Assembly (NCBI GenBank): GCA_031382605.1
Contig: JANMYZ010000162.1
Coordinates: 1-33,764 of the forward strand
DNA from: Planctomycetota bacterium
GTDB lineage: Bacteria > Planctomycetota > UBA11346
Length of the DNA stretch: 33,764 nucleotides
Direction: 5' to 3'
Of the stretch, positions 1-33,764 are shown piece by piece; position 1 is the stretch's first letter; every line of letters begins with the position of its first letter. A program made the position numbers and the translations under genes. The notes beneath the pieces are model-generated. The model did not search any database and was not told the DNA's origin. It saw only the letters and a program-made list of their open reading frames with translations.

Positions 1-22
1 TACTGCTGCTGCGTGAGGAAAT

Positions 23-457
23 TCACGGAAGCAAATCTGCGGGCAGTTCCACCACACCAATGGCGCGATCGACTGCCGTTAAAACGGCGCGATGCCAAGG
101 GCTCAGCGGCAGTCCGCTCAGCGCCAGCGGCGGAATCCACACCGCGATATGCCCAGGCTCGGTTGCCAGGCGGGTGGATCGCGGCATCGGGCAATGAAAG
201 AATCGCGCAATGAAGTGTCGACCTTGGCGCAGCTCGCAAGCCGGAAGCAGAGACGTCGCCGTCCATTTCAGTTCTTCGTCGAGTTCGCGCAGCAGACACG
301 TTTCAGCAGATTCCTGAGGTTCACGCCGACCACCGAAGCAGGTCAACTGGGCCGCAGCGTGGCGCGCGCTCGCCGGGCGCAATTGCAGTAACCGAAATCC
401 ATCAGGAGCACTGATGATCGCGCACGCGTAATTAGGAAGATCTGCCATCATCGACAT
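23..457 (-). CDS. NUDIX hydrolase
   Basis: ORF 23..694 (-) contains a Nudix box, GRREPQESAETCLLRELDEELKW (G-x5-E-x7-R-E-U-x-E-E). I trimmed the start to the ATG at 455-457 (MSMMADLPNY...) because the 79 upstream codons read through a palindromic repeat and give an Arg/Pro/Gly-rich artefact peptide. The stop codon is TGA at 23-25. Confidence 0.75.
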   Translation of the reverse strand: MSMMADLPNYACAIISAPDGFRLLQLRPASARHAAAQLTCFGGRREPQESAETCLLRELDEELKWTATSLLPACELRQGRHFIARFFHCPMPRSTRLATEPGHIAVWIPPLALSGLPLSPWHRAVLTAVDRAIGVVELPADLLP

Positions 458-568
458 GCCCGTATCTAGGTCGCTGGCAGCTAAGCGGCAACCCTCGGGG
501 TTCAGCCAACGCCGTTGCTTTACGTCTCTCATGCGCTCAACGACCCACGGCGGATTCATAGCGAGAGC

Positions 569-736
569 CCCAACGGGGCGGCCCAATACAGCCCAGGGCA
601 ACGCCCTGGGTTGACGTACATTTTTCGTTAAAGCCCTGAAAGGGCGACCGAATCGACGGTCGTTTGGCCGCCCCTTCAGGGCTCTATCATCCATCGGCCC
701 ACGTTTCCCAGGGCTATATTAGACCGCCCCGTTGGG
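569..736. repeat. nested palindromic (REP/MITE-like) element
   Basis: The outer 13-bp inverted repeat is cccaacggggcgg (569-581) with ccgccccgttggg (724-736). One inner hairpin is cccaggg-caacg-ccctggg (592-610). A second pairs agccctgaaagggcg (632-646) with cgccccttcagggct (669-683), with 1 mismatch and a gaccg/cggtc core at 646-661. Confidence 0.6.
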
Positions 737-814
737 CAATGGCTGTTATCTTAGTCGGTAACCGCCTTTATTTTCAATAGCTTACGCTGCTATCTGCTTG
801 GTCTTTGTGGGATA

Positions 815-1162
815 TTAGGAGCCGTTGGGGCCTTTTCTTTCCCGTTGGAATTTCCGTCCAGATTTATAGAGAAATGTGGTTGTGAAGAGCAGTTTTAATT
901 TTGGTGGCGGACCATCGTCGTCATTGATTTTTTGGGTGAGGGCGTTGCTGATGGTGTCCCAGGCGACTCTGAGGGCGGCGCGAAATTTGGCTTTGCGAAA
1001 GCCGTCTTGAACGGTGCAGAGGAGGTCGGTGATGTGGTTGGTGTGGTGGGCGATGGCGGTGCGGATGGCGGCGACGGCCTGCATGACGAGTATGATGATC
1101 ATAAACCCCGCTAAGAACCCCGCACACCGAACACGCCATTTGCTTCCCGGCAGCATGCCCAA
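815..1162 (-). CDS. hypothetical protein (weak call)
   Basis: This 115-aa ORF has one hydrophobic segment (FLAGFMIIILVMQAVAAI). I see no recognisable motif and no clear RBS, and competing ORFs overlap it in other frames. Confidence 0.2.
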   Translation of the reverse strand: MGMLPGSKWRVRCAGFLAGFMIIILVMQAVAAIRTAIAHHTNHITDLLCTVQDGFRKAKFRAALRVAWDTISNALTQKINDDDGPPPKLKLLFTTTFLYKSGRKFQRERKGPNGS

Positions 1163-1384
1163 CCACCACCGTCACGTTTCGATCAGCGAAACTCAACCGA
1201 ATGTCCAACACCTCCCAGGGAGCAACAAGGCCAAGGATCCGTTAATAGAGTTCACGATCGTTCATGGCCTCATCCTCTCAGCGAGAATCAGAAAAGGCAC
1301 CTATTTGACCCACACGGAAGCCGGAAGAACCCGAAATAGTGTGCAAGGGCATTTTTTAGCGAAAATTAAAATGCGATAAAACAC

Positions 1385-1409
1385 AAAAAAACCACGGTTT
1401 TCACCGTGG
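1385..1409 (-). terminator. rho-independent terminator of the tRNA-Val/tRNA-Asp unit
   Basis: On the minus strand a 7-bp stem (ccacggt/accgtgg, 1392-1398 with 1403-1409) and a 4-nt loop are followed by a run of 7 T (plus-strand A run 1385-1391). It lies directly 3' of tRNA-Asp. Confidence 0.7.
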
Positions 1410-1418
1410 GTTTGATGT

Positions 1419-1495
1419 TGGCGACCTGGACGGGACTTGAACCCGTGACCTCCGCCGTGACAAGGCGGCGCTCTAACCAACTGAGCTACCAGGCC
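1419..1495 (-). tRNA. tRNA-Asp: tRNA-Asp (anticodon GUC), CCA encoded
   Basis: The reverse complement is GGCCTGGTAGCTCAGTTGGTTAGAGCGCCGCCTTGTCACGGCGGAGGTCACGGGTTCAAGTCCCGTCCAGGTCGCCA. It folds as a cloverleaf with a 7-bp acceptor stem, anticodon stem CCGCC/GGCGG, loop TTGTCAC, T-loop GGTTCAAGTCC and a 3' CCA. Confidence 0.93.
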
Positions 1496-1518
1496 AATTG
1501 TAAAAACACATGTCGGTA

Positions 1519-1594
1519 TGGTAGGCGATGAGGGATTCGAACCCCCGACCAACTCCGTGTAAAGGAGCCGCTCTAGCCGCTGAGCTAATCGCCC
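1519..1594 (-). tRNA. tRNA-Val: tRNA-Val (anticodon UAC), CCA encoded
   Basis: The reverse complement is GGGCGATTAGCTCAGCGGCTAGAGCGGCTCCTTTACACGGAGTTGGTCGGGGGTTCGAATCCCTCATCGCCTACCA. The anticodon loop is TTTACAC, the T-loop is GGTTCGAATCC, the acceptor stem is GGGCGAT/ATCGCCT, and a 3' CCA is present. Confidence 0.93.
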
Positions 1595-1898
1595 TTGAGC
1601 CGTGAACCTCGTCGCGCAAACCGACCTGCGCGACGAGGCGGCGGATTCTGTAAAGCACTCTTAGATCTGCAAGGGGGGAAGTGAGAGGTTTCGGTGAATC
1701 TTTGGGGACGAATATTTATAGTGGGTGTGTGGTGCTGCGCGAACGCAGGCAGGGGTCGGCTTGATCTCCCGAATAGTCTGAGTGTATGTTAGGCAAACCT
1801 AAGTGCTGGCATCGACGTAGGTCATCTACGTAGGCACTGAGAGAGAGACGAAGAAGCGCTGCCTTTTACCAAGGTGGCTGCTTGAGGAGAAAGGGCCT

Positions 1899-3905
1899 GT
1901 GGCCGCTGACGCGTTACGCATTACTGACGGCGAATCACATTGCCGGATTCCTGATCCCGCGAGTGGGACGATCAATGCTCCGTTGTTGGAGATCGGATTA
2001 CAGGGTGCGTTGGTTGATACCAAAGTGCAGTTGGAGGCGAACGCCTATATTGATGTGACGTTGGCGCTCAAAGATCTCGCTCCACGGCAATTGTTCGCTC
2101 ATGTGGTGACGTCGGGCGACAAAGGTCTGAGTTTGCGTTGGCTGCATTTTGATCCGGGTGAAGAGACCAAACTTAAAAGTTTGCTTGAGGGCTATGCGCG
2201 CGCGCGTGCCGGCAATCAGGCATCGAATGCTCAATCTGGCACGCGGCGGGTGATTCGGCCGAAGGGCGATGCTCAGCCTGCGACTTCAGAGTTGACGTCA
2301 TCGACTCCGTCTGTGACTCGGCGGTTGGTGCGCCCGACCGCGTCGGCAATTACTCCGTTTAGTGATGTGCCAGTGACGCCGTCATCTTCGGCATCAAGCG
2401 CTCCTGATAACGCTTCGAGTGCTCGGATCGGGACGCGTCGTGTGGTGCGGCCAAGCCAGCAGCCGTTGACGCCATTTGCCGACGTGATCAGCGAGCCGAC
2501 GCCAGCCGTTGGTGAAGAGTCACGTATACATCAAGTGGTGATTGAGCCGACGGACCGCTTCGAAAAAATGATTGATGTTGGCGAGGAAAAAGCGCGTTCT
2601 GGTGCGCCTGCGGCCAAGCCCGCGTCAATGCCTGCTGCTTTGTCGGCCGCCGAGCCGTTAGTGCATACGCCAGCAATCGGCAATCCCGTGGTTTCTGCTG
2701 TCGCTAGCGGCGGAGCGTCAGCGGTTGAGCCGAAAGCTGTTCGTGATGAAAGCGGTGCGCAATCGTTGGCCGGCGGCAGGGCCGCAGTTTTAGGCAAAGA
2801 TGGGCGCATGGATATTGGCGCCTCGATTCGCAGTCACGCGAAGACCATTCGAGCGTCTGAGCTGGCATCTCGTCATGAGCGCGTGCGCGTGCTCAATATG
2901 GCGACGATCAAGAGCCTTATTACAGAGGCGGTTGAGGAGGCGGCATCATACCTGACGCGATCGCTGGGTGAGGCCGAGCGGAAACGATTACTCGAAGAAG
3001 CCGAAGAAGGATTTCAGGAGCGACTCAAATCATTTCAGGCTGAAAAGCAGTCGGCGGAAGAACGTGCGAAGCGCTTGAATGAGCAGCTTGAATCTGCGCG
3101 GAACTTACTGGAAGAAGAACGTAAGCGTTCGATTAAAGCCGATCAATTCACGGTTTCTGCTGAAGGACTTGGCGAGATCGAAGAACGTTTTCAACGTTTC
3201 CTCGATCGCACGTTGGTGGCCGGCAAGGTGCCGCCAGATGTGGAAGAAGATTTACGTCAAGTCATCGCGCGCGTTCTTGATAGTGAACGCGAACGGATAC
3301 GCGCCAAAGAGCTTGAAGCGCAGAACGCCAAGATCGAATTGCTTGAGCGAAAAATCAATCGCTTGGCGGGATCGCTGGAAGAATCCGAAAAGCAGCGTGA
3401 TGAAGCGCAGCGTTTCTCGGCGTTCCTCGAATCGCAGGGCGGTGGTGCGCTGCGCAACGTTTATGATGCTGGCATCAAATCAGAGGATCCGAACAAGGAG
3501 AAAAAACTTTCTTTGATGAAGAAGATCTTGGATGAAAATCGCGCTCTCCGCCAATCGCTTGGCATTCAACTGAACGAGGCCAAAGACGAGCCAAAGGCAG
3601 AAGTTAAAGTTGAAGCGAAGAAGGCTGATTCTTTCGTAGCGGCTCCTGTTTCTGCTCCTGCTCCAGTCGCTTCAGTTCCTGCTGCGGATGTCGCGCCGGA
3701 TGGCGAAGATGAAGTGAGCGCGGATCAATCGACTGACGCTGAAAGCGCGGAAAATAGCGGCGAACCCGAAGTTAATCCCGACGACGAAGTGTGGGAGGTC
3801 AAGCCGTTGGCCAACACCACCGAGGGCATCAATCAATCCGGTATCAAACGCATCGATGTCACCAATGTGCTCAACAAGGGGCCGCCACCACTCGAACGTC
3901 GCTGA
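1899..3905 (+). CDS. PilZ-like N-terminal domain / TRRxVRP-repeat / coiled-coil / acidic-tail protein (no named family recognised)
   Basis: The gene uses a GTG start at 1899 with a GAGGAG Shine-Dalgarno about 9 nt upstream. Residues 1-100 resemble a PilZ barrel (LLEIGLQGALVDT ... GLSLRWLHFDPGEETKLKSLLE) but lack RxxxR and D-x-S-x-x-G. Residues 114-196 carry 3 copies of TRR-x-VRP. Residues ~355-560 are heptad-rich in E/R/K/L. Residues ~596-633 form an Asp/Glu-rich tail. Confidence 0.8.
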   Translation: MAADALRITDGESHCRIPDPASGTINAPLLEIGLQGALVDTKVQLEANAYIDVTLALKDLAPRQLFAHVVTSGDKGLSLRWLHFDPGEETKLKSLLEGYARARAGNQASNAQSGTRRVIRPKGDAQPATSELTSSTPSVTRRLVRPTASAITPFSDVPVTPSSSASSAPDNASSARIGTRRVVRPSQQPLTPFADVISEPTPAVGEESRIHQVVIEPTDRFEKMIDVGEEKARSGAPAAKPASMPAALSAAEPLVHTPAIGNPVVSAVASGGASAVEPKAVRDESGAQSLAGGRAAVLGKDGRMDIGASIRSHAKTIRASELASRHERVRVLNMATIKSLITEAVEEAASYLTRSLGEAERKRLLEEAEEGFQERLKSFQAEKQSAEERAKRLNEQLESARNLLEEERKRSIKADQFTVSAEGLGEIEERFQRFLDRTLVAGKVPPDVEEDLRQVIARVLDSERERIRAKELEAQNAKIELLERKINRLAGSLEESEKQRDEAQRFSAFLESQGGGALRNVYDAGIKSEDPNKEKKLSLMKKILDENRALRQSLGIQLNEAKDEPKAEVKVEAKKADSFVAAPVSAPAPVASVPAADVAPDGEDEVSADQSTDAESAENSGEPEVNPDDEVWEVKPLANTTEGINQSGIKRIDVTNVLNKGPPPLERR

Positions 3906-4041
3906 CACCGTTTTTTGGTGACTATCAATTCCTGGTGGCGCATGTCGCTAGGATCGAGTATCACCTTTCCACTCTTCAATCCATCACCACCACATGGCTG
4001 TCATTCCCGACAGCCTCTGACCACTCCAGCAGGAGTTTCCT

Positions 4042-5091
4042 ATGTCTGAAATCGATTATCTTGGCATCGACCTTGGCACCAGCCGTACGTCGATCACTTC
4101 GTCCACCGGCGTCCGCACCACGGTGTGGTCCTATGTGGGTTATCCCAAGGATCACGTCGCCAAGAAGAAAATGGGTGGTCGTGAGATCATCTATGGCAAG
4201 GAGGCGCTCGATAATCGTATGGCATTGAACCTCTTCCGCCCACTCGCTGGTGGTTCGGTTAAGGTCAAGGGTGCGAAAGACACCGGCGAAACCCGGAAGG
4301 CAGTGAAAGATCTGCTCGAATACGTCGTCGCCCAGGCTAAGTCCGCCAAGGGCTCGACCATTTACGCCGTCATCGGTGCTCCTGCCGAAGCCAGCGTTGA
4401 AGGTAAGGCCACCATTCTTGATGCGGCTTCCAACTGCATCGACTCGGTGATCGTGACCTCCGAACCGTTTGCGGTCGCTTACGGTCTCGATTTCCTTGAC
4501 GATACCTTGGTGGTCGACATCGGCGCAGGTACCACCGATCTTTGCCGTGTTCACGGTAAAATGCCCGATCCGGAAGATCAGCGCACGCACACCATCGCTG
4601 GTGATGCGATTGATCAATTGCTGGCCAACTTGATCAAAGAAAAACATCCTGAGGCGCAGTTCTCCATCAACATGATCCGTGAGATCAAAGAACGCCATGC
4701 ATCCGTTTCGACGCGCATGGAAGAGGTGTTCGAGATGTTGCCTGTGGCCGGTAAGCCAACCAAGTTCAATCTGACGGACTTGGTTTACAAAGCTTGTTAC
4801 TCATTGGTTCCTCCTACCATCGCAGCGCTACAAGATTTGATTGCTACCTACGATCCGGAATTCCAAGCCAAGATGCGCGGCAACGTGTTGCTGGGCGGCG
4901 GCGGCTGTCGTATCCAAGGTCTCGGTCTCGCGATTGAGAAAGCCCTGGAAGAATACGGTGGCGGTAAGGTGAAGACGGTTGAAGAACCAGAATACGCTGG
5001 CTCGAACGGCGCGCTCAAAATCGCGTTGGACATGCCAGAAACGTTCTGGAAGGAATTTAAATCGATCAAGAGTGATGCCGCTAAGGGCTAG
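4042..5091 (+). CDS. MamK-family actin-like (ASHKA superfamily) protein
   Basis: The ATG at 4042 has an AGGAG 6 nt upstream. The protein shows full-length similarity to MamK as I remember it. Shared motifs are LGIDLGTS, VGYPKD, AVIGAPAEAS, SEPFAVAYGLD, VDIGAGTTDLC, PDPEDQ, KHPEAQ, DPEFQA and GGGGCRIQGL, with a C-terminal ...FW. The length of 349 aa also matches. Confidence 0.85.
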   Translation: MSEIDYLGIDLGTSRTSITSSTGVRTTVWSYVGYPKDHVAKKKMGGREIIYGKEALDNRMALNLFRPLAGGSVKVKGAKDTGETRKAVKDLLEYVVAQAKSAKGSTIYAVIGAPAEASVEGKATILDAASNCIDSVIVTSEPFAVAYGLDFLDDTLVVDIGAGTTDLCRVHGKMPDPEDQRTHTIAGDAIDQLLANLIKEKHPEAQFSINMIREIKERHASVSTRMEEVFEMLPVAGKPTKFNLTDLVYKACYSLVPPTIAALQDLIATYDPEFQAKMRGNVLLGGGGCRIQGLGLAIEKALEEYGGGKVKTVEEPEYAGSNGALKIALDMPETFWKEFKSIKSDAAKG

Positions 5092-5114
5092 GCTTGGGGC
5101 GAAAGCCTATTTTT
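5089..5114 (+). terminator. rho-independent terminator after the actin-like gene
   Basis: A 7-bp stem (taggctt/aagccta, 5089-5095 with 5103-5109) with a 7-nt loop is followed by ttttt (5110-5114). It overlaps the TAG stop codon. Confidence 0.65.
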
Positions 5115-5125
5115 GCGAAAGATTG

Positions 5126-5166
5126 AAACAACTCGACCCGCGCCATTGGCGCGGGTCGAGTTGTTT
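5126..5166. terminator. strong bidirectional hairpin between convergent operons
   Basis: A 19-bp perfect stem pairs aaacaactcgacccgcgcc (5126-5144) with ggcgcgggtcgagttgttt (5148-5166). It has a 3-nt loop, is flanked by T-rich sequence, and lies between gene ends at 5091 (+) and 5208 (-). Confidence 0.7.
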
Positions 5167-5207
5167 TATGATCGAACCAAAAGCGTTCAGCAGAAAACGG
5201 AAGTCGT

Positions 5208-6131
5208 TTATTTGCCTTCAGGATTTGGCGATGGTGCCACGGGGGCAGCCACCGTCGGCGCAGGAGCGGGAGCGGCCGGCGCAATCGCTGGCGTTCCCGC
5301 AATCGCTGGCGTTCCCGCAACAGGTGCGGGAATATTTTCGGTGACTGGCGGCACGACCGGCGATAATGTGGCAGGGCTTATGGGTGCTGGAGCGATCTTG
5401 CTGCGTTTGAGCGCCCAGTATTCGCTTTTGGCTACTTCCACAAGTCTCGCGGCATTGGTGTCGGTACGGCTGATGACGCCTTCGAGTTTTGCGATGGCGT
5501 CATCGACTTTGCCAAGCGCTATCAAGGATTGCGCGGCGCCTAAAATAGCGGCGATTTGACGGTCAGGGTATTTCGATCCAGCAGCACCTTCAATTTTAAG
5601 ATAGCTACTTTCTGCCTCTGCATGTTTGCCGCTTTGGGAAAGTACGGCCGCTTCACTGAGGCCAACGGCCAATTCTAAATCGGGATCAACGGCTTTCATC
5701 GCCCATGAGCGCGCTTTTTCGGCAGTGCTCTTGGCGTTAGTGAGATCGTTTTCGGTACCGCGATCTAAATGAATTTGGGTAATTTCGATATAGGAACGCG
5801 CGCGGTAATACGGTGTGACGAGTTCGTCGTCGGCAACCGCTGAAAATGATTTTGCTGCTTCATCCAACTTGCTTTTACGGGTGATCTGATCTTGTGATTG
5901 ATCCGCTTCCATGCGGGCGGTCATGGCGTCCAGAAAACGACTTGCGCTGGCGGCAATCGGAGTGTCGCGGAGGCGGCCGTGAATCACTACTGAAGCAACG
6001 ATAATGGCCACTAAGATCACCAGGATCAATCCAATCCATTTAGTGATTCGCTGTGCCACCGTTTCTAAGCGGTCGTAGATAGGATCTGAATAACTCGTGG
6101 TTGGACCAGGAAGGTCGGGCTGCTGAGCCAT
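5208..6131 (-). CDS. membrane-anchored TPR-like protein with Pro/Ala-rich C-terminal tail (YfgM-like topology)
   Basis: This 307-aa protein has one N-terminal TM helix (WIGLILVILVAIIVASVVI). It is followed by helical repeat-like sequence (e.g. AEAESSYLKIEGAAG..., ALGKVDDAIAKLEGVI) and a P/A-rich tail. Confidence 0.6.
   Translation of the reverse strand: MAQQPDLPGPTTSYSDPIYDRLETVAQRITKWIGLILVILVAIIVASVVIHGRLRDTPIAASASRFLDAMTARMEADQSQDQITRKSKLDEAAKSFSAVADDELVTPYYRARSYIEITQIHLDRGTENDLTNAKSTAEKARSWAMKAVDPDLELAVGLSEAAVLSQSGKHAEAESSYLKIEGAAGSKYPDRQIAAILGAAQSLIALGKVDDAIAKLEGVISRTDTNAARLVEVAKSEYWALKRSKIAPAPISPATLSPVVPPVTENIPAPVAGTPAIAGTPAIAPAAPAPAPTVAAPVAPSPNPEGK
5281..5316. repeat. perfect 2 x 18-bp tandem repeat inside the CDS
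   Basis: The unit gcaatcgctggcgttccc occurs at 5281-5298 and again at 5299-5316. It encodes AGTPAI-AGTPAI in the tail of the TPR-like protein. Confidence 0.9.
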
Positions 6132-6166
6132 GATTGGGCACTTTCGAGAACGAGACAGGATAGAGT

Positions 6167-6625
6167 TCAGGGACCGGCAAGGATGGCCGATCGCAGGCGG
6201 AGGCGGATGGTAGTGCGCCCGTTGGTGCGTCCAGTCTCAAGAACCAATCGCTCTTGTCCCTTGTGCCACTGGAGTTTATCGGAGTGATTCGGTGCCGCTA
6301 TCCAGCCACGCGAGGTCAAATCTCGTTCCATCTCATCCAATAACTCGACGGCGGGCTGCTGCTTGGCTGATTCGCGTTGTTCCATAACCACTTCAAATCG
6401 ACGAACGCTTCCGCCCGCGAGGGTTACGGCAAGCTGATCCTCACCAGGGCTGAATGCATAACCGCGTGGCAGCGGGATGTCGGAAAATTGTTCCGGTGAA
6501 AACGCTGCCGGACCAGCGGCAGGAGGAAGCGCTCGCGGTTCTTCGCTGCAGCTCATCAACATAAAAACGGCTACGGTGCTGGTGAAAAAAGCGCAGCCTA
6601 GCCGGCCGAAACGTAGCGCGGTCAT
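6167..6625 (-). CDS. lipoprotein (unknown function)
   Basis: I trimmed the start to the ATG at 6623-6625 (MTALRFGRLGCAFFTSTVAVFMLMSC). This gives a signal peptide with the lipobox L-M-S-C. The start overlaps the stop of the FHA gene in an ATGA arrangement. Confidence 0.65.
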   Translation of the reverse strand: MTALRFGRLGCAFFTSTVAVFMLMSCSEEPRALPPAAGPAAFSPEQFSDIPLPRGYAFSPGEDQLAVTLAGGSVRRFEVVMEQRESAKQQPAVELLDEMERDLTSRGWIAAPNHSDKLQWHKGQERLVLETGRTNGRTTIRLRLRSAILAGP

Positions 6626-7314
6626 CACGCTTGTTTGTAGATAAAGTGACATCCGGCGATGGTGATCACATCACCAGGTTTCAACATGGCATCACTGACG
6701 TTTTTGCCATTAATCTTCACGGCTCGCCAACCGACGATGCTGATTAAGTGATGGCCACCAGCGGCTTTGACGATTTTCGCTTGGACTGGTTTAACCAAAA
6801 AACCTTTGGCCGGAATGTCCGCACCTGGGCTGGAGCCCATGGTGGTTTCGTCTTTGAGTAAAGACACATTCACCTGACGACCGCCTTGATCCAAGCTGAT
6901 TGCCATACGCTTCTGACCGGCATCGCCATTGGCCATCGCCTTGGCCAAAGCGGACTGGTCAACGAACATCGTCATTTCGCCGCCCATACCGGCGACGGCC
7001 TTCTTTTTGTCTTTGGGATCAGAGACGCCAACAGCGTCGTACAGCAAACTATGCTTGCCCATAATCACGCGATCACCGTTGTTGAGGCGGTGCTTGGTGA
7101 CCCGTTGGCCGCCGACGAAAGTCCCGTTATTGGAGCCTTTGTCGACCACTGCCCAGCCGTCGCCATCTCGAACCACTGAGCAGTGATGTCGAGAAACGCC
7201 AAGGTTATCGACTACGATTTCACAGTCCGTAGCGCGTCCCACGCGCATTTCATCTTTGTCGAGGGTGAAGTCACCTTGTGGGTCGGCTCCAAACATGACG
7301 GTAATCTTAGCCAT
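6625..7314 (-). CDS. FHA domain protein (canonical N-terminal FHA plus degenerate C-terminal FHA-like domain)
   Basis: I trimmed the start to the ATG at 7312-7314 (MAKITVMFG...), which has GGAG 6 nt upstream. The FHA signature is MRVGRATDCEIVVDNLGVSRHHCSVV...VVDKGSNNGTFVGGQRV...LNNGDRVIMGKHSL. The C-terminal part (TTMGSSPGADIP...VKINGKNV...LKPGDVITIAGCHFIY) has an FHA-like layout. Confidence 0.85.
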   Translation of the reverse strand: MAKITVMFGADPQGDFTLDKDEMRVGRATDCEIVVDNLGVSRHHCSVVRDGDGWAVVDKGSNNGTFVGGQRVTKHRLNNGDRVIMGKHSLLYDAVGVSDPKDKKKAVAGMGGEMTMFVDQSALAKAMANGDAGQKRMAISLDQGGRQVNVSLLKDETTMGSSPGADIPAKGFLVKPVQAKIVKAAGGHHLISIVGWRAVKINGKNVSDAMLKPGDVITIAGCHFIYKQA

Positions 7315-7514
7315 GCGAGACTCCTGCGAGGCGAGGACCATATTTTGGCGGAGCTGATGGTCAATGTTGGCTCGTAAGGCGTGGCGCACGACATGACTAC
7401 CGACCAATTGCCAGAGGGGGCGTTCGTTGAGTGAAACGAAGGTGTCGTGAGGTTGCATGGACTGATGCTTGCAAGACGAAAGGAGGTCGCCAGCATCCCT
7501 CGCCTTCGCAAACG

Positions 7515-7587
7515 GCTCCCATCGTCTAGAGGCCTAGGACACCAGATTTTCATTCTGGCGACACGAGTTCGAATCTCGTTGGGAGTA
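7515..7587 (+). tRNA. tRNA-Glu: tRNA-Glu (anticodon UUC), CCA not encoded
   Basis: The sequence is GCTCCCATCGTCTAGAGGCCTAGGACACCAGATTTTCATTCTGGCGACACGAGTTCGAATCTCGTTGGGAGTA. It has the Glu-type D-arm GTCTAGAGGCCTAGGAC, anticodon stem CCAGA/TCTGG, loop TTTTCAT and T-loop GTTCGAATC. The discriminator A is followed by ctt. Confidence 0.9.
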
Positions 7588-7651
7588 CTTTTTGTAAGCG
7601 GCGAAAAATTGGCGCCAGTCGCAAATCAGCAGCTAAGTAGCACCTTATGAA

Positions 7652-10600
7652 TCACTGATGCGCCTGGATGTCAGCGGCATCCATACGCGCAGCGAGCTGT
7701 TGTCCAAGTGCGCCGACGAGTGGTTCACGGCAAAAGGTAATATGGTCGCCGGGTGATTCGATGAGCTTGATGCCATCTTTAGCCCATGACCTCCATTCCA
7801 TACGTGGGTCATCTTCAGGACGTTCTGAAAGGAAGGTGTCCTTGGCTAACACCAACGTCACGCGGCCGGGGAAAACTTTCGGCGCGAAGTCACGGTAGAT
7901 TTCAGGGCCGCCTTCACCGCGGAAAGTATCCAGTGTTCGTCGTCTCACATTGGTGATTCTCTGCCTCAGGTACGTCATTGCGGAGAGCGGTGAAGATTGA
8001 TTCCACATTTTCCCAAAATGGTACCGTACGCGGTCACTGAAGCGATTTTTATCACTGCGAAATGTTGGGTCTGGTGGATCGAGGAGCGCGAGAAAAGAAG
8101 TTCGCTCGCCTTGGCTTTCGAGAAGATTCGCGATGGCGAAGGCGACGGTAGCGCCGAAGCAATGGCCTCCGAGCTGGTATGGTCCAGTTGGTTGTACGCG
8201 CCGCATGGAAGCGACGCATTGAACGGCAATGTTGGCAAAAGTAATTTCTGTCGTTTTGCGCTCTGCAGGCCAATCCAATGCATAGACTGGACGGTCATCA
8301 CCCAGATGGCGTGCGACATCGAGAAAACCACCGATGAAAAAGAATGGCCGGCGTTTGCCCTTGGCCTGCACAGTGACCAATAGTGGATCAGCGATTGGGG
8401 TCGCGAATACGCCTCGTTGGTTGAGCCGTTGGGCAAGGCTTCGGAGTGTCCGAGCCTCAAATACATCGCGCAATTCCAAAGAGATTGGCGAAACGTGACT
8501 CCATTGCGCCATCAGCCGGCCAGCCAGCAGCGAGTGCCCACCGAGTGCAAAGAAATCATCGTTGGCGCTGACTTTTTCCACGCTCAGAAGTTTGGCCCAT
8601 AATTCGACGAGACGTTGTTCGGTATCGCCCATCGGTGGAGTATAGGTATTTTGATTCGCGATGAGCGCGGGCGCAGGCAAACGGTTGCGATCGACTTTGC
8701 CATTCGGTGAGAGCGGCAAGGCATCAATGGTAACTAAAGCTTCAGGCACCATGTAAGGAGCGAGTATTTTTCCGGTATGTGCGACGATCGCATCAAGATC
8801 GATCGTCATGGTTGGTTTGAGTACGACGTAAGCGACCAAACGCATGGCGACTTTGCGATCACCGCAGGCAGCAACGACGCAGGATTTTACTGCGGGATGC
8901 GTAGCGAGAGCGGCTTCGACTTCGCCAAGTTCGACGCGATAGCCACGAATTTTGACCTGATGGTCAATGCGTCCAAGAAACTCGATGGTGCCATCAGCTA
9001 AATGTCGACCGAGATCGCCGGTTCGATAGAGCCGTTTTCCGCTGCGCGGATGGGTGATAAAACGTTCCGCGGTGCGCTGTGGATCTTTCCAATAGCCAAG
9101 TGCTACGCCCACGCCGCCGATGGCAATTTCTCCAGGGATGAGCGGCGGGCACGGTTCCAGCGCGTCATCAAGAACGTGCATGGTTTGATTACGCAGAGGT
9201 CCACCGTACGGGACGCTGGGTGCACGCAGATTCAGACGATCGGTGGGATGCAGAATCGACCAGATCGATCCTTCGGTGGCGCCGCCAAGGGAAAAGACTT
9301 GGCAATGCGGAGCTAGGGCGCGCAAGCGTCCTGGGAGAGTCACCGCGATCCAGTCGCCGCTGAACATAGCTAAGCGTAGCGTTGCCAGCGCAGATACGTT
9401 ATCGACGAAAGGCAGCAGCATTTCCATTAATGCCGGCACAGTATCCCACATGGTTACTCGTTCGCTGGCCATCAGTTCGAGCCACGCAGGCGGATGACGA
9501 AGCGCGGTCCCGACCGGAAATATTGCCGCGCCGCCAGCAGCCAAAACGCCAAAGGCGTCGTACACCGACAGATCAAAGGTTGCCGAGGACAGTGCGAGTA
9601 CGCGATCCGTTACGGTCACAACAAAGCGATCATTGAGATCAATAATCGTGTTGACCACCGCACGATGTGAAATAACCACGCCTTTGGGTTTTCCAGTCGA
9701 TCCCGAGGTGTAAATAATGTACGCGGGATCATCAAGCGTTGCGGGACACGGCGGCAGAGTTGACTCACCATGTTTCAAATCAATTTTATCAAGGTCGATC
9801 AATTCGGCTGGAGTAGCACCGAGAACCGACGATTGCCCACGGTGTGTAATCAATATTTGACATCCAGCACTGGCAAGAATCCAGGCCAAGCGATCGGGCG
9901 GATGCGTAGGATCAAGCGGAACATAAGTGCCACCTGCCATCATTATGGCGAGAGCGCAAACCACACCGACGGGTCCGTGCTCAGCGAAAATGGCCACCGG
10001 AGTCGAGCGACTGACGCCACGTTCTTGGAGTATCCGTGCTAAGCGTGCCGCTTGTTGGCAAAGATCCTGATGTGTCAGGCGTGCGTCGCCACCAACCAGG
10101 GCCAAGGCATTGGGCGTGCGAAGGCTTTGCGCCCATAAGAGATCGTGCAGTCGCTCACCCAGGTTTGGATGAGTCCATTGCGTGGCGTTATAAGTGGTTT
10201 CTAAAAAGCTCTGCCATGCGGGCTCGGCCAATGTGATCTCTGCGAGACGTGCCTGAGGTTGTGCGATGAAGCGAGCAAGCGTGGTGGTCAATACGGCGAG
10301 TACTTGTTCTGCGAAAGCTGCGTCCCAGCGCGTCGCATCATAAATGAAATTGAGATTGAGTTCGTCGCCGCCATTGGCTTCTAGCGTCAGTGGCGTGTTG
10401 GGGCGCGAAATCACGCGTACCTGTCGGCGATTCCACTCGGCATTTCGGCTACGTAGCGAGGAAATGAAATCGGCTGATTCGAACATCAAGATGACATGAA
10501 AGAGCGGTGTGCCGAGCGGTACTTGGCTGTTGGACTGTACGGCGATTAAATTGTCTAACTCATGGTGAGCATGATCACGTTGTTCGGCTCGCAGTTTGGT

Positions 10601-11503
10601 AAGAAGTTCTCCAACGGTTTGCTGTGCGCTCAAACCAACGCAGAAAGGCAGGGTGTTCATGAGCAATCCGACCTGAGTCTCAGCCCCAGGTACGGGCGCA
10701 TGTCGGCAGGCGCGGACGTTGCCGAATGCGATGTGGTCTTCTCGCGCATAACGTCCGAGCGTCATCGCTAAGGCGGCTTGTACGCAATTGTTCAGCGTCG
10801 CGCCGTGTGCGGCTGCGACCGCGCGAAGAGCTGCCGTTTGTGTACGATCGAGTCGTTTCTGTACCTGGCCAAAAGCACCAGGAGTCACGTCTATTGGTGA
10901 GACGAATGGGGCCGGCAGCGGCGTTGGTGCGCGCAACGAATCGAGGCGTTGTCGCCAGAATGCGTGATCAATCTGAGATTCGTGTGCGCGAACATAGTGA
11001 GCAAAGGTTGAAAATTCGCATGGTGGTGGGCCAAGCGTCTGACCGTTGGCGAGTGCGAACCAATCATCCAAAACGATGAGGATGGAGCGACCATCAAGTA
11101 ATGCGTGAGGAAAGCTCCACACCATCGTCCAGGTTTCAGGATCGGTGCGTGCCACGATCAGACGATGTAATGGCGGAGTATTGGTATCGATTCCGGCGTG
11201 GCGATCGTTGGCTAAATAACGGTTGAGCTCGACCTCAGGATTGGCGCTCCAATCCACAATTGATGATGTAATAATCAGGCGCTCATCAATGACTTGGACC
11301 GGGCCCGCATCATCCCATCTGAAGTGACTTCGGAGCACGGGGTGACGATCAGCGACGGCACGAAATCCCTGAACAAGCTGATCGGGGTGGAGGTCGGTTG
11401 GGAAATTAACCACCACTTGCTCCAGATCAAAACCATGACCTGGGTTGAGCTGCTGATTGATAAGCATGCCCTCTTGGAGAGGGGTTGTTTGAAAATGACT
11501 CAT
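7652..11503 (-). CDS. non-ribosomal peptide synthetase, C-A-T-TE
   Basis: I trimmed the start to the ATG at 11501-11503 (MSHFQTTPLQEGML).
- C domain, ~10214-11491: motif PHALLDGRS.
- A domain, ~8669-10156: AYIIYTSGSTGKPKGV, FDLSVYD, SGDWI, SLGGATE, YRTGDLGR, KIRGYRVELGEVE, PNGKVDR.
- T domain, ~8420-8626: FFALGGHSLL.
- TE domain, ~7694-8371: elbow GGHCFG with the Cys codon at 8159-8161, plus LLDPPDP and SPGDHITF. Confidence 0.93.
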   Translation of the reverse strand: MSHFQTTPLQEGMLINQQLNPGHGFDLEQVVVNFPTDLHPDQLVQGFRAVADRHPVLRSHFRWDDAGPVQVIDERLIITSSIVDWSANPEVELNRYLANDRHAGIDTNTPPLHRLIVARTDPETWTMVWSFPHALLDGRSILIVLDDWFALANGQTLGPPPCEFSTFAHYVRAHESQIDHAFWRQRLDSLRAPTPLPAPFVSPIDVTPGAFGQVQKRLDRTQTAALRAVAAAHGATLNNCVQAALAMTLGRYAREDHIAFGNVRACRHAPVPGAETQVGLLMNTLPFCVGLSAQQTVGELLTKLRAEQRDHAHHELDNLIAVQSNSQVPLGTPLFHVILMFESADFISSLRSRNAEWNRRQVRVISRPNTPLTLEANGGDELNLNFIYDATRWDAAFAEQVLAVLTTTLARFIAQPQARLAEITLAEPAWQSFLETTYNATQWTHPNLGERLHDLLWAQSLRTPNALALVGGDARLTHQDLCQQAARLARILQERGVSRSTPVAIFAEHGPVGVVCALAIMMAGGTYVPLDPTHPPDRLAWILASAGCQILITHRGQSSVLGATPAELIDLDKIDLKHGESTLPPCPATLDDPAYIIYTSGSTGKPKGVVISHRAVVNTIIDLNDRFVVTVTDRVLALSSATFDLSVYDAFGVLAAGGAAIFPVGTALRHPPAWLELMASERVTMWDTVPALMEMLLPFVDNVSALATLRLAMFSGDWIAVTLPGRLRALAPHCQVFSLGGATEGSIWSILHPTDRLNLRAPSVPYGGPLRNQTMHVLDDALEPCPPLIPGEIAIGGVGVALGYWKDPQRTAERFITHPRSGKRLYRTGDLGRHLADGTIEFLGRIDHQVKIRGYRVELGEVEAALATHPAVKSCVVAACGDRKVAMRLVAYVVLKPTMTIDLDAIVAHTGKILAPYMVPEALVTIDALPLSPNGKVDRNRLPAPALIANQNTYTPPMGDTEQRLVELWAKLLSVEKVSANDDFFALGGHSLLAGRLMAQWSHVSPISLELRDVFEARTLRSLAQRLNQRGVFATPIADPLLVTVQAKGKRRPFFFIGGFLDVARHLGDDRPVYALDWPAERKTTEITFANIAVQCVASMRRVQPTGPYQLGGHCFGATVAFAIANLLESQGERTSFLALLDPPDPTFRSDKNRFSDRVRYHFGKMWNQSSPLSAMTYLRQRITNVRRRTLDTFRGEGGPEIYRDFAPKVFPGRVTLVLAKDTFLSERPEDDPRMEWRSWAKDGIKLIESPGDHITFCREPLVGALGQQLAARMDAADIQAHQ

Positions 11504-11767
11504 TGGGTGAGCATACCTTGTTTTGAGGCATTCACATATACGTGGTTGATGGCAGCGTTGGATAACATGGAAGTTTTTTAGCCGAAAGGGGACAAGTGTG
11601 CGATGTAACGATGTTTTGACCACTACATCAAGAGTGGCGAGAGGATGAGCCCTTGGATCCGTTTATGATCGTTTGCAAGTGAAGGCGCGCAGAGTGCGGC
11701 GAATCGCGAATTTTCCTGCCTCGATAATCGGTCATCAAACGTCAGTCGATGAATCACGGCAAGCAAA

Positions 11768-12667
11768 TCACGCATCGTAGAGCGAAGCGCGGCCCCGGTT
11801 GCGGCCACCAAGTATCTTCAAGAGCCTCTGGCTTCGCAGGAACGAACGATAACCCCAGACGAAAAATGGGTTGTATTTGTTCATGCCCATAGTGATTTCT
11901 TTGATCACCTCGTTCCAATTGGTGTGGTTGGCGAAATTCAGCGCGACCGAGATGCTCGGCCCCAATAATCGCGTCGTATGCCACCAACCGGTGGGCAGGA
12001 TGACAATCTCTCCGGGTTCCTGCACGAAACGCACGAATTTTGCCTGTGCCAGCAAGGGAAAGCGCGTCAGGTCGGGTTCGTAAATGTTGGTGATGCGTGA
12101 TATCCGGCCATCGGCGTAGAGGAATGGCGTCTGGTCCGGAGCGTAGATGGTGAATTCTTTTCGACCGTACAATTGACAGAGGGCGACGTGGCATCCGCCC
12201 CAATCGTAATGCAGCTCGTTCAAACGCGTACCAAACCCACCGATGAAGAGCTCGGGATTGGCAGGGCCGTTCAGCCCATAGTTCACTGAACGCAGGAGGT
12301 ATTTTCCACGCAGCCAATTGGGGAAGACATACGGGATGAACGGATCGATATCGGTTCGCACCGCCGATGGCATGTTCCGAATAAAATGATCTTTCAGGTA
12401 CAGGCACGGATTGGTTGGCGTTGAAGCTATCACCTTGGGCAGGAATTCCCCCAGGGTCGTCTCTTCACCACCGACCACGATTTTTTCCGTGGGATAATGT
12501 GCGAGGAAAAATTCCGGAGTCCATTTTCCGAGCGCGGCCCAGGAATCGAGTGCTCCCGTGATTACTACGGGCACGTGTGGAGCCAGATAATCGCGGAGGT
12601 ATTCGTCGTAGGGAAGACGGTCACGGCGTACGACCGTTGCGGTTGCGCTGATATCCATGGTGGTCAT
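11768..12667 (-). CDS. JmjC / cupin-8 family Fe(II)/2-oxoglutarate-dependent oxygenase (putative tailoring hydroxylase)
   Basis: The 299-aa protein has the facial-triad layout LHYD (H-x-D) ... PTGWWHTT, followed by ISVALNF, which is typical of JmjC/FIH-like cupins. Its ATG (12665-12667) shares one base with the TAA stop of the megasynthase (TAATG). Confidence 0.8.
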   Translation of the reverse strand: MTTMDISATATVVRRDRLPYDEYLRDYLAPHVPVVITGALDSWAALGKWTPEFFLAHYPTEKIVVGGEETTLGEFLPKVIASTPTNPCLYLKDHFIRNMPSAVRTDIDPFIPYVFPNWLRGKYLLRSVNYGLNGPANPELFIGGFGTRLNELHYDWGGCHVALCQLYGRKEFTIYAPDQTPFLYADGRISRITNIYEPDLTRFPLLAQAKFVRFVQEPGEIVILPTGWWHTTRLLGPSISVALNFANHTNWNEVIKEITMGMNKYNPFFVWGYRSFLRSQRLLKILGGRNRGRASLYDA

Positions 12668-15600
12668 TACGGCGTCGCCTTTGCCAGGGTGAGACTTGGG
12701 TCCTGGCTGGGTTTTGTCGTGCCCTGATCAAGACAGCGCCGCAAGAGACCGCCAAGAATACGGACTCCAGGCTCACGGCAGAAAGTCACGTGATCACCGG
12801 GCGATTCATGAATGACCACGCCGTCCGTGCTCCATTGGCGCCACATCAGGCGGGGATCGCGTTCAGGGGTCACGGCCAGGTAGGAGTCCTTGGCCAGCAG
12901 CAGCGTCACTTGCCCCTGGAAGTGCGATGGCTCGAAATCGCGGTAAAGATCATCATCCCCACCATTGAGCAGGCTGCCCGCCATGTGGTTGCTCATATTG
13001 CGCAAACGTGCCCAGCTATAGCTCACCAGACCAAGAGGCCCCTGTTTGGTCAGTTGACGGAGATGGAACCAGACACGATCACGCCAGCGCGGTTTGATTG
13101 CGCACTGGGGCGGATCCGGTGGTTCCATCAGTGCCAGCAGAGCAACCTCTTCGCCAGCCTGCTGGAGTCGAACGGCGATGGAGAAGGCGACGACTGCGCC
13201 GTAACAGTGACCACCGAGCAGATAGGGGCCTCGCGGTTGGATCCGCTTCATGGCGGTGATGCAGCGTTTGGCGATGCTCGCGAAAGTCTCATCGCCTTTC
13301 GTATGTTCCGGACAATCAAGCCCGTAAAAAGGTTGGTCGGGGCCCACATGGCGGGCGATGTCGAGGAAACCGCCGATAAAGAAAAAAGGCGTGCGAGTCC
13401 CCACGGTCTGCAATGGCTGTAGAAGCGTGTCCGAAGGCAGTTTCTCAGGGTTACCACCAGCCAATTCCTGGGCTAGTTCTGCGATGGTCGGATGCGCGAA
13501 AATAGTCGTGAGCGGGACCTTGCGACCAAAGCTCGCCTCTAAACGCAGCGCCAGTTTCATCGCCAGCAGGGAATGCCCGCCCAGGGCGAAGAAATCGTCC
13601 GTGGTGTTGATGGCGACACCGGGGAACAATGCGCGCCATTGCTCTGCGATCTGTTCTTCGGTACCTGCCCTGGGTGGAACGGTTGGCGTTGCCTGGGTCG
13701 TCTGTGCCGGAACTGGAGCAGGAAGTGCCTTGCGATCAATCTTGCCGTTCGGGGTGAGTGGGAGCTCACCGAGGATGATGATCGCGGAGGGCACCATGTA
13801 GATTGGCAACAAACCGCGCAGATGACGACGCAGGTCGGCGGCCGAGGCCTCCGTCCCGCGATGCAAGGCGACATAGGCGATGAGGTTGGCGTCCGCCTGC
13901 CCAGCCGTGCGCAGGGCTACGACCACCCGTTGAGATATCGCCGGATGGCTGGCGAGTGCGACTTCGATGTCTCCCAGTTCGATGCGGAATCCTCGGATCT
14001 TGACCTGGTGATCGCTGCGTCCGAGGTATTCGATGCGTCCATCCGTGTGGTAGCGACCGATGTCGCCCGTGCGGTAGAGTTGGCGTGATCCTCCCTGGGC
14101 GAACGGGTCGGGAATGAAACGGGCCGTGGTCTGCTCTGGAAGACCCACATAGCCATGGGCCAGGCCATCGCCGCCGATGTAGAGCTCGCCGGGCACGCCG
14201 ATCGGTACGGGACGCAGGCGTTGGTCCAGTAGGTGCAAGCGGGTGTTCGCTACCGGGGTGCCCATCAAGACTGCGCTGGTTCCGCGCTCCACGCGATCGA
14301 GCGACGAATAGACCGTGGTTTCGGTGGGGCCGTAGCCGTTCCACAGTTCGCCAGCACGTGCGAGCAACGCATCCGCCAGATCACGCGGGATGGCTTCACC
14401 GCCGCACCACAGGCGGATGCGGCCATCACCTTTCCAGCCGGCCTCCAACAACATGCGCATGGTCACGGGCGTGGCTTGGAAAATCGTCGCACGACTGCTG
14501 TCCAACAGTTCGATCAGTCGTCGTGGGTCAGCGGCGGCCTCGCGTTCTGCAAGGACGATGCGTGCACCCACCGACAACGGCAGCAGTAGTTCTGCCACAT
14601 GGATATCGAAGGACAGCGTGGTGATCGCCAGCAGGGTGTCGCGCGCCGTGATGCCCGGCCGTTCACGCATCGAGCTCAGCAGATTGACCACCGCACGGTG
14701 GGGCACCTGGACCCCTTTGGGGCGACCGGTGGAGCCGGAGGTAAACAGCAGGTAGGCGAGGTCCTCTGGTACGACAGTCACGCGCGGCGCTTCACCGTCC
14801 GGTAGGCGCTGCTCCCAACCCGAGTCCATCAGGACAGTGGTGGTCTCGTGCCGAGAGAACGGTGCCCACTCCGTGGTCTGGGTGATCACCAGCGCCGGAC
14901 GGGCGTCTTCGAGAATCTGGGTGATGCGATGGTCGGGATAACGGGAATCGAGCGGCACATAGCAGGCACCAGCCTTGAGCACTGCCAGCACAGCGATTGG
15001 GAGCGCCGTGGTGCGTGGTAGGCAGATTGCCACCGGTGCCGTCCGGCTGGCGCCACGGGCAACGAGCTGTGCCGCCAAGCGCGTCGAAAGTTGATCGAGC
15101 GCGCGGTAGGTAAGGCGCTCTTCGCCCGCCACCACCGCGATGGCCTCCGGGGTTGCCGCCGCCTGTTGGGCGATGAGGTCGTGAACCGCGCGGTCCTTGG
15201 GATATTCCCGCGCCGTCGCGTTCCAGGTTTCCAGAATCTGGGTGCGCTCTGGCGCAGACAGCAGTTCCAGATCGCCGATCATCCGCGTCGGATCACGGGC
15301 CGCGTCATCAGCTAACGTCAGAAAATGACCGAGCCATCGGCGGATGGTGCTCGGCTCGAACAAATCGCGATTGTAGTGACAACACAGAGTCAGGCCCTGA
15401 TCAGTTTCCATCAAATTGAAATCGATGTCGAAGACCACACCAGCCTTGGCGTTGAGCTCGACCGTGGAGCGCAATCCGGAAAGCCCAAGATCTTTGAAAC
15501 CCGCCCGGTCGAAGTTGAACAATGCGGAGAGCAGAGGTGGGCGTGCAGGATCACGCGGCAGGGTGAGCGATTCCAACAGGCGGCCGTAGGTGATGTCCGG

Positions 15601-18600
15601 ATGTTCCTGGGCATCGAGCACCGCATCACGGACCGAGCGCAGTGCCGTCGCGAAGGGCGTATTCGCCGTCATCGACAACCGCAGGGGCAGGAAGTGCACA
15701 CAGTGGCCCGCAAGGCGGTCGACGCCCATCAACAACTGGCCGGCGGAGGGGATACCGATCACCAGGTCATCCTGGTGGCTGAGGCGAGACATCAGCGCGG
15801 TGAATGCCGCAAGCATGCCGGCGAATACGGTTGCTCCGCTGCGGCCGCAGACCTGTTGCATGCGCCGGTAGGCCGTTGCGTCCACCAACAGGCGTTCGGT
15901 GGCACCAGCGAAGGTGCGCGACGGACGTCGCGGATGGTCGAGGGGCAGATCAAGGTCCGGTGGCGACTCTCTGAACAGCGACCGCCAATGATCAAGCGAC
16001 ACGCGCCCCTCGGGACCATCGCGGCGTGCACTCTGCCACGCGGCGTAGGCATGGTACGGCACCGCTGCCGGCAAGTTCAGCGGCAGTCCGGTGACCAGCG
16101 CGCTGTAACACTGGCCGAGTTCATTGATCACCACGGCGAACGACCAGCCATCACACACCAAGTGATGAGTGATCAGTATGAGCACGTGGCGTTCTGATCC
16201 CAGGCGCACGAGCGAAGCACGCAGAAGTGGTGCGCAGGTCAGATCGAAGGGCGTAGCGGTGAGGGCGGCCCGGTGTTGCTCCAAACGTTGTTGGTTGTCG
16301 CCACTGGCGAGATCCACCAGCGGCAGATCCACCGCTACCTGGGCGACGAAGCGCTGGCATTCCCCGTCGGCATCGAAGCGCGACCGCAGGGCTGGATGCC
16401 GGTCGACCACCTGCTGCAAAGCCAGACGCAAGCGCGCGTGATCGAGCGGTCCATCGAGATGGAGCAGCACACCATCGTTGAAGGCGACACTCGCTTCCGG
16501 CGACAACTGCGAGGCGACCCACAACTCGCGTTGCACCTCGGTGAGTGGCAGCTGCTCCGCTAACGGCATGACGATGCTGGAGGTGTCGTCGCTCGGGCTT
16601 GGCTGCGCTGCGACGATGGCCACGACGGCGGGAACGGATTCCGGTGAAGTCTTTTCCTGAGCGGGATCTGGTGTTGTGCCACTCGCGGGGAGGAAGCCGC
16701 CGTCCGTCAGTTCCTGCAGACTGCCTTCCACCGCACGGATGAAGAGGTCGATTTCAGCATCGCCATGAGCGGTGGTCAGGAAGCAGGGGAAACCTTCCCA
16801 GATATGGATGCCACGCAGGCGCAGCAAATAATGCAGCAGACTGAGCATGCGATGTTTTGGTGCGAAGGCGAAGTAGAAGACCGAACCGAAGCGCTGCACG
16901 AATGATGGAACGCCATACTTTTTGAACAGTCCGTTGAGCGCATCTACCAAGCGCGTCGTGCGGCGGTTGAGGGCTTCCTGCAATGCCGGGCCTTGTTCCT
17001 TGAGGTGCACCAAGCACGCCTTGGCCGCCGCCATCGCCAACGGATGACGTACGAAGGTGCCGGCAAAGAACGTGACACCGATCTCGGGGAAGGAGTCGTC
17101 ACCGAAGCGCCATTGGCCGCCGTCGAGGGCATCCATGAAGCGGTTGGTGCCGGCGAGTATGCCGATGGGATGACCACCGCCGATGACTTTACCGTAAGTT
17201 GCCAGATCGGCCTTTACGCCGAACACACCCTGCGCGCCACGTGGATGTACTCGGAAGCCGGTGATGACCTCGTCCATGATCATCGCCGTGCCGCTGGCGG
17301 CAGTTATGCGACGGACCTCGTGGAGGAATTCTTTCGGTTGGAGATCCGGATGGCGGCTCTGCACCGGCTCGATCAAGACAGCGGCGAGATCATCGGCGCG
17401 TGCGCGGATGATCTCCAACGCCTGCTGGCTGCCGTACTCCAGGATGATGATGTTGTCGACTTTGCCTTGCGGAATACCTGGGGCGATCGGTGCGGAACGT
17501 AGGTCGTTGCCACGGTGGTTAGGACGTACCAGTACTTCATCGAAGGTGCCGTGGTAGTCGCCCAAAAACGAGACGATCGTGCTGCGTCCGGTGACCGTGC
17601 GGGCCAAGCGCATGGCGGCCATCACCGCTTCCGAGCCGGTGTTGCAGAAAGTTGCGCGTTCCAGGCCGGTGAACTCACTGACAAGTTTGGCGACTTCGCC
17701 GGCGAGTGGGGTCTGTGGACCAACTTCGATTCCAGCACTGAGTTGTTTGGTCACCGCATCGTTGACGAAATCCGGGGAGTGACCGAACAGGCTCGAACCG
17801 AAACCGTTGAGGATGTCGATGTACTCGTTGCCGTCCACGTCCCACAGACGTGCGCCCTTCGAGCGCACCGCCACCAGTGGATACACCATCTCCTTCCACT
17901 GTTGACGGAATCCCGCAACCACGCGGGGATCTGCTAAATATTCACGATGATGTTGCGCTTGGCGTTTGGATTCCTTGGTCTTCGCGGTGTAACGCACGAT
18001 GAAAGCATCGAGCCAACGTTGTTGATGCTCGGTGAGTCCGCCCGTGGGCCCGCGGGTAATCGGCTTGTAGGGACCAAACGCTTTGAATTCACCGGGCGCG
18101 GCAGGTTGCGCGGCGGAGGCTTCCGCCGCGCTTGGCGCAGCTGCCATGCCAGCGGTGCCACCGCTGAGTTGAGCCATCTGTTTGGACAACTCAGCAAGCT
18201 GCCGCTGCATCTGGTCCAGCATCGGATTACCGGTCGTGGCAGCGGGAGCGTCAGCCGCGCTCACGCCAACAGTGGGCAGCAGCGCGGGAGCCGCATGGTG
18301 TTCCACATATTCAGCAAGGCGCGCAACCGTACCGAGCTCATCGAGCAAGTGACGGAAGCTGATCTTGATCTTGAAACGTTGCTGGAGTGCGAGCGCGAAT
18401 TGGGTGAGGAACAACGAATCAAAACCTAATTCGATAAAGCTGATAGCGGTATCGGTTGCGCGATGATCAGCGCCGGATTGTTCCGACACCAATTGGCGCA
18501 GCAGTTCGATCAGCGCCGTATGGCGATCGCCGCTGGTGGCAGGCGCTGCCGTCACGGTCGCTGCTGCGGTGGTGGCCTGGTTTGCTGTCAGATCGGCGGT

Positions 18601-21261
18601 TGTCGTTGCCGCGTCGATTGGCGGTGGCTCTACCCAGTAGCGGCTACGCTCAAACGGATAGGTCGGCAACGGCGTGCGCGCTGGGCGTGCGGGATGGAAC
18701 TTCGCCCAAGCGAGCGGGACACCGGCGAGCCACAAGCGCCCGGCGGCATCGGCTAGCTCAGCCGCGTCGCCTGGTGATTCGGTTTCGCCCGTGGTGGGCA
18801 AGGTCGCTACCACGGAACGTCGATCACTGGTGGGCAGACATTGACGCGCCAAACCAGCAAGCGTGCGACCAGGACCGACTTCGAGCAGTGCCAGGCGTTG
18901 ATCAGCGGTGATGGTCGCAACACCCGCAGCGAAGCGCACGGCTTCGCGCACGTGGCGTACCCAATACTGCGGATCGGTCGCCTGTGCCGTCGTGATCCAG
19001 GTGCCGGTTACGCCAGAGATGAACGGAATGGTCGGAGCGCTGAACTGAACATCACGTAGATGCTCGGCAAATGCTGGCAGCATGCCGTCCATCATTGCCG
19101 AGTGGAAGGCATGCGAGGTGGTCAGGTGGCGTGCGGCGATTCCGCGTCCGACGAGATCACTTTCAAAGGCGGCGATGGCCTCCGCTCCGCCTGCGATCAC
19201 GCAGGACGCGGGGCCGTTGCTGGCGGCGAGCGAGAGTGGTTTGCCGGCGATCAGTGGGAGCAGTTCCGCTTCGCCAAGTCGCACCGCCAACATTGCGCCG
19301 CCGGGCAGGGCCTGCACCAGTTTGCCACGCACCGCCACGGCACGCATGGCGGTGGCAAGGGGCATGACGCCAGCAAGGCAGGCAGCGACGTATTCGCCGA
19401 CGCTGTGGCCGATCATCGCGGCTGGAGTCACACCCCGTGCGAGCCACACCTGCGCCAGCGCATACGACGTGGCGAACAAGGCTGGCTGGGTGTATCGCGT
19501 CTGGATGAGATCGCTGGCGCGGGCGGGATCGAACAGCACGGCGCGCAGGTCTGGACATTCGTTGGCCACGGCAGCCAAACACTCATCCAGGGCAGCGCGG
19601 AATCGTGGCTCGTCGCGATAAAGTCCGGCAGTCATGCCGGCACGTTGCGCACCTTGGCCTGGGAAAAGGAAGGCCACTGGTGTGTCGTCAGCAGCACATT
19701 CTGCGGTCGGTACGGTGGTCCCATCACGCAGCCGTGCGCTGGCGCCAGCGGCATCGCGCGCCACCACCATCGCGCGGTGAGCGAACGTGCGGCGACCGGT
19801 CTGGAGCGTCCACGCCACATCGGCCAACGGGATGGTTGGAACGCTGTCGAGATGTTTGGCGAGTCGTTCTCGCATCGCTGCCAGTGCGGCGGGCGTACGC
19901 GCTGACAACACCAATACCTGCGGCGTATTGCTGGCGACAGGCGCCGTGGTCGGCGGTTGTTCGATGATCACGTGGGCGTTGGTGCCGCCGACGCCGAAGG
20001 AACTGACACCAGCGCGACGAGGTCCGCTGATCGCGGGCCACGGCGAACGCGTGGCGTTCACGCGGAAGGGCGTCTTGGTGAAATCGATCTTGGGATTGGG
20101 ACGACGGAAATGCAGGCTGGCCGGAATGACGCCGTGTTGGACGGCAAGCGCAGCTTTGATCAGTCCCGTGACGCCGGAAGCGACTTCTAGATGACCGAGG
20201 TTGGTCTTCACCGAACCAATGGCGCAATAATTCGTGGCTTCGGTAGTGGCACGGAAGGCCCGCGTCAACGCTTCGACTTCGATCGGATCACCGAGCGGCG
20301 TCGCGGTGCCGTGGGCCTCGACATAGCCAATGCTGTCAGCGGTAATGCCAGCAAGAGAGTGGGCGAGCGCGATGACCTCGGCCTGACGTTCAACGCTTGG
20401 CGCCATGTAACCAACTTTTTGCGCGCCATCGTTGTTGAGCGCCGCACTGCGGATCACAGCGACGATCCGATCACCATCCGCGAGGGCATCTTCCAAACGT
20501 TTGAGCGTTACCAACGCGACGCCGCTGCCGAACACCGTGCCCTGTGCGTCAGCATCGAAGGCGCGGCAGTGGCCATCGCCGGAAACCATGCCGCCTTCCA
20601 TGAAGTGGTAGCCGCGTTCCTGCGGGAAGGTGATCGACACGCCACCGGCCAAGGCCACGTCGCATTGGTAGGACAGCAGCGACTGGACCGCTTGCGTAAC
20701 CGCCACCAGCGACGTCGAGCACGCGGTCTGGAGCGTCATGCTGGGACCACTGAGGCCAAGTTTATAGCTGATGCGGGTGGTGAGGTAATCTTTGTCGTTA
20801 CCGAGCACCGTTGGGTAACTGCCAACCTGATAGTCGCAGGTCAGACGTTCGAGGAACGAACGATCACTGCTGAGATTGGCCAGCAAATACGTCGGGAAAC
20901 TCTGGCCGGCGTAAACCCCGATCGCGCCTGTGTATTGCCTGGGATCGCAACCCGCGTCTTCCAAGGCTTCCCAGGCACATTCCAGCAGTAAGCGATGCTG
21001 GGGGTCCATGAGTTCCGCTTCACGCGGCGTGATGCCGAAAAAGCCAGCGTCGAAGAGATCGGCTCCGGCGAGGACGCCGCGGGCGTTCACTTGCTCAGCA
21101 TCACCTGGATTGCGCACCTGATCCTGGGCGAATCGTGTTATGGACTCGATCCCAGCCAGAAGATTGGTCCACAATTCAGCAACCGAAGTCGCCCCAGGAA
21201 AGCGACCAGCCATGCCAATGATTGCCACTGCGGGGGCACTTATCTGTTCATTCATGTTCAT
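12667..21261 (-). CDS. hybrid type I PKS-NRPS megasynthase: KS-AT-ACP-aminotransferase-C-A-T-TE
   Basis: 2864 aa.
- KS, ~19957-21234: TACSTS Cys181, EAHGTATPLGD His316, KTNLGH His357.
- AT, ~18727-19680: GHSVGE Ser620, with HAFH 717-720 indicating a malonyl type.
- ACP, ~18292-18528: LGFDSL Ser949.
- Class-III PLP aminotransferase, ~16702-18039: CNTGSEAVMAAMRLAR, IMDEVITGFR, TYGKVIGGG Lys1358.
- C, ~15247-16569: HHLVCDGWS.
- A, ~13717-15189: LLFTSGSTGRPKGV, NGYGPTETT, YRTGDIGR, KIRGFRIELGDIE, PNGKIDR.
- T, ~13462-13665: FFALGGHSLL.
- TE, ~12727-13404: GGHCYG with the Cys2686 codon at 13204-13206, plus SPGDHVTF. Confidence 0.95.
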   Translation of the reverse strand: MNMNEQISAPAVAIIGMAGRFPGATSVAELWTNLLAGIESITRFAQDQVRNPGDAEQVNARGVLAGADLFDAGFFGITPREAELMDPQHRLLLECAWEALEDAGCDPRQYTGAIGVYAGQSFPTYLLANLSSDRSFLERLTCDYQVGSYPTVLGNDKDYLTTRISYKLGLSGPSMTLQTACSTSLVAVTQAVQSLLSYQCDVALAGGVSITFPQERGYHFMEGGMVSGDGHCRAFDADAQGTVFGSGVALVTLKRLEDALADGDRIVAVIRSAALNNDGAQKVGYMAPSVERQAEVIALAHSLAGITADSIGYVEAHGTATPLGDPIEVEALTRAFRATTEATNYCAIGSVKTNLGHLEVASGVTGLIKAALAVQHGVIPASLHFRRPNPKIDFTKTPFRVNATRSPWPAISGPRRAGVSSFGVGGTNAHVIIEQPPTTAPVASNTPQVLVLSARTPAALAAMRERLAKHLDSVPTIPLADVAWTLQTGRRTFAHRAMVVARDAAGASARLRDGTTVPTAECAADDTPVAFLFPGQGAQRAGMTAGLYRDEPRFRAALDECLAAVANECPDLRAVLFDPARASDLIQTRYTQPALFATSYALAQVWLARGVTPAAMIGHSVGEYVAACLAGVMPLATAMRAVAVRGKLVQALPGGAMLAVRLGEAELLPLIAGKPLSLAASNGPASCVIAGGAEAIAAFESDLVGRGIAARHLTTSHAFHSAMMDGMLPAFAEHLRDVQFSAPTIPFISGVTGTWITTAQATDPQYWVRHVREAVRFAAGVATITADQRLALLEVGPGRTLAGLARQCLPTSDRRSVVATLPTTGETESPGDAAELADAAGRLWLAGVPLAWAKFHPARPARTPLPTYPFERSRYWVEPPPIDAATTTADLTANQATTAAATVTAAPATSGDRHTALIELLRQLVSEQSGADHRATDTAISFIELGFDSLFLTQFALALQQRFKIKISFRHLLDELGTVARLAEYVEHHAAPALLPTVGVSAADAPAATTGNPMLDQMQRQLAELSKQMAQLSGGTAGMAAAPSAAEASAAQPAAPGEFKAFGPYKPITRGPTGGLTEHQQRWLDAFIVRYTAKTKESKRQAQHHREYLADPRVVAGFRQQWKEMVYPLVAVRSKGARLWDVDGNEYIDILNGFGSSLFGHSPDFVNDAVTKQLSAGIEVGPQTPLAGEVAKLVSEFTGLERATFCNTGSEAVMAAMRLARTVTGRSTIVSFLGDYHGTFDEVLVRPNHRGNDLRSAPIAPGIPQGKVDNIIILEYGSQQALEIIRARADDLAAVLIEPVQSRHPDLQPKEFLHEVRRITAASGTAMIMDEVITGFRVHPRGAQGVFGVKADLATYGKVIGGGHPIGILAGTNRFMDALDGGQWRFGDDSFPEIGVTFFAGTFVRHPLAMAAAKACLVHLKEQGPALQEALNRRTTRLVDALNGLFKKYGVPSFVQRFGSVFYFAFAPKHRMLSLLHYLLRLRGIHIWEGFPCFLTTAHGDAEIDLFIRAVEGSLQELTDGGFLPASGTTPDPAQEKTSPESVPAVVAIVAAQPSPSDDTSSIVMPLAEQLPLTEVQRELWVASQLSPEASVAFNDGVLLHLDGPLDHARLRLALQQVVDRHPALRSRFDADGECQRFVAQVAVDLPLVDLASGDNQQRLEQHRAALTATPFDLTCAPLLRASLVRLGSERHVLILITHHLVCDGWSFAVVINELGQCYSALVTGLPLNLPAAVPYHAYAAWQSARRDGPEGRVSLDHWRSLFRESPPDLDLPLDHPRRPSRTFAGATERLLVDATAYRRMQQVCGRSGATVFAGMLAAFTALMSRLSHQDDLVIGIPSAGQLLMGVDRLAGHCVHFLPLRLSMTANTPFATALRSVRDAVLDAQEHPDITYGRLLESLTLPRDPARPPLLSALFNFDRAGFKDLGLSGLRSTVELNAKAGVVFDIDFNLMETDQGLTLCCHYNRDLFEPSTIRRWLGHFLTLADDAARDPTRMIGDLELLSAPERTQILETWNATAREYPKDRAVHDLIAQQAAATPEAIAVVAGEERLTYRALDQLSTRLAAQLVARGASRTAPVAICLPRTTALPIAVLAVLKAGACYVPLDSRYPDHRITQILEDARPALVITQTTEWAPFSRHETTTVLMDSGWEQRLPDGEAPRVTVVPEDLAYLLFTSGSTGRPKGVQVPHRAVVNLLSSMRERPGITARDTLLAITTLSFDIHVAELLLPLSVGARIVLAEREAAADPRRLIELLDSSRATIFQATPVTMRMLLEAGWKGDGRIRLWCGGEAIPRDLADALLARAGELWNGYGPTETTVYSSLDRVERGTSAVLMGTPVANTRLHLLDQRLRPVPIGVPGELYIGGDGLAHGYVGLPEQTTARFIPDPFAQGGSRQLYRTGDIGRYHTDGRIEYLGRSDHQVKIRGFRIELGDIEVALASHPAISQRVVVALRTAGQADANLIAYVALHRGTEASAADLRRHLRGLLPIYMVPSAIIILGELPLTPNGKIDRKALPAPVPAQTTQATPTVPPRAGTEEQIAEQWRALFPGVAINTTDDFFALGGHSLLAMKLALRLEASFGRKVPLTTIFAHPTIAELAQELAGGNPEKLPSDTLLQPLQTVGTRTPFFFIGGFLDIARHVGPDQPFYGLDCPEHTKGDETFASIAKRCITAMKRIQPRGPYLLGGHCYGAVVAFSIAVRLQQAGEEVALLALMEPPDPPQCAIKPRWRDRVWFHLRQLTKQGPLGLVSYSWARLRNMSNHMAGSLLNGGDDDLYRDFEPSHFQGQVTLLLAKDSYLAVTPERDPRLMWRQWSTDGVVIHESPGDHVTFCREPGVRILGGLLRRCLDQGTTKPSQDPSLTLAKATP

Positions 21262-21312
21262 TTATTTCCGCTATTTGCTCATTTGTGGCGCGAGCTGCTG
21301 ATGTGGCGCGAG

Positions 21313-23238
21313 CTACCGAAGCCCTGGTTTGAACTGATTAGCGCGAGAACGCAATTGCTGTTGCTGACGAAGCAGAGCGTTTCGTTGCTGTATTCCACGT
21401 ACGGTGGCGCTTGCCGCGACCACCGACGCGGTGTCTGAGGCTAGGTTTTCGGCCAGGGATCGCACGGTGGGATGTTCGAACAGCAGGGTGATGGTCAACT
21501 CGCGACCCAACTCCCGACCGAGGCGTTCGTGTACCTGGGTCAGCAGCAATGACGTGCCACCCAGATCAAAGAAGTTGTCGTCGCGGCCGATCTCTGATTG
21601 CCGCAAAATCTCGCACCAAACCGCCACCAGACGACGTTCTAGATCGGTGGTCGGCGCTTGATAGGCAGCCGCCAATTGGGTGCGGTCAATGGCCACTGCC
21701 GGCAGCGCCCGGCGGTCCACCTTGCCGCTGGGAGTCAACGGCAGGCGCTCAAGTACCGCCACCGCAGAGGGCACCTGATAGTCCGCTAACGTCGCGGCGC
21801 ACCATGCGCGTAGGATGGCTGGAGTCGGATGAGCGCCTGGACGTGCCACGACGTAACCGATCAGACGGAGATCACCCGGAGCAAACTCGCGAGCGACTAC
21901 GGCGGCTTCGGCTACGGCCTCATGCCGGGCGAGAACGGCTTCGATTTCTCCAGGTTCAATGCGGAAACCACGGATCTTCACCTGATCGTCAGCACGACCA
22001 AGAAATTCGAGGTCACCGTTGGTATTGAGACGCGCAAGATCACCGGTGCGGTAGAGGCGTTCATCGACACCAGCGGGCGCAGCCGTGACAAAACGCTCTG
22101 CCGTCAAATCGTCACGTCCCAGGTAACCCTGCGCTAAGACCGGGCCGCCCACATACAGTTCGCCCGGCTCACCCTCAGCGACTGGGCGTTGATCGGCATC
22201 CAGTAGGTGGACGCGTGCGCCGGTGATCGGTTTTCCAATCGGCGGCAATTCAGGCCACAGAACGGAATCGCCGCTGAGGTCATGGCTGGTAACCACATGC
22301 GTTTCGCTCGGTCCATATTGGTTAACAAGCGTGCAGCCGGGAAGGCGCGCGAACCACGCACGCAACGCCGGAGTAATACGTAGGGTCTCGCCGGCGGTGA
22401 TGATTTCGCGCAGTGACCACGACAGCCCTGGTGCTTGAAATGCGCTCTCTGCCAATTGCTGCAAGGCGACGAACGGAAGGTAGAGTCGTTCGACCCGTTC
22501 CTGTGAAAGGAAACGCAACAACGCCGATGGGTCCCGCCGCAGGCGCTCGTTGATCAGCACCAGACAGCCGCCGGTAGTCCACGTGGCGAACAGTTCCTGA
22601 AAAGACACATCGAAACTGAGCGAAGCGAATTGCAGCGTCCGTCCTCCGGACTGCATGGGCGAAACACGGTTTTGCCACGCGATCAGATGAGCGAGTGGCC
22701 CATGCGGCATGGCGATGCCTTTGGGCCGGCCAGTCGAACCACTGGTGAAAATCACGTATGCTAGGTCTTCTGCAGAGGGTGCCTTTAGGGAAGACCACGG
22801 GACCGCATGCGAATGGTCATCATCGATAAAAATCTCGATAACGCCGAGTGCGCTTAACGAACCATGAAGTGCACGTTGCGTCAGTAAGACGCGCGCGCCG
22901 CAAGACTCCAACATGTAGGCACGGCGATCCTGTGGGTACGTTGGATCGATGGGGACATAAGCACCACCAGCCAGCAGCACGGCCAGCACGGCAATGACCG
23001 ATTCCGGGCTGCGCTCCGCGTGCAAGGCCACTCGCGCATTTCGCGTAATTCCGTGGTGATGCAAAATAGCAGCCAACTGCTCGGCACGCTGGTAGAGTGT
23101 GCGGTAAGTGATTTCCCCACCAACTCCAGCGAGCGCCGGCAGGTCAGCAAACGTTTCTACGCGAAGACGTACGTCCACAATCACGACGGCATCGGCCTCG
23201 GTTGTTTCAGGGGGCATGGTGCACGAGGGGTAGAACAA
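21313..23238 (-). CDS. stand-alone NRPS loading didomain, A-T
   Basis: 641 aa. The A-domain cores are AYVIFTSGSTGRPKGI, FDVSFQE, NQYGPSETHV, YRTGDLAR, KIRGFRIEPGEIE and PSGKVDR. The carrier domain is FFDLGGTSLLL, with the Ser codon at 21550-21552. The start could instead be Met8 (23217). Confidence 0.9.
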   Translation of the reverse strand: MFYPSCTMPPETTEADAVVIVDVRLRVETFADLPALAGVGGEITYRTLYQRAEQLAAILHHHGITRNARVALHAERSPESVIAVLAVLLAGGAYVPIDPTYPQDRRAYMLESCGARVLLTQRALHGSLSALGVIEIFIDDDHSHAVPWSSLKAPSAEDLAYVIFTSGSTGRPKGIAMPHGPLAHLIAWQNRVSPMQSGGRTLQFASLSFDVSFQELFATWTTGGCLVLINERLRRDPSALLRFLSQERVERLYLPFVALQQLAESAFQAPGLSWSLREIITAGETLRITPALRAWFARLPGCTLVNQYGPSETHVVTSHDLSGDSVLWPELPPIGKPITGARVHLLDADQRPVAEGEPGELYVGGPVLAQGYLGRDDLTAERFVTAAPAGVDERLYRTGDLARLNTNGDLEFLGRADDQVKIRGFRIEPGEIEAVLARHEAVAEAAVVAREFAPGDLRLIGYVVARPGAHPTPAILRAWCAATLADYQVPSAVAVLERLPLTPSGKVDRRALPAVAIDRTQLAAAYQAPTTDLERRLVAVWCEILRQSEIGRDDNFFDLGGTSLLLTQVHERLGRELGRELTITLLFEHPTVRSLAENLASDTASVVAASATVRGIQQRNALLRQQQQLRSRANQFKPGLR

Positions 23239-23416
23239 TCATTGGTGGAACCACGGTCGAAACGGCCTGGATATCGATAATCAGTGATGCGGTGCTGGTG
23301 GTGATGGTGGCCGACAAGTTCGTCGCCGTCACCGAAAACGTCGTGCTGAGTGTCCCAGTCGGAGGTGTACCGCCAACCAAACCAGTAGGCGCATTCGAAG
23401 TTAGCCAAGAAGGCAA
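23207..23416 (-). pseudogene. relic of a He_PIG (putative Ig) repeat, out of frame with and downstream of the beta-helix gene
   Basis: The translation (L)PSWLTSNAPTGLVGGTPPTGTLSTTFSVTATNLSATITT matches the repeat GLPSWLTFTANTGLITGTPPSVGAFSFTVTATNSVGADTQS in the protein encoded at 23428..26304. The track's initial M is really a TTG (Leu) codon. There is no signal peptide or independent start context, and the 3' end overlaps the NRPS loader start. Confidence 0.55.
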
Positions 23417-23427
23417 CCGCCAAATTT

Positions 23428-26304
23428 TTATAATTGGCGGTGTAACCAGAGAAACATGACGGAGAGCAGTAACATGACAGCCGTCGCGCCGAAACCGCAG
23501 CTACCTTCGCCGTTATCGGAGCTGCTCGACGGCGGTGTTGTCGGTGGCGTAATCGCCTGGGCCAGCACAACGAAGGCGATGTTGGTGACGTTCGTGCCAA
23601 GCGCATTGGTCGCAGAAATGGACGATATGCGATTTTCAATTTGGGTTGGAGTGCCAGTGATGAGTCCGGTGGCGGTGTTGACGCTTAATCCCGGTGGAAG
23701 ACTGGCAGCGTTGTAGCTCGTCGGTGAATTGCTGGCGACGATTTGATAGGTCATCCGGGTAAATTGATAAGCCGTTACGGTACCTGTCCCGCTGATCACC
23801 GGAGCGCCGATAACAGCAGCAGAGGCATTGATCGTCACGGATTGGGTGTCAGCGCCGACGGAATTGGTTGCTGTGACGGTGAAACTAAATGCGCCCACGC
23901 TCGGTGGCGTACCGGTGATCAGTCCCGTGTTCGCCGTAAAAGTAAGCCAGGAAGGCAGGCCGCTGACGGAATAGCTGGTGGGAAAATTCAGTGCCGTGAT
24001 GGCATAGGCCATCGCGTTACCGACGGTGGCGTTGTTGACTATGGTTGGGCTGGTGAGACTCGGAGCGGCAATGGGAGTCTCTGCGGTCATCGACGGCGGA
24101 AACACCGCACCGACCAATAATTGCGTACGAATCGTCGACGAATTGACCGTGCCCGCCACCAGGGTAATGACCGTGGTGCCTTCATTCGTGACCATGGCAG
24201 CGTTCACGCTGAGGTCAGCACGATCAGGGAAGGAGCTATTCACCGTGAGCCCAGCAAACATCAGGTTGATGGGCACATTGGTCGAGAGGCAGTTGAAAAA
24301 GTGGGAATGATGATTGCGGTAGTTGGTATTGTTTGCTGGGTTAGTGAGATCTATCCACGTCGGGTTCGCAGCCGTGATGACGGCCGCGCTGGATCCCTGG
24401 CGGCTGAAAACGCAGCCTTCGAGACTGATGCTAATGCCATCGACAAAGTCGGTCACGCCGCTGTCGGTATCGTCGAAGGTGCAGCCGACCATGTATAATT
24501 GGCCTTGAGCGAAAACCATCGGATGGCCGCCGTTATTCTTAAAATCACAATTGGTGAAGACCGCACTGTTGTGCGATTGCATCGATGCTGCGTAGACGGA
24601 ATTATTTTGAAAGAGACAGTTGATCCAAGCGTTTCCGGCGCTCGCGCGGTTGCCGCGTAAATCAAGAGCCCGTTGGCAGTCAACAAACTGACATTGGTAG
24701 AATACGTTTTTATCAAGGTAGGTGAGGGTCGGGGTGCTGTCATTCACCGTGCCACTTGGTGCACGCTGTTTAATGCCAGTCGGACAATTGAGAATATTGA
24801 GGAAATCAATGGAGTTATTGTCCCAGGCATAGATGTTTTCTAGCCAGATGCCGCTGTCAGCCATGTCGCGAATCGTGATATGCGAAAGAGTCATGCCCGT
24901 ATATTGAGCGCCGCTGGTGGTGTGATGAATGCCCGCGCGTCCACCTTGAAGCGTGAGATCCGCCAGAAGGATTTCATGGGCGCCACTTTGAGCACTACTA
25001 GCAATGAGGTCGATGCTGGTATTCATCGCGATAAGCACGGTGCGGTCCATGCCGGCGCCCACCAAGCCTTGGCGCGGGCCAATCGTCAATGGCCCGTCAA
25101 GATAGTAGATTCCTTGGCCAAGAACTGCGACGCCCTTGGTATTGATTTCGTTTTGAATCGTTGCGCGCGAAGACGTTTTACTCGCAAGATCGGTGTTCCA
25201 CGCTGGGCCAGCAGGATCGGGAATGGCCGTAAACGTTGGGCGTTCCCAAGCGGGATCGGTGCGCGCCGTGCTGATCGTGCGCATAAGCGCTGCTGCCGGC
25301 GTGGCAGCCAGCGGGGGAGTAATGGTCACGCCGTTCAAAAGTCGCGTCGTCGGGGTGCTTGATGTACTGAAAAGCTGAAAACGCTGAGCACTCGTGTTGG
25401 TTTCGTTAGATAAACTCATGTCGGGATTAAATTCGGTAATGACCGAGGTCGCATTGGCTGCGCGTTGAATCACCGTTGGCGCAACGATGGATCCCATTTC
25501 GTGGCCATGCAGCCACAGTGAGGTTGCCGCGTGATCAATAGATCGCCCGGTTCGCAGTAAACCAGAAGTGCCGAAAATTGACAAATCGTCAATCCGACTC
25601 GCTGTGAGGCCATTTTCCCCTGTCGAATAATACGATTCAAAATCCATGTAAATCACATTCATATCACGTTGATCAGCGATGTTCATAATTTCGCCGGTCG
25701 CGCCCAAAGAATTCATCCAAACAAATACGTTGCCGTGACTGTTTGCCCGCGACGCAGTGCGACCAAGAATCGTGAGCATAGGTGATGACGAGTGATTTAA
25801 GCAACGTATAATACGATTTCCGCTCCAATATCCCGATGATGAATGGTCGACCGACAAGCGACTGAAACTAACATCAAGAAATAGATTTCGTTCCAGTGTC
25901 GCGCCAATGATTTGAATGTTGGAATACGTGATGTGCCGAAAAACGTTTTGAGACGTTACGAGAGTGGAGGCAGGGAATATAAGCCGACCGTGGAGAGCGC
26001 TGAGAATCGCAGCTGTCGTACCTGGCGCGACGATCATCGTCGGCATGTCGTTACCGAGGCCAAAAATGCGATTGCCACTACGGACCGTCAGGGTGGTAAG
26101 AGAATTTCCGTACAGGTAATCGCCTTTTTCAAGTCGGATTGCGCCGTGAAAATCCAATCTTGTTTGTAGATTCGCACGGTCTGCAACCGTCACCAAAAAT
26201 GCTTCTTGGGGATAGAAACGATTATGAGGAACTTCTACCCCTACGACGCTTCCTGTGGTGAGGGAAAAGAGTGCGGCCAACAGGATTGCGCGTAGAGATC
26301 TCAT
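23428..26304 (-). CDS. secreted two-lobed right-handed beta-helix protein with two He_PIG Ig-like repeats and a C-terminal sorting-signal-like tail
   Basis: 958 aa. The signal peptide is MRSLRAILLAALFSLTTGSVVG. PbH1-like repeats are present (NVFYQCQFVDC..., AWINCLFQNNS..., AVFTNCDFKNNGG..., MVGCTFDD..., LEGCVFS...). The He_PIG repeats lie at ~23554-24063 (LPSWLTFTANTGLITGTP, LPPGLSVNTATGLITGTP). The tail at 23428-23553 reads PPTTPPSSSSDNGEGSCGFGATAVMLLLSVMFLWLHRQL. Confidence 0.8.
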   Translation of the reverse strand: MRSLRAILLAALFSLTTGSVVGVEVPHNRFYPQEAFLVTVADRANLQTRLDFHGAIRLEKGDYLYGNSLTTLTVRSGNRIFGLGNDMPTMIVAPGTTAAILSALHGRLIFPASTLVTSQNVFRHITYSNIQIIGATLERNLFLDVSFSRLSVDHSSSGYWSGNRIIRCLNHSSSPMLTILGRTASRANSHGNVFVWMNSLGATGEIMNIADQRDMNVIYMDFESYYSTGENGLTASRIDDLSIFGTSGLLRTGRSIDHAATSLWLHGHEMGSIVAPTVIQRAANATSVITEFNPDMSLSNETNTSAQRFQLFSTSSTPTTRLLNGVTITPPLAATPAAALMRTISTARTDPAWERPTFTAIPDPAGPAWNTDLASKTSSRATIQNEINTKGVAVLGQGIYYLDGPLTIGPRQGLVGAGMDRTVLIAMNTSIDLIASSAQSGAHEILLADLTLQGGRAGIHHTTSGAQYTGMTLSHITIRDMADSGIWLENIYAWDNNSIDFLNILNCPTGIKQRAPSGTVNDSTPTLTYLDKNVFYQCQFVDCQRALDLRGNRASAGNAWINCLFQNNSVYAASMQSHNSAVFTNCDFKNNGGHPMVFAQGQLYMVGCTFDDTDSGVTDFVDGISISLEGCVFSRQGSSAAVITAANPTWIDLTNPANNTNYRNHHSHFFNCLSTNVPINLMFAGLTVNSSFPDRADLSVNAAMVTNEGTTVITLVAGTVNSSTIRTQLLVGAVFPPSMTAETPIAAPSLTSPTIVNNATVGNAMAYAITALNFPTSYSVSGLPSWLTFTANTGLITGTPPSVGAFSFTVTATNSVGADTQSVTINASAAVIGAPVISGTGTVTAYQFTRMTYQIVASNSPTSYNAASLPPGLSVNTATGLITGTPTQIENRISSISATNALGTNVTNIAFVVLAQAITPPTTPPSSSSDNGEGSCGFGATAVMLLLSVMFLWLHRQL

Positions 26305-28595
26305 GGAGATTTCCTCTTTGACGTAGGTGGTTGATAGCCGCTGCTGAGTAACGAAGGGAATTGACTGCCACGCAAGAATTTGGGCTGGGGGTCCGGCACG
26401 CCGGGTAAAATGGCGGTCGTTTTACCGGCGATCATAATGGAGGCCTTGGCATTGAGCGCTTTGTCGAAAGTAAACGAGCTATTGAAGATCACTGCGTTTC
26501 GTATCGCCCCTACGGGAACGGCAAACGTGCAGTTGGTCAGGTAACAATTGCGAGCATCGAAATTGCGCTGGTTATCGGGGTGAGCAGAAGCAGCGATCCA
26601 AACGGGTTTTCCCGATTGCAGAACGGTCGTGGAGGTTTCTGAACGACGGAAAGTGCAGCCTTCAGCCGTGAGAGCATAGCAATCAATGAAATCAACAGCA
26701 TTGGCGGTATTCGACTCAAACTGGCAACTGAGCAAATAGACACGTCCACCGGAAGAGACGGTTGGCGCTCCATTATTATCGATGAAATCACAATTGGCGA
26801 ACATCGTTAGGGAATGATTCTCTAACTTAGCAGCATGCACTTGGCTATTTTTAAATAAGCAATTCACCCAAGCGTTATTTGCGCTGTTGCGATAGGATTT
26901 GAGTTCTAGCGCCTTGCCGCAGTTGATGAACTGACATTGGTAGAATAAGTTTTTGTCCATGTAACAGAGCACCGGGTCATTGTCAGAACCAAAGTGGTCA
27001 GCTACCTGTCGGAAGCCATGGGCGCAGTCGACTATGGCAACATAGTCAATGAAATTGTTGTCCCAGCCATAAATGTTTTCGTATTTGATGCCTGAATCGG
27101 CCATGGAACGAATGGTCACATGACTGAGGGTAACGTCGGTAAACTGCAATTTGGGGCCAGCGGTCCAGCGGTGATAGATTCCATTACGCCCGCCTTGCAG
27201 CGTGATGTCGCACAGCACCATTTCGGCCGTGCCATCACTGACAATCAGGTCGATTTCTGCGGATTTAGCAATCAGCACGGTGCGATCCATGCCAGCGCCA
27301 ATCAGACCTTTCCCTTTTCCGAGCTTTAAGGGTTTGTCGAGGTAGTAAGTTCCTGGCCCAAGCAAGACCATGCCTTTTTTATCAAGCTGATCCTGTAAGA
27401 GATCAGAAGACGAAGGTTTTCCTTCAAGCCCAACGCGCCATTTCGGGCCAGCCGGATCGGGCGGTGATTCGAACAGTGGCCGCTCCCAGGGCTTTCCGGC
27501 AGATGAGTCGCAGACCATCCGAGTGATTTCTTTTGCTTGTAGCGCGGTCGGTTGTTCAGCGAGTGGCGCACCATTTAAAATAACCGACTTATCGAAAGGG
27601 TCTCCAGAAAAAATTTGCAGGCGTAAATCGTCTTTTGTTTTGACGCGCTCGTCGCTGACCGATTGAGTGGATCCGCTGTCAACCATGATGGCGCTCGCGG
27701 TCTTTTTTCCGACGAAAACAGTGGGCGGCACGATGGCGCCCATCTGATGGCCCTGCATGTATAAGCGATCTGGCTCTACATCGAGCGTCCGTCCGTGATT
27801 CAGTAATCCGCCGCTGCCAACAATAGTGAGATCGCCAGTGTCTCGCACTCGAATCCCGGCATCAACATTCCCAGAATAGGCTTCGCAATCGAGGAACAGT
27901 AGTGAGAGGTCGCTCAGGCCGCTGACATCCATCGCTCGACCTTGTGGGTCGAGAAGATTTATCCACAGAAAGACATTGCCGCCGGAGCGTCGATCGGTGC
28001 TGCTTTTCCAGTCGATGGCGGGATTTCCACCATGAGAGAGAAACTTGATGATGCGATTATTGCGCAGCCGTCCACTGGTCGTGGTGTCAACTTTCCAGGA
28101 TTGGTAGGATGCATTGAGGAAAAGATTGTCCTCTAAAGTTGCGCCATTGACGATTACGTGGGAATAGGTCACGCGAGTAAAGAGATTGCGACGAGTTGGC
28201 AGGTCTGACGGAGGAAAGGTCAAGGTGGTGTGTACGCTGCTCAAAACGATGCCTTCACTTCCCGGCGCAATAACCGTTGGTGGCAGATTGTTGCTGAGTC
28301 CGTACAGGCGGTGACCGCTGCGTAGATGGAGGGTGATATTATTGCCGTGGGAGTAGTCGCCGGGTTCCAGACGAATCACACCGTACTGATCAAGATATTG
28401 TTGGAGTCGTCCTTTTTCAGCTAATGGGACAACCGTGGCTTCGGTAGGATAAGCGCGATTAAAAGGAACTTCGACAGCGATCACTTGGTGAGATAATGCC
28501 GTCAATCCGGTAAGCGAAACGCCAATGAGCGCAGAGACGAGAGAGGGGAGAGAGATGAGAAAGGGGAGAGAGAAACACGACTTGGTTACGCGCAT
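26301..28595 (-). CDS. secreted two-lobed right-handed beta-helix protein (paralog of 23428..26304, no Ig repeats or anchor)
   Basis: I trimmed the start to the ATG at 28593-28595 (MRVTKSCFSLPFLISLPSLVSALIG... signal-like). The protein is colinear with the downstream paralog. Examples are VEVPFNRAYP vs VEVPHNRFYP, GLIGAGMDRTVLIA vs GLVGAGMDRTVLIA, TLSHVTIRSMADSGI vs TLSHITIRDMADSGI, and NLFYQCQFINC vs NVFYQCQFVDC. Its stop overlaps the paralog start in an ATGA arrangement at 26301-26304. Confidence 0.8.
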   Translation of the reverse strand: MRVTKSCFSLPFLISLPSLVSALIGVSLTGLTALSHQVIAVEVPFNRAYPTEATVVPLAEKGRLQQYLDQYGVIRLEPGDYSHGNNITLHLRSGHRLYGLSNNLPPTVIAPGSEGIVLSSVHTTLTFPPSDLPTRRNLFTRVTYSHVIVNGATLEDNLFLNASYQSWKVDTTTSGRLRNNRIIKFLSHGGNPAIDWKSSTDRRSGGNVFLWINLLDPQGRAMDVSGLSDLSLLFLDCEAYSGNVDAGIRVRDTGDLTIVGSGGLLNHGRTLDVEPDRLYMQGHQMGAIVPPTVFVGKKTASAIMVDSGSTQSVSDERVKTKDDLRLQIFSGDPFDKSVILNGAPLAEQPTALQAKEITRMVCDSSAGKPWERPLFESPPDPAGPKWRVGLEGKPSSSDLLQDQLDKKGMVLLGPGTYYLDKPLKLGKGKGLIGAGMDRTVLIAKSAEIDLIVSDGTAEMVLCDITLQGGRNGIYHRWTAGPKLQFTDVTLSHVTIRSMADSGIKYENIYGWDNNFIDYVAIVDCAHGFRQVADHFGSDNDPVLCYMDKNLFYQCQFINCGKALELKSYRNSANNAWVNCLFKNSQVHAAKLENHSLTMFANCDFIDNNGAPTVSSGGRVYLLSCQFESNTANAVDFIDCYALTAEGCTFRRSETSTTVLQSGKPVWIAASAHPDNQRNFDARNCYLTNCTFAVPVGAIRNAVIFNSSFTFDKALNAKASIMIAGKTTAILPGVPDPQPKFLRGSQFPSLLSSGYQPPTSKRKSP

Positions 28596-28603
28596 GATGT
28601 TTC

Positions 28604-29440
28604 TCAATTCGTTTTCGCGGTGGGTAACAATATCCGCTGTACGCGTCCGAGCGCACGACGGATCAGGGTCGTCAATTGTTTCATGACGCGATGCGGTCCA
28701 GTGATGAGGCGCCACACATAGTGACGAAGCCATTGCCCGGTGGTGAACTCACGGCGAAAGCGTTGTATAAATATAAGCATTTCTCTCCGCCCCTGATCGC
28801 CATTACTAGCGGTCTTGCATTCAGGGTGAAGGACAAAGTTACCCCACGTTTCGTTCGTGTAGCAGATCTTCGCCACCCGTGACATGCGCAGAATAAATTC
28901 CAGATCCATGGTGTAGCGCAAGGTGGTGTCGTAAGGGCCTACGAGTTCATGCAGGCGACGATCGTAGAAATAGGCCGAAGGGTTCGATGGAAAGGGAAAG
29001 AGTGGAGATTGCAGCATCAAATGCTCAAACGTCAGCGTATGAGGTTTGTTGATCGCCAGGATTTTTCCATCAAGCGAGCGCAGGTTGCAATTGCCGACGA
29101 AAAAATGCAGATCGGGGGCGGTTTTGAGTTGGTTCATGACGTGAGCGATGGTTTCTGGCTCAAAGAAATCGTCGACGTTCAGAAAGGTTATGCTGCGGTG
29201 TTTGGCTAAAGTGAGGCCCTTATTCATGGCATCTGATTGACCGCGATCAGGTTCGCTAACCACCCGCAGATGAGGAAAGCGTTCTCGGTATTCGTCTATG
29301 ATGGCGAGGGTGCGATCTCGTGATGCACCATCGACGATGAGGTGCTCGATTTCCATCGTGCCGATTTGTTGAGCGACAGATTCGATGCAGCGAGCGATGA
29401 ATTTCTCGCTATTAAAACATGGCGTAATGATCGTTAGCAT
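28604..29440 (-). CDS. family 2 glycosyltransferase (GT-A fold)
   Basis: The N-terminus MLTIITPCFNSEKFIARCIESVAQQ is followed by LIVDGASRDRT and a DxD-like FLNVDDFF, which is the typical GT2 layout. Confidence 0.85.
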   Translation of the reverse strand: MLTIITPCFNSEKFIARCIESVAQQIGTMEIEHLIVDGASRDRTLAIIDEYRERFPHLRVVSEPDRGQSDAMNKGLTLAKHRSITFLNVDDFFEPETIAHVMNQLKTAPDLHFFVGNCNLRSLDGKILAINKPHTLTFEHLMLQSPLFPFPSNPSAYFYDRRLHELVGPYDTTLRYTMDLEFILRMSRVAKICYTNETWGNFVLHPECKTASNGDQGRREMLIFIQRFRREFTTGQWLRHYVWRLITGPHRVMKQLTTLIRRALGRVQRILLPTAKTN

Positions 29441-30345
29441 CCCAAACGCTTTCTGACTTTACGGATCATTTTACTCATCTGGTTAATGCCAAGGGCATGG
29501 CGTAGTCCATGGACTGCCGCGTGGCGATTCCATTGGTTGCGATCACGAAACGTATCAAGCAATACATCGATTTGTTTGCTGCCATCGGGCCAATCACCAG
29601 AGTAATGGAGATGACTGATACGTTGGCGTTTACCGGCATTGAGCGCGTGAATCAACGCCAATGGATTTGCGTAGTCACCAGCCCAGGAACTACCCCAGCC
29701 ATCTGGCGCTTTGCAGAGATTGCGTATCCGCCAGCCACCGATGAGTGCGGCGAGATGAAGCAGGGTTTGGTCGTGCGGCATGACGATCTCGGGATGTGCC
29801 TGCATCCAATCGAGCGCCTGTACGATGTCGGTTAATAAACGGGGATCACGTCGGCACAGAAAATGCCCAGCGGTGATCGCTTGTTCGAGTGCTTGTGGGC
29901 CAAATGCGGAAGTAATTTTATCTGGTTGTTTGTAATTGAAGACACCCTTGGTGGTATATTCTTCGTCGGCATGGACGATATCTGGAGTCGGGGTTTCTGA
30001 AAAGCGATCGAAAAGCTCGCTCCAGTCCATCAGCGCGACAATGTCATTATCGCTGTATAAAAACGAGTCCCAATCACTAAAAAAAGCAAGATAGCGCAGG
30101 ACGAATCCGCGCGGACAGGACAGCCCTTTGGTGAGTTTTTCGACCAGCGCGCGGCCCTCGGCAGGAAATGATGATTCAGGCGTGACTTCAACCTGCGACA
30201 ACACTGCCGGTGATGTGATGGGATCGCCGCCATAGGGAATTAATCGGATAGGCAGGCGACAGCCTGTTTTACGAATCGAGTAGATAAGATTTTCGCAATG
30301 ACTCTGACTGCGAAGATTTGCTACTACATAGATGCCGTGCGTCAT
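29434..30345 (-). CDS. putative GT8-like nucleotide-sugar glycosyltransferase
   Basis: The protein has a DxD-type motif (FLYSDNDIVAL) and a distal H-x-x-G motif (HLHYSGDWP), resembling GT8 YLDxDxxV / H(F/Y)xGxxKPW. The call rests on motifs only. Confidence 0.5.
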   Translation of the reverse strand: MTHGIYVVANLRSQSHCENLIYSIRKTGCRLPIRLIPYGGDPITSPAVLSQVEVTPESSFPAEGRALVEKLTKGLSCPRGFVLRYLAFFSDWDSFLYSDNDIVALMDWSELFDRFSETPTPDIVHADEEYTTKGVFNYKQPDKITSAFGPQALEQAITAGHFLCRRDPRLLTDIVQALDWMQAHPEIVMPHDQTLLHLAALIGGWRIRNLCKAPDGWGSSWAGDYANPLALIHALNAGKRQRISHLHYSGDWPDGSKQIDVLLDTFRDRNQWNRHAAVHGLRHALGINQMSKMIRKVRKRLGC

Positions 30346-31232
30346 GTCCTCTCCGCTGGTTTCGTAAATTGTTTGATGAGAAAAGGTATGCCTTTGAGGT
30401 ACATGACGTGCCGTACTGGTCCGGTGAAATGGCGTACGGCTATGTGTCGGTAATCGACATCGCGCTCAAAAACGAATTGTCGGTCGAGCGAGACCACATA
30501 ATCATCGTGTTTGAGCGGCTCGCCTTTGGCGACCGACATCATCAAGGCAACCAGGGTCTGCTCGCTAAACCAACTTTGGCCGAGCTGTTCCCAGCCAGTA
30601 AAGCGCTCAAGGAATGTTTCTAGCGCTGCAAGACTGAGACAATTTTTAGGTAGGACGATCAATCCTGAATTGACCTGATCGGGTAGCGAAAGGTGTTGTT
30701 CGTTAACAGCGGCAACAACGGCTGGACCATAGTTACTGCCGTAACGATCAAGCATATAGAGTGGCTTATCGCCACCGAGTCCGTCGATCAATTGTGCGGG
30801 GCGGTTAAAAGCGAGAATGTCGGAATCACTATAGATCGACGGCCCATCTTGGCTGAGTGCAGCGACGAGTGCAGCCTTGCCACCGAGCGGAAAAGCCGTG
30901 ATGAGCTTGCGGAGTTGCGGCCCAAGATCTTGGCGCTGACCAAGCCACGGACGTAGTTCGTGTACGTGAATGCCAGGAAAATGATTCTCGAAAAGACCAC
31001 GATGCTCTTCCGTAACGACGCCATCAACAAAGAGGCGTGGTGTCACTTTCCCTTCTAATACGCGCATCCAGCTCCACAGCGACCAGACGGCGTCATCCAT
31101 ACATTTGGGAACCGTCAGGACATTGATGGTTGCCTGGGTGCCATAGGAAAATGATCGCCGCACCTGCGCGTGTTGGGCGAGCGCTGGATAGGAACGTGAA
31201 CGTTCGTAGCGCCAAAAAAGCTTAGAAATCAT
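30342..31232 (-). CDS. putative GT8-like nucleotide-sugar glycosyltransferase (distant paralog of 29434..30345)
   Basis: The protein has a DxD-type motif (SIYSDSDILAF) and a distal motif (RHFTGPVRH). ATGA overlaps occur at both ends (30342-30345 and 31229-31232). Confidence 0.5.
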   Translation of the reverse strand: MISKLFWRYERSRSYPALAQHAQVRRSFSYGTQATINVLTVPKCMDDAVWSLWSWMRVLEGKVTPRLFVDGVVTEEHRGLFENHFPGIHVHELRPWLGQRQDLGPQLRKLITAFPLGGKAALVAALSQDGPSIYSDSDILAFNRPAQLIDGLGGDKPLYMLDRYGSNYGPAVVAAVNEQHLSLPDQVNSGLIVLPKNCLSLAALETFLERFTGWEQLGQSWFSEQTLVALMMSVAKGEPLKHDDYVVSLDRQFVFERDVDYRHIAVRHFTGPVRHVMYLKGIPFLIKQFTKPAERT

Positions 31233-32497
31233 TGACGTATCCGTTTGAGACCGAGGACTAAGAAGAAGAGGTTAATCCCAATAAAAGGAATGTGCGGCAC
31301 GATCGCAAACGTCAGCATGCCGCGCAGGGTGTGCAGATCGAGAACGAGAATGAAGGCCGCCTGTGAACAAATGGTGCTGACAATAAACAGCCATGAGTGA
31401 CGCAACCAAGCACGCGCCGAATTAATTAAAAAAAGCGATCCTGACACTGCGCCAACTCCGATGAGGGCAAGCATCACAGGGATATCCGCTTCGACATTGG
31501 CATATTGTTTTCCCAGTAGCCACACCAATTCGCCGCTAAGAAAGTAGGCGGTTATCAGCGCACAAAGCACGATGACGTAGTAGCTAGAGAGGAGTGCGAC
31601 AATCATCTGGGTTAGGCGTTTGGGATCCTGACAACGTCCAATACGAGGCATGAAAAAGCCACCCAGGACATCAAAGAAAAATGAAAAGATAACTCCTAAG
31701 CGACCGATGGCTGCGTATTCAGCAATATTTTGCACCGATCCGAGCCAGGACATCAATAAAAAAGGAACTTGGTCTTGTACGGAGCTATAAGCCGCATTCG
31801 GCAGTTGAGGAATAACCGTGCGCTTGGCTTCGCTCCAATCATCTGGAAGCATCTCGGCGCGGTTCTTTTGCAGCACGAATCGGTGTACCCAACGATCGAG
31901 TATCGCGATGCTCCAAGCGCTAATGGCCAAGTTAATGCTAAAAAAAGTGACGACGTTAAGCAGGTCAACGGCGTAAAAAAAACCAATCAGAGCCAAACGG
32001 ACACAGATGGCGATGAGTTCGAGGACTTGCAGATCACGCAGTCGCAACGCGATCATCAGCATCTCACGGCACAGCGTGCCATGGGCGTGCAAAACCAGCA
32101 TGATCAGGCCAAGTGCTGTTAGGCAGGCAATGATGAGGGGATTACCCACTTCCATCGTCTGACATTGCCACGGTAGCAACACGGCAAGAATAATGAATCC
32201 GGCCGCAACGAGTCGATTCTGTACCTTTTTTCCGGCAGCATAAATCGAGGACATCCGCAGTGGATCGTTGACATGTTTACCGCCGACGGACGAGACAAAC
32301 ATGCCGACGCCGCAGACGGCGATGTTGGCTATCGCGATGACGACGGCGAACAGTAGCGCATAGATTCCATAGTCCCATTTGCTGATGAGATGGATCACCA
32401 ACAATCCCTGAATGACTCCGAGTGCCTTGGCGATTCCCTGAAGGAAGACGAACTCAATGAAGCGTCCGACCTGCTGCCTGTTCGGCATCAAACTCAT
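31229..32497 (-). CDS. polytopic membrane protein, Wzx-like polysaccharide flippase (MOP superfamily)
   Basis: The 422-aa protein is hydrophobic throughout, with roughly 10-12 helices by eye. It sits between a priming transferase and glycosyltransferases. An O-antigen polymerase-type function cannot be excluded. Confidence 0.5.
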   Translation of the reverse strand: MSLMPNRQQVGRFIEFVFLQGIAKALGVIQGLLVIHLISKWDYGIYALLFAVVIAIANIAVCGVGMFVSSVGGKHVNDPLRMSSIYAAGKKVQNRLVAAGFIILAVLLPWQCQTMEVGNPLIIACLTALGLIMLVLHAHGTLCREMLMIALRLRDLQVLELIAICVRLALIGFFYAVDLLNVVTFFSINLAISAWSIAILDRWVHRFVLQKNRAEMLPDDWSEAKRTVIPQLPNAAYSSVQDQVPFLLMSWLGSVQNIAEYAAIGRLGVIFSFFFDVLGGFFMPRIGRCQDPKRLTQMIVALLSSYYVIVLCALITAYFLSGELVWLLGKQYANVEADIPVMLALIGVGAVSGSLFLINSARAWLRHSWLFIVSTICSQAAFILVLDLHTLRGMLTFAIVPHIPFIGINLFFLVLGLKRIRQ

Positions 32498-32572
32498 GCG
32501 ATCTCGTTAAGGGCAGCTAACACAGGTCGGCGTAGCCGGAACCAAAGCGAAGACAACGACAGGAGAAGTGCT

Positions 32573-32637
32573 AACCACAGAGGACACAGAGGGAAATCGA
32601 AAGGTCTTTCTCTGTGCCCTCTGTGTCCTCTGTGGTT
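32573..32637. repeat. perfect palindromic (REP-like) element in the transferase-flippase spacer
   Basis: The 21-bp arms are aaccacagaggacacagaggg (32573-32593) and ccctctgtgtcctctgtggtt (32617-32637), separated by a 23-nt loop. The arms contain the internal direct repeat cacagagg. Confidence 0.85.
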
Positions 32638-32737
32638 TAGCCCTTCCCCTGCTTTCTTTACTTTCGTACGTGTAGCGATTTCTTCGGAAAGCACGGAGAA
32701 ATAGAACCTTAGTAGTATATTGGTAATCACGTCAGGC

Positions 32738-33764
32738 TCACGGCTGGCGATTAATGAAACCACGTAACGGCGTCAGTAAGATAATTTTGAGGTCGAGCCA
32801 CAACGACCAGGTGCGAATATACGTCAGGTCCAGATCGACGCGTCGACGCATATCGTTAATGGTGCGAGTTTCACCACGTGCACCATTGATCTGTGCCAGA
32901 CCAGTGATGCCAGGTTTCACATAATGGCGGCGCATTAATTCGGCGATTGTACCGGCGTATTGTTGGTTGTGGCGTATCGCATGCGGTCGTGGACCGACGA
33001 TCGACATATCGCCTTTGATCACATTGATGAACTGAGGCAGTTCATCGAGACTGGTTTTCCGTAGGAAATTTCCAATCGATGTGATGCGCGGATCGCCAAC
33101 GGTGGCCTGCTTAAAATCATCCGGCGCCGGTTCGGTCTTACCCTGGTCGACGGGAGCTTGAGCAGGAGCGCGTCGAGCACGACGTATCGCATTGACGTCG
33201 ATGGAATCGATAGCGCCATCTTCTGGTGTGATTAGCGAACCAGCACGGCTTGGTTCCCGGCGAATCTCACGGGTGCCAGTCTCAAGATCGGTGGAACTTT
33301 TAATGGCATGAACGCGCAGCGAGCGGTGTCGGCGCGTCAAAGTCATGGTGCTGTCGCCGTCGGATTTTTTTTCGGTGACATCGATAGGAGCGATGTCTTC
33401 ACCAGGGGTGTAATCTGGGTTCGGAGTTGGGAAGCGAGCGGGCGGCCGTGGCGTTGTCGCTGCAACCGGGTCGCTGTTCACGGCGATTCCTGAGGTAAAA
33501 GTAGCAAGATGATTGGCGATAGGAGTGGGTTCGTGGCTTTGACGTTGGTTGCCGTTTGGTTGATTGACCGTGCTCACGATGGTCGGCGGAATGGTTGACG
33601 AAGTCGAGATGTCTTGGTCAGGAAGACGAATCATTCTGCCGGAAATGCTTTTGTGCTCCAATGCCGGAAGTGTGGGACTTCCCGTCGTTTGCGCGGCAGT
33701 AGTAGGTTGATGAATCATGGTACGAAATTTAATGACGCGGATGCGGCGACCACCTAGGCCATGG
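32738..33764 (-). CDS. polyprenyl-phosphate sugar-1-phosphate transferase (Bac_transf / WbaP-PglC-type priming enzyme), 5' end outside window
   Basis: The C-terminal catalytic core is DPRITSIGNFLRKTSLDELPQFINVIKGDMSIVGPRP...KPGITGLAQINGARGE. The reading frame stays open upstream of the track's Met to the window edge and reads HGLGGRRIRVIKFRTM, the conserved KFRTM motif. The gene therefore starts beyond 33764. Confidence 0.85.
   Translation of the reverse strand, partial: HGLGGRRIRVIKFRTMIHQPTTAAQTTGSPTLPALEHKSISGRMIRLPDQDISTSSTIPPTIVSTVNQPNGNQRQSHEPTPIANHLATFTSGIAVNSDPVAATTPRPPARFPTPNPDYTPGEDIAPIDVTEKKSDGDSTMTLTRRHRSLRVHAIKSSTDLETGTREIRREPSRAGSLITPEDGAIDSIDVNAIRRARRAPAQAPVDQGKTEPAPDDFKQATVGDPRITSIGNFLRKTSLDELPQFINVIKGDMSIVGPRPHAIRHNQQYAGTIAELMRRHYVKPGITGLAQINGARGETRTINDMRRRVDLDLTYIRTWSLWLDLKIILLTPLRGFINRQP

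Follow-up and report, generated by a model that had tools for sequence, protein, structure and literature searches.

What does a MamK-like actin do in a bacterium with no magnetosome genes around it, and what is the large protein encoded directly upstream? Both genes lie on a 33,764-nucleotide stretch of DNA from a Planctomycetota bacterium (GCA_031382605.1 JANMYZ010000162.1:1-33764), which we call the window. The sequence-only reading had likened the pair to mamJ-mamK and proposed a filament-plus-adaptor system that positions a cargo other than a magnetosome. Our calls returned the same two open reading frames and the same gap between them. We consider it probable, from the comparisons below, that the two genes form a self-contained and probably co-transcribed unit, a filament with a modular coiled-coil adaptor/regulator, without a magnetosome link. 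The genes and the gap are as follows.

1899..3905, + strand: partner gene, 668 aa, GTG start; PilZ head, linker, helical core, acidic tail and C-terminal motif
3906..4041, + strand: intergenic region, 136 bp; predicted strong RNA fold, hairpin 3996-4015, AGGAG
4042..5091, + strand: gene for a MamK-like actin-fold ATPase, 349 aa, ATG start (ORF call, profile and PDB matches, tree)

We asked what kind of actin the 349-aa product is. All nine motifs that had suggested MamK were found: GIDLGTS at residue 8, VGYPKD at 32, AVIGAPAEAS at 109, SEPFAVAYGLD at 140, VDIGAGTTD at 158, PEDQ at 177, HPEAQ at 202, PEFQA at 272, and GGGCRIQGL at 286. With NCBIfam profiles, the protein scored 387.0 bits for MamK versus 201.5 for BeeR and 51 for MreB. 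The MamK score is a near miss, below the NF040964 cutoff of 400 bits; AMB-1 MamK, the positive control, scored 545.8, members of the clade of the window actin 371-392, and a sister-clade representative (P0265) 420.5. In a PDB search, residues 6-342 aligned over the full length to MamK 5JYG/5LJV (E 5e-75) and BeeR was matched at E 1e-36, while no MreB, ParM, Alp, or FtsA chain was matched at E<=10. Profile scores and PDB search thus agree with the first impression that MamK fits better than MreB, ParM, or FtsA. The catalytic and nucleotide-binding residues D10, G12, T13, E141, D159, G161, G163, T164, T165, and D166 are intact, E141 and D159 being the equivalents of MamK E143 and D161, and all ten are invariant in 19/19 clade sequences. 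In a neighbor-joining tree with a single labeled magnetotactic MamK (AMB-1), the clade of the window actin had 100% bootstrap support and lay apart from AMB-1 MamK and BeeR 8R2N. A long, fully supported (100%) branch separated it from E. coli MreB, and deeper nodes among the MamK-like clades had bootstrap values of 0-59. In these profile and PDB searches and this tree, set beforehand as the refuting test, the actin grouped with MamK-like proteins and not with MreB, ParM, or Alp. The comparisons show that the 349-aa protein, as judged from its sequence, belongs to the MamK-like lineage of actin-fold ATPases and has its catalytic residues intact.

The clade consists of MAG sequences labeled Planctomycetota or Verrucomicrobia, and the carriers of actin plus partner are uncultured MAGs throughout. 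Actin identity within the clade is 66-99% across sampled loci, and the actin is under very strong constraint. The description of the gene as an orphan MamK held in that no magnetosome genes surround it; it is not a stray, since it belongs to a large, highly conserved subfamily clade of its own. MamK is the closest family by sequence (about 40% identical over trimmed columns, with the same catalytic residues), but the window actin falls below the curated cutoff, forms its own fully supported clade, and has no magnetosome genes nearby.

Other actins were set beside it. We rejected MreB: the window actin reached 51 and 42 bits against PRK13927/TIGR00904 cutoffs of 293 and 366 and is 21% identical to E. 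coli MreB, and neither mreC nor mreD was found among the scanned window ORFs. It does pass the broad Pfam model MreB_Mbl PF06723 (54.8 bits). BeeR is a three-stranded tubular actin of Verrucomicrobiota (PDB 8R2N; NF053558) that polymerizes with ATP (PMC11929497). It too is a MamK-related actin from non-magnetotactic bacteria of the PVC superphylum. However, the window actin scored 201.5 bits against a BeeR cutoff of 530, is about 30% identical, does not share a clade with 8R2N, and aligns from residue 6-7, without BeeR's hallmark disordered N-terminal extension; we rejected membership in this family as well. Saltatorellin, a MamK-like actin of Saltatorellus/Saltatorellota, assembles into filaments when produced in E. 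coli or M. gryphiswaldense (bioRxiv 10.1101/817700). By its description, it resembles the window actin as a MamK-like actin of a non-magnetotactic, Planctomycetes-related lineage, and its probable place is in or close to the sister clade; unlike here, a partner gene is not described for it (bioRxiv 10.1101/817700). The termini of saltatorellin, deduced from its published primers, had no match among the proteins compared here. The window actin belongs to an already known kind, the MamK-like actins; the paired module appears undescribed.

We then considered whether the pairing is conserved. Among 46 loci surveyed in all, 33 were Planctomycetota loci with enough upstream DNA, and in 33/33 of these a partner homolog lay directly upstream of the actin gene and co-oriented with it, at a gap of 0-250 bp. 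Across the 46 loci, the actin had no other conserved neighbor save alternate-frame shadow ORFs. Four genomes carry two actin genes, each copy with its own partner. An iterative profile of the partner's helical core, run against all six-frame ORFs of the 46 loci (about 460 kb), matched actin-adjacent ORFs exclusively. In Verrucomicrobia-labeled loci, core-bearing ORFs lie on both sides of the actin, the downstream one matching at E about 1e-45 and the upstream one at 1e-24; in the sister actin clade, about 51% identical, the core lies upstream of the actin (E 5e-20 to 4e-7). The upstream gene proved syntenic in every relative looked at, which answers the co-occurrence check proposed with the sequence-only reading. 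The pairing of actin and partner exceeds chance. The identities of the two proteins correlate with r = 0.96, a value expected from shared ancestry that adds nothing. From conserved adjacency one can conclude that the two genes are functionally linked, but not that their products bind each other.

The survey also bears on whether the actin could be a true magnetosome MamK of a cryptic magnetotactic planctomycete whose gene cluster lies elsewhere in the genome. Magnetotactic Planctomycetota MAGs are on record, and the score is near the MamK cutoff (387 versus 400). However, mamK of magnetotactic bacteria sits inside the magnetosome gene cluster, and here the partner is the sole conserved neighbor. 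As first noted, nothing else in the 33.8-kb window resembles a magnetosome gene: no magnetosome-type protein or magnetosome-associated family was found among the scanned ORFs, which matched unrelated families (NUDIX, FHA, NRPS/PKS, JmjC, beta-helix, and glycosyl/sugar transferases). The clade is distinct from that of AMB-1 MamK in the tree and abundant in lake, bog, and groundwater settings; one search gave 5705 matches at E<1e-10, a count that probably takes in more distant actin-like proteins. We regard a hidden magnetosome origin as extremely unlikely, and nothing found links the module to magnetosomes.

The partner was divided into regions by alignment of its family and by structure prediction. 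There are 182 homologs, many of them full-length, labeled Planctomycetota. The features of the window partner are as follows.

1899..2213, + strand: PilZ-fold beta-barrel plus helix, residues 1-105 (AF2, Foldseek, Pfam, motif columns)
2214..2783, + strand: disordered Pro/Ala/Ser/Thr-rich linker, residues 106-295 (pLDDT <50)
2241-2261, + strand: linker motif TRRVIRP
2316-2336, + strand: linker motif TRRLVRP
2352-2366, + strand: linker motif TPFSD
2433-2453, + strand: linker motif TRRVVRP
2469-2483, + strand: linker motif TPFAD
2784..3563, + strand: conserved helical core, residues 296-555 (invariant columns, iterative profile search, AF2 long helices)
2799-2921, + strand: near-invariant segment of the core
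2883-2942, + strand: core block 1, VRVLNMATIKSLITEAVEEA
3333-3389, + strand: core block 2, IELLERKINRLAGSLEESE
3471-3551, + strand: core block 3, GIKSEDPNKEKKLSLMKKILDENRALR
3564..3818, + strand: acidic disordered tail, residues 556-640 (21 D+E versus 6 K+R)
3774-3797, + strand: tail motif NPDDEVWE; P627, D628, D629, and W632 invariant within the PilZ-type family
3840..3902, + strand: C-terminal motif GIKRIDVTNVLNKGPPPLERR, pattern (V/I)K(K/R)(I/M)...PPPL (family alignment)

Residues 1-105 were predicted by AF2 with pLDDT >90, and the best 39 Foldseek matches to them in the PDB were all PilZ domains (TMt about 0.7; Alg44 PilZ, E 5e-6, TMt 0.70). Pfam PilZ PF07238 gave 18.2 bits on the window partner, below the gathering score of 22.5, and 17/65 family members matched it at E<=0.01 (best E 1.4e-6). 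The modeled N terminus is a true PilZ fold, a six-stranded barrel with a helix at its C-terminal end. Its RxxxR motif is absent (the N terminus reads LRITDGESHCR), as it is from all aligned family members shown, and D/NxSxxG has decayed to E(I/L)(G/S)xxG in the family and to E-I-G-L-Q-G in the window; the suggestion of a PilZ-like barrel that has lost its c-di-GMP motifs was therefore borne out. The repeats, coiled coil, and Asp/Glu-rich tail described at the outset correspond to the TRRVxRP/TPFxD motifs, to helices at about residues 306-554 (AF2), and to the acidic excess of residues 556-640. Residues 115-195 contain three copies of TRRVxRP and two of TPF(S/A)D; in the family alignment, R116/R117 are invariant and T179/R180/R181 and P153/F154 almost so. 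With one exception, these linker motifs are confined to PilZ-bearing partners. The acidic tail is non-repetitive and conserved in close relatives alone. PilZ and PPPL occur together in 89 partners, PilZ without strict PPPL in 56, and neither in 23; PPPL without a detected PilZ was seen in 3, namely L011 (a 5'-truncated ORF), L036, and one database homolog.

The PilZ head raises the possibility of a c-di-GMP-controlled cytoskeleton, in which the head would bind c-di-GMP at a non-canonical site and switch filament binding or localization. The fold is genuine, its best structural matches are c-di-GMP-bound PilZ domains, the second motif is partly kept as ExSxxG/ExGxxG, and 17/65 family members are recognized by Pfam PilZ at E<0.01. 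However, RxxxR is required for c-di-GMP binding by PilZ proteins, and both the sister lineage and the Verrucomicrobia-labeled one do without this head. PilZ proteins of P. aeruginosa and Xanthomonas that lack RxxxR do not bind c-di-GMP and act as protein-protein adaptors. These (PDB 4FOU, 3PH1) resemble the window head in having a PilZ fold with its c-di-GMP motifs lost; they differ in that the domain here forms the head of a 668-aa coiled-coil protein whose genetic link is with an actin instead of a type IV pilus ATPase. Control by c-di-GMP is distinctly unlikely in our view. Because RxxxR is missing family-wide, the PilZ head would most likely be, by analogy, a protein-protein adaptor and not a c-di-GMP sensor.

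The helical core, of about 260 residues, is universal among partners, unlike the PilZ head and the acidic tail. In the Verrucomicrobia-labeled loci and the sister actin clade, the core occurs without PilZ. The Verrucomicrobia-labeled partners have at their head a weakly LysM-like segment and a hydrophobic segment (a putative transmembrane helix), and those of the sister clade (209-365 aa) are essentially core alone. This shows that the N-terminal head is exchangeable among a degenerate PilZ, a LysM-like plus hydrophobic segment, and none. What accompanies the actin everywhere is the predicted helical core, above all its two C-terminal blocks, IxLLE(K/R)KIxRLxxxLEExE and G(L/I)xxxDPxKxxKLxLMKxIxxENxxLR, which were seen in every lineage. 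A structure search of the core against the PDB gave no match (best E 4.7), and no NCBIfam or Pfam family except PilZ matched the partner.

Such a partner could be mainly a regulator of filament assembly (a nucleator, bundler, stabilizer, or turnover factor) rather than a cargo tether, with the heads tuning where and when it acts. MamJ/LimJ promote MamK dynamics, which offers a parallel. The core, the most conserved part, accompanies the actin whatever the head, sister-clade partners are nearly core alone without an obvious cargo-binding domain, and the actin is under much tighter constraint than the partner. On the other hand, the PilZ and LysM-like plus hydrophobic-segment heads and the linear motifs resemble targeting or tethering devices. 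We hold a mainly regulatory partner to be possible but rather unlikely. Regulation and an adaptor role are compatible and not mutually exclusive.

The DNA around the two genes carries the following elements.

1810..1834, + strand: tandem direct repeat of 12-13 nt, CATCGACGTAGG / CATCTACGTAGG, two copies only
4031-4035, + strand: AGGAG ribosome-binding site of the actin gene
5089..5109, + strand: terminator-like hairpin plus T-run that overlaps the stop codon of the actin gene (consensus scan)
5126..5166, no strand assigned: perfect inverted repeat of 20 nt, lying between the actin gene and the 307-aa ORF convergent with it
5208-6131, - strand: 307-aa ORF, convergent with the actin gene

The 7-bp hairpin noticed earlier at 3996-4015 (GGCTGTC-ATTCCC-GACAGCC) is present and is kept in 9/10 relatives, in which the changed bases are compensatory or give wobble pairs. 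The whole gap has an RNA fold z of -4.1, 0/200 shuffles folding equally well, and had no family match in Rfam. Because the hairpin is without a U-tract, it is not an intrinsic terminator. The signals of an operon are the AGGAG site, a gap without a terminator, and terminator-like elements solely after the actin gene. The hairpin at 5089..5109 is the probable end of a two-gene transcription unit; the consensus scan that found it gave 4 such sites in the region versus 4.5 by chance, and both terminator and promoter scans were at chance level. The inverted repeat is probably a bidirectional terminator. The tandem repeat lies 65-90 nt 5' of the partner start codon; on weak evidence, it may be an operator or belong to a promoter.

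ParM/ParR and Alp7A/Alp7R also place the gene of an actin-like ATPase next to an adaptor gene in the same orientation, and the window pair might segregate DNA in the manner of ParMRC/Alp systems, the actin being the motor and its neighbor a centromere-binding adaptor. A weak Alp7A_like_C match (18.1 bits, cutoff 22) fits this, as does the label "AcrR family transcriptional regulator" given by JGI to three partner homologs. However, ParM and Alp structures were unmatched even at E<=10, and the partner is upstream, large, and without a match to a DNA-binding family (HTH or RHH). No iterated centromere-like repeats were found near the locus; Tandem Repeats Finder returned nothing but trivial 6-13-nt repeats in 1899-3905. 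The loci sit amid ordinary chromosomal genes, on contigs of up to 9.2 Mb, with no conserved replication-gene neighbor. We rejected a ParM/Alp plasmid actin on the PDB search, the Alp7A_like_C score, and the lack of a repeat array, and a segregation role is very unlikely.

This leaves the comparison with MamJ. The partner gene, like mamJ, sits directly upstream on the same strand, here across 136 bp. MamJ has a central acidic repetitive domain with long tandem repeats; the window partner has no long acidic tandem repeat, its repeats being the short TRRVxRP/TPFxD motifs. Because the acidic tail, repeats, and PilZ head are lineage-specific, the resemblance to MamJ is positional and logical only, and to that extent the original analogy stands. 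Coiled-coil Mad proteins, which are MamK partners in deep-branching magnetotactic bacteria, interact with MamK in D. magneticus RS-1 (PMC12748827), and the window partner is, like Mad25/Mad26, rich in coiled coil. Its conserved part is a helical core that the NCBIfam and Pfam searches could assign to no known family.

We favor a filament with a modular adaptor/regulator. By analogy with MamK, BeeR, and saltatorellin, the actin would polymerize into ATP-dependent filaments, and the partner would dimerize via its long helices. The conserved core would bind or regulate the filament; because it has no relative of known function in sequence or structure, it is its universality that points to this role. 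The head, the TRRVxRP/TPFxD linker motifs, and the C-terminal PPPL tail may connect the filament with a cargo or site particular to each lineage. The conserved hairpin ahead of the actin ribosome-binding site may determine how strongly the two genes are expressed relative to each other. The proposed filament-plus-adaptor reading withstood the two refuting checks that were run, on the grouping of the actin and on the synteny of the upstream gene, and is still the best one; the features that had prompted the thought of MamJ turned out to be lineage-specific.

A bolder proposal, which we put forward as speculative and unlikely, is that the actin and its core-bearing partner constitute an undescribed cytoskeletal system of Planctomycetota and related PVC bacteria. 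In it, blocks 2-3 (~90 residues) would dock MamK-like filaments and the interchangeable heads (degenerate PilZ, weakly LysM-like and membrane-anchored, or none) would direct them to the envelope or poles. If the proposal is true, the module could supply some of the machinery that FtsZ-less Planctomycetota are missing for budding, dividing, changing shape, or positioning organelles and membranes.

The two genes proposed by the sequence-only reading, a 668-aa coiled-coil protein (the partner) and a 349-aa MamK-like actin, were found where it had placed them, and every actin motif it had quoted was present in the 349-aa product. The 136-bp gap between the genes and its 7-bp hairpin were also there.

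1899-3905, + strand: partner gene, GTG start, 668 aa
3996-4015: 7-bp hairpin in the gap, GGCTGTC-ATTCCC-GACAGCC
4031-4035, + strand: AGGAG ribosome-binding site of the actin, in the intergenic gap
4042-5091, + strand: actin gene, ATG start, 349 aa
5089-5109: terminator-like hairpin overlapping the actin stop codon, from a pattern scan; terminator pattern scans were at chance level
5126-5166: perfect 20-nt inverted repeat between the actin and the convergent gene

There was no U-tract terminator in the partner-actin gap, and the operon signals are consistent with co-transcription of partner and actin. Folding prediction gave the intergenic RNA (3906-4041) an unusually high stability (z = -4.1), and 9 of 10 relatives kept the 7-bp hairpin, their changes in it being wobble or compensatory. 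In addition to this hairpin the region contained a second stem at about 3930-3953, as well as a GTATCA element that is almost invariant. We rejected the region as a known RNA element, as an Rfam search matched no family.

We surveyed the pairing in 46 loci from species-representative genomes. The claim that the two genes belong together was borne out: a partner homolog lay directly upstream of the actin, on the same strand and 0-250 bp away, in all 33 Planctomycetota-labelled loci with upstream sequence. When all six-frame ORFs from the 46 loci were clustered, no genuine gene except the partner was conserved next to the actin; further ORF families that recurred there were alternate-frame shadows of the actin and partner genes. 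Four genomes had two actin copies, each with its own partner (L028/L039, L031/L040, L038/L043, and L037/L045). The adjacency of the actin with one coiled-coil family is obligatory, and spans at least three subclades. Identity to the window copy was 66-99% for the actin versus 34-91% for the helical core of the partner (residues ~296-555). Thus, the actin is far more constrained.

The affinity of the actin to MamK rather than to MreB, which had been claimed from sequence motifs, holds in both HMM searches and a tree. Against NCBIfam, the window actin scored 387 bits with MamK, 201.5 with BeeR, and 51 with MreB, which puts MamK first by a wide margin, just below the MamK cutoff of 400 bits. The control, AMB-1 MamK transcribed from a PDB alignment, scored 546 bits with the MamK model, and other window-clade actins scored 371-392 bits. 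P0265, which represents a sister clade, and the fusion protein P0277 reached 420 and 406 bits, both above the cutoff. The only significant matches in the PDB were MamK (5JYG/5LJV, E 5e-75, residues 6-342) and BeeR (8R2N, E 1e-36); chains of MreB, ParM, FtsA, and Alp gave no match even at E<=10. On trimmed columns, the window actin was 40% identical to AMB-1 MamK, 30% to BeeR, and 21% to E. coli MreB.

We then built a bootstrapped neighbour-joining tree from 90 sequences and 333 columns, rooted on E. coli MreB (from L050). The window actin fell in a compact clade (100% support) with actins of metagenome-assembled genomes (MAGs) labelled Planctomycetota or Verrucomicrobia, apart from the clades of AMB-1 MamK, BeeR, and the long fusion proteins. 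A long branch with 100% support set MreB apart from all MamK-like sequences; the tree leaves the order among the MamK-like clades unsettled. The equivalents of MamK D17, E143, and D161 and the phosphate-2 loop were invariant. The 349-aa protein is thus identified, by its sequence, as an actin-fold ATPase that belongs to the MamK lineage and is intact. We considered whether it could be the MamK of a cryptic magnetosome. As the sequence-only reading had noted, none of the other window ORFs scanned resembles a magnetosome protein, and there were no mam genes in the window or in the loci examined, which argues against this explanation. A ParMRC-like segregation system was also considered, and it is opposed by the lack of ParM affinity, of a DNA-binding family, and of centromere repeats.

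Only 156 of 1.84 billion representatives clustered at 50% identity matched the actin at E<1e-30, which makes this a small, sharply defined family. The window clade as a whole is reduced to about one such representative, P0264 (65% identity). The clade is very abundant, since the best 120 of 5705 actin matches were all 71-95% identical; the total of 5705 was taken at E<1e-10 and probably takes in more distant actin-like proteins. All named carriers of a window-clade actin were MAGs. Several lake MAGs with this actin (L016, L017, L026, and L035) bear the name 'Candidatus Kuenenia stuttgartiensis' or 'Akkermansia muciniphila' in their records. Both names seem implausible for samples of this kind, and the taxon labels of carriers and the phyletic spread should be read with care.

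We modelled the partner with AF2 from 65 homologs. Residues 1-105 were modelled with pLDDT >90, residues 108-295 were disordered, and residues 306-554 formed long helices; after these came an acidic, disordered tail and a short element at the C terminus. The short helices at residues 306-327 had moderate confidence (pLDDT 53-71). The top 39 Foldseek matches of the N-terminal domain were all PilZ domains, with Alg44 first (E 5e-6, TMt 0.70) and YcgR, PA0012, MrkH, MapZ, and MotI next. Pfam PilZ scored 18.2 bits on the window partner, below its threshold of 22.5, and matched 17 of the 65 family members. The RxxxR motif was absent and (D/N)xSxxG was changed to E(I/L)(G/S)xxG. Thus, fold and motif columns together confirmed the suggestion of a PilZ-like barrel that has lost its c-di-GMP motifs. 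Because RxxxR is absent, it is unlikely that the PilZ head acts as a c-di-GMP switch. There are PilZ proteins in Pseudomonas and Xanthomonas that do not bind c-di-GMP and serve as protein adaptors, and the degenerate PilZ of the partner would most likely be an adaptor of this kind.

The family alignment revealed strong conservation in the partner to which the sequence-only reading had not drawn attention. A near-invariant segment covers residues 301-341 (DGRMDIGASIRSxAKTVRASELAxRHxRVRVLNMATIKxLI), and two further conserved blocks cover residues 479-497 (block 2) and 525-551 (block 3). Invariant residues include K485, R488, and L489 in block 2 and K536, M540, and N547 in block 3. Conserved motifs were also found in the linker (repeated TRRVxRP and TPF(S/A)D), in the tail region (NPDDxxWE), and at the C terminus ((V/I)K(K/R)(I/M)...PPPL). 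The core modelled alone was all-helical, and a structural search of the PDB found no analogue of its fold (best E 4.7). Pfam and NCBIfam leave the partner uncovered save for the weak N-terminal PilZ match, and the core is matched by neither. Three partner homologs (P0135, P0153, and P0174) are annotated by JGI as 'AcrR family transcriptional regulator'; neither Pfam nor NCBIfam found an HTH.

We scanned all six-frame ORFs of the loci with three profiles, made from the core, the region of the C-terminal motif, and the N-terminal domain. The core profile matched actin-adjacent ORFs only. Short partners of 372-440 aa occur in more distant Planctomycetota, where the PilZ domain runs almost straight into the core. 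Among the paralogous pairs, one copy usually had such a short partner (388-440 aa), with PilZ fused directly to the core. The PilZ protein was absent from the Verrucomicrobia-labelled loci. There, the core was matched over its C-terminal two-thirds by an ORF of 446-468 aa (E about 1e-45), which lies some 100 nt downstream from the actin, and over its last part by an upstream ORF of 500-557 aa (E about 1e-24). Two of these MAG loci carry a same-strand four-gene cluster.

L023, 5155-11707: four-gene cluster
L048, 8180-14721: four-gene cluster

The order in both is the upstream ORF (with a proline-rich stretch), the actin, the core-containing 446-468-aa ORF, and a third ORF of ~660 aa. The third ORF has a block-3-like motif by eye only, and its L048 homolog had an E value of 0.035 against the core profile. 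A hydrophobic segment ahead of the core in the upstream ORF was read as a putative transmembrane helix, and the N terminus of this ORF appeared weakly LysM/FimV-like on reading. LysM/FimV-like heads were kept only as a lead, since Pfam LysM gave one sub-threshold match (18.2 bits) among three Verrucomicrobia-labelled ORFs, in the 660-aa third ORF, and none in the upstream ORF.

The sister clade consists of actins ~51% identical to the window actin, from Planctomycetota MAGs, which NCBI labels 'MamK family actin-like protein'. Unannotated ORFs matching the core lay upstream of the actin in 4 of 4 sister-clade loci (E 5e-20, 3e-18, 3e-12, 2e-10, and 4e-7), and these had no PilZ domain. A joint alignment revealed that blocks 2 and 3, two of the conserved segments inside the core, are common to all lineages; the linker motifs and PPPL tail are confined, with few exceptions, to partners with a PilZ head. 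Therefore, what is conserved alongside this branch of MamK-like actins is the helical core, and the PilZ head, repeats, and acidic tail are add-ons. The sequence-only reading had likened the partner to MamJ. Its place upstream of a MamK-like actin fits that analogy; the likeness is positional only, and the conservation that matters most is that of the coiled-coil core. Overall, that reading was supported in part: the pairing and the MamK affinity stood, and the MamJ analogy beyond position did not.

A separate clade of 500-1232-aa proteins (P0277-P0298 and others) has the MamK-like domain at the C terminus, preceded by an N-terminal coiled coil and then a very long acidic or low-complexity region. 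The order of coiled coil and acidic disordered region resembles the partner in style; however, the extensions are not homologous. We rejected these proteins as Rosetta-stone fusions of the partner, as their N-terminal extensions matched none of the core, C-terminal-motif, or PilZ profiles. Judged by domain order, they may amount to an adaptor-plus-actin layout in a single polypeptide.

The rest of the window (G+C about 50-66%) includes, among its gene families, a NUDIX gene, an FHA gene, a large NRPS/PKS cluster, and glycosyl- and sugar-transferase genes.

1419-1594, - strand: tRNA-Asp(GTC) and tRNA-Val(TAC), just upstream of the partner gene on the opposite strand
5208-6131, - strand: 307-aa ORF, first of a trio convergent with the actin, no Pfam match
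6167-6652, - strand: 161-aa ORF of the trio, no Pfam match
6625-7458, - strand: FHA gene of the trio, 277 aa, two FHA domains
7515-7588, + strand: tRNA-Glu(TTC), between the FHA gene and the NRPS gene
7652-23238, - strand: hybrid NRPS/PKS cluster, made up of the next four entries
7652-11623, - strand: C-A-T-TE NRPS
11768-12667, - strand: JmjC/cupin hydroxylase
12667-21261, - strand: 2864-aa KS-AT-aminotransferase-C-A-T-TE megasynthase
21313-23238, - strand: stand-alone A-T protein
23428-33718, - strand: co-oriented run of two large beta-helix/He_PIG proteins, a GT2 glycosyltransferase, three ORFs without Pfam match, and a Bac_transf sugar transferase

The downstream trio was rejected as part of the module, being convergent with the actin and syntenic in only 8-10 loci, mostly close relatives. 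At L047, an FHA-kinase gene also lies near the actin-partner pair. G+C climbs to 60-66% over about 13-22 kb, versus 50-57% in the remaining window. The content of the 23428-33718 run suggests a surface polysaccharide or adhesin locus. A defence system was rejected, as the best PADLOC score was only 16.9 bits and nothing was meaningful.

By analogy with MamK, BeeR (PMC11929497), and saltatorellin (10.1101/817700), the last two providing precedents for filament formation, we propose that the actin would form ATP-dependent filaments. The partner would dimerise through its long helices, its core would bind or regulate the filament, and the head, linker motifs, and tail would do the targeting. A partner that is purely an assembly regulator of the filament is compatible with this model. 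The closest experimental precedents for the proposed actin-partner logic are MamJ of Magnetospirillum and the coiled-coil Mad proteins of D. magneticus RS-1, whose network interacts with MamK (PMC12748827).

Saltatorellin (10.1101/817700) and BeeR (PMC11929497) are MamK-like actins of the PVC group outside magnetotactic bacteria, and in the PVC literature an 'actin-like protein' is also described for 'Ca. Uabimicrobium', while 'planctobacterial MamK' is mentioned in passing. The actin itself adds to this known set. Fluorescent fusions of saltatorellin had been expressed in E. coli and in a mamK deletion strain of M. gryphiswaldense. The saltatorellin termini implied by published primers were absent among the 413 proteins compared. 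We found no paper in open-access text linking PilZ with MamK, and a 2025 review of Planctomycetota mentions neither MamK nor a cytoskeleton. Within the open-access text searched, a module of actin and core partner with exchangeable heads appears to be undescribed.

Planctomycetota are without FtsZ, and MreB, FtsI, and FtsW were all deletable in the one model species tested (PMC6952346), so that what organises division and shape in this phylum is an open question. Even with mreB deleted, P. limnophila is blocked in budding by A22 (PMC6952346). This effect without MreB could hint at a second actin target. MamK filaments have been reported as A22-insensitive. From its sequence, the actin-partner pair is a candidate cytoskeleton, concrete enough to test, for a phylum without the canonical machinery. 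Defined motifs and domain boundaries are now at hand for binding and localisation work; since the carriers found are all uncultured, this will require heterologous expression or a cultured relative. A strongly constrained actin whose partner combines a conserved core with swappable heads suggests a general mechanism by which MamK-like filaments are coupled to sites in the cell, and the logic of MamK with a coiled-coil or adaptor protein reaches well beyond magnetosomes.

Follow-up and report, generated by a model that had tools for sequence, protein, structure and literature searches.

Why should a hybrid megasynthase that ends in a full thioesterase (TE) be followed by a further synthetase that begins with a condensation (C) domain and carries a TE of its own? 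This arrangement is found in a 33,764-nt sequence of an uncultured Planctomycetota bacterium (GCA_031382605.1, JANMYZ010000162.1), which is referred to here as the window. A preliminary description of the locus offered three readings: that two separate products are made, that the internal TE is a transfer, editing or cyclisation domain, or that the last gene was already resident when an imported assembly line was coupled to it. We favour, with some reserve, two TE-terminated assembly lines lying side by side rather than one line with an internal TE.

Table 1. Features of the locus, counted from the first nucleotide of the window.
Feature	Position	Strand	Basis and details
Upstream glycan-assembly genes, co-directional	23428..33718	-	stop and start codons overlap or lie close together
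Imported cassette g1-g2-g3, about 11.7 kb	11711..23443	-	homology breaks, GC, dS
g1, stand-alone loading didomain A-T, 641 aa	21313..23238	-	Pfam: AMP-binding, AMP-binding_C, PP-binding
g1 A	about 23163-21721	-	Pfam; code DVQYIAQVVK, proline-like
g1 T	about 21636-21448	-	Pfam; Ser563
g2, megasynthase, 2864 aa	12667..21261	-	motifs; Pfam: ketoacyl-synt N and C, KS-AT linker, Acyl_transf_1, PP-binding, Aminotran_3, Condensation, AMP-binding, PP-binding, Thioesterase
g2 KS	21231-20107	-	Cys181 and two His (EAHGT, NLGH)
g2 AT, malonyl type	19671-18808	-	GHSVG with HAFH
g2 ACP	about 18519-18307	-	Ser949
g2 AmT, class III aminotransferase	17883-16849	-	Lys1358 (YGKVIGGG, PLP-binding), DEVITGFR
g2 C, LCL-like	16557-15232	-	HHLVCDG; subtype by C-domain comparison
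g2 A	15171-13741	-	code DIAQWGGVYK
g2 T	13662-13465	-	Ser2564
TE1, terminal domain of g2	12670..13413	-	Cys2686 (13206-13204)/Glu2713/His2824; motif GGHCYGA
g3, JmjC/Cupin_8 Fe(II)/2-oxoglutarate oxygenase, 299 aa	11768..12667	-	Pfam: Cupin_8/JmjC (PF13621 at 1e-25)
g3-g4 gap, 264 nt	11504..11767	-	gene calls; holds downstream cassette boundary
g4, single-module NRPS C-A-T-TE, 1283 aa	7652..11503	-	start per metagenome copies; Pfam: Condensation, AMP-binding, PP-binding, Thioesterase
g4 C, DCL-like	11494-10211	-	PHALLDG, catalytic His kept
g4 A	10132-8696	-	code DLYDMSVIWK, Cys-like (predicted) with N278D
g4 T	8617-8423	-	Pfam
TE2, terminal domain of g4	8371-7655	-	Cys1115/Asp1142/His1254 (1283-aa numbering); motif GGHCFGA

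On the minus strand the four genes follow each other as g1 (A-T), g2 (KS-AT-ACP-AmT-C-A-T-TE), g3 (JmjC/Cupin_8) and g4 (C-A-T-TE), with Pfam E-values from 1e-11 to 1e-87. The domain order and inventory of the preliminary description match this result exactly. The absences that it listed are also borne out: Pfam finds no KR, DH, ER, E, MT or Cy domain in the cluster, no MbtH motif is present in any of the six frames of the window, and there is no PPTase among its Pfam-scanned ORFs. All four ORFs are intact, with complete catalytic motifs. Five independent metagenome copies start g4 at 11503, and an ORF from the GTG at 11623 (1323 aa) is probably too long. Independent assemblies from several samples (L001, L002) gave the four genes in the same arrangement, which is thus not an assembly chimera; in the metagenome copy L001, g2 is called as two pieces. 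Even the best relatives in the databases do not exceed 54% identity and are unnamed. No characterised homologue was found, and the earlier statement that the architecture belongs to no recognised characterised pathway stands. It is an uncharacterised variant assembled from known parts.

The puzzle of the two TEs is mainly a historical one. That a high-GC foreign cassette, g1-g3, recently took the exact place of a resident A-T gene and megasynthase is strongly supported. The cassette has a GC of 0.55-0.62 and a GC3 of 0.62-0.74; GC3 is about 0.51-0.63 in g4 (0.53, the native level) and the flanking genes, and 0.47-0.54 in the resident genes of the close relatives L011 and L012. Homology ends at 23444 against L012 and begins again at 11710 against L011, both of them cassette-less, which places the downstream boundary within the g3-g4 gap. 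Consensus promoter and terminator signals in this gap are not above chance. The flanks are 87-89% identical to L012, g2 only about 50% to the resident megasynthase; compared with L013, dS is 0.07-0.11 for the cassette but 0.34-1.1 for the flanks.

While g4 is a resident gene, g3 arrived with the cassette and is not a partner of g4. The ATG of g3 overlaps the stop of g2 (TAATG), g3 is 52.5% identical to the JmjC protein adjoining the L008 megasynthase (g1 and the L008 A-T, 52%), and L011 and L012 lack g3. Its iron triad, His153/Asp155 of the HxD motif (LHYD) and the distal His in WWHTT, is conserved in three cluster-associated homologues, and its nearest solved structures are JMJD5 (1e-17), JMJD6 and FIH. 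The order [A-T][megasynthase-TE][C-A-T-TE] is already present in L011 and L012, where its GC is native, so the two-TE layout is older than the import. The third of the earlier readings has strong support as an account of the history, in making g4 the older resident and the other line an import, but it has to be corrected in two points. The imported line replaced a homologous A-T and megasynthase with a TE of its own, and the JmjC gene travelled with the import.

Both TEs have the make-up of type I enzymes (PF00975, a nucleophile elbow, the acid about 27 residues further on and a C-terminal His), and a Cys nucleophile is common to them. In alignments with the TEs of EntF, AB3403 and 7crn, TE1 has Cys where these have Ser or Cys and Glu where they have Asp, and the TE2 triad also falls on the catalytic positions. 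An AF2 model of TE1 (pLDDT 77.6) finds its best fold matches among type I TEs. Purifying selection is seen on TE1 (dN/dS 0.12; two lineages, both with g4 downstream) and on TE2 (0.11). By triads, selection and model, both TEs look functional, and the suggestion that the megasynthase TE is a degenerate remnant is contradicted by its intact Cys/Glu/His triad and normal type I model. The cassette is very recent (dS about 0.1), so TE1 in this particular genome may not have faced selection yet. A SulM-type beta-lactam TE was rejected as a candidate for TE1 or TE2 on their motifs and on the A codes of g2 and g4.

In the tree, the TE2 clade and the resident megasynthase TE1 are sisters (100% bootstrap), with identities of 55% in T and 67-69% in TE; between g4 and the megasynthase, the C and A domains are unrelated (23-39%). 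Judged by this tree, the T-TE of g4 arose long ago as a copy of the T-TE of the resident megasynthase. A second pairing, of P0123 with P0070 (99.5% bootstrap), shows that g4-like genes took a megasynthase-type TE twice; this repeated gain hints at a functional coupling of both TEs, against independence. The ancestor had [A-T][megasynthase-TE], a copy of its T-TE joined to a foreign C-A gave rise to g4, and much later the lineage of the window exchanged A-T and megasynthase for the high-GC homologous cassette with its JmjC gene.

Each of the two units is found alone elsewhere, and it is for this reason that we favour two release points. An A-T with a megasynthase-TE occurs without any C-A-T-TE in L007, L010 and L008, and a C-A-T-TE of the same Cys-TE type occurs without a partner NRPS in P0139/L023, P0162/L018 and L024-L026. 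With the units autonomous in these relatives, two releases or products, the first of the earlier readings, is the likeliest functional one. The evidence speaks neither for nor against the second, in which the internal TE serves for transfer or cyclisation. A single collinear line from g1 through g2 to g4 does not agree with the intact, selected TE at the end of g2 and with parts that occur apart. In L013, the closest relative, the order is [A-T][KS fragment][C-A-T-C-A-T-TE], most of g2 and all of g3 being lost, and in L020 the megasynthase is cut off after its C domain with a g4-like module directly next; both are single metagenome contigs, where misassembly or dead loci are possible. L013 and the fused protein P0250 both have a Pro-type A-T immediately ahead of a module that begins with a C domain.

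From domain order and motifs, the first line would start with g1, which would adenylate a proline-like amino acid and load it on its own T domain. Val236/Gln239 is a Pro signature in the A-domain code (PMC12283262), and the g1 orthologue in L008 has the code DVQFIAHVVK; both loaders have codes of the Pro type. The substrate predictions given here depend on code matches at 8-9 of 10 positions. The KS of g2 would take over the prolyl-like starter for extension with malonate, the in-line aminotransferase would turn the beta-keto into a beta-amino group, and the LCL-type C domain would couple the beta-amino acid to one small amino acid before TE1, with its Cys/Glu/His triad, lets the product go. 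In its KS (Cys-His-His), AT, ACP (Ser) and AmT (Lys) followed by C, with no KR, DH or ER, g2 has the composition of an iturin/microcystin-type beta-amino acid module. No match to the g2 A code was found; this A domain, whose code derives from that for glycine, would select the small amino acid. The JmjC enzyme, translationally coupled to g2, would hydroxylate a residue of line 1. The product predicted for line 1 is a beta-amino acid derived from Pro and linked to a single small amino acid.

In the second line, g4 is predicted to select a Cys-like amino acid, which would be acylated via the DCL-like C domain and freed by TE2 (Cys/Asp/His). The nearest solved domains of this C domain, at E-values of 1e-43 to 1e-31, are McyB C1, PvdL C1, SrfA-C and TycB1, which are DCL-type or acyl-accepting. 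By analogy with laxaphycin, the acyl donor would most likely be the g1-bound starter, or else an acyl-CoA, and the two lines perhaps share the Pro-like A-T loader g1. The DCL-like type of the g4 C domain is not expected for an L-prolyl donor.

The locus could also work as one serial line, which we consider unlikely: the g4 C domain would take the chain from the g2 T domain and add a third, Cys-like residue, TE2 would be the real release domain and TE1 an early-release, editing or shuttling domain, giving a tripeptide and possibly a shorter shunt product. A TE is no proof of a chain end, since in the wider family an internal full TE is followed by further modules in one polypeptide (P0244, P0249 and P0268, all C-A-T-TE-C-A-T-TE; also P0256, P0258, P0261 and P0250), including related proteins with C-A-T-TE in cis. 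The truncated L020 megasynthase with its adjacent module fits a serial line, as does a g4 directly downstream and co-directional in three lineages, and a DCL-like C domain could take a chain ending in Gly, as from the resident megasynthase. Against it, the megasynthase with its TE is complete where g4 is missing (L007, L010, L008), TE1 is under purifying selection even with g4 downstream, and g4 was kept where the megasynthase is destroyed (L013) and outlasted a swap that altered the starter and last residue of the upstream line. Moreover, an N-terminal docking extension is essentially missing from g4, g2 ends in a TE without any C-terminal docking tail, and the 264-nt gap parts g4 from the g2-g3 unit.

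Less probable again are convergent lines as in FR900359, in which g4 would make a small N-acyl amino acid side chain that TE2, instead of hydrolysing it, would transfer onto a hydroxyl or amine of the line 1 product, possibly the hydroxyl installed by the JmjC enzyme; in a variant, TE1 and TE2 would both transfer onto a common acceptor. The layout resembles that of FrsA (C-A-T-TE), which is accompanied by a hydroxylase and a TE-ended main line (PMC7794379), TE2 is a duplicate of the TE of the neighbouring megasynthase, an event that took place twice independently, and both TEs have a Cys nucleophile. A hydroxyl acceptor is not a conserved requirement, as the JmjC gene is missing from the two-TE relatives L011 and L012. 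The g4 C domain looks DCL-like more than like a typical starter domain (CDA-C1, no match; RzmA-Cs, a weak match at 8e-6), g4 is kept where line 1 is broken (L013, L020), and transfer activity is not readable from sequence. The least probable of these rivals is that the pair of TEs has no joint meaning, one line being non-functional or the locus silent after the swap. The youth of the cassette, the losses in L013, the split g2 call in L001 and the lack of PPTase and MbtH genes would fit such an accident; the intact ORFs with their complete motifs, the same arrangement from several samples and the old, selected two-TE layout of L011 and L012 speak against it. Two lines with separate release remain our preferred reading.

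The co-directional array upstream encodes a polyprenyl-phosphate sugar transferase, an 11-TM protein, glycosyltransferases and two secreted beta-helix proteins. We treat it as context, its membership in the pathway being putative. Synteny of sugar transferase, multi-TM protein, glycosyltransferases and beta-helix proteins upstream is shared by the window, L007, L010 and L013; in L008 the start of the A-T gene shares bases with the sugar-transferase stop, P0162 lies inside a GT4 operon, P0139 is beside Wza/Wzc-like genes, and in L017 a GT2 adjoins two JmjC genes and synthetases. It is conceivable, if improbable, that the Cys-TE lines make no free small molecules and serve a glycan or exopolysaccharide pathway, in which the TEs would offload aminoacyl or beta-aminoacyl-peptidyl units to a sugar that is lipid-linked or polymeric. 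Such a transfer would resemble that of Dlt or Pks13, here by NRPS-PKS machinery, and would account for one TE type being kept in two adjacent genes and for their place at the 3' end of a co-directional glycan array. However, L024-L026 have an ABC exporter and SelO as neighbours and lack a glycosyltransferase there.

Loading of a carrier by a Pro-specific adenylating enzyme ahead of a ketosynthase is known from PltF/PltL, PigI/PigG and AnaC/AnaD. Unlike in these systems, A and T are fused in g1. The window has no acyl-CoA-dehydrogenase-type prolyl oxidase, and without one we would not expect a pyrrole or pyrroline starter. MycA/ItuA of mycosubtilin/iturin, McyE of microcystin and LxaB/LxaE of laxaphycin, like g2, have KS-AT-ACP without reducing domains, a class III AmT and then C-A-T, with the same logic of malonate extension, beta-keto transamination and peptide bond formation. 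Here, the starter would be a proline-like amino acid from a separate A-T instead of a fatty acid or polyketide, line 1 stops after one NRPS module, the TE nucleophile is Cys and the host is a member of the Planctomycetota. Cys-nucleophile terminal TEs are found in the NRPSs ObiF1 (obafluorin beta-lactone), SulM (sulfazecin beta-lactam) and AB3403 (Acinetobacter baumannii), of which ObiF1 and AB3403 are single C-A-T-TE modules as g4. The SulTE signature Gln-Cys-Asn is replaced here by His-Cys-Tyr/Phe, and the Dap code of SulA3 (DVWEMNADDK) differs from that of g4. Nothing was found to indicate a C-terminal residue of the beta-hydroxy or beta-amino kind, and strained-ring formation by these Cys-TEs is only a possibility.

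The laxaphycin/scytocyclamide cluster shares with our locus two TE-ended NRPS branches, a PKS-AmT beta-amino acid step and JmjC-like cupin_8 proteins, the latter proposed as residue hydroxylases; there, both NRPS lines are supplied by one common PKS-AmT loader (PMC7524897). FAAL-ACP and PKS-AmT are shared in that system and both branches are long, whereas here only the A-T is a candidate for sharing and one branch is a single module. FR900359 is made by two lines with two TEs, the second related to the first (PMC7794379). As in our locus, a monomodular synthetase (FrsA, Cstarter-A-T-TE) stands beside a TE-ended main line (FrsD-G) with a hydroxylase (FrsH) in the cluster, and the second TE derives from that of the main line, as the tree (100% bootstrap) indicates for TE2. 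The C-A-T of FrsA is a near-identical duplicate of the first main-line module, whereas the C-A of g4 is foreign, and the hydroxylase there is a diiron enzyme acting with FrsA, whereas its counterpart in our locus is of the JmjC type and moves together with line 1.

Pfam assigns the four genes, at high significance, the domain order given in the preliminary description, and it finds no KR, DH, ER, E, MT or Cy domain in the locus, as had been stated there. No MbtH motif occurs in any reading frame of the window, and no PPTase is found among its Pfam-scanned ORFs. The start codon of the JmjC gene g3 overlaps the stop codon of the megasynthase gene g2 (TAATG). For g4, the C-A-T-TE gene, the ORF that opens with GTG at 11623 is probably too long; in five independent copies from metagenomes the gene starts at ATG 11503 (1283 aa), which leaves a g3–g4 gap of 264 nt. 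Independent assemblies of several samples (L001, L002) show the same order of the four genes, which is therefore not a chimera. In one sample (L001, 1388-10001) g2 is called as two products of 2284 and 597 aa, the result of either a frameshift or a misassembly there. In the intergenic gaps, promoter-like sites number 5 against 6.1 expected, and neither these nor any regulatory RNA or terminator rise above chance; Rfam returns only tRNAs and one borderline sRNA match. A conserved downstream block at 4042-7458 comprises an FHA-domain protein, two small membrane proteins and, on the opposite strand, a divergent MreB/actin-like gene. All relatives that share the synteny (L007, L010, L011, L013) have this block beside the cluster slot.

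Features of the locus and its surroundings, in window coordinates
Feature	Position	Strand	Description
g1	23238-21313	minus	A-T (Pfam)
g2	21261-12667	minus	KS-AT-ACP-AmT-C-A-T-TE (Pfam)
g3	12667-11768	minus	Cupin_8/JmjC (Pfam)
g4	ATG 11503 start, 1283 aa	minus	C-A-T-TE (Pfam)
Glycan-assembly array	23428-33718	minus	co-directional, stops/starts overlapping or closely spaced
tRNA	7515-7587	plus	between g4 stop and FHA gene, marks end of co-directional array
tRNA	1422-1495	minus	
tRNA	1522-1594	minus	
Acido-Lenti-1 sRNA, borderline	566-610	minus	Rfam 37.3 bits vs gathering score 37; inside NUDIX ORF 23-694

All catalytic motifs are found across g1, g2 and g4. In g2 they are Cys181, EAHGT and NLGH of the KS, GHSVG and HAFH of the AT, which is thus of malonyl type, Ser949 of the ACP, Lys1358 of the aminotransferase, HHLVCDG of the C domain and Ser2564 of the T domain. 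The T domain of g1 carries Ser563. The C domain of g4 reads PHALLDG, with Pro in place of the first His and the catalytic His retained. An unexpected feature is the nucleophile elbow of both thioesterases, TE1 at the end of g2 (GGHCYGA) and TE2 at the end of g4 (GGHCFGA), where cysteine replaces serine. In HMMER alignments this Cys aligns with the catalytic Ser of EntF and 7crn and with the Cys of AB3403, and Glu2713 of g2 and Asp1142 of g4 align with the catalytic Asp of these reference TEs. The AlphaFold model of TE1 has a mean pLDDT of 77.6 with a confident core, and its best fold matches are the type I thioesterases 7dxo, Pks13 TE, AB3403, FAS TE, NocB and EntF. Both TEs are under purifying selection, with dN/dS values similar to those of the other domains: 0.12 for TE1 between the relatives L011 and L012, which both have g4 downstream, and 0.11 for TE2 between the window and L011. 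A degenerate TE is ruled out by the intact triads, this selection and the normal fold; the megasynthase TE is thus not the remnant that the preliminary description had allowed for. A Cys at the TE nucleophile (GWCFG) is also present in AB3403 (PDB 4zxh), a solved stand-alone C-A-T-TE protein and thus the nearest solved analogue of g4-type modules.

A search with g2 returned same-architecture proteins with a TE (about 2830-2950 aa) of at most 50-54% identity, none of them informatively named in the protein database. L011 and L012 come from close relatives of the window organism (the L012 beta-helix protein is 89% identical). They carry an A-T gene, a megasynthase ending in a TE, a 227-nt gap and a g4 orthologue (90% and 74% identical), and no JmjC gene; between their megasynthase and g2, identity drops to about 50%. 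At the nucleotide level, homology to L012 (87%) ends at 23444, directly past the stop of the upstream beta-helix gene, and homology to L011 (83%) restarts at 11710, 58 nt below the g3 stop. Exactly g1, g2 and g3 lie between these breakpoints, as a cassette that took the place of the resident A-T gene and megasynthase. Their GC3 values are 0.62, 0.69 and 0.65, against 0.53 for g4 and about 0.51-0.63 for flanking genes. In L011/L012 the resident A-T gene and megasynthase have a GC3 of 0.47-0.54, similar to their surroundings, which rules out the GC excess of g2 as a general trait of such genes. The cassette is young: synonymous divergence from L013, a Planctomycetota MAG with 91-93% nucleotide identity to the window, is 0.07 for g1 and 0.11 for the KS fragment, against 0.34-1.1 for flanking genes.

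We assign g3 to the cassette because it is 52.5% identical to the JmjC of L008 and its ATG overlaps the g2 stop; g1 and the L008 A-T protein are 52% identical. In L008, glycosyltransferases and a sugar transferase precede the A-T gene and the TE-ending megasynthase, and the JmjC gene follows on the opposite strand. The JmjC is ruled out as partner of g4, since it is an orthologue of the JmjC found in Pro-type clusters, its gene is coupled to g2, and loci in which g4 accompanies the resident line lack it. In L017 (1646-3612), an NRPS and a 4002-aa KS-AT-ACP-AmT megasynthase are immediately preceded by two tandem Cupin_8/JmjC paralogues (35% identical mutually and 36-37% to g3) and a GT2 gene. 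This megasynthase family is thus repeatedly accompanied by JmjC genes.

With 23-39% identity, the g4 C and A domains show no relationship to their counterparts in any megasynthase. The T and TE domains of g4 are 55% and 67-69% identical to those of the resident megasynthase, and only 39% and 48% to those of g2. Thus g4 is not a whole-module copy of the g2 C-A-T-TE, as the relationship is limited to T-TE, which resembles the resident megasynthase more than it does g2. Neighbour joining of 26 TE domains recovers the g4-type TE2 clade and resident TE1 as sisters (100% bootstrap), and the window TE1 falls outside this pair. Furthermore, P0123, which is g4-like but has another type of TE, pairs with the TE of megasynthase P0070 (99.5%). 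Together these groupings indicate that a megasynthase TE was donated to a neighbouring single-module gene at least twice. Since both TEs are under purifying selection in the L011/L012 and window/L011 comparisons, the two-TE layout is old and maintained, not a by-product of the import. The earlier proposal that an older C-A-T-TE gene was coupled to an imported line holds as history with two corrections: the two-TE layout predates the import, and the JmjC gene came with the cassette.

Each unit of the locus is also found alone. L007 and L010 share the window's synteny: GT2, another glycosyltransferase and two beta-helix proteins precede the A-T gene and TE-ending megasynthase, and FHA, two small proteins and an MreB-like gene follow them; both have neither JmjC nor C-A-T-TE. 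Conversely, distantly related C-A-T-TE proteins whose TE is of the same Cys type have no partner synthetase beside them. The closest relative, L013 (JAYVSL010000042.1, 8971-17035), is without window positions 20471-11745, a span that takes in the whole of g3 and the greater part of g2. Its g1 is intact (97.8% amino-acid identity), a 265-aa KS stub remains of g2, and its g4 is enlarged to C-A-T-C-A(Gly)-T-TE by an inserted C-A(Gly)-T. L013 may be a natural variant with a deletion and an insertion, or else a misassembly. In L020 (JGI Ga0456293_0001629, 1-4857), a stop directly behind the C domain ends a resident-type megasynthase, and about 310 nt of unrelated sequence separate it from a g4-like gene. 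The TE of this gene belongs to the other type (GFCIGG) and is sister to the P0070 TE. Thus g4 is kept in both loci despite a broken megasynthase; each is a single, possibly misassembled contig, with junctions not at shared repeats.

The swap was precise, took place amid near-identical conserved flanks and leaves an unusually clean natural record of assembly-line engineering. To this record also belong the T-TE duplication that made a new single-module line, the second, independent acquisition of a megasynthase-type TE (P0123), one module insertion and two truncations. The breakpoints of this locus family are natural recombination sites of the kind NRPS engineers seek.

Specificity codes of the A domains were extracted by aligning to GrsA-PheA. 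The g1 code DVQYIAQVVK matches the proline code DVQFIAHVVK of the L008 orthologue at 9 of 10 positions; Val236/Gln239 is a proline signature in A domains (PMC12283262). The g2 code DIAQWGGVYK, which has no match, looks like a derivative of a glycine code; relatives of this domain carry DILQLGMVWK (Gly) or DLFWLGGTFK (Val-like). The g4 code DLYDMSVIWK corresponds to the cysteine code DLYN[LM]SLIWK, with Asp instead of Asn at position 278. A literature search for the four specificity codes found nothing. The resident loader code, DLKNFGTICK, is unlike that of g1, and the resident megasynthase A domain selects Gly by its code, so the swap altered both building blocks of the first line (g1–g3). 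The nearest solved structures make the g2 C domain LCL-like (Txo1/2, TycC6) and that of g4 DCL-like (McyB C1, PvdL C1, SrfA-C, TycB1). The predicted product of this uncultured Planctomycetota lineage is an unreported scaffold, in which a Pro-derived 3-amino-3-(pyrrolidin-2-yl)propanoyl unit is linked to an amino acid.

We lean towards two release points, that is, two adjacent lines, because each unit is also found by itself, both TEs appear functional and are under selection, and g4 persists where the megasynthase is broken. The suggestion of two products, one of three made initially for the two TEs, is accordingly the most likely function. As donor to the g4 C domain, a g1-bound starter would be favoured by two observations: g1 is the only carrier upstream of g4 in L013, and in the fused protein P0250 a Pro-type A-T immediately precedes a C-starting unit. 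The stand-alone relatives would instead favour a donor of the acyl-CoA type. Serial hand-over from g2 to g4 is unlikely on the same evidence that favours two lines, yet related proteins speak for it. Among the top 148 of 50,108 proteins from a TE-family profile search (E ≤ 0.001), a full TE is followed by further modules within single polypeptides, as C-A-T-TE-C-A-T-TE in P0244, P0249 and P0268 and in other forms in P0256, P0258, P0261 and P0250. A TE of this family is thus no proof of chain termination. In such proteins, P0248 and P0255 also among them, the internal TE occupies the usual place of a C domain, and A-T or C-A-T units and a second TE follow. One of them, A-T-TE-A-T-TE, lacks C domains entirely, and several end with a C domain, about 650 aa without Pfam match and T-TE. 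FrsA-like grafting is still somewhat less likely than hand-over; FR900359 (PMC7794379) has a two-line layout that resembles the locus. A partial loss of function of the locus following the recent swap appears improbable.

Offloading onto a glycan has a low probability, and the recurrence of glycan genes near relatives supports it. The array upstream of the synthetases encodes a polyprenyl-phosphate (WcaJ-like) sugar transferase, an 11-TM protein, glycosyltransferases and two secreted beta-helix proteins, one of them with a signal peptide and a C-terminal anchor. The synthetase genes lie at the 3' end of such a co-directional array in the window and in L007, L008, L010, L013, L017 and L018; the stop of the sugar-transferase gene and the start of the A-T gene overlap in L008, and the distant C-A-T-TE protein P0162 lies midway in a GT4 operon. 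Glycan genes adjoin relatives in several independent contexts, not all, and for stand-alone C-A-T-TE relatives the neighbourhood is not universal (two of three independent contexts). The in-line TEs and the recurrent array placement raise the idea that some TEs of this family may catalyse transfer and not termination.

Neither protein database names nor the literature revealed a characterised pathway with this gene order, and the literature yielded no characterised Planctomycetota cluster of this type. Cys-TEs like those of g2 and g4 are known from ObiF1, SulM and AB3403, and known counterparts form strained lactones and lactams. The SulM signature (Gln-Cys-Asn; Dap code DVWEMNADDK) is absent from the TEs and A-domain codes of the window, which leaves sulfazecin/obafluorin-type ring formation, and a Dap substrate for g4, very improbable. 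The two-line layout resembles that of laxaphycin, in which a shared loader feeds the lines (PMC7524897); a shared g1 would parallel this. The KS-AT-ACP-AmT-C-A-T logic of g2 is that of the beta-amino acid modules of iturin, microcystin and laxaphycin, and the locus, of moderate interest, is an assembly of known parts in a new arrangement.

Follow-up and report, generated by a model that had tools for sequence, protein, structure and literature searches.

Thioesterase (TE) domains with a Cys nucleophile make up ~2% of characterized TEs (PMC13288461), and the described examples differ in where their catalytic acid lies. The TEs of ObiF1 (obafluorin β-lactone) and SulM (sulfazecin β-lactam) combine a GxCxG elbow in an NRPS termination module with an acid relocated after strand β7, Gly at the canonical acid site, and a grouping with type II TEs; SulM is further marked by a Gln-Cys-Asn motif, by an A domain that loads Dap, and by a sulfotransferase in its cluster (PMC6668435, PMC11298585). 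An acid introduced at the canonical site of ObiF1 blocked loading (PMC6668435). AB3403 (ABBFA_003403 of the gammaproteobacterium Acinetobacter baumannii, PDB 4ZXH/4ZXI), which is known from its structure, not its chemistry, uses an acid after β6 (PMC11298585), and the triads of BulbE-TE (C961/D988/H1097) and MacB-TE (C89/D116/H218) have their Asp at C+27 in both cases (PMC11536411, PMC13288461). BulbE-TE catalyzes indolylamide macrocyclization and MacB-TE macrolactamization, and both need the Cys for aminolysis (PMC11536411, PMC13288461), a reaction for which thioesters are far more activated than oxoesters, whereas for hydrolysis they are not (PMC11536411). AB3403, BulbE-TE, and MacB-TE all have a canonical triad; ordinary aminolysis is the reaction of BulbE-TE and MacB-TE, the two whose chemistry is known.

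The window, i.e., the whole 33,764-nt stretch of planctomycete DNA analyzed here, encodes two synthetases on the (−) strand that each end in a TE domain preceded by a PP-binding domain. TE1 comprises aa 2613–2864 of a hybrid PKS-NRPS (12670..13425) and TE2 aa 1041–1283 of a C-A-T-TE synthetase, NRPS2 (7655..8383), with PF00975 scores of 70.6 and 68.4 bits, respectively (curated Pfam cutoff, 26.4 bits) and AlphaFold2 models with pLDDT values of 84 and 87. The TE2 model has α/β-hydrolase topology, and all top 50 Foldseek matches of both TE1 and TE2 are type I TEs. TE1 and TE2 show 49% identity to each other and have in common every motif that a reading of this DNA from sequence only (hereafter, the sequence-only reading) had quoted when calling them paralogs, in agreement with that view.

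The same reading had reported Cys in place of Ser at both nucleophile elbows, and re-reading the (−) strand gave the same coordinates: GGA GGC CAT TGC TTC GGC (GGHCFG) in TE2, with Cys1115 encoded by TGC at 8159..8161, and GGT GGT CAC TGT TAC GGC (GGHCYG) in TE1, with Cys2686 encoded by TGT at 13204..13206. In the alignment, this column holds Ser in GxSxG homologs (P0004, P0005, and P0011), the GYSLGG serine of EntF stands opposite the window Cys, and Cys1115 also aligns with the Cys of AB3403. Both AlphaFold2 models place the residue on a strand-turn-helix elbow (strand 69–74, C75, and helix 76–90 in TE2; strand 68–73, C74, and helix 75–89 in TE1), so that the structure-prediction check proposed earlier locates the Cys at the nucleophile elbow and not outside it. 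Since independent assemblies (L001, L005, and L006) carry the identical Cys codon and distant orthologs (L007 and L009) retain the Cys with synonymous TGC/TGT changes, the elbow Cys is no artifact. Alignment and models together identify it as the predicted nucleophile of both TE domains.

Next to the Cys, the two domains present an acid and a His at canonical positions. In the DSSP assignment of both models, the acid follows β6 and the His follows β8. The TE2 acid, Asp1142 (8078..8080), lies at C+27 directly after β6 (model strand 95–101) and shares an alignment column with the triad Asp residues of EntF and AB3403, while TE1 has Glu2713 (13123..13125) at the corresponding C+27 position. A candidate Asp had been proposed for both TEs; it holds for TE2 (LLDPPDP) but not for TE1, where LMEPPDP supplies a Glu. 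The proposed His of the SPGDH motif was borne out in both, as His1254 (7742..7744, SPGDHIT) in TE2 and His2824 (12790..12792, SPGDHVT) in TE1. Across the 55-sequence alignment, Asp1142 and His1254 are at least 90% conserved, and the canonical acid site is filled by Asp or Glu with at least 90% conservation; Glu also occurs there in clade members P0139, P0152, and P0159. A further Asp directly follows β7 in the LAKD motif of both TEs (D1222 in TE2 and D2792 in TE1) and may represent an alternative acid site. AB3403 shares the AKD motif yet employs its β6 acid. By homology and modeling, both domains classify as genuine type I off-loading thioesterases of a Cys-His-acid subclass.

AB3403 was both the top PDB sequence match (phmmer, E = 6.8e-13), in a list at E ≤ 10 that also contains Vlm2, EntF, NocB, and Pks13, and the top Foldseek match for TE1 and TE2. 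Like NRPS2, it is a C-A-T-TE termination module, and like both window TEs, it combines a Cys nucleophile (GGWCFGG) and an Asp directly after β6 with AKD and PGDH motifs. It differs from the window TEs in having Trp where they have His in front of the Cys, in the code of its A domain, and in sequence, with a whole-domain identity of ~20% (18–20% by Foldseek). BulbE-TE (bulbiferamide) and MacB-TE/PmxB-TE (macolacin and polymyxin), compared by their published triad positions, likewise have Cys with an acid at C+27 after β6, but act on long peptides to give macrolactams of 15 atoms or larger, whereas the window chains would be very short. The sequence-only reading had listed only ObiF1 and SulM as characterized Cys-TEs, a list that is incomplete given these canonical-triad enzymes. 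Sequence comparison and models assign the window TEs to this known Cys class (AB3403, BulbE-TE, and MacB-TE) with canonical acid placement.

The earlier claim that Cys-for-Ser TEs are rare is correct for characterized TEs but fails in the sequence neighborhood of this locus: in a library of 1.8 billion proteins, Cys is carried by about half of the nearest TE clusters (Cys:Ser, ~1:1). In the tree, both window TEs fall inside an all-Cys clade, and Cys clades alternate with Ser clades. Because of this alternation and the share of Cys among neighbors, the residue may simply mark a lineage and carry no particular chemical significance. Orthologous hybrid lines end in three unrelated TE types, all with Cys, namely GGHC[FY]G (window and L010), GGFCIGG (L005 and L011), and GFCAGG in a separate TubC_N-TE protein (L012).

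Pfam annotation, with A-domain codes hand-read from motif anchors, resolved the following genes around the TEs, all on the (−) strand. The hybrid gene (12667..21261, 2,864 aa) has the order KS-AT-ACP-aminotransferase-C-A-T-TE, its translation shows the active-site motifs TACSTS, GHSVGE, and HAFHS, and its A-domain code, DIAQWGGVYK, matched no known specificity well. An A-T loader (21313..23238) has a Pro-like code, DVQYIAQVVK, and its ortholog in L011 has ..IAHVV, which agrees with the Pro code. A JmjC/Cupin_8 2-oxoglutarate oxygenase of 299 aa (11768..12667), which among solved structures is most closely related to JMJD5, JMJD6, and FIH, has an ATG that overlaps the hybrid stop codon by one base (TAATG). 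It is the oxygenase gene that the sequence-only reading had noticed between the two synthetases, and the free β-amine expected there on the chain is likewise what the aminotransferase domain of the hybrid would leave. The NRPS2 gene (7652..11503, 1,283 aa) starts with the ATG at 11503, in agreement with the L005 and L006 gene calls, and its A-domain code, DLYDMSLIWK, is Cys-like with N278D. The NRPS2 family is found alone elsewhere, always with GGHCFG.

MycA/ItuA-type modules (mycosubtilin and iturin) make a β-amino acyl chain and couple it to an amino acid, and they share the KS-AT-ACP-aminotransferase-C-A-T order of the window hybrid. Their starter is provided by a fatty-acyl ligase, whereas that of the window would come from the Pro-like A-T loader; unlike MycA/ItuA, the hybrid stops after one amino acid, ends in a Cys-TE, and is coupled to a JmjC hydroxylase.

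The two synthetases constitute two separate assembly lines that are merely neighbors. Homologs of the loader, hybrid, and JmjC genes occur without NRPS2 in L010–L012, and NRPS2 orthologs occur without the hybrid line in L007 and L009. The hybrid gene has a GC content of 62% and NRPS2 one of 55%. Furthermore, a segment that takes in the last part of T1 together with TE1, the JmjC gene, and the intergenic spacer upstream of NRPS2 (11505..13720, (−) strand) had no blastn match in L005 or L006, where the flanks on both sides are 99.3–99.4% identical to the window and a divergent T-TE(GGFCIGG)-JmjC cassette occupies the same place. Separate occurrence, the GC gap, the JmjC/hybrid gene overlap, and the exchange of T-TE1-JmjC as a unit all argue that the lines are independent, and the JmjC hydroxylase, whose gene is translationally coupled to that of the hybrid, belongs to the hybrid line. 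In L001, a relative with 92% identity, NRPS2 is fused to a second module, which indicates that the two lines can recombine and might interact.

The explanation that we consider probable is that canonical-acid Cys-TEs terminate two separate lines and that their acyl-thioester intermediates are resolved by an amine; by analogy with the characterized relatives, this is the most likely mechanism. On the hybrid line, the Pro-like loader would feed the KS-AT-ACP module, transamination would turn the β-keto product into a β-amino acyl chain, and one more amino acid would be joined before the chain is handed to TE1. In either TE, transthioesterification would move the chain from phosphopantetheine to the Cys thiolate, with His and Asp/Glu as the activating residues, to give an acyl-S-enzyme, a thioester intermediate that would have been retained because an amine nucleophile releases the chain. 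Intramolecular attack of the β-amine on the TE1 thioester would yield a 7-membered 1,4-diazepane-2,5-dione, while attack of the pyrrolidine nitrogen would give an 8-membered ring; aminolytic release, ring size, the building blocks suggested by the hand-read codes, and the hydroxylase substrate are all predictions. Since the line extends the β-amino acid by one more residue, closure by the β-amine would not form a β-lactam, and the earlier suggestion of a lactone- or lactam-forming release is therefore narrowed: a β-lactam is disfavored, but a lactam formed by aminolysis is still plausible.

The main rival to this aminolytic reading is plain hydrolysis, with an inherited Cys of no special role and free linear acids released by both TEs. 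A clade-specific Cys that is about as common as Ser in the nearest clusters fits phylogenetic inertia, one nucleotide substitution is enough to convert Ser to Cys, and thioester and oxoester intermediates hydrolyze alike (PMC11536411). However, all Cys-TEs of known chemistry need the Cys for non-hydrolytic release and turn to hydrolysis as Ser mutants (PMC6668435, PMC11536411, PMC13288461), and orthologous hybrid lines keep the Cys across three unrelated kinds of TE; we regard hydrolysis as unlikely. On another reading, the conserved hybrid line may need a thioester acyl-enzyme for an unusual small or medium ring (a 1,4-diazepane-2,5-dione-type lactam or, after JmjC hydroxylation, a β-lactone), with T-TE-JmjC as a naturally exchanged release cassette by which otherwise 99% identical planctomycete strains would differ in release chemistry; this more specific proposal is quite doubtful.

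Formation of a strained four-membered ring as in ObiF1 and SulM, in which the Cys thioester would be attacked by a β-hydroxyl installed by the JmjC protein or by a β-amine, with a β-lactone or β-lactam as the product, could draw on the Cys nucleophile, on the Asp directly after β7 in both TEs, and on the coupling of a JMJD5/FIH-like hydroxylase to TE1. JMJD5/FIH relatives hydroxylate C3 of amino-acid residues, and the last A domain of L010 looks Val-like in its hand-read code, which makes a C-terminal β-hydroxy residue conceivable. In contrast to the Gly of ObiF1 and SulM, the canonical acid site of the window TEs is occupied by D1142/E2713, a placement incompatible with loading in ObiF1 (PMC6668435), and the distance from the thioester carbonyl on TE1 to the β-amine would be seven atoms. 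Neither protein was retrieved by phmmer from PDB sequences at E ≤ 10 or appeared in the Foldseek top 50 of TE1 or TE2, searches that also revealed no grouping with type II (RifR/RedJ-like) TEs. Nor did the SulM hallmarks appear: the window TEs have His-Cys-Phe (TE2) and His-Cys-Tyr (TE1) in place of Gln-Cys-Asn, the hand-read codes DLYDMSLIWK and DIAQWGGVYK are unlike the Dap code DVWEMNADDK, and no sulfotransferase is encoded within the window. The analogy drawn by the sequence-only reading thus gives way to AB3403 as the best match; the filled acid site, the failed retrieval, and the missing hallmarks argue against membership in the ObiF1/SulM-type class, and release of this kind is very improbable. 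Finally, one TE might pass its acyl chain to an amine or hydroxyl on the other line, as in FrsA, to give one joint molecule. The termination modules are adjacent on the same strand, NRPS2 shares the C-A-T-TE layout with FrsA and AB3403 (PMC7794379), the hybrid product is predicted to bear free amines, and L001 shows that modules can fuse; however, NRPS2 orthologs and hybrid-plus-JmjC orthologs reside in different genomes, and the GC content of the two genes differs, which leaves such a transfer extremely unlikely.

Cys-type TEs are wanted as biocatalysts for difficult amide- and ring-forming releases, and few have been characterized. The class itself is already known, and the window adds two more members, from an uncultured Planctomycetota lineage, to it. 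An elbow Cys by itself does not predict a β-lactone or β-lactam product; where the acid lies needs to be checked as well. Near-identical strains have naturally swapped a T-TE-hydroxylase cassette, a ready-made example for release-step engineering, and canonical-triad Cys-TEs form large, unexplored clades in metagenomes.

The window, 33,764 bp long, is an entire contig. We found that its minus strand encodes a loader made up of an adenylation and a carrier domain (A-T; 21313-23238), a hybrid PKS-NRPS of 2864 aa (KS-AT-ACP-aminotransferase-C-A-T-TE; 12667-21261), a JmjC/Cupin_8 oxygenase of 299 aa (11768-12667), and a nonribosomal peptide synthetase of 1283 aa, NRPS2 (C-A-T-TE; 7652-11503). In translation, the KS, AT, and carrier motifs of the hybrid are intact, the AT, with its HAFH motif, being malonyl-type. 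Flanking genes are those for glycosyltransferases and β-helix proteins, together with one FHA gene and one MreB-like gene; the latter (4042-5091, plus strand) converges with a gene at 5208-6131 (minus strand). Between these two genes, a stretch of ~41-43 bases (5126-5169) is an inverted repeat, since it matched the related contigs in both orientations, and it is probably a bidirectional terminator.

Both terminal thioesterases, TE1 of the hybrid and TE2 of NRPS2, are PF00975 domains far over the curated cutoff; they are 49% identical and contain all of the common motifs on which the sequence-only reading had based their kinship. That reading was also correct in placing Cys at the nucleophile position, as the minus-strand sequence has TGC (complement of 8159-8161) within GGHCFG of TE2 and TGT (complement of 13204-13206) within GGHCYG of TE1. 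In alignments, this column holds Ser in GxSxG homologues, the catalytic Ser in EntF, and Cys in AB3403, a Cys-type TE of Acinetobacter baumannii. Structure prediction agreed with a nucleophile elbow: in AlphaFold2 models of both domains (pLDDT 87 and 84), the Cys lies on a strand-helix turn; the following strand, β6, leads straight into the acid, and the His comes behind the last strand. The proposed catalytic Asp held for TE2 (Asp1142), whereas TE1 has Glu2713 at the canonical acid position. This acid is at nucleophile +27 in both TEs and is retained by at least 90% of 55 aligned sequences; a further Asp directly follows β7 within an LAKD motif (D1222 in TE2 and D2792 in TE1). The same elbow Cys is present in independent assemblies, with synonymous codon changes in more distant orthologues, which rules out both an error and a recent accident.

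The sequence-only reading had likened these domains to ObiF1 and SulM, the Cys-TEs that form the obafluorin β-lactone and the sulfazecin β-lactam. Both of these enzymes carry the catalytic Asp in the loop behind β7 instead of at its usual place, where ObiF1 has Gly, and the two cluster with type II TEs (PMC6668435; PMC11298585). Additional hallmarks proposed for SulM are a Gln-Cys-Asn motif, a last A domain that loads Dap (code DVWEMNADDK), and a sulfotransferase (PMC6668435; PMC11298585). In contrast, the window TEs have an occupied canonical acid site and a His-Cys-Phe/Tyr motif, no A-domain code is Dap-like, and no sulfotransferase was found in the window. They instead resemble AB3403, BulbE-TE, and MacB-TE, in which the nucleophile is Cys but the Asp stays after β6 at nucleophile +27; in BulbE-TE and MacB-TE, the Cys is required and release is by aminolysis. 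AB3403 was the best PDB match for both domains in the sequence search (E = 6.8e-13) and in the fold comparison, while ObiF1 and SulM were absent from the PDB sequence matches up to E = 10 and from the 50 best fold matches. On these criteria, the strained-ring analogy does not hold, and the position of the acid and the matches to AB3403 place both window TEs with AB3403, BulbE-TE, and MacB-TE as predicted Cys-type TEs with a canonical triad. A caveat is the second Asp after β7, which might serve as the acid, although AB3403 shares this AKD motif and relies on the acid after β6.

Cys-type TEs account for ~2% of known TEs according to a 2026 paper (PMC13288461), and the sequence-only reading had likewise called them rare. 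This does not apply to the sequence neighborhood of the window TEs: in an exhaustive profile search against 1.84 billion cluster representatives, the best 150 proteins contained 193 TE domains, with Cys in 93 and Ser in 90. Bias of the Cys-containing query profile (5.3 bits in favor of Cys) was ruled out as the source of this balance, since the ratio remained ~1:1 after Cys matches were penalized by that amount. In a neighbor-joining tree, pure Cys clades alternate with pure Ser clades, and TE1 and TE2 both fall in an all-Cys clade consisting mostly of single-module C-A-T-TE proteins of ~1290 aa. Word-indexed homologue searches gave only 11 matches with TE2 as the sole query; when a mixed alignment was used, they strayed to stand-alone Ser hydrolases, which are often fused to polysaccharide deacetylases. 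Ser is present in all 119 tallied hydrolases that span the nucleophile column; these sequences deepened the alignments used to predict structures but are uninformative on NRPS TEs. Many top profile matches (e.g., P0134, P0136, P0137, and P0146) contain tandem TEs in a single protein, as Cys-Cys or Cys-Ser pairs, and P0132 is a C-T-TE protein without an A domain; such ways of building a termination module are unexplored.

Several observations point to two assembly lines in the window rather than one. NRPS2 orthologues stand alone in two related loci (L007 and L009), with no other NRPS genes nearby, while JmjC homologues (42-64% identical) adjoin orthologues of the hybrid in three others (L010, L011, and L012), all of which lack NRPS2; L011 and L012 also show a loader or a further upstream gene. 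The start codon of the window's JmjC gene overlaps the hybrid stop by one base (TAATG). The GC contents of the hybrid gene (62.3%) and loader (60%) versus those of NRPS2 and the JmjC gene (both 55%; whole contig, 56%) fit separate histories of the two synthetase units. The oxygenase, which had been noted as lying between the two synthetases, does so in position but would not act between them in a single pathway; the JmjC-hybrid association without NRPS2, the overlapping codons, and the solitary NRPS2 orthologues assign it to the hybrid line. The stand-alone family (L007 10001-13891 and L009 10001-13912; ~1290 aa) is orthologous to window 7652-11503, and the L009 locus, like the window, has an MreB-like gene close by.

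A-domain codes were read by hand from motif anchors, a method checked on the canonical Cys code, and are approximate; MAFFT-derived Stachelhaus codes were misaligned for nonorthologous A domains (e.g., DIAQGKGVYK for the hybrid). The approximate hand-read codes are Pro-like for the loader (DVQYIAQVVK), of uncertain specificity for the hybrid (DIAQWGGVYK), and Cys-like with N278D for NRPS2 (DLYDMSLIWK). The loader orthologue in L011 reads ..IAHVV, matching the Pro code, and NRPS2 orthologues always combine GGHCFG with the canonical Cys code DLYNMSLIWK. The N278D change raised the possibility of a cationic side chain, but Dap specificity found no support, as the SulM code is unlike that of NRPS2. 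Hydroxylation of a terminal Gly at the α-carbon to yield an amide, as in myxothiazol, was also set aside, because the last A-domain code differs among orthologous hybrid clusters and is Val-like in L010.

The chain reaching TE1 would comprise a Pro-derived β-amino acyl group and one amino acid. The activation of thioesters is selective for aminolysis (PMC11536411), and we therefore favor a mechanism in which the phosphopantetheine-bound chain would undergo transthioesterification onto Cys, followed by attack of an amine. With one amino acid placed behind the β-amino acid, the ring formed would have 7 members if the β-amine attacks and 8 if the pyrrolidine nitrogen does; neither is a β-lactam. 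Plain hydrolysis of the acyl-enzyme is the main rival to such cyclization, a JmjC-dependent β-lactone is a minor one drawing on the oxygenase of the hybrid line, and acyl transfer between the two lines is remote. Lactam-forming, Cys-dependent release in the broad sense is plausible.

Related loci also differ at this terminus. Window 11505-13720 (2.2 kb; end of the hybrid's T domain [T1], TE1, JmjC, and intergenic DNA) has no DNA match in L005 or L006, which are 99.3-99.4% identical to the window on either side and carry a divergent cassette of the same content in its place. The TE of that cassette (GGFCIGG) has no significant BLASTP match to TE1, while its JmjC is only moderately conserved by alignment (its cluster representative is 53% identical by BLASTP); a cassette for release and tailoring has been exchanged here in nature. 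In L001, a Planctomycetota MAG 91-93% identical to the window (L001 9759-16209 versus window 8371-8478 and 11745-20470), most of the hybrid gene and the JmjC gene are missing, the KS is cut after ~265 aa, and NRPS2 (2344 aa) has an extra Gly-like C-A-T module ahead of the TE. Its two T domains end almost identically (MELRDVFEARTLRALALH.DQRSAPATP), pointing to recombination within the T-TE linker, although this arrangement may be a misassembly. L012 encodes a separate TE with a TubC_N docking domain (8994-10004) and a Cys elbow (GFCAGG); its canonical acid site holds Gly, and SCNGDNM, which lacks His, stands where PGDH is usual. P0007 and P0010 resemble this protein, which may have a noncanonical active site. 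The Gly suggested an ObiF-like enzyme, but the match to ObiF1 was weak (E = 1.5e-4) and the canonical His is missing.

Cys-type TEs with a canonical triad are already known as a class, to which the window adds members from an uncharacterized planctomycete cluster. Orthologous hybrid lines end in three unrelated TE types, GGHC[FY]G (window and L010), GGFCIGG (L005 and L011), and the separate GFCAGG protein of L012, all with Cys, which is modest evidence that the release step of this pathway selects for a thioester acyl-enzyme.
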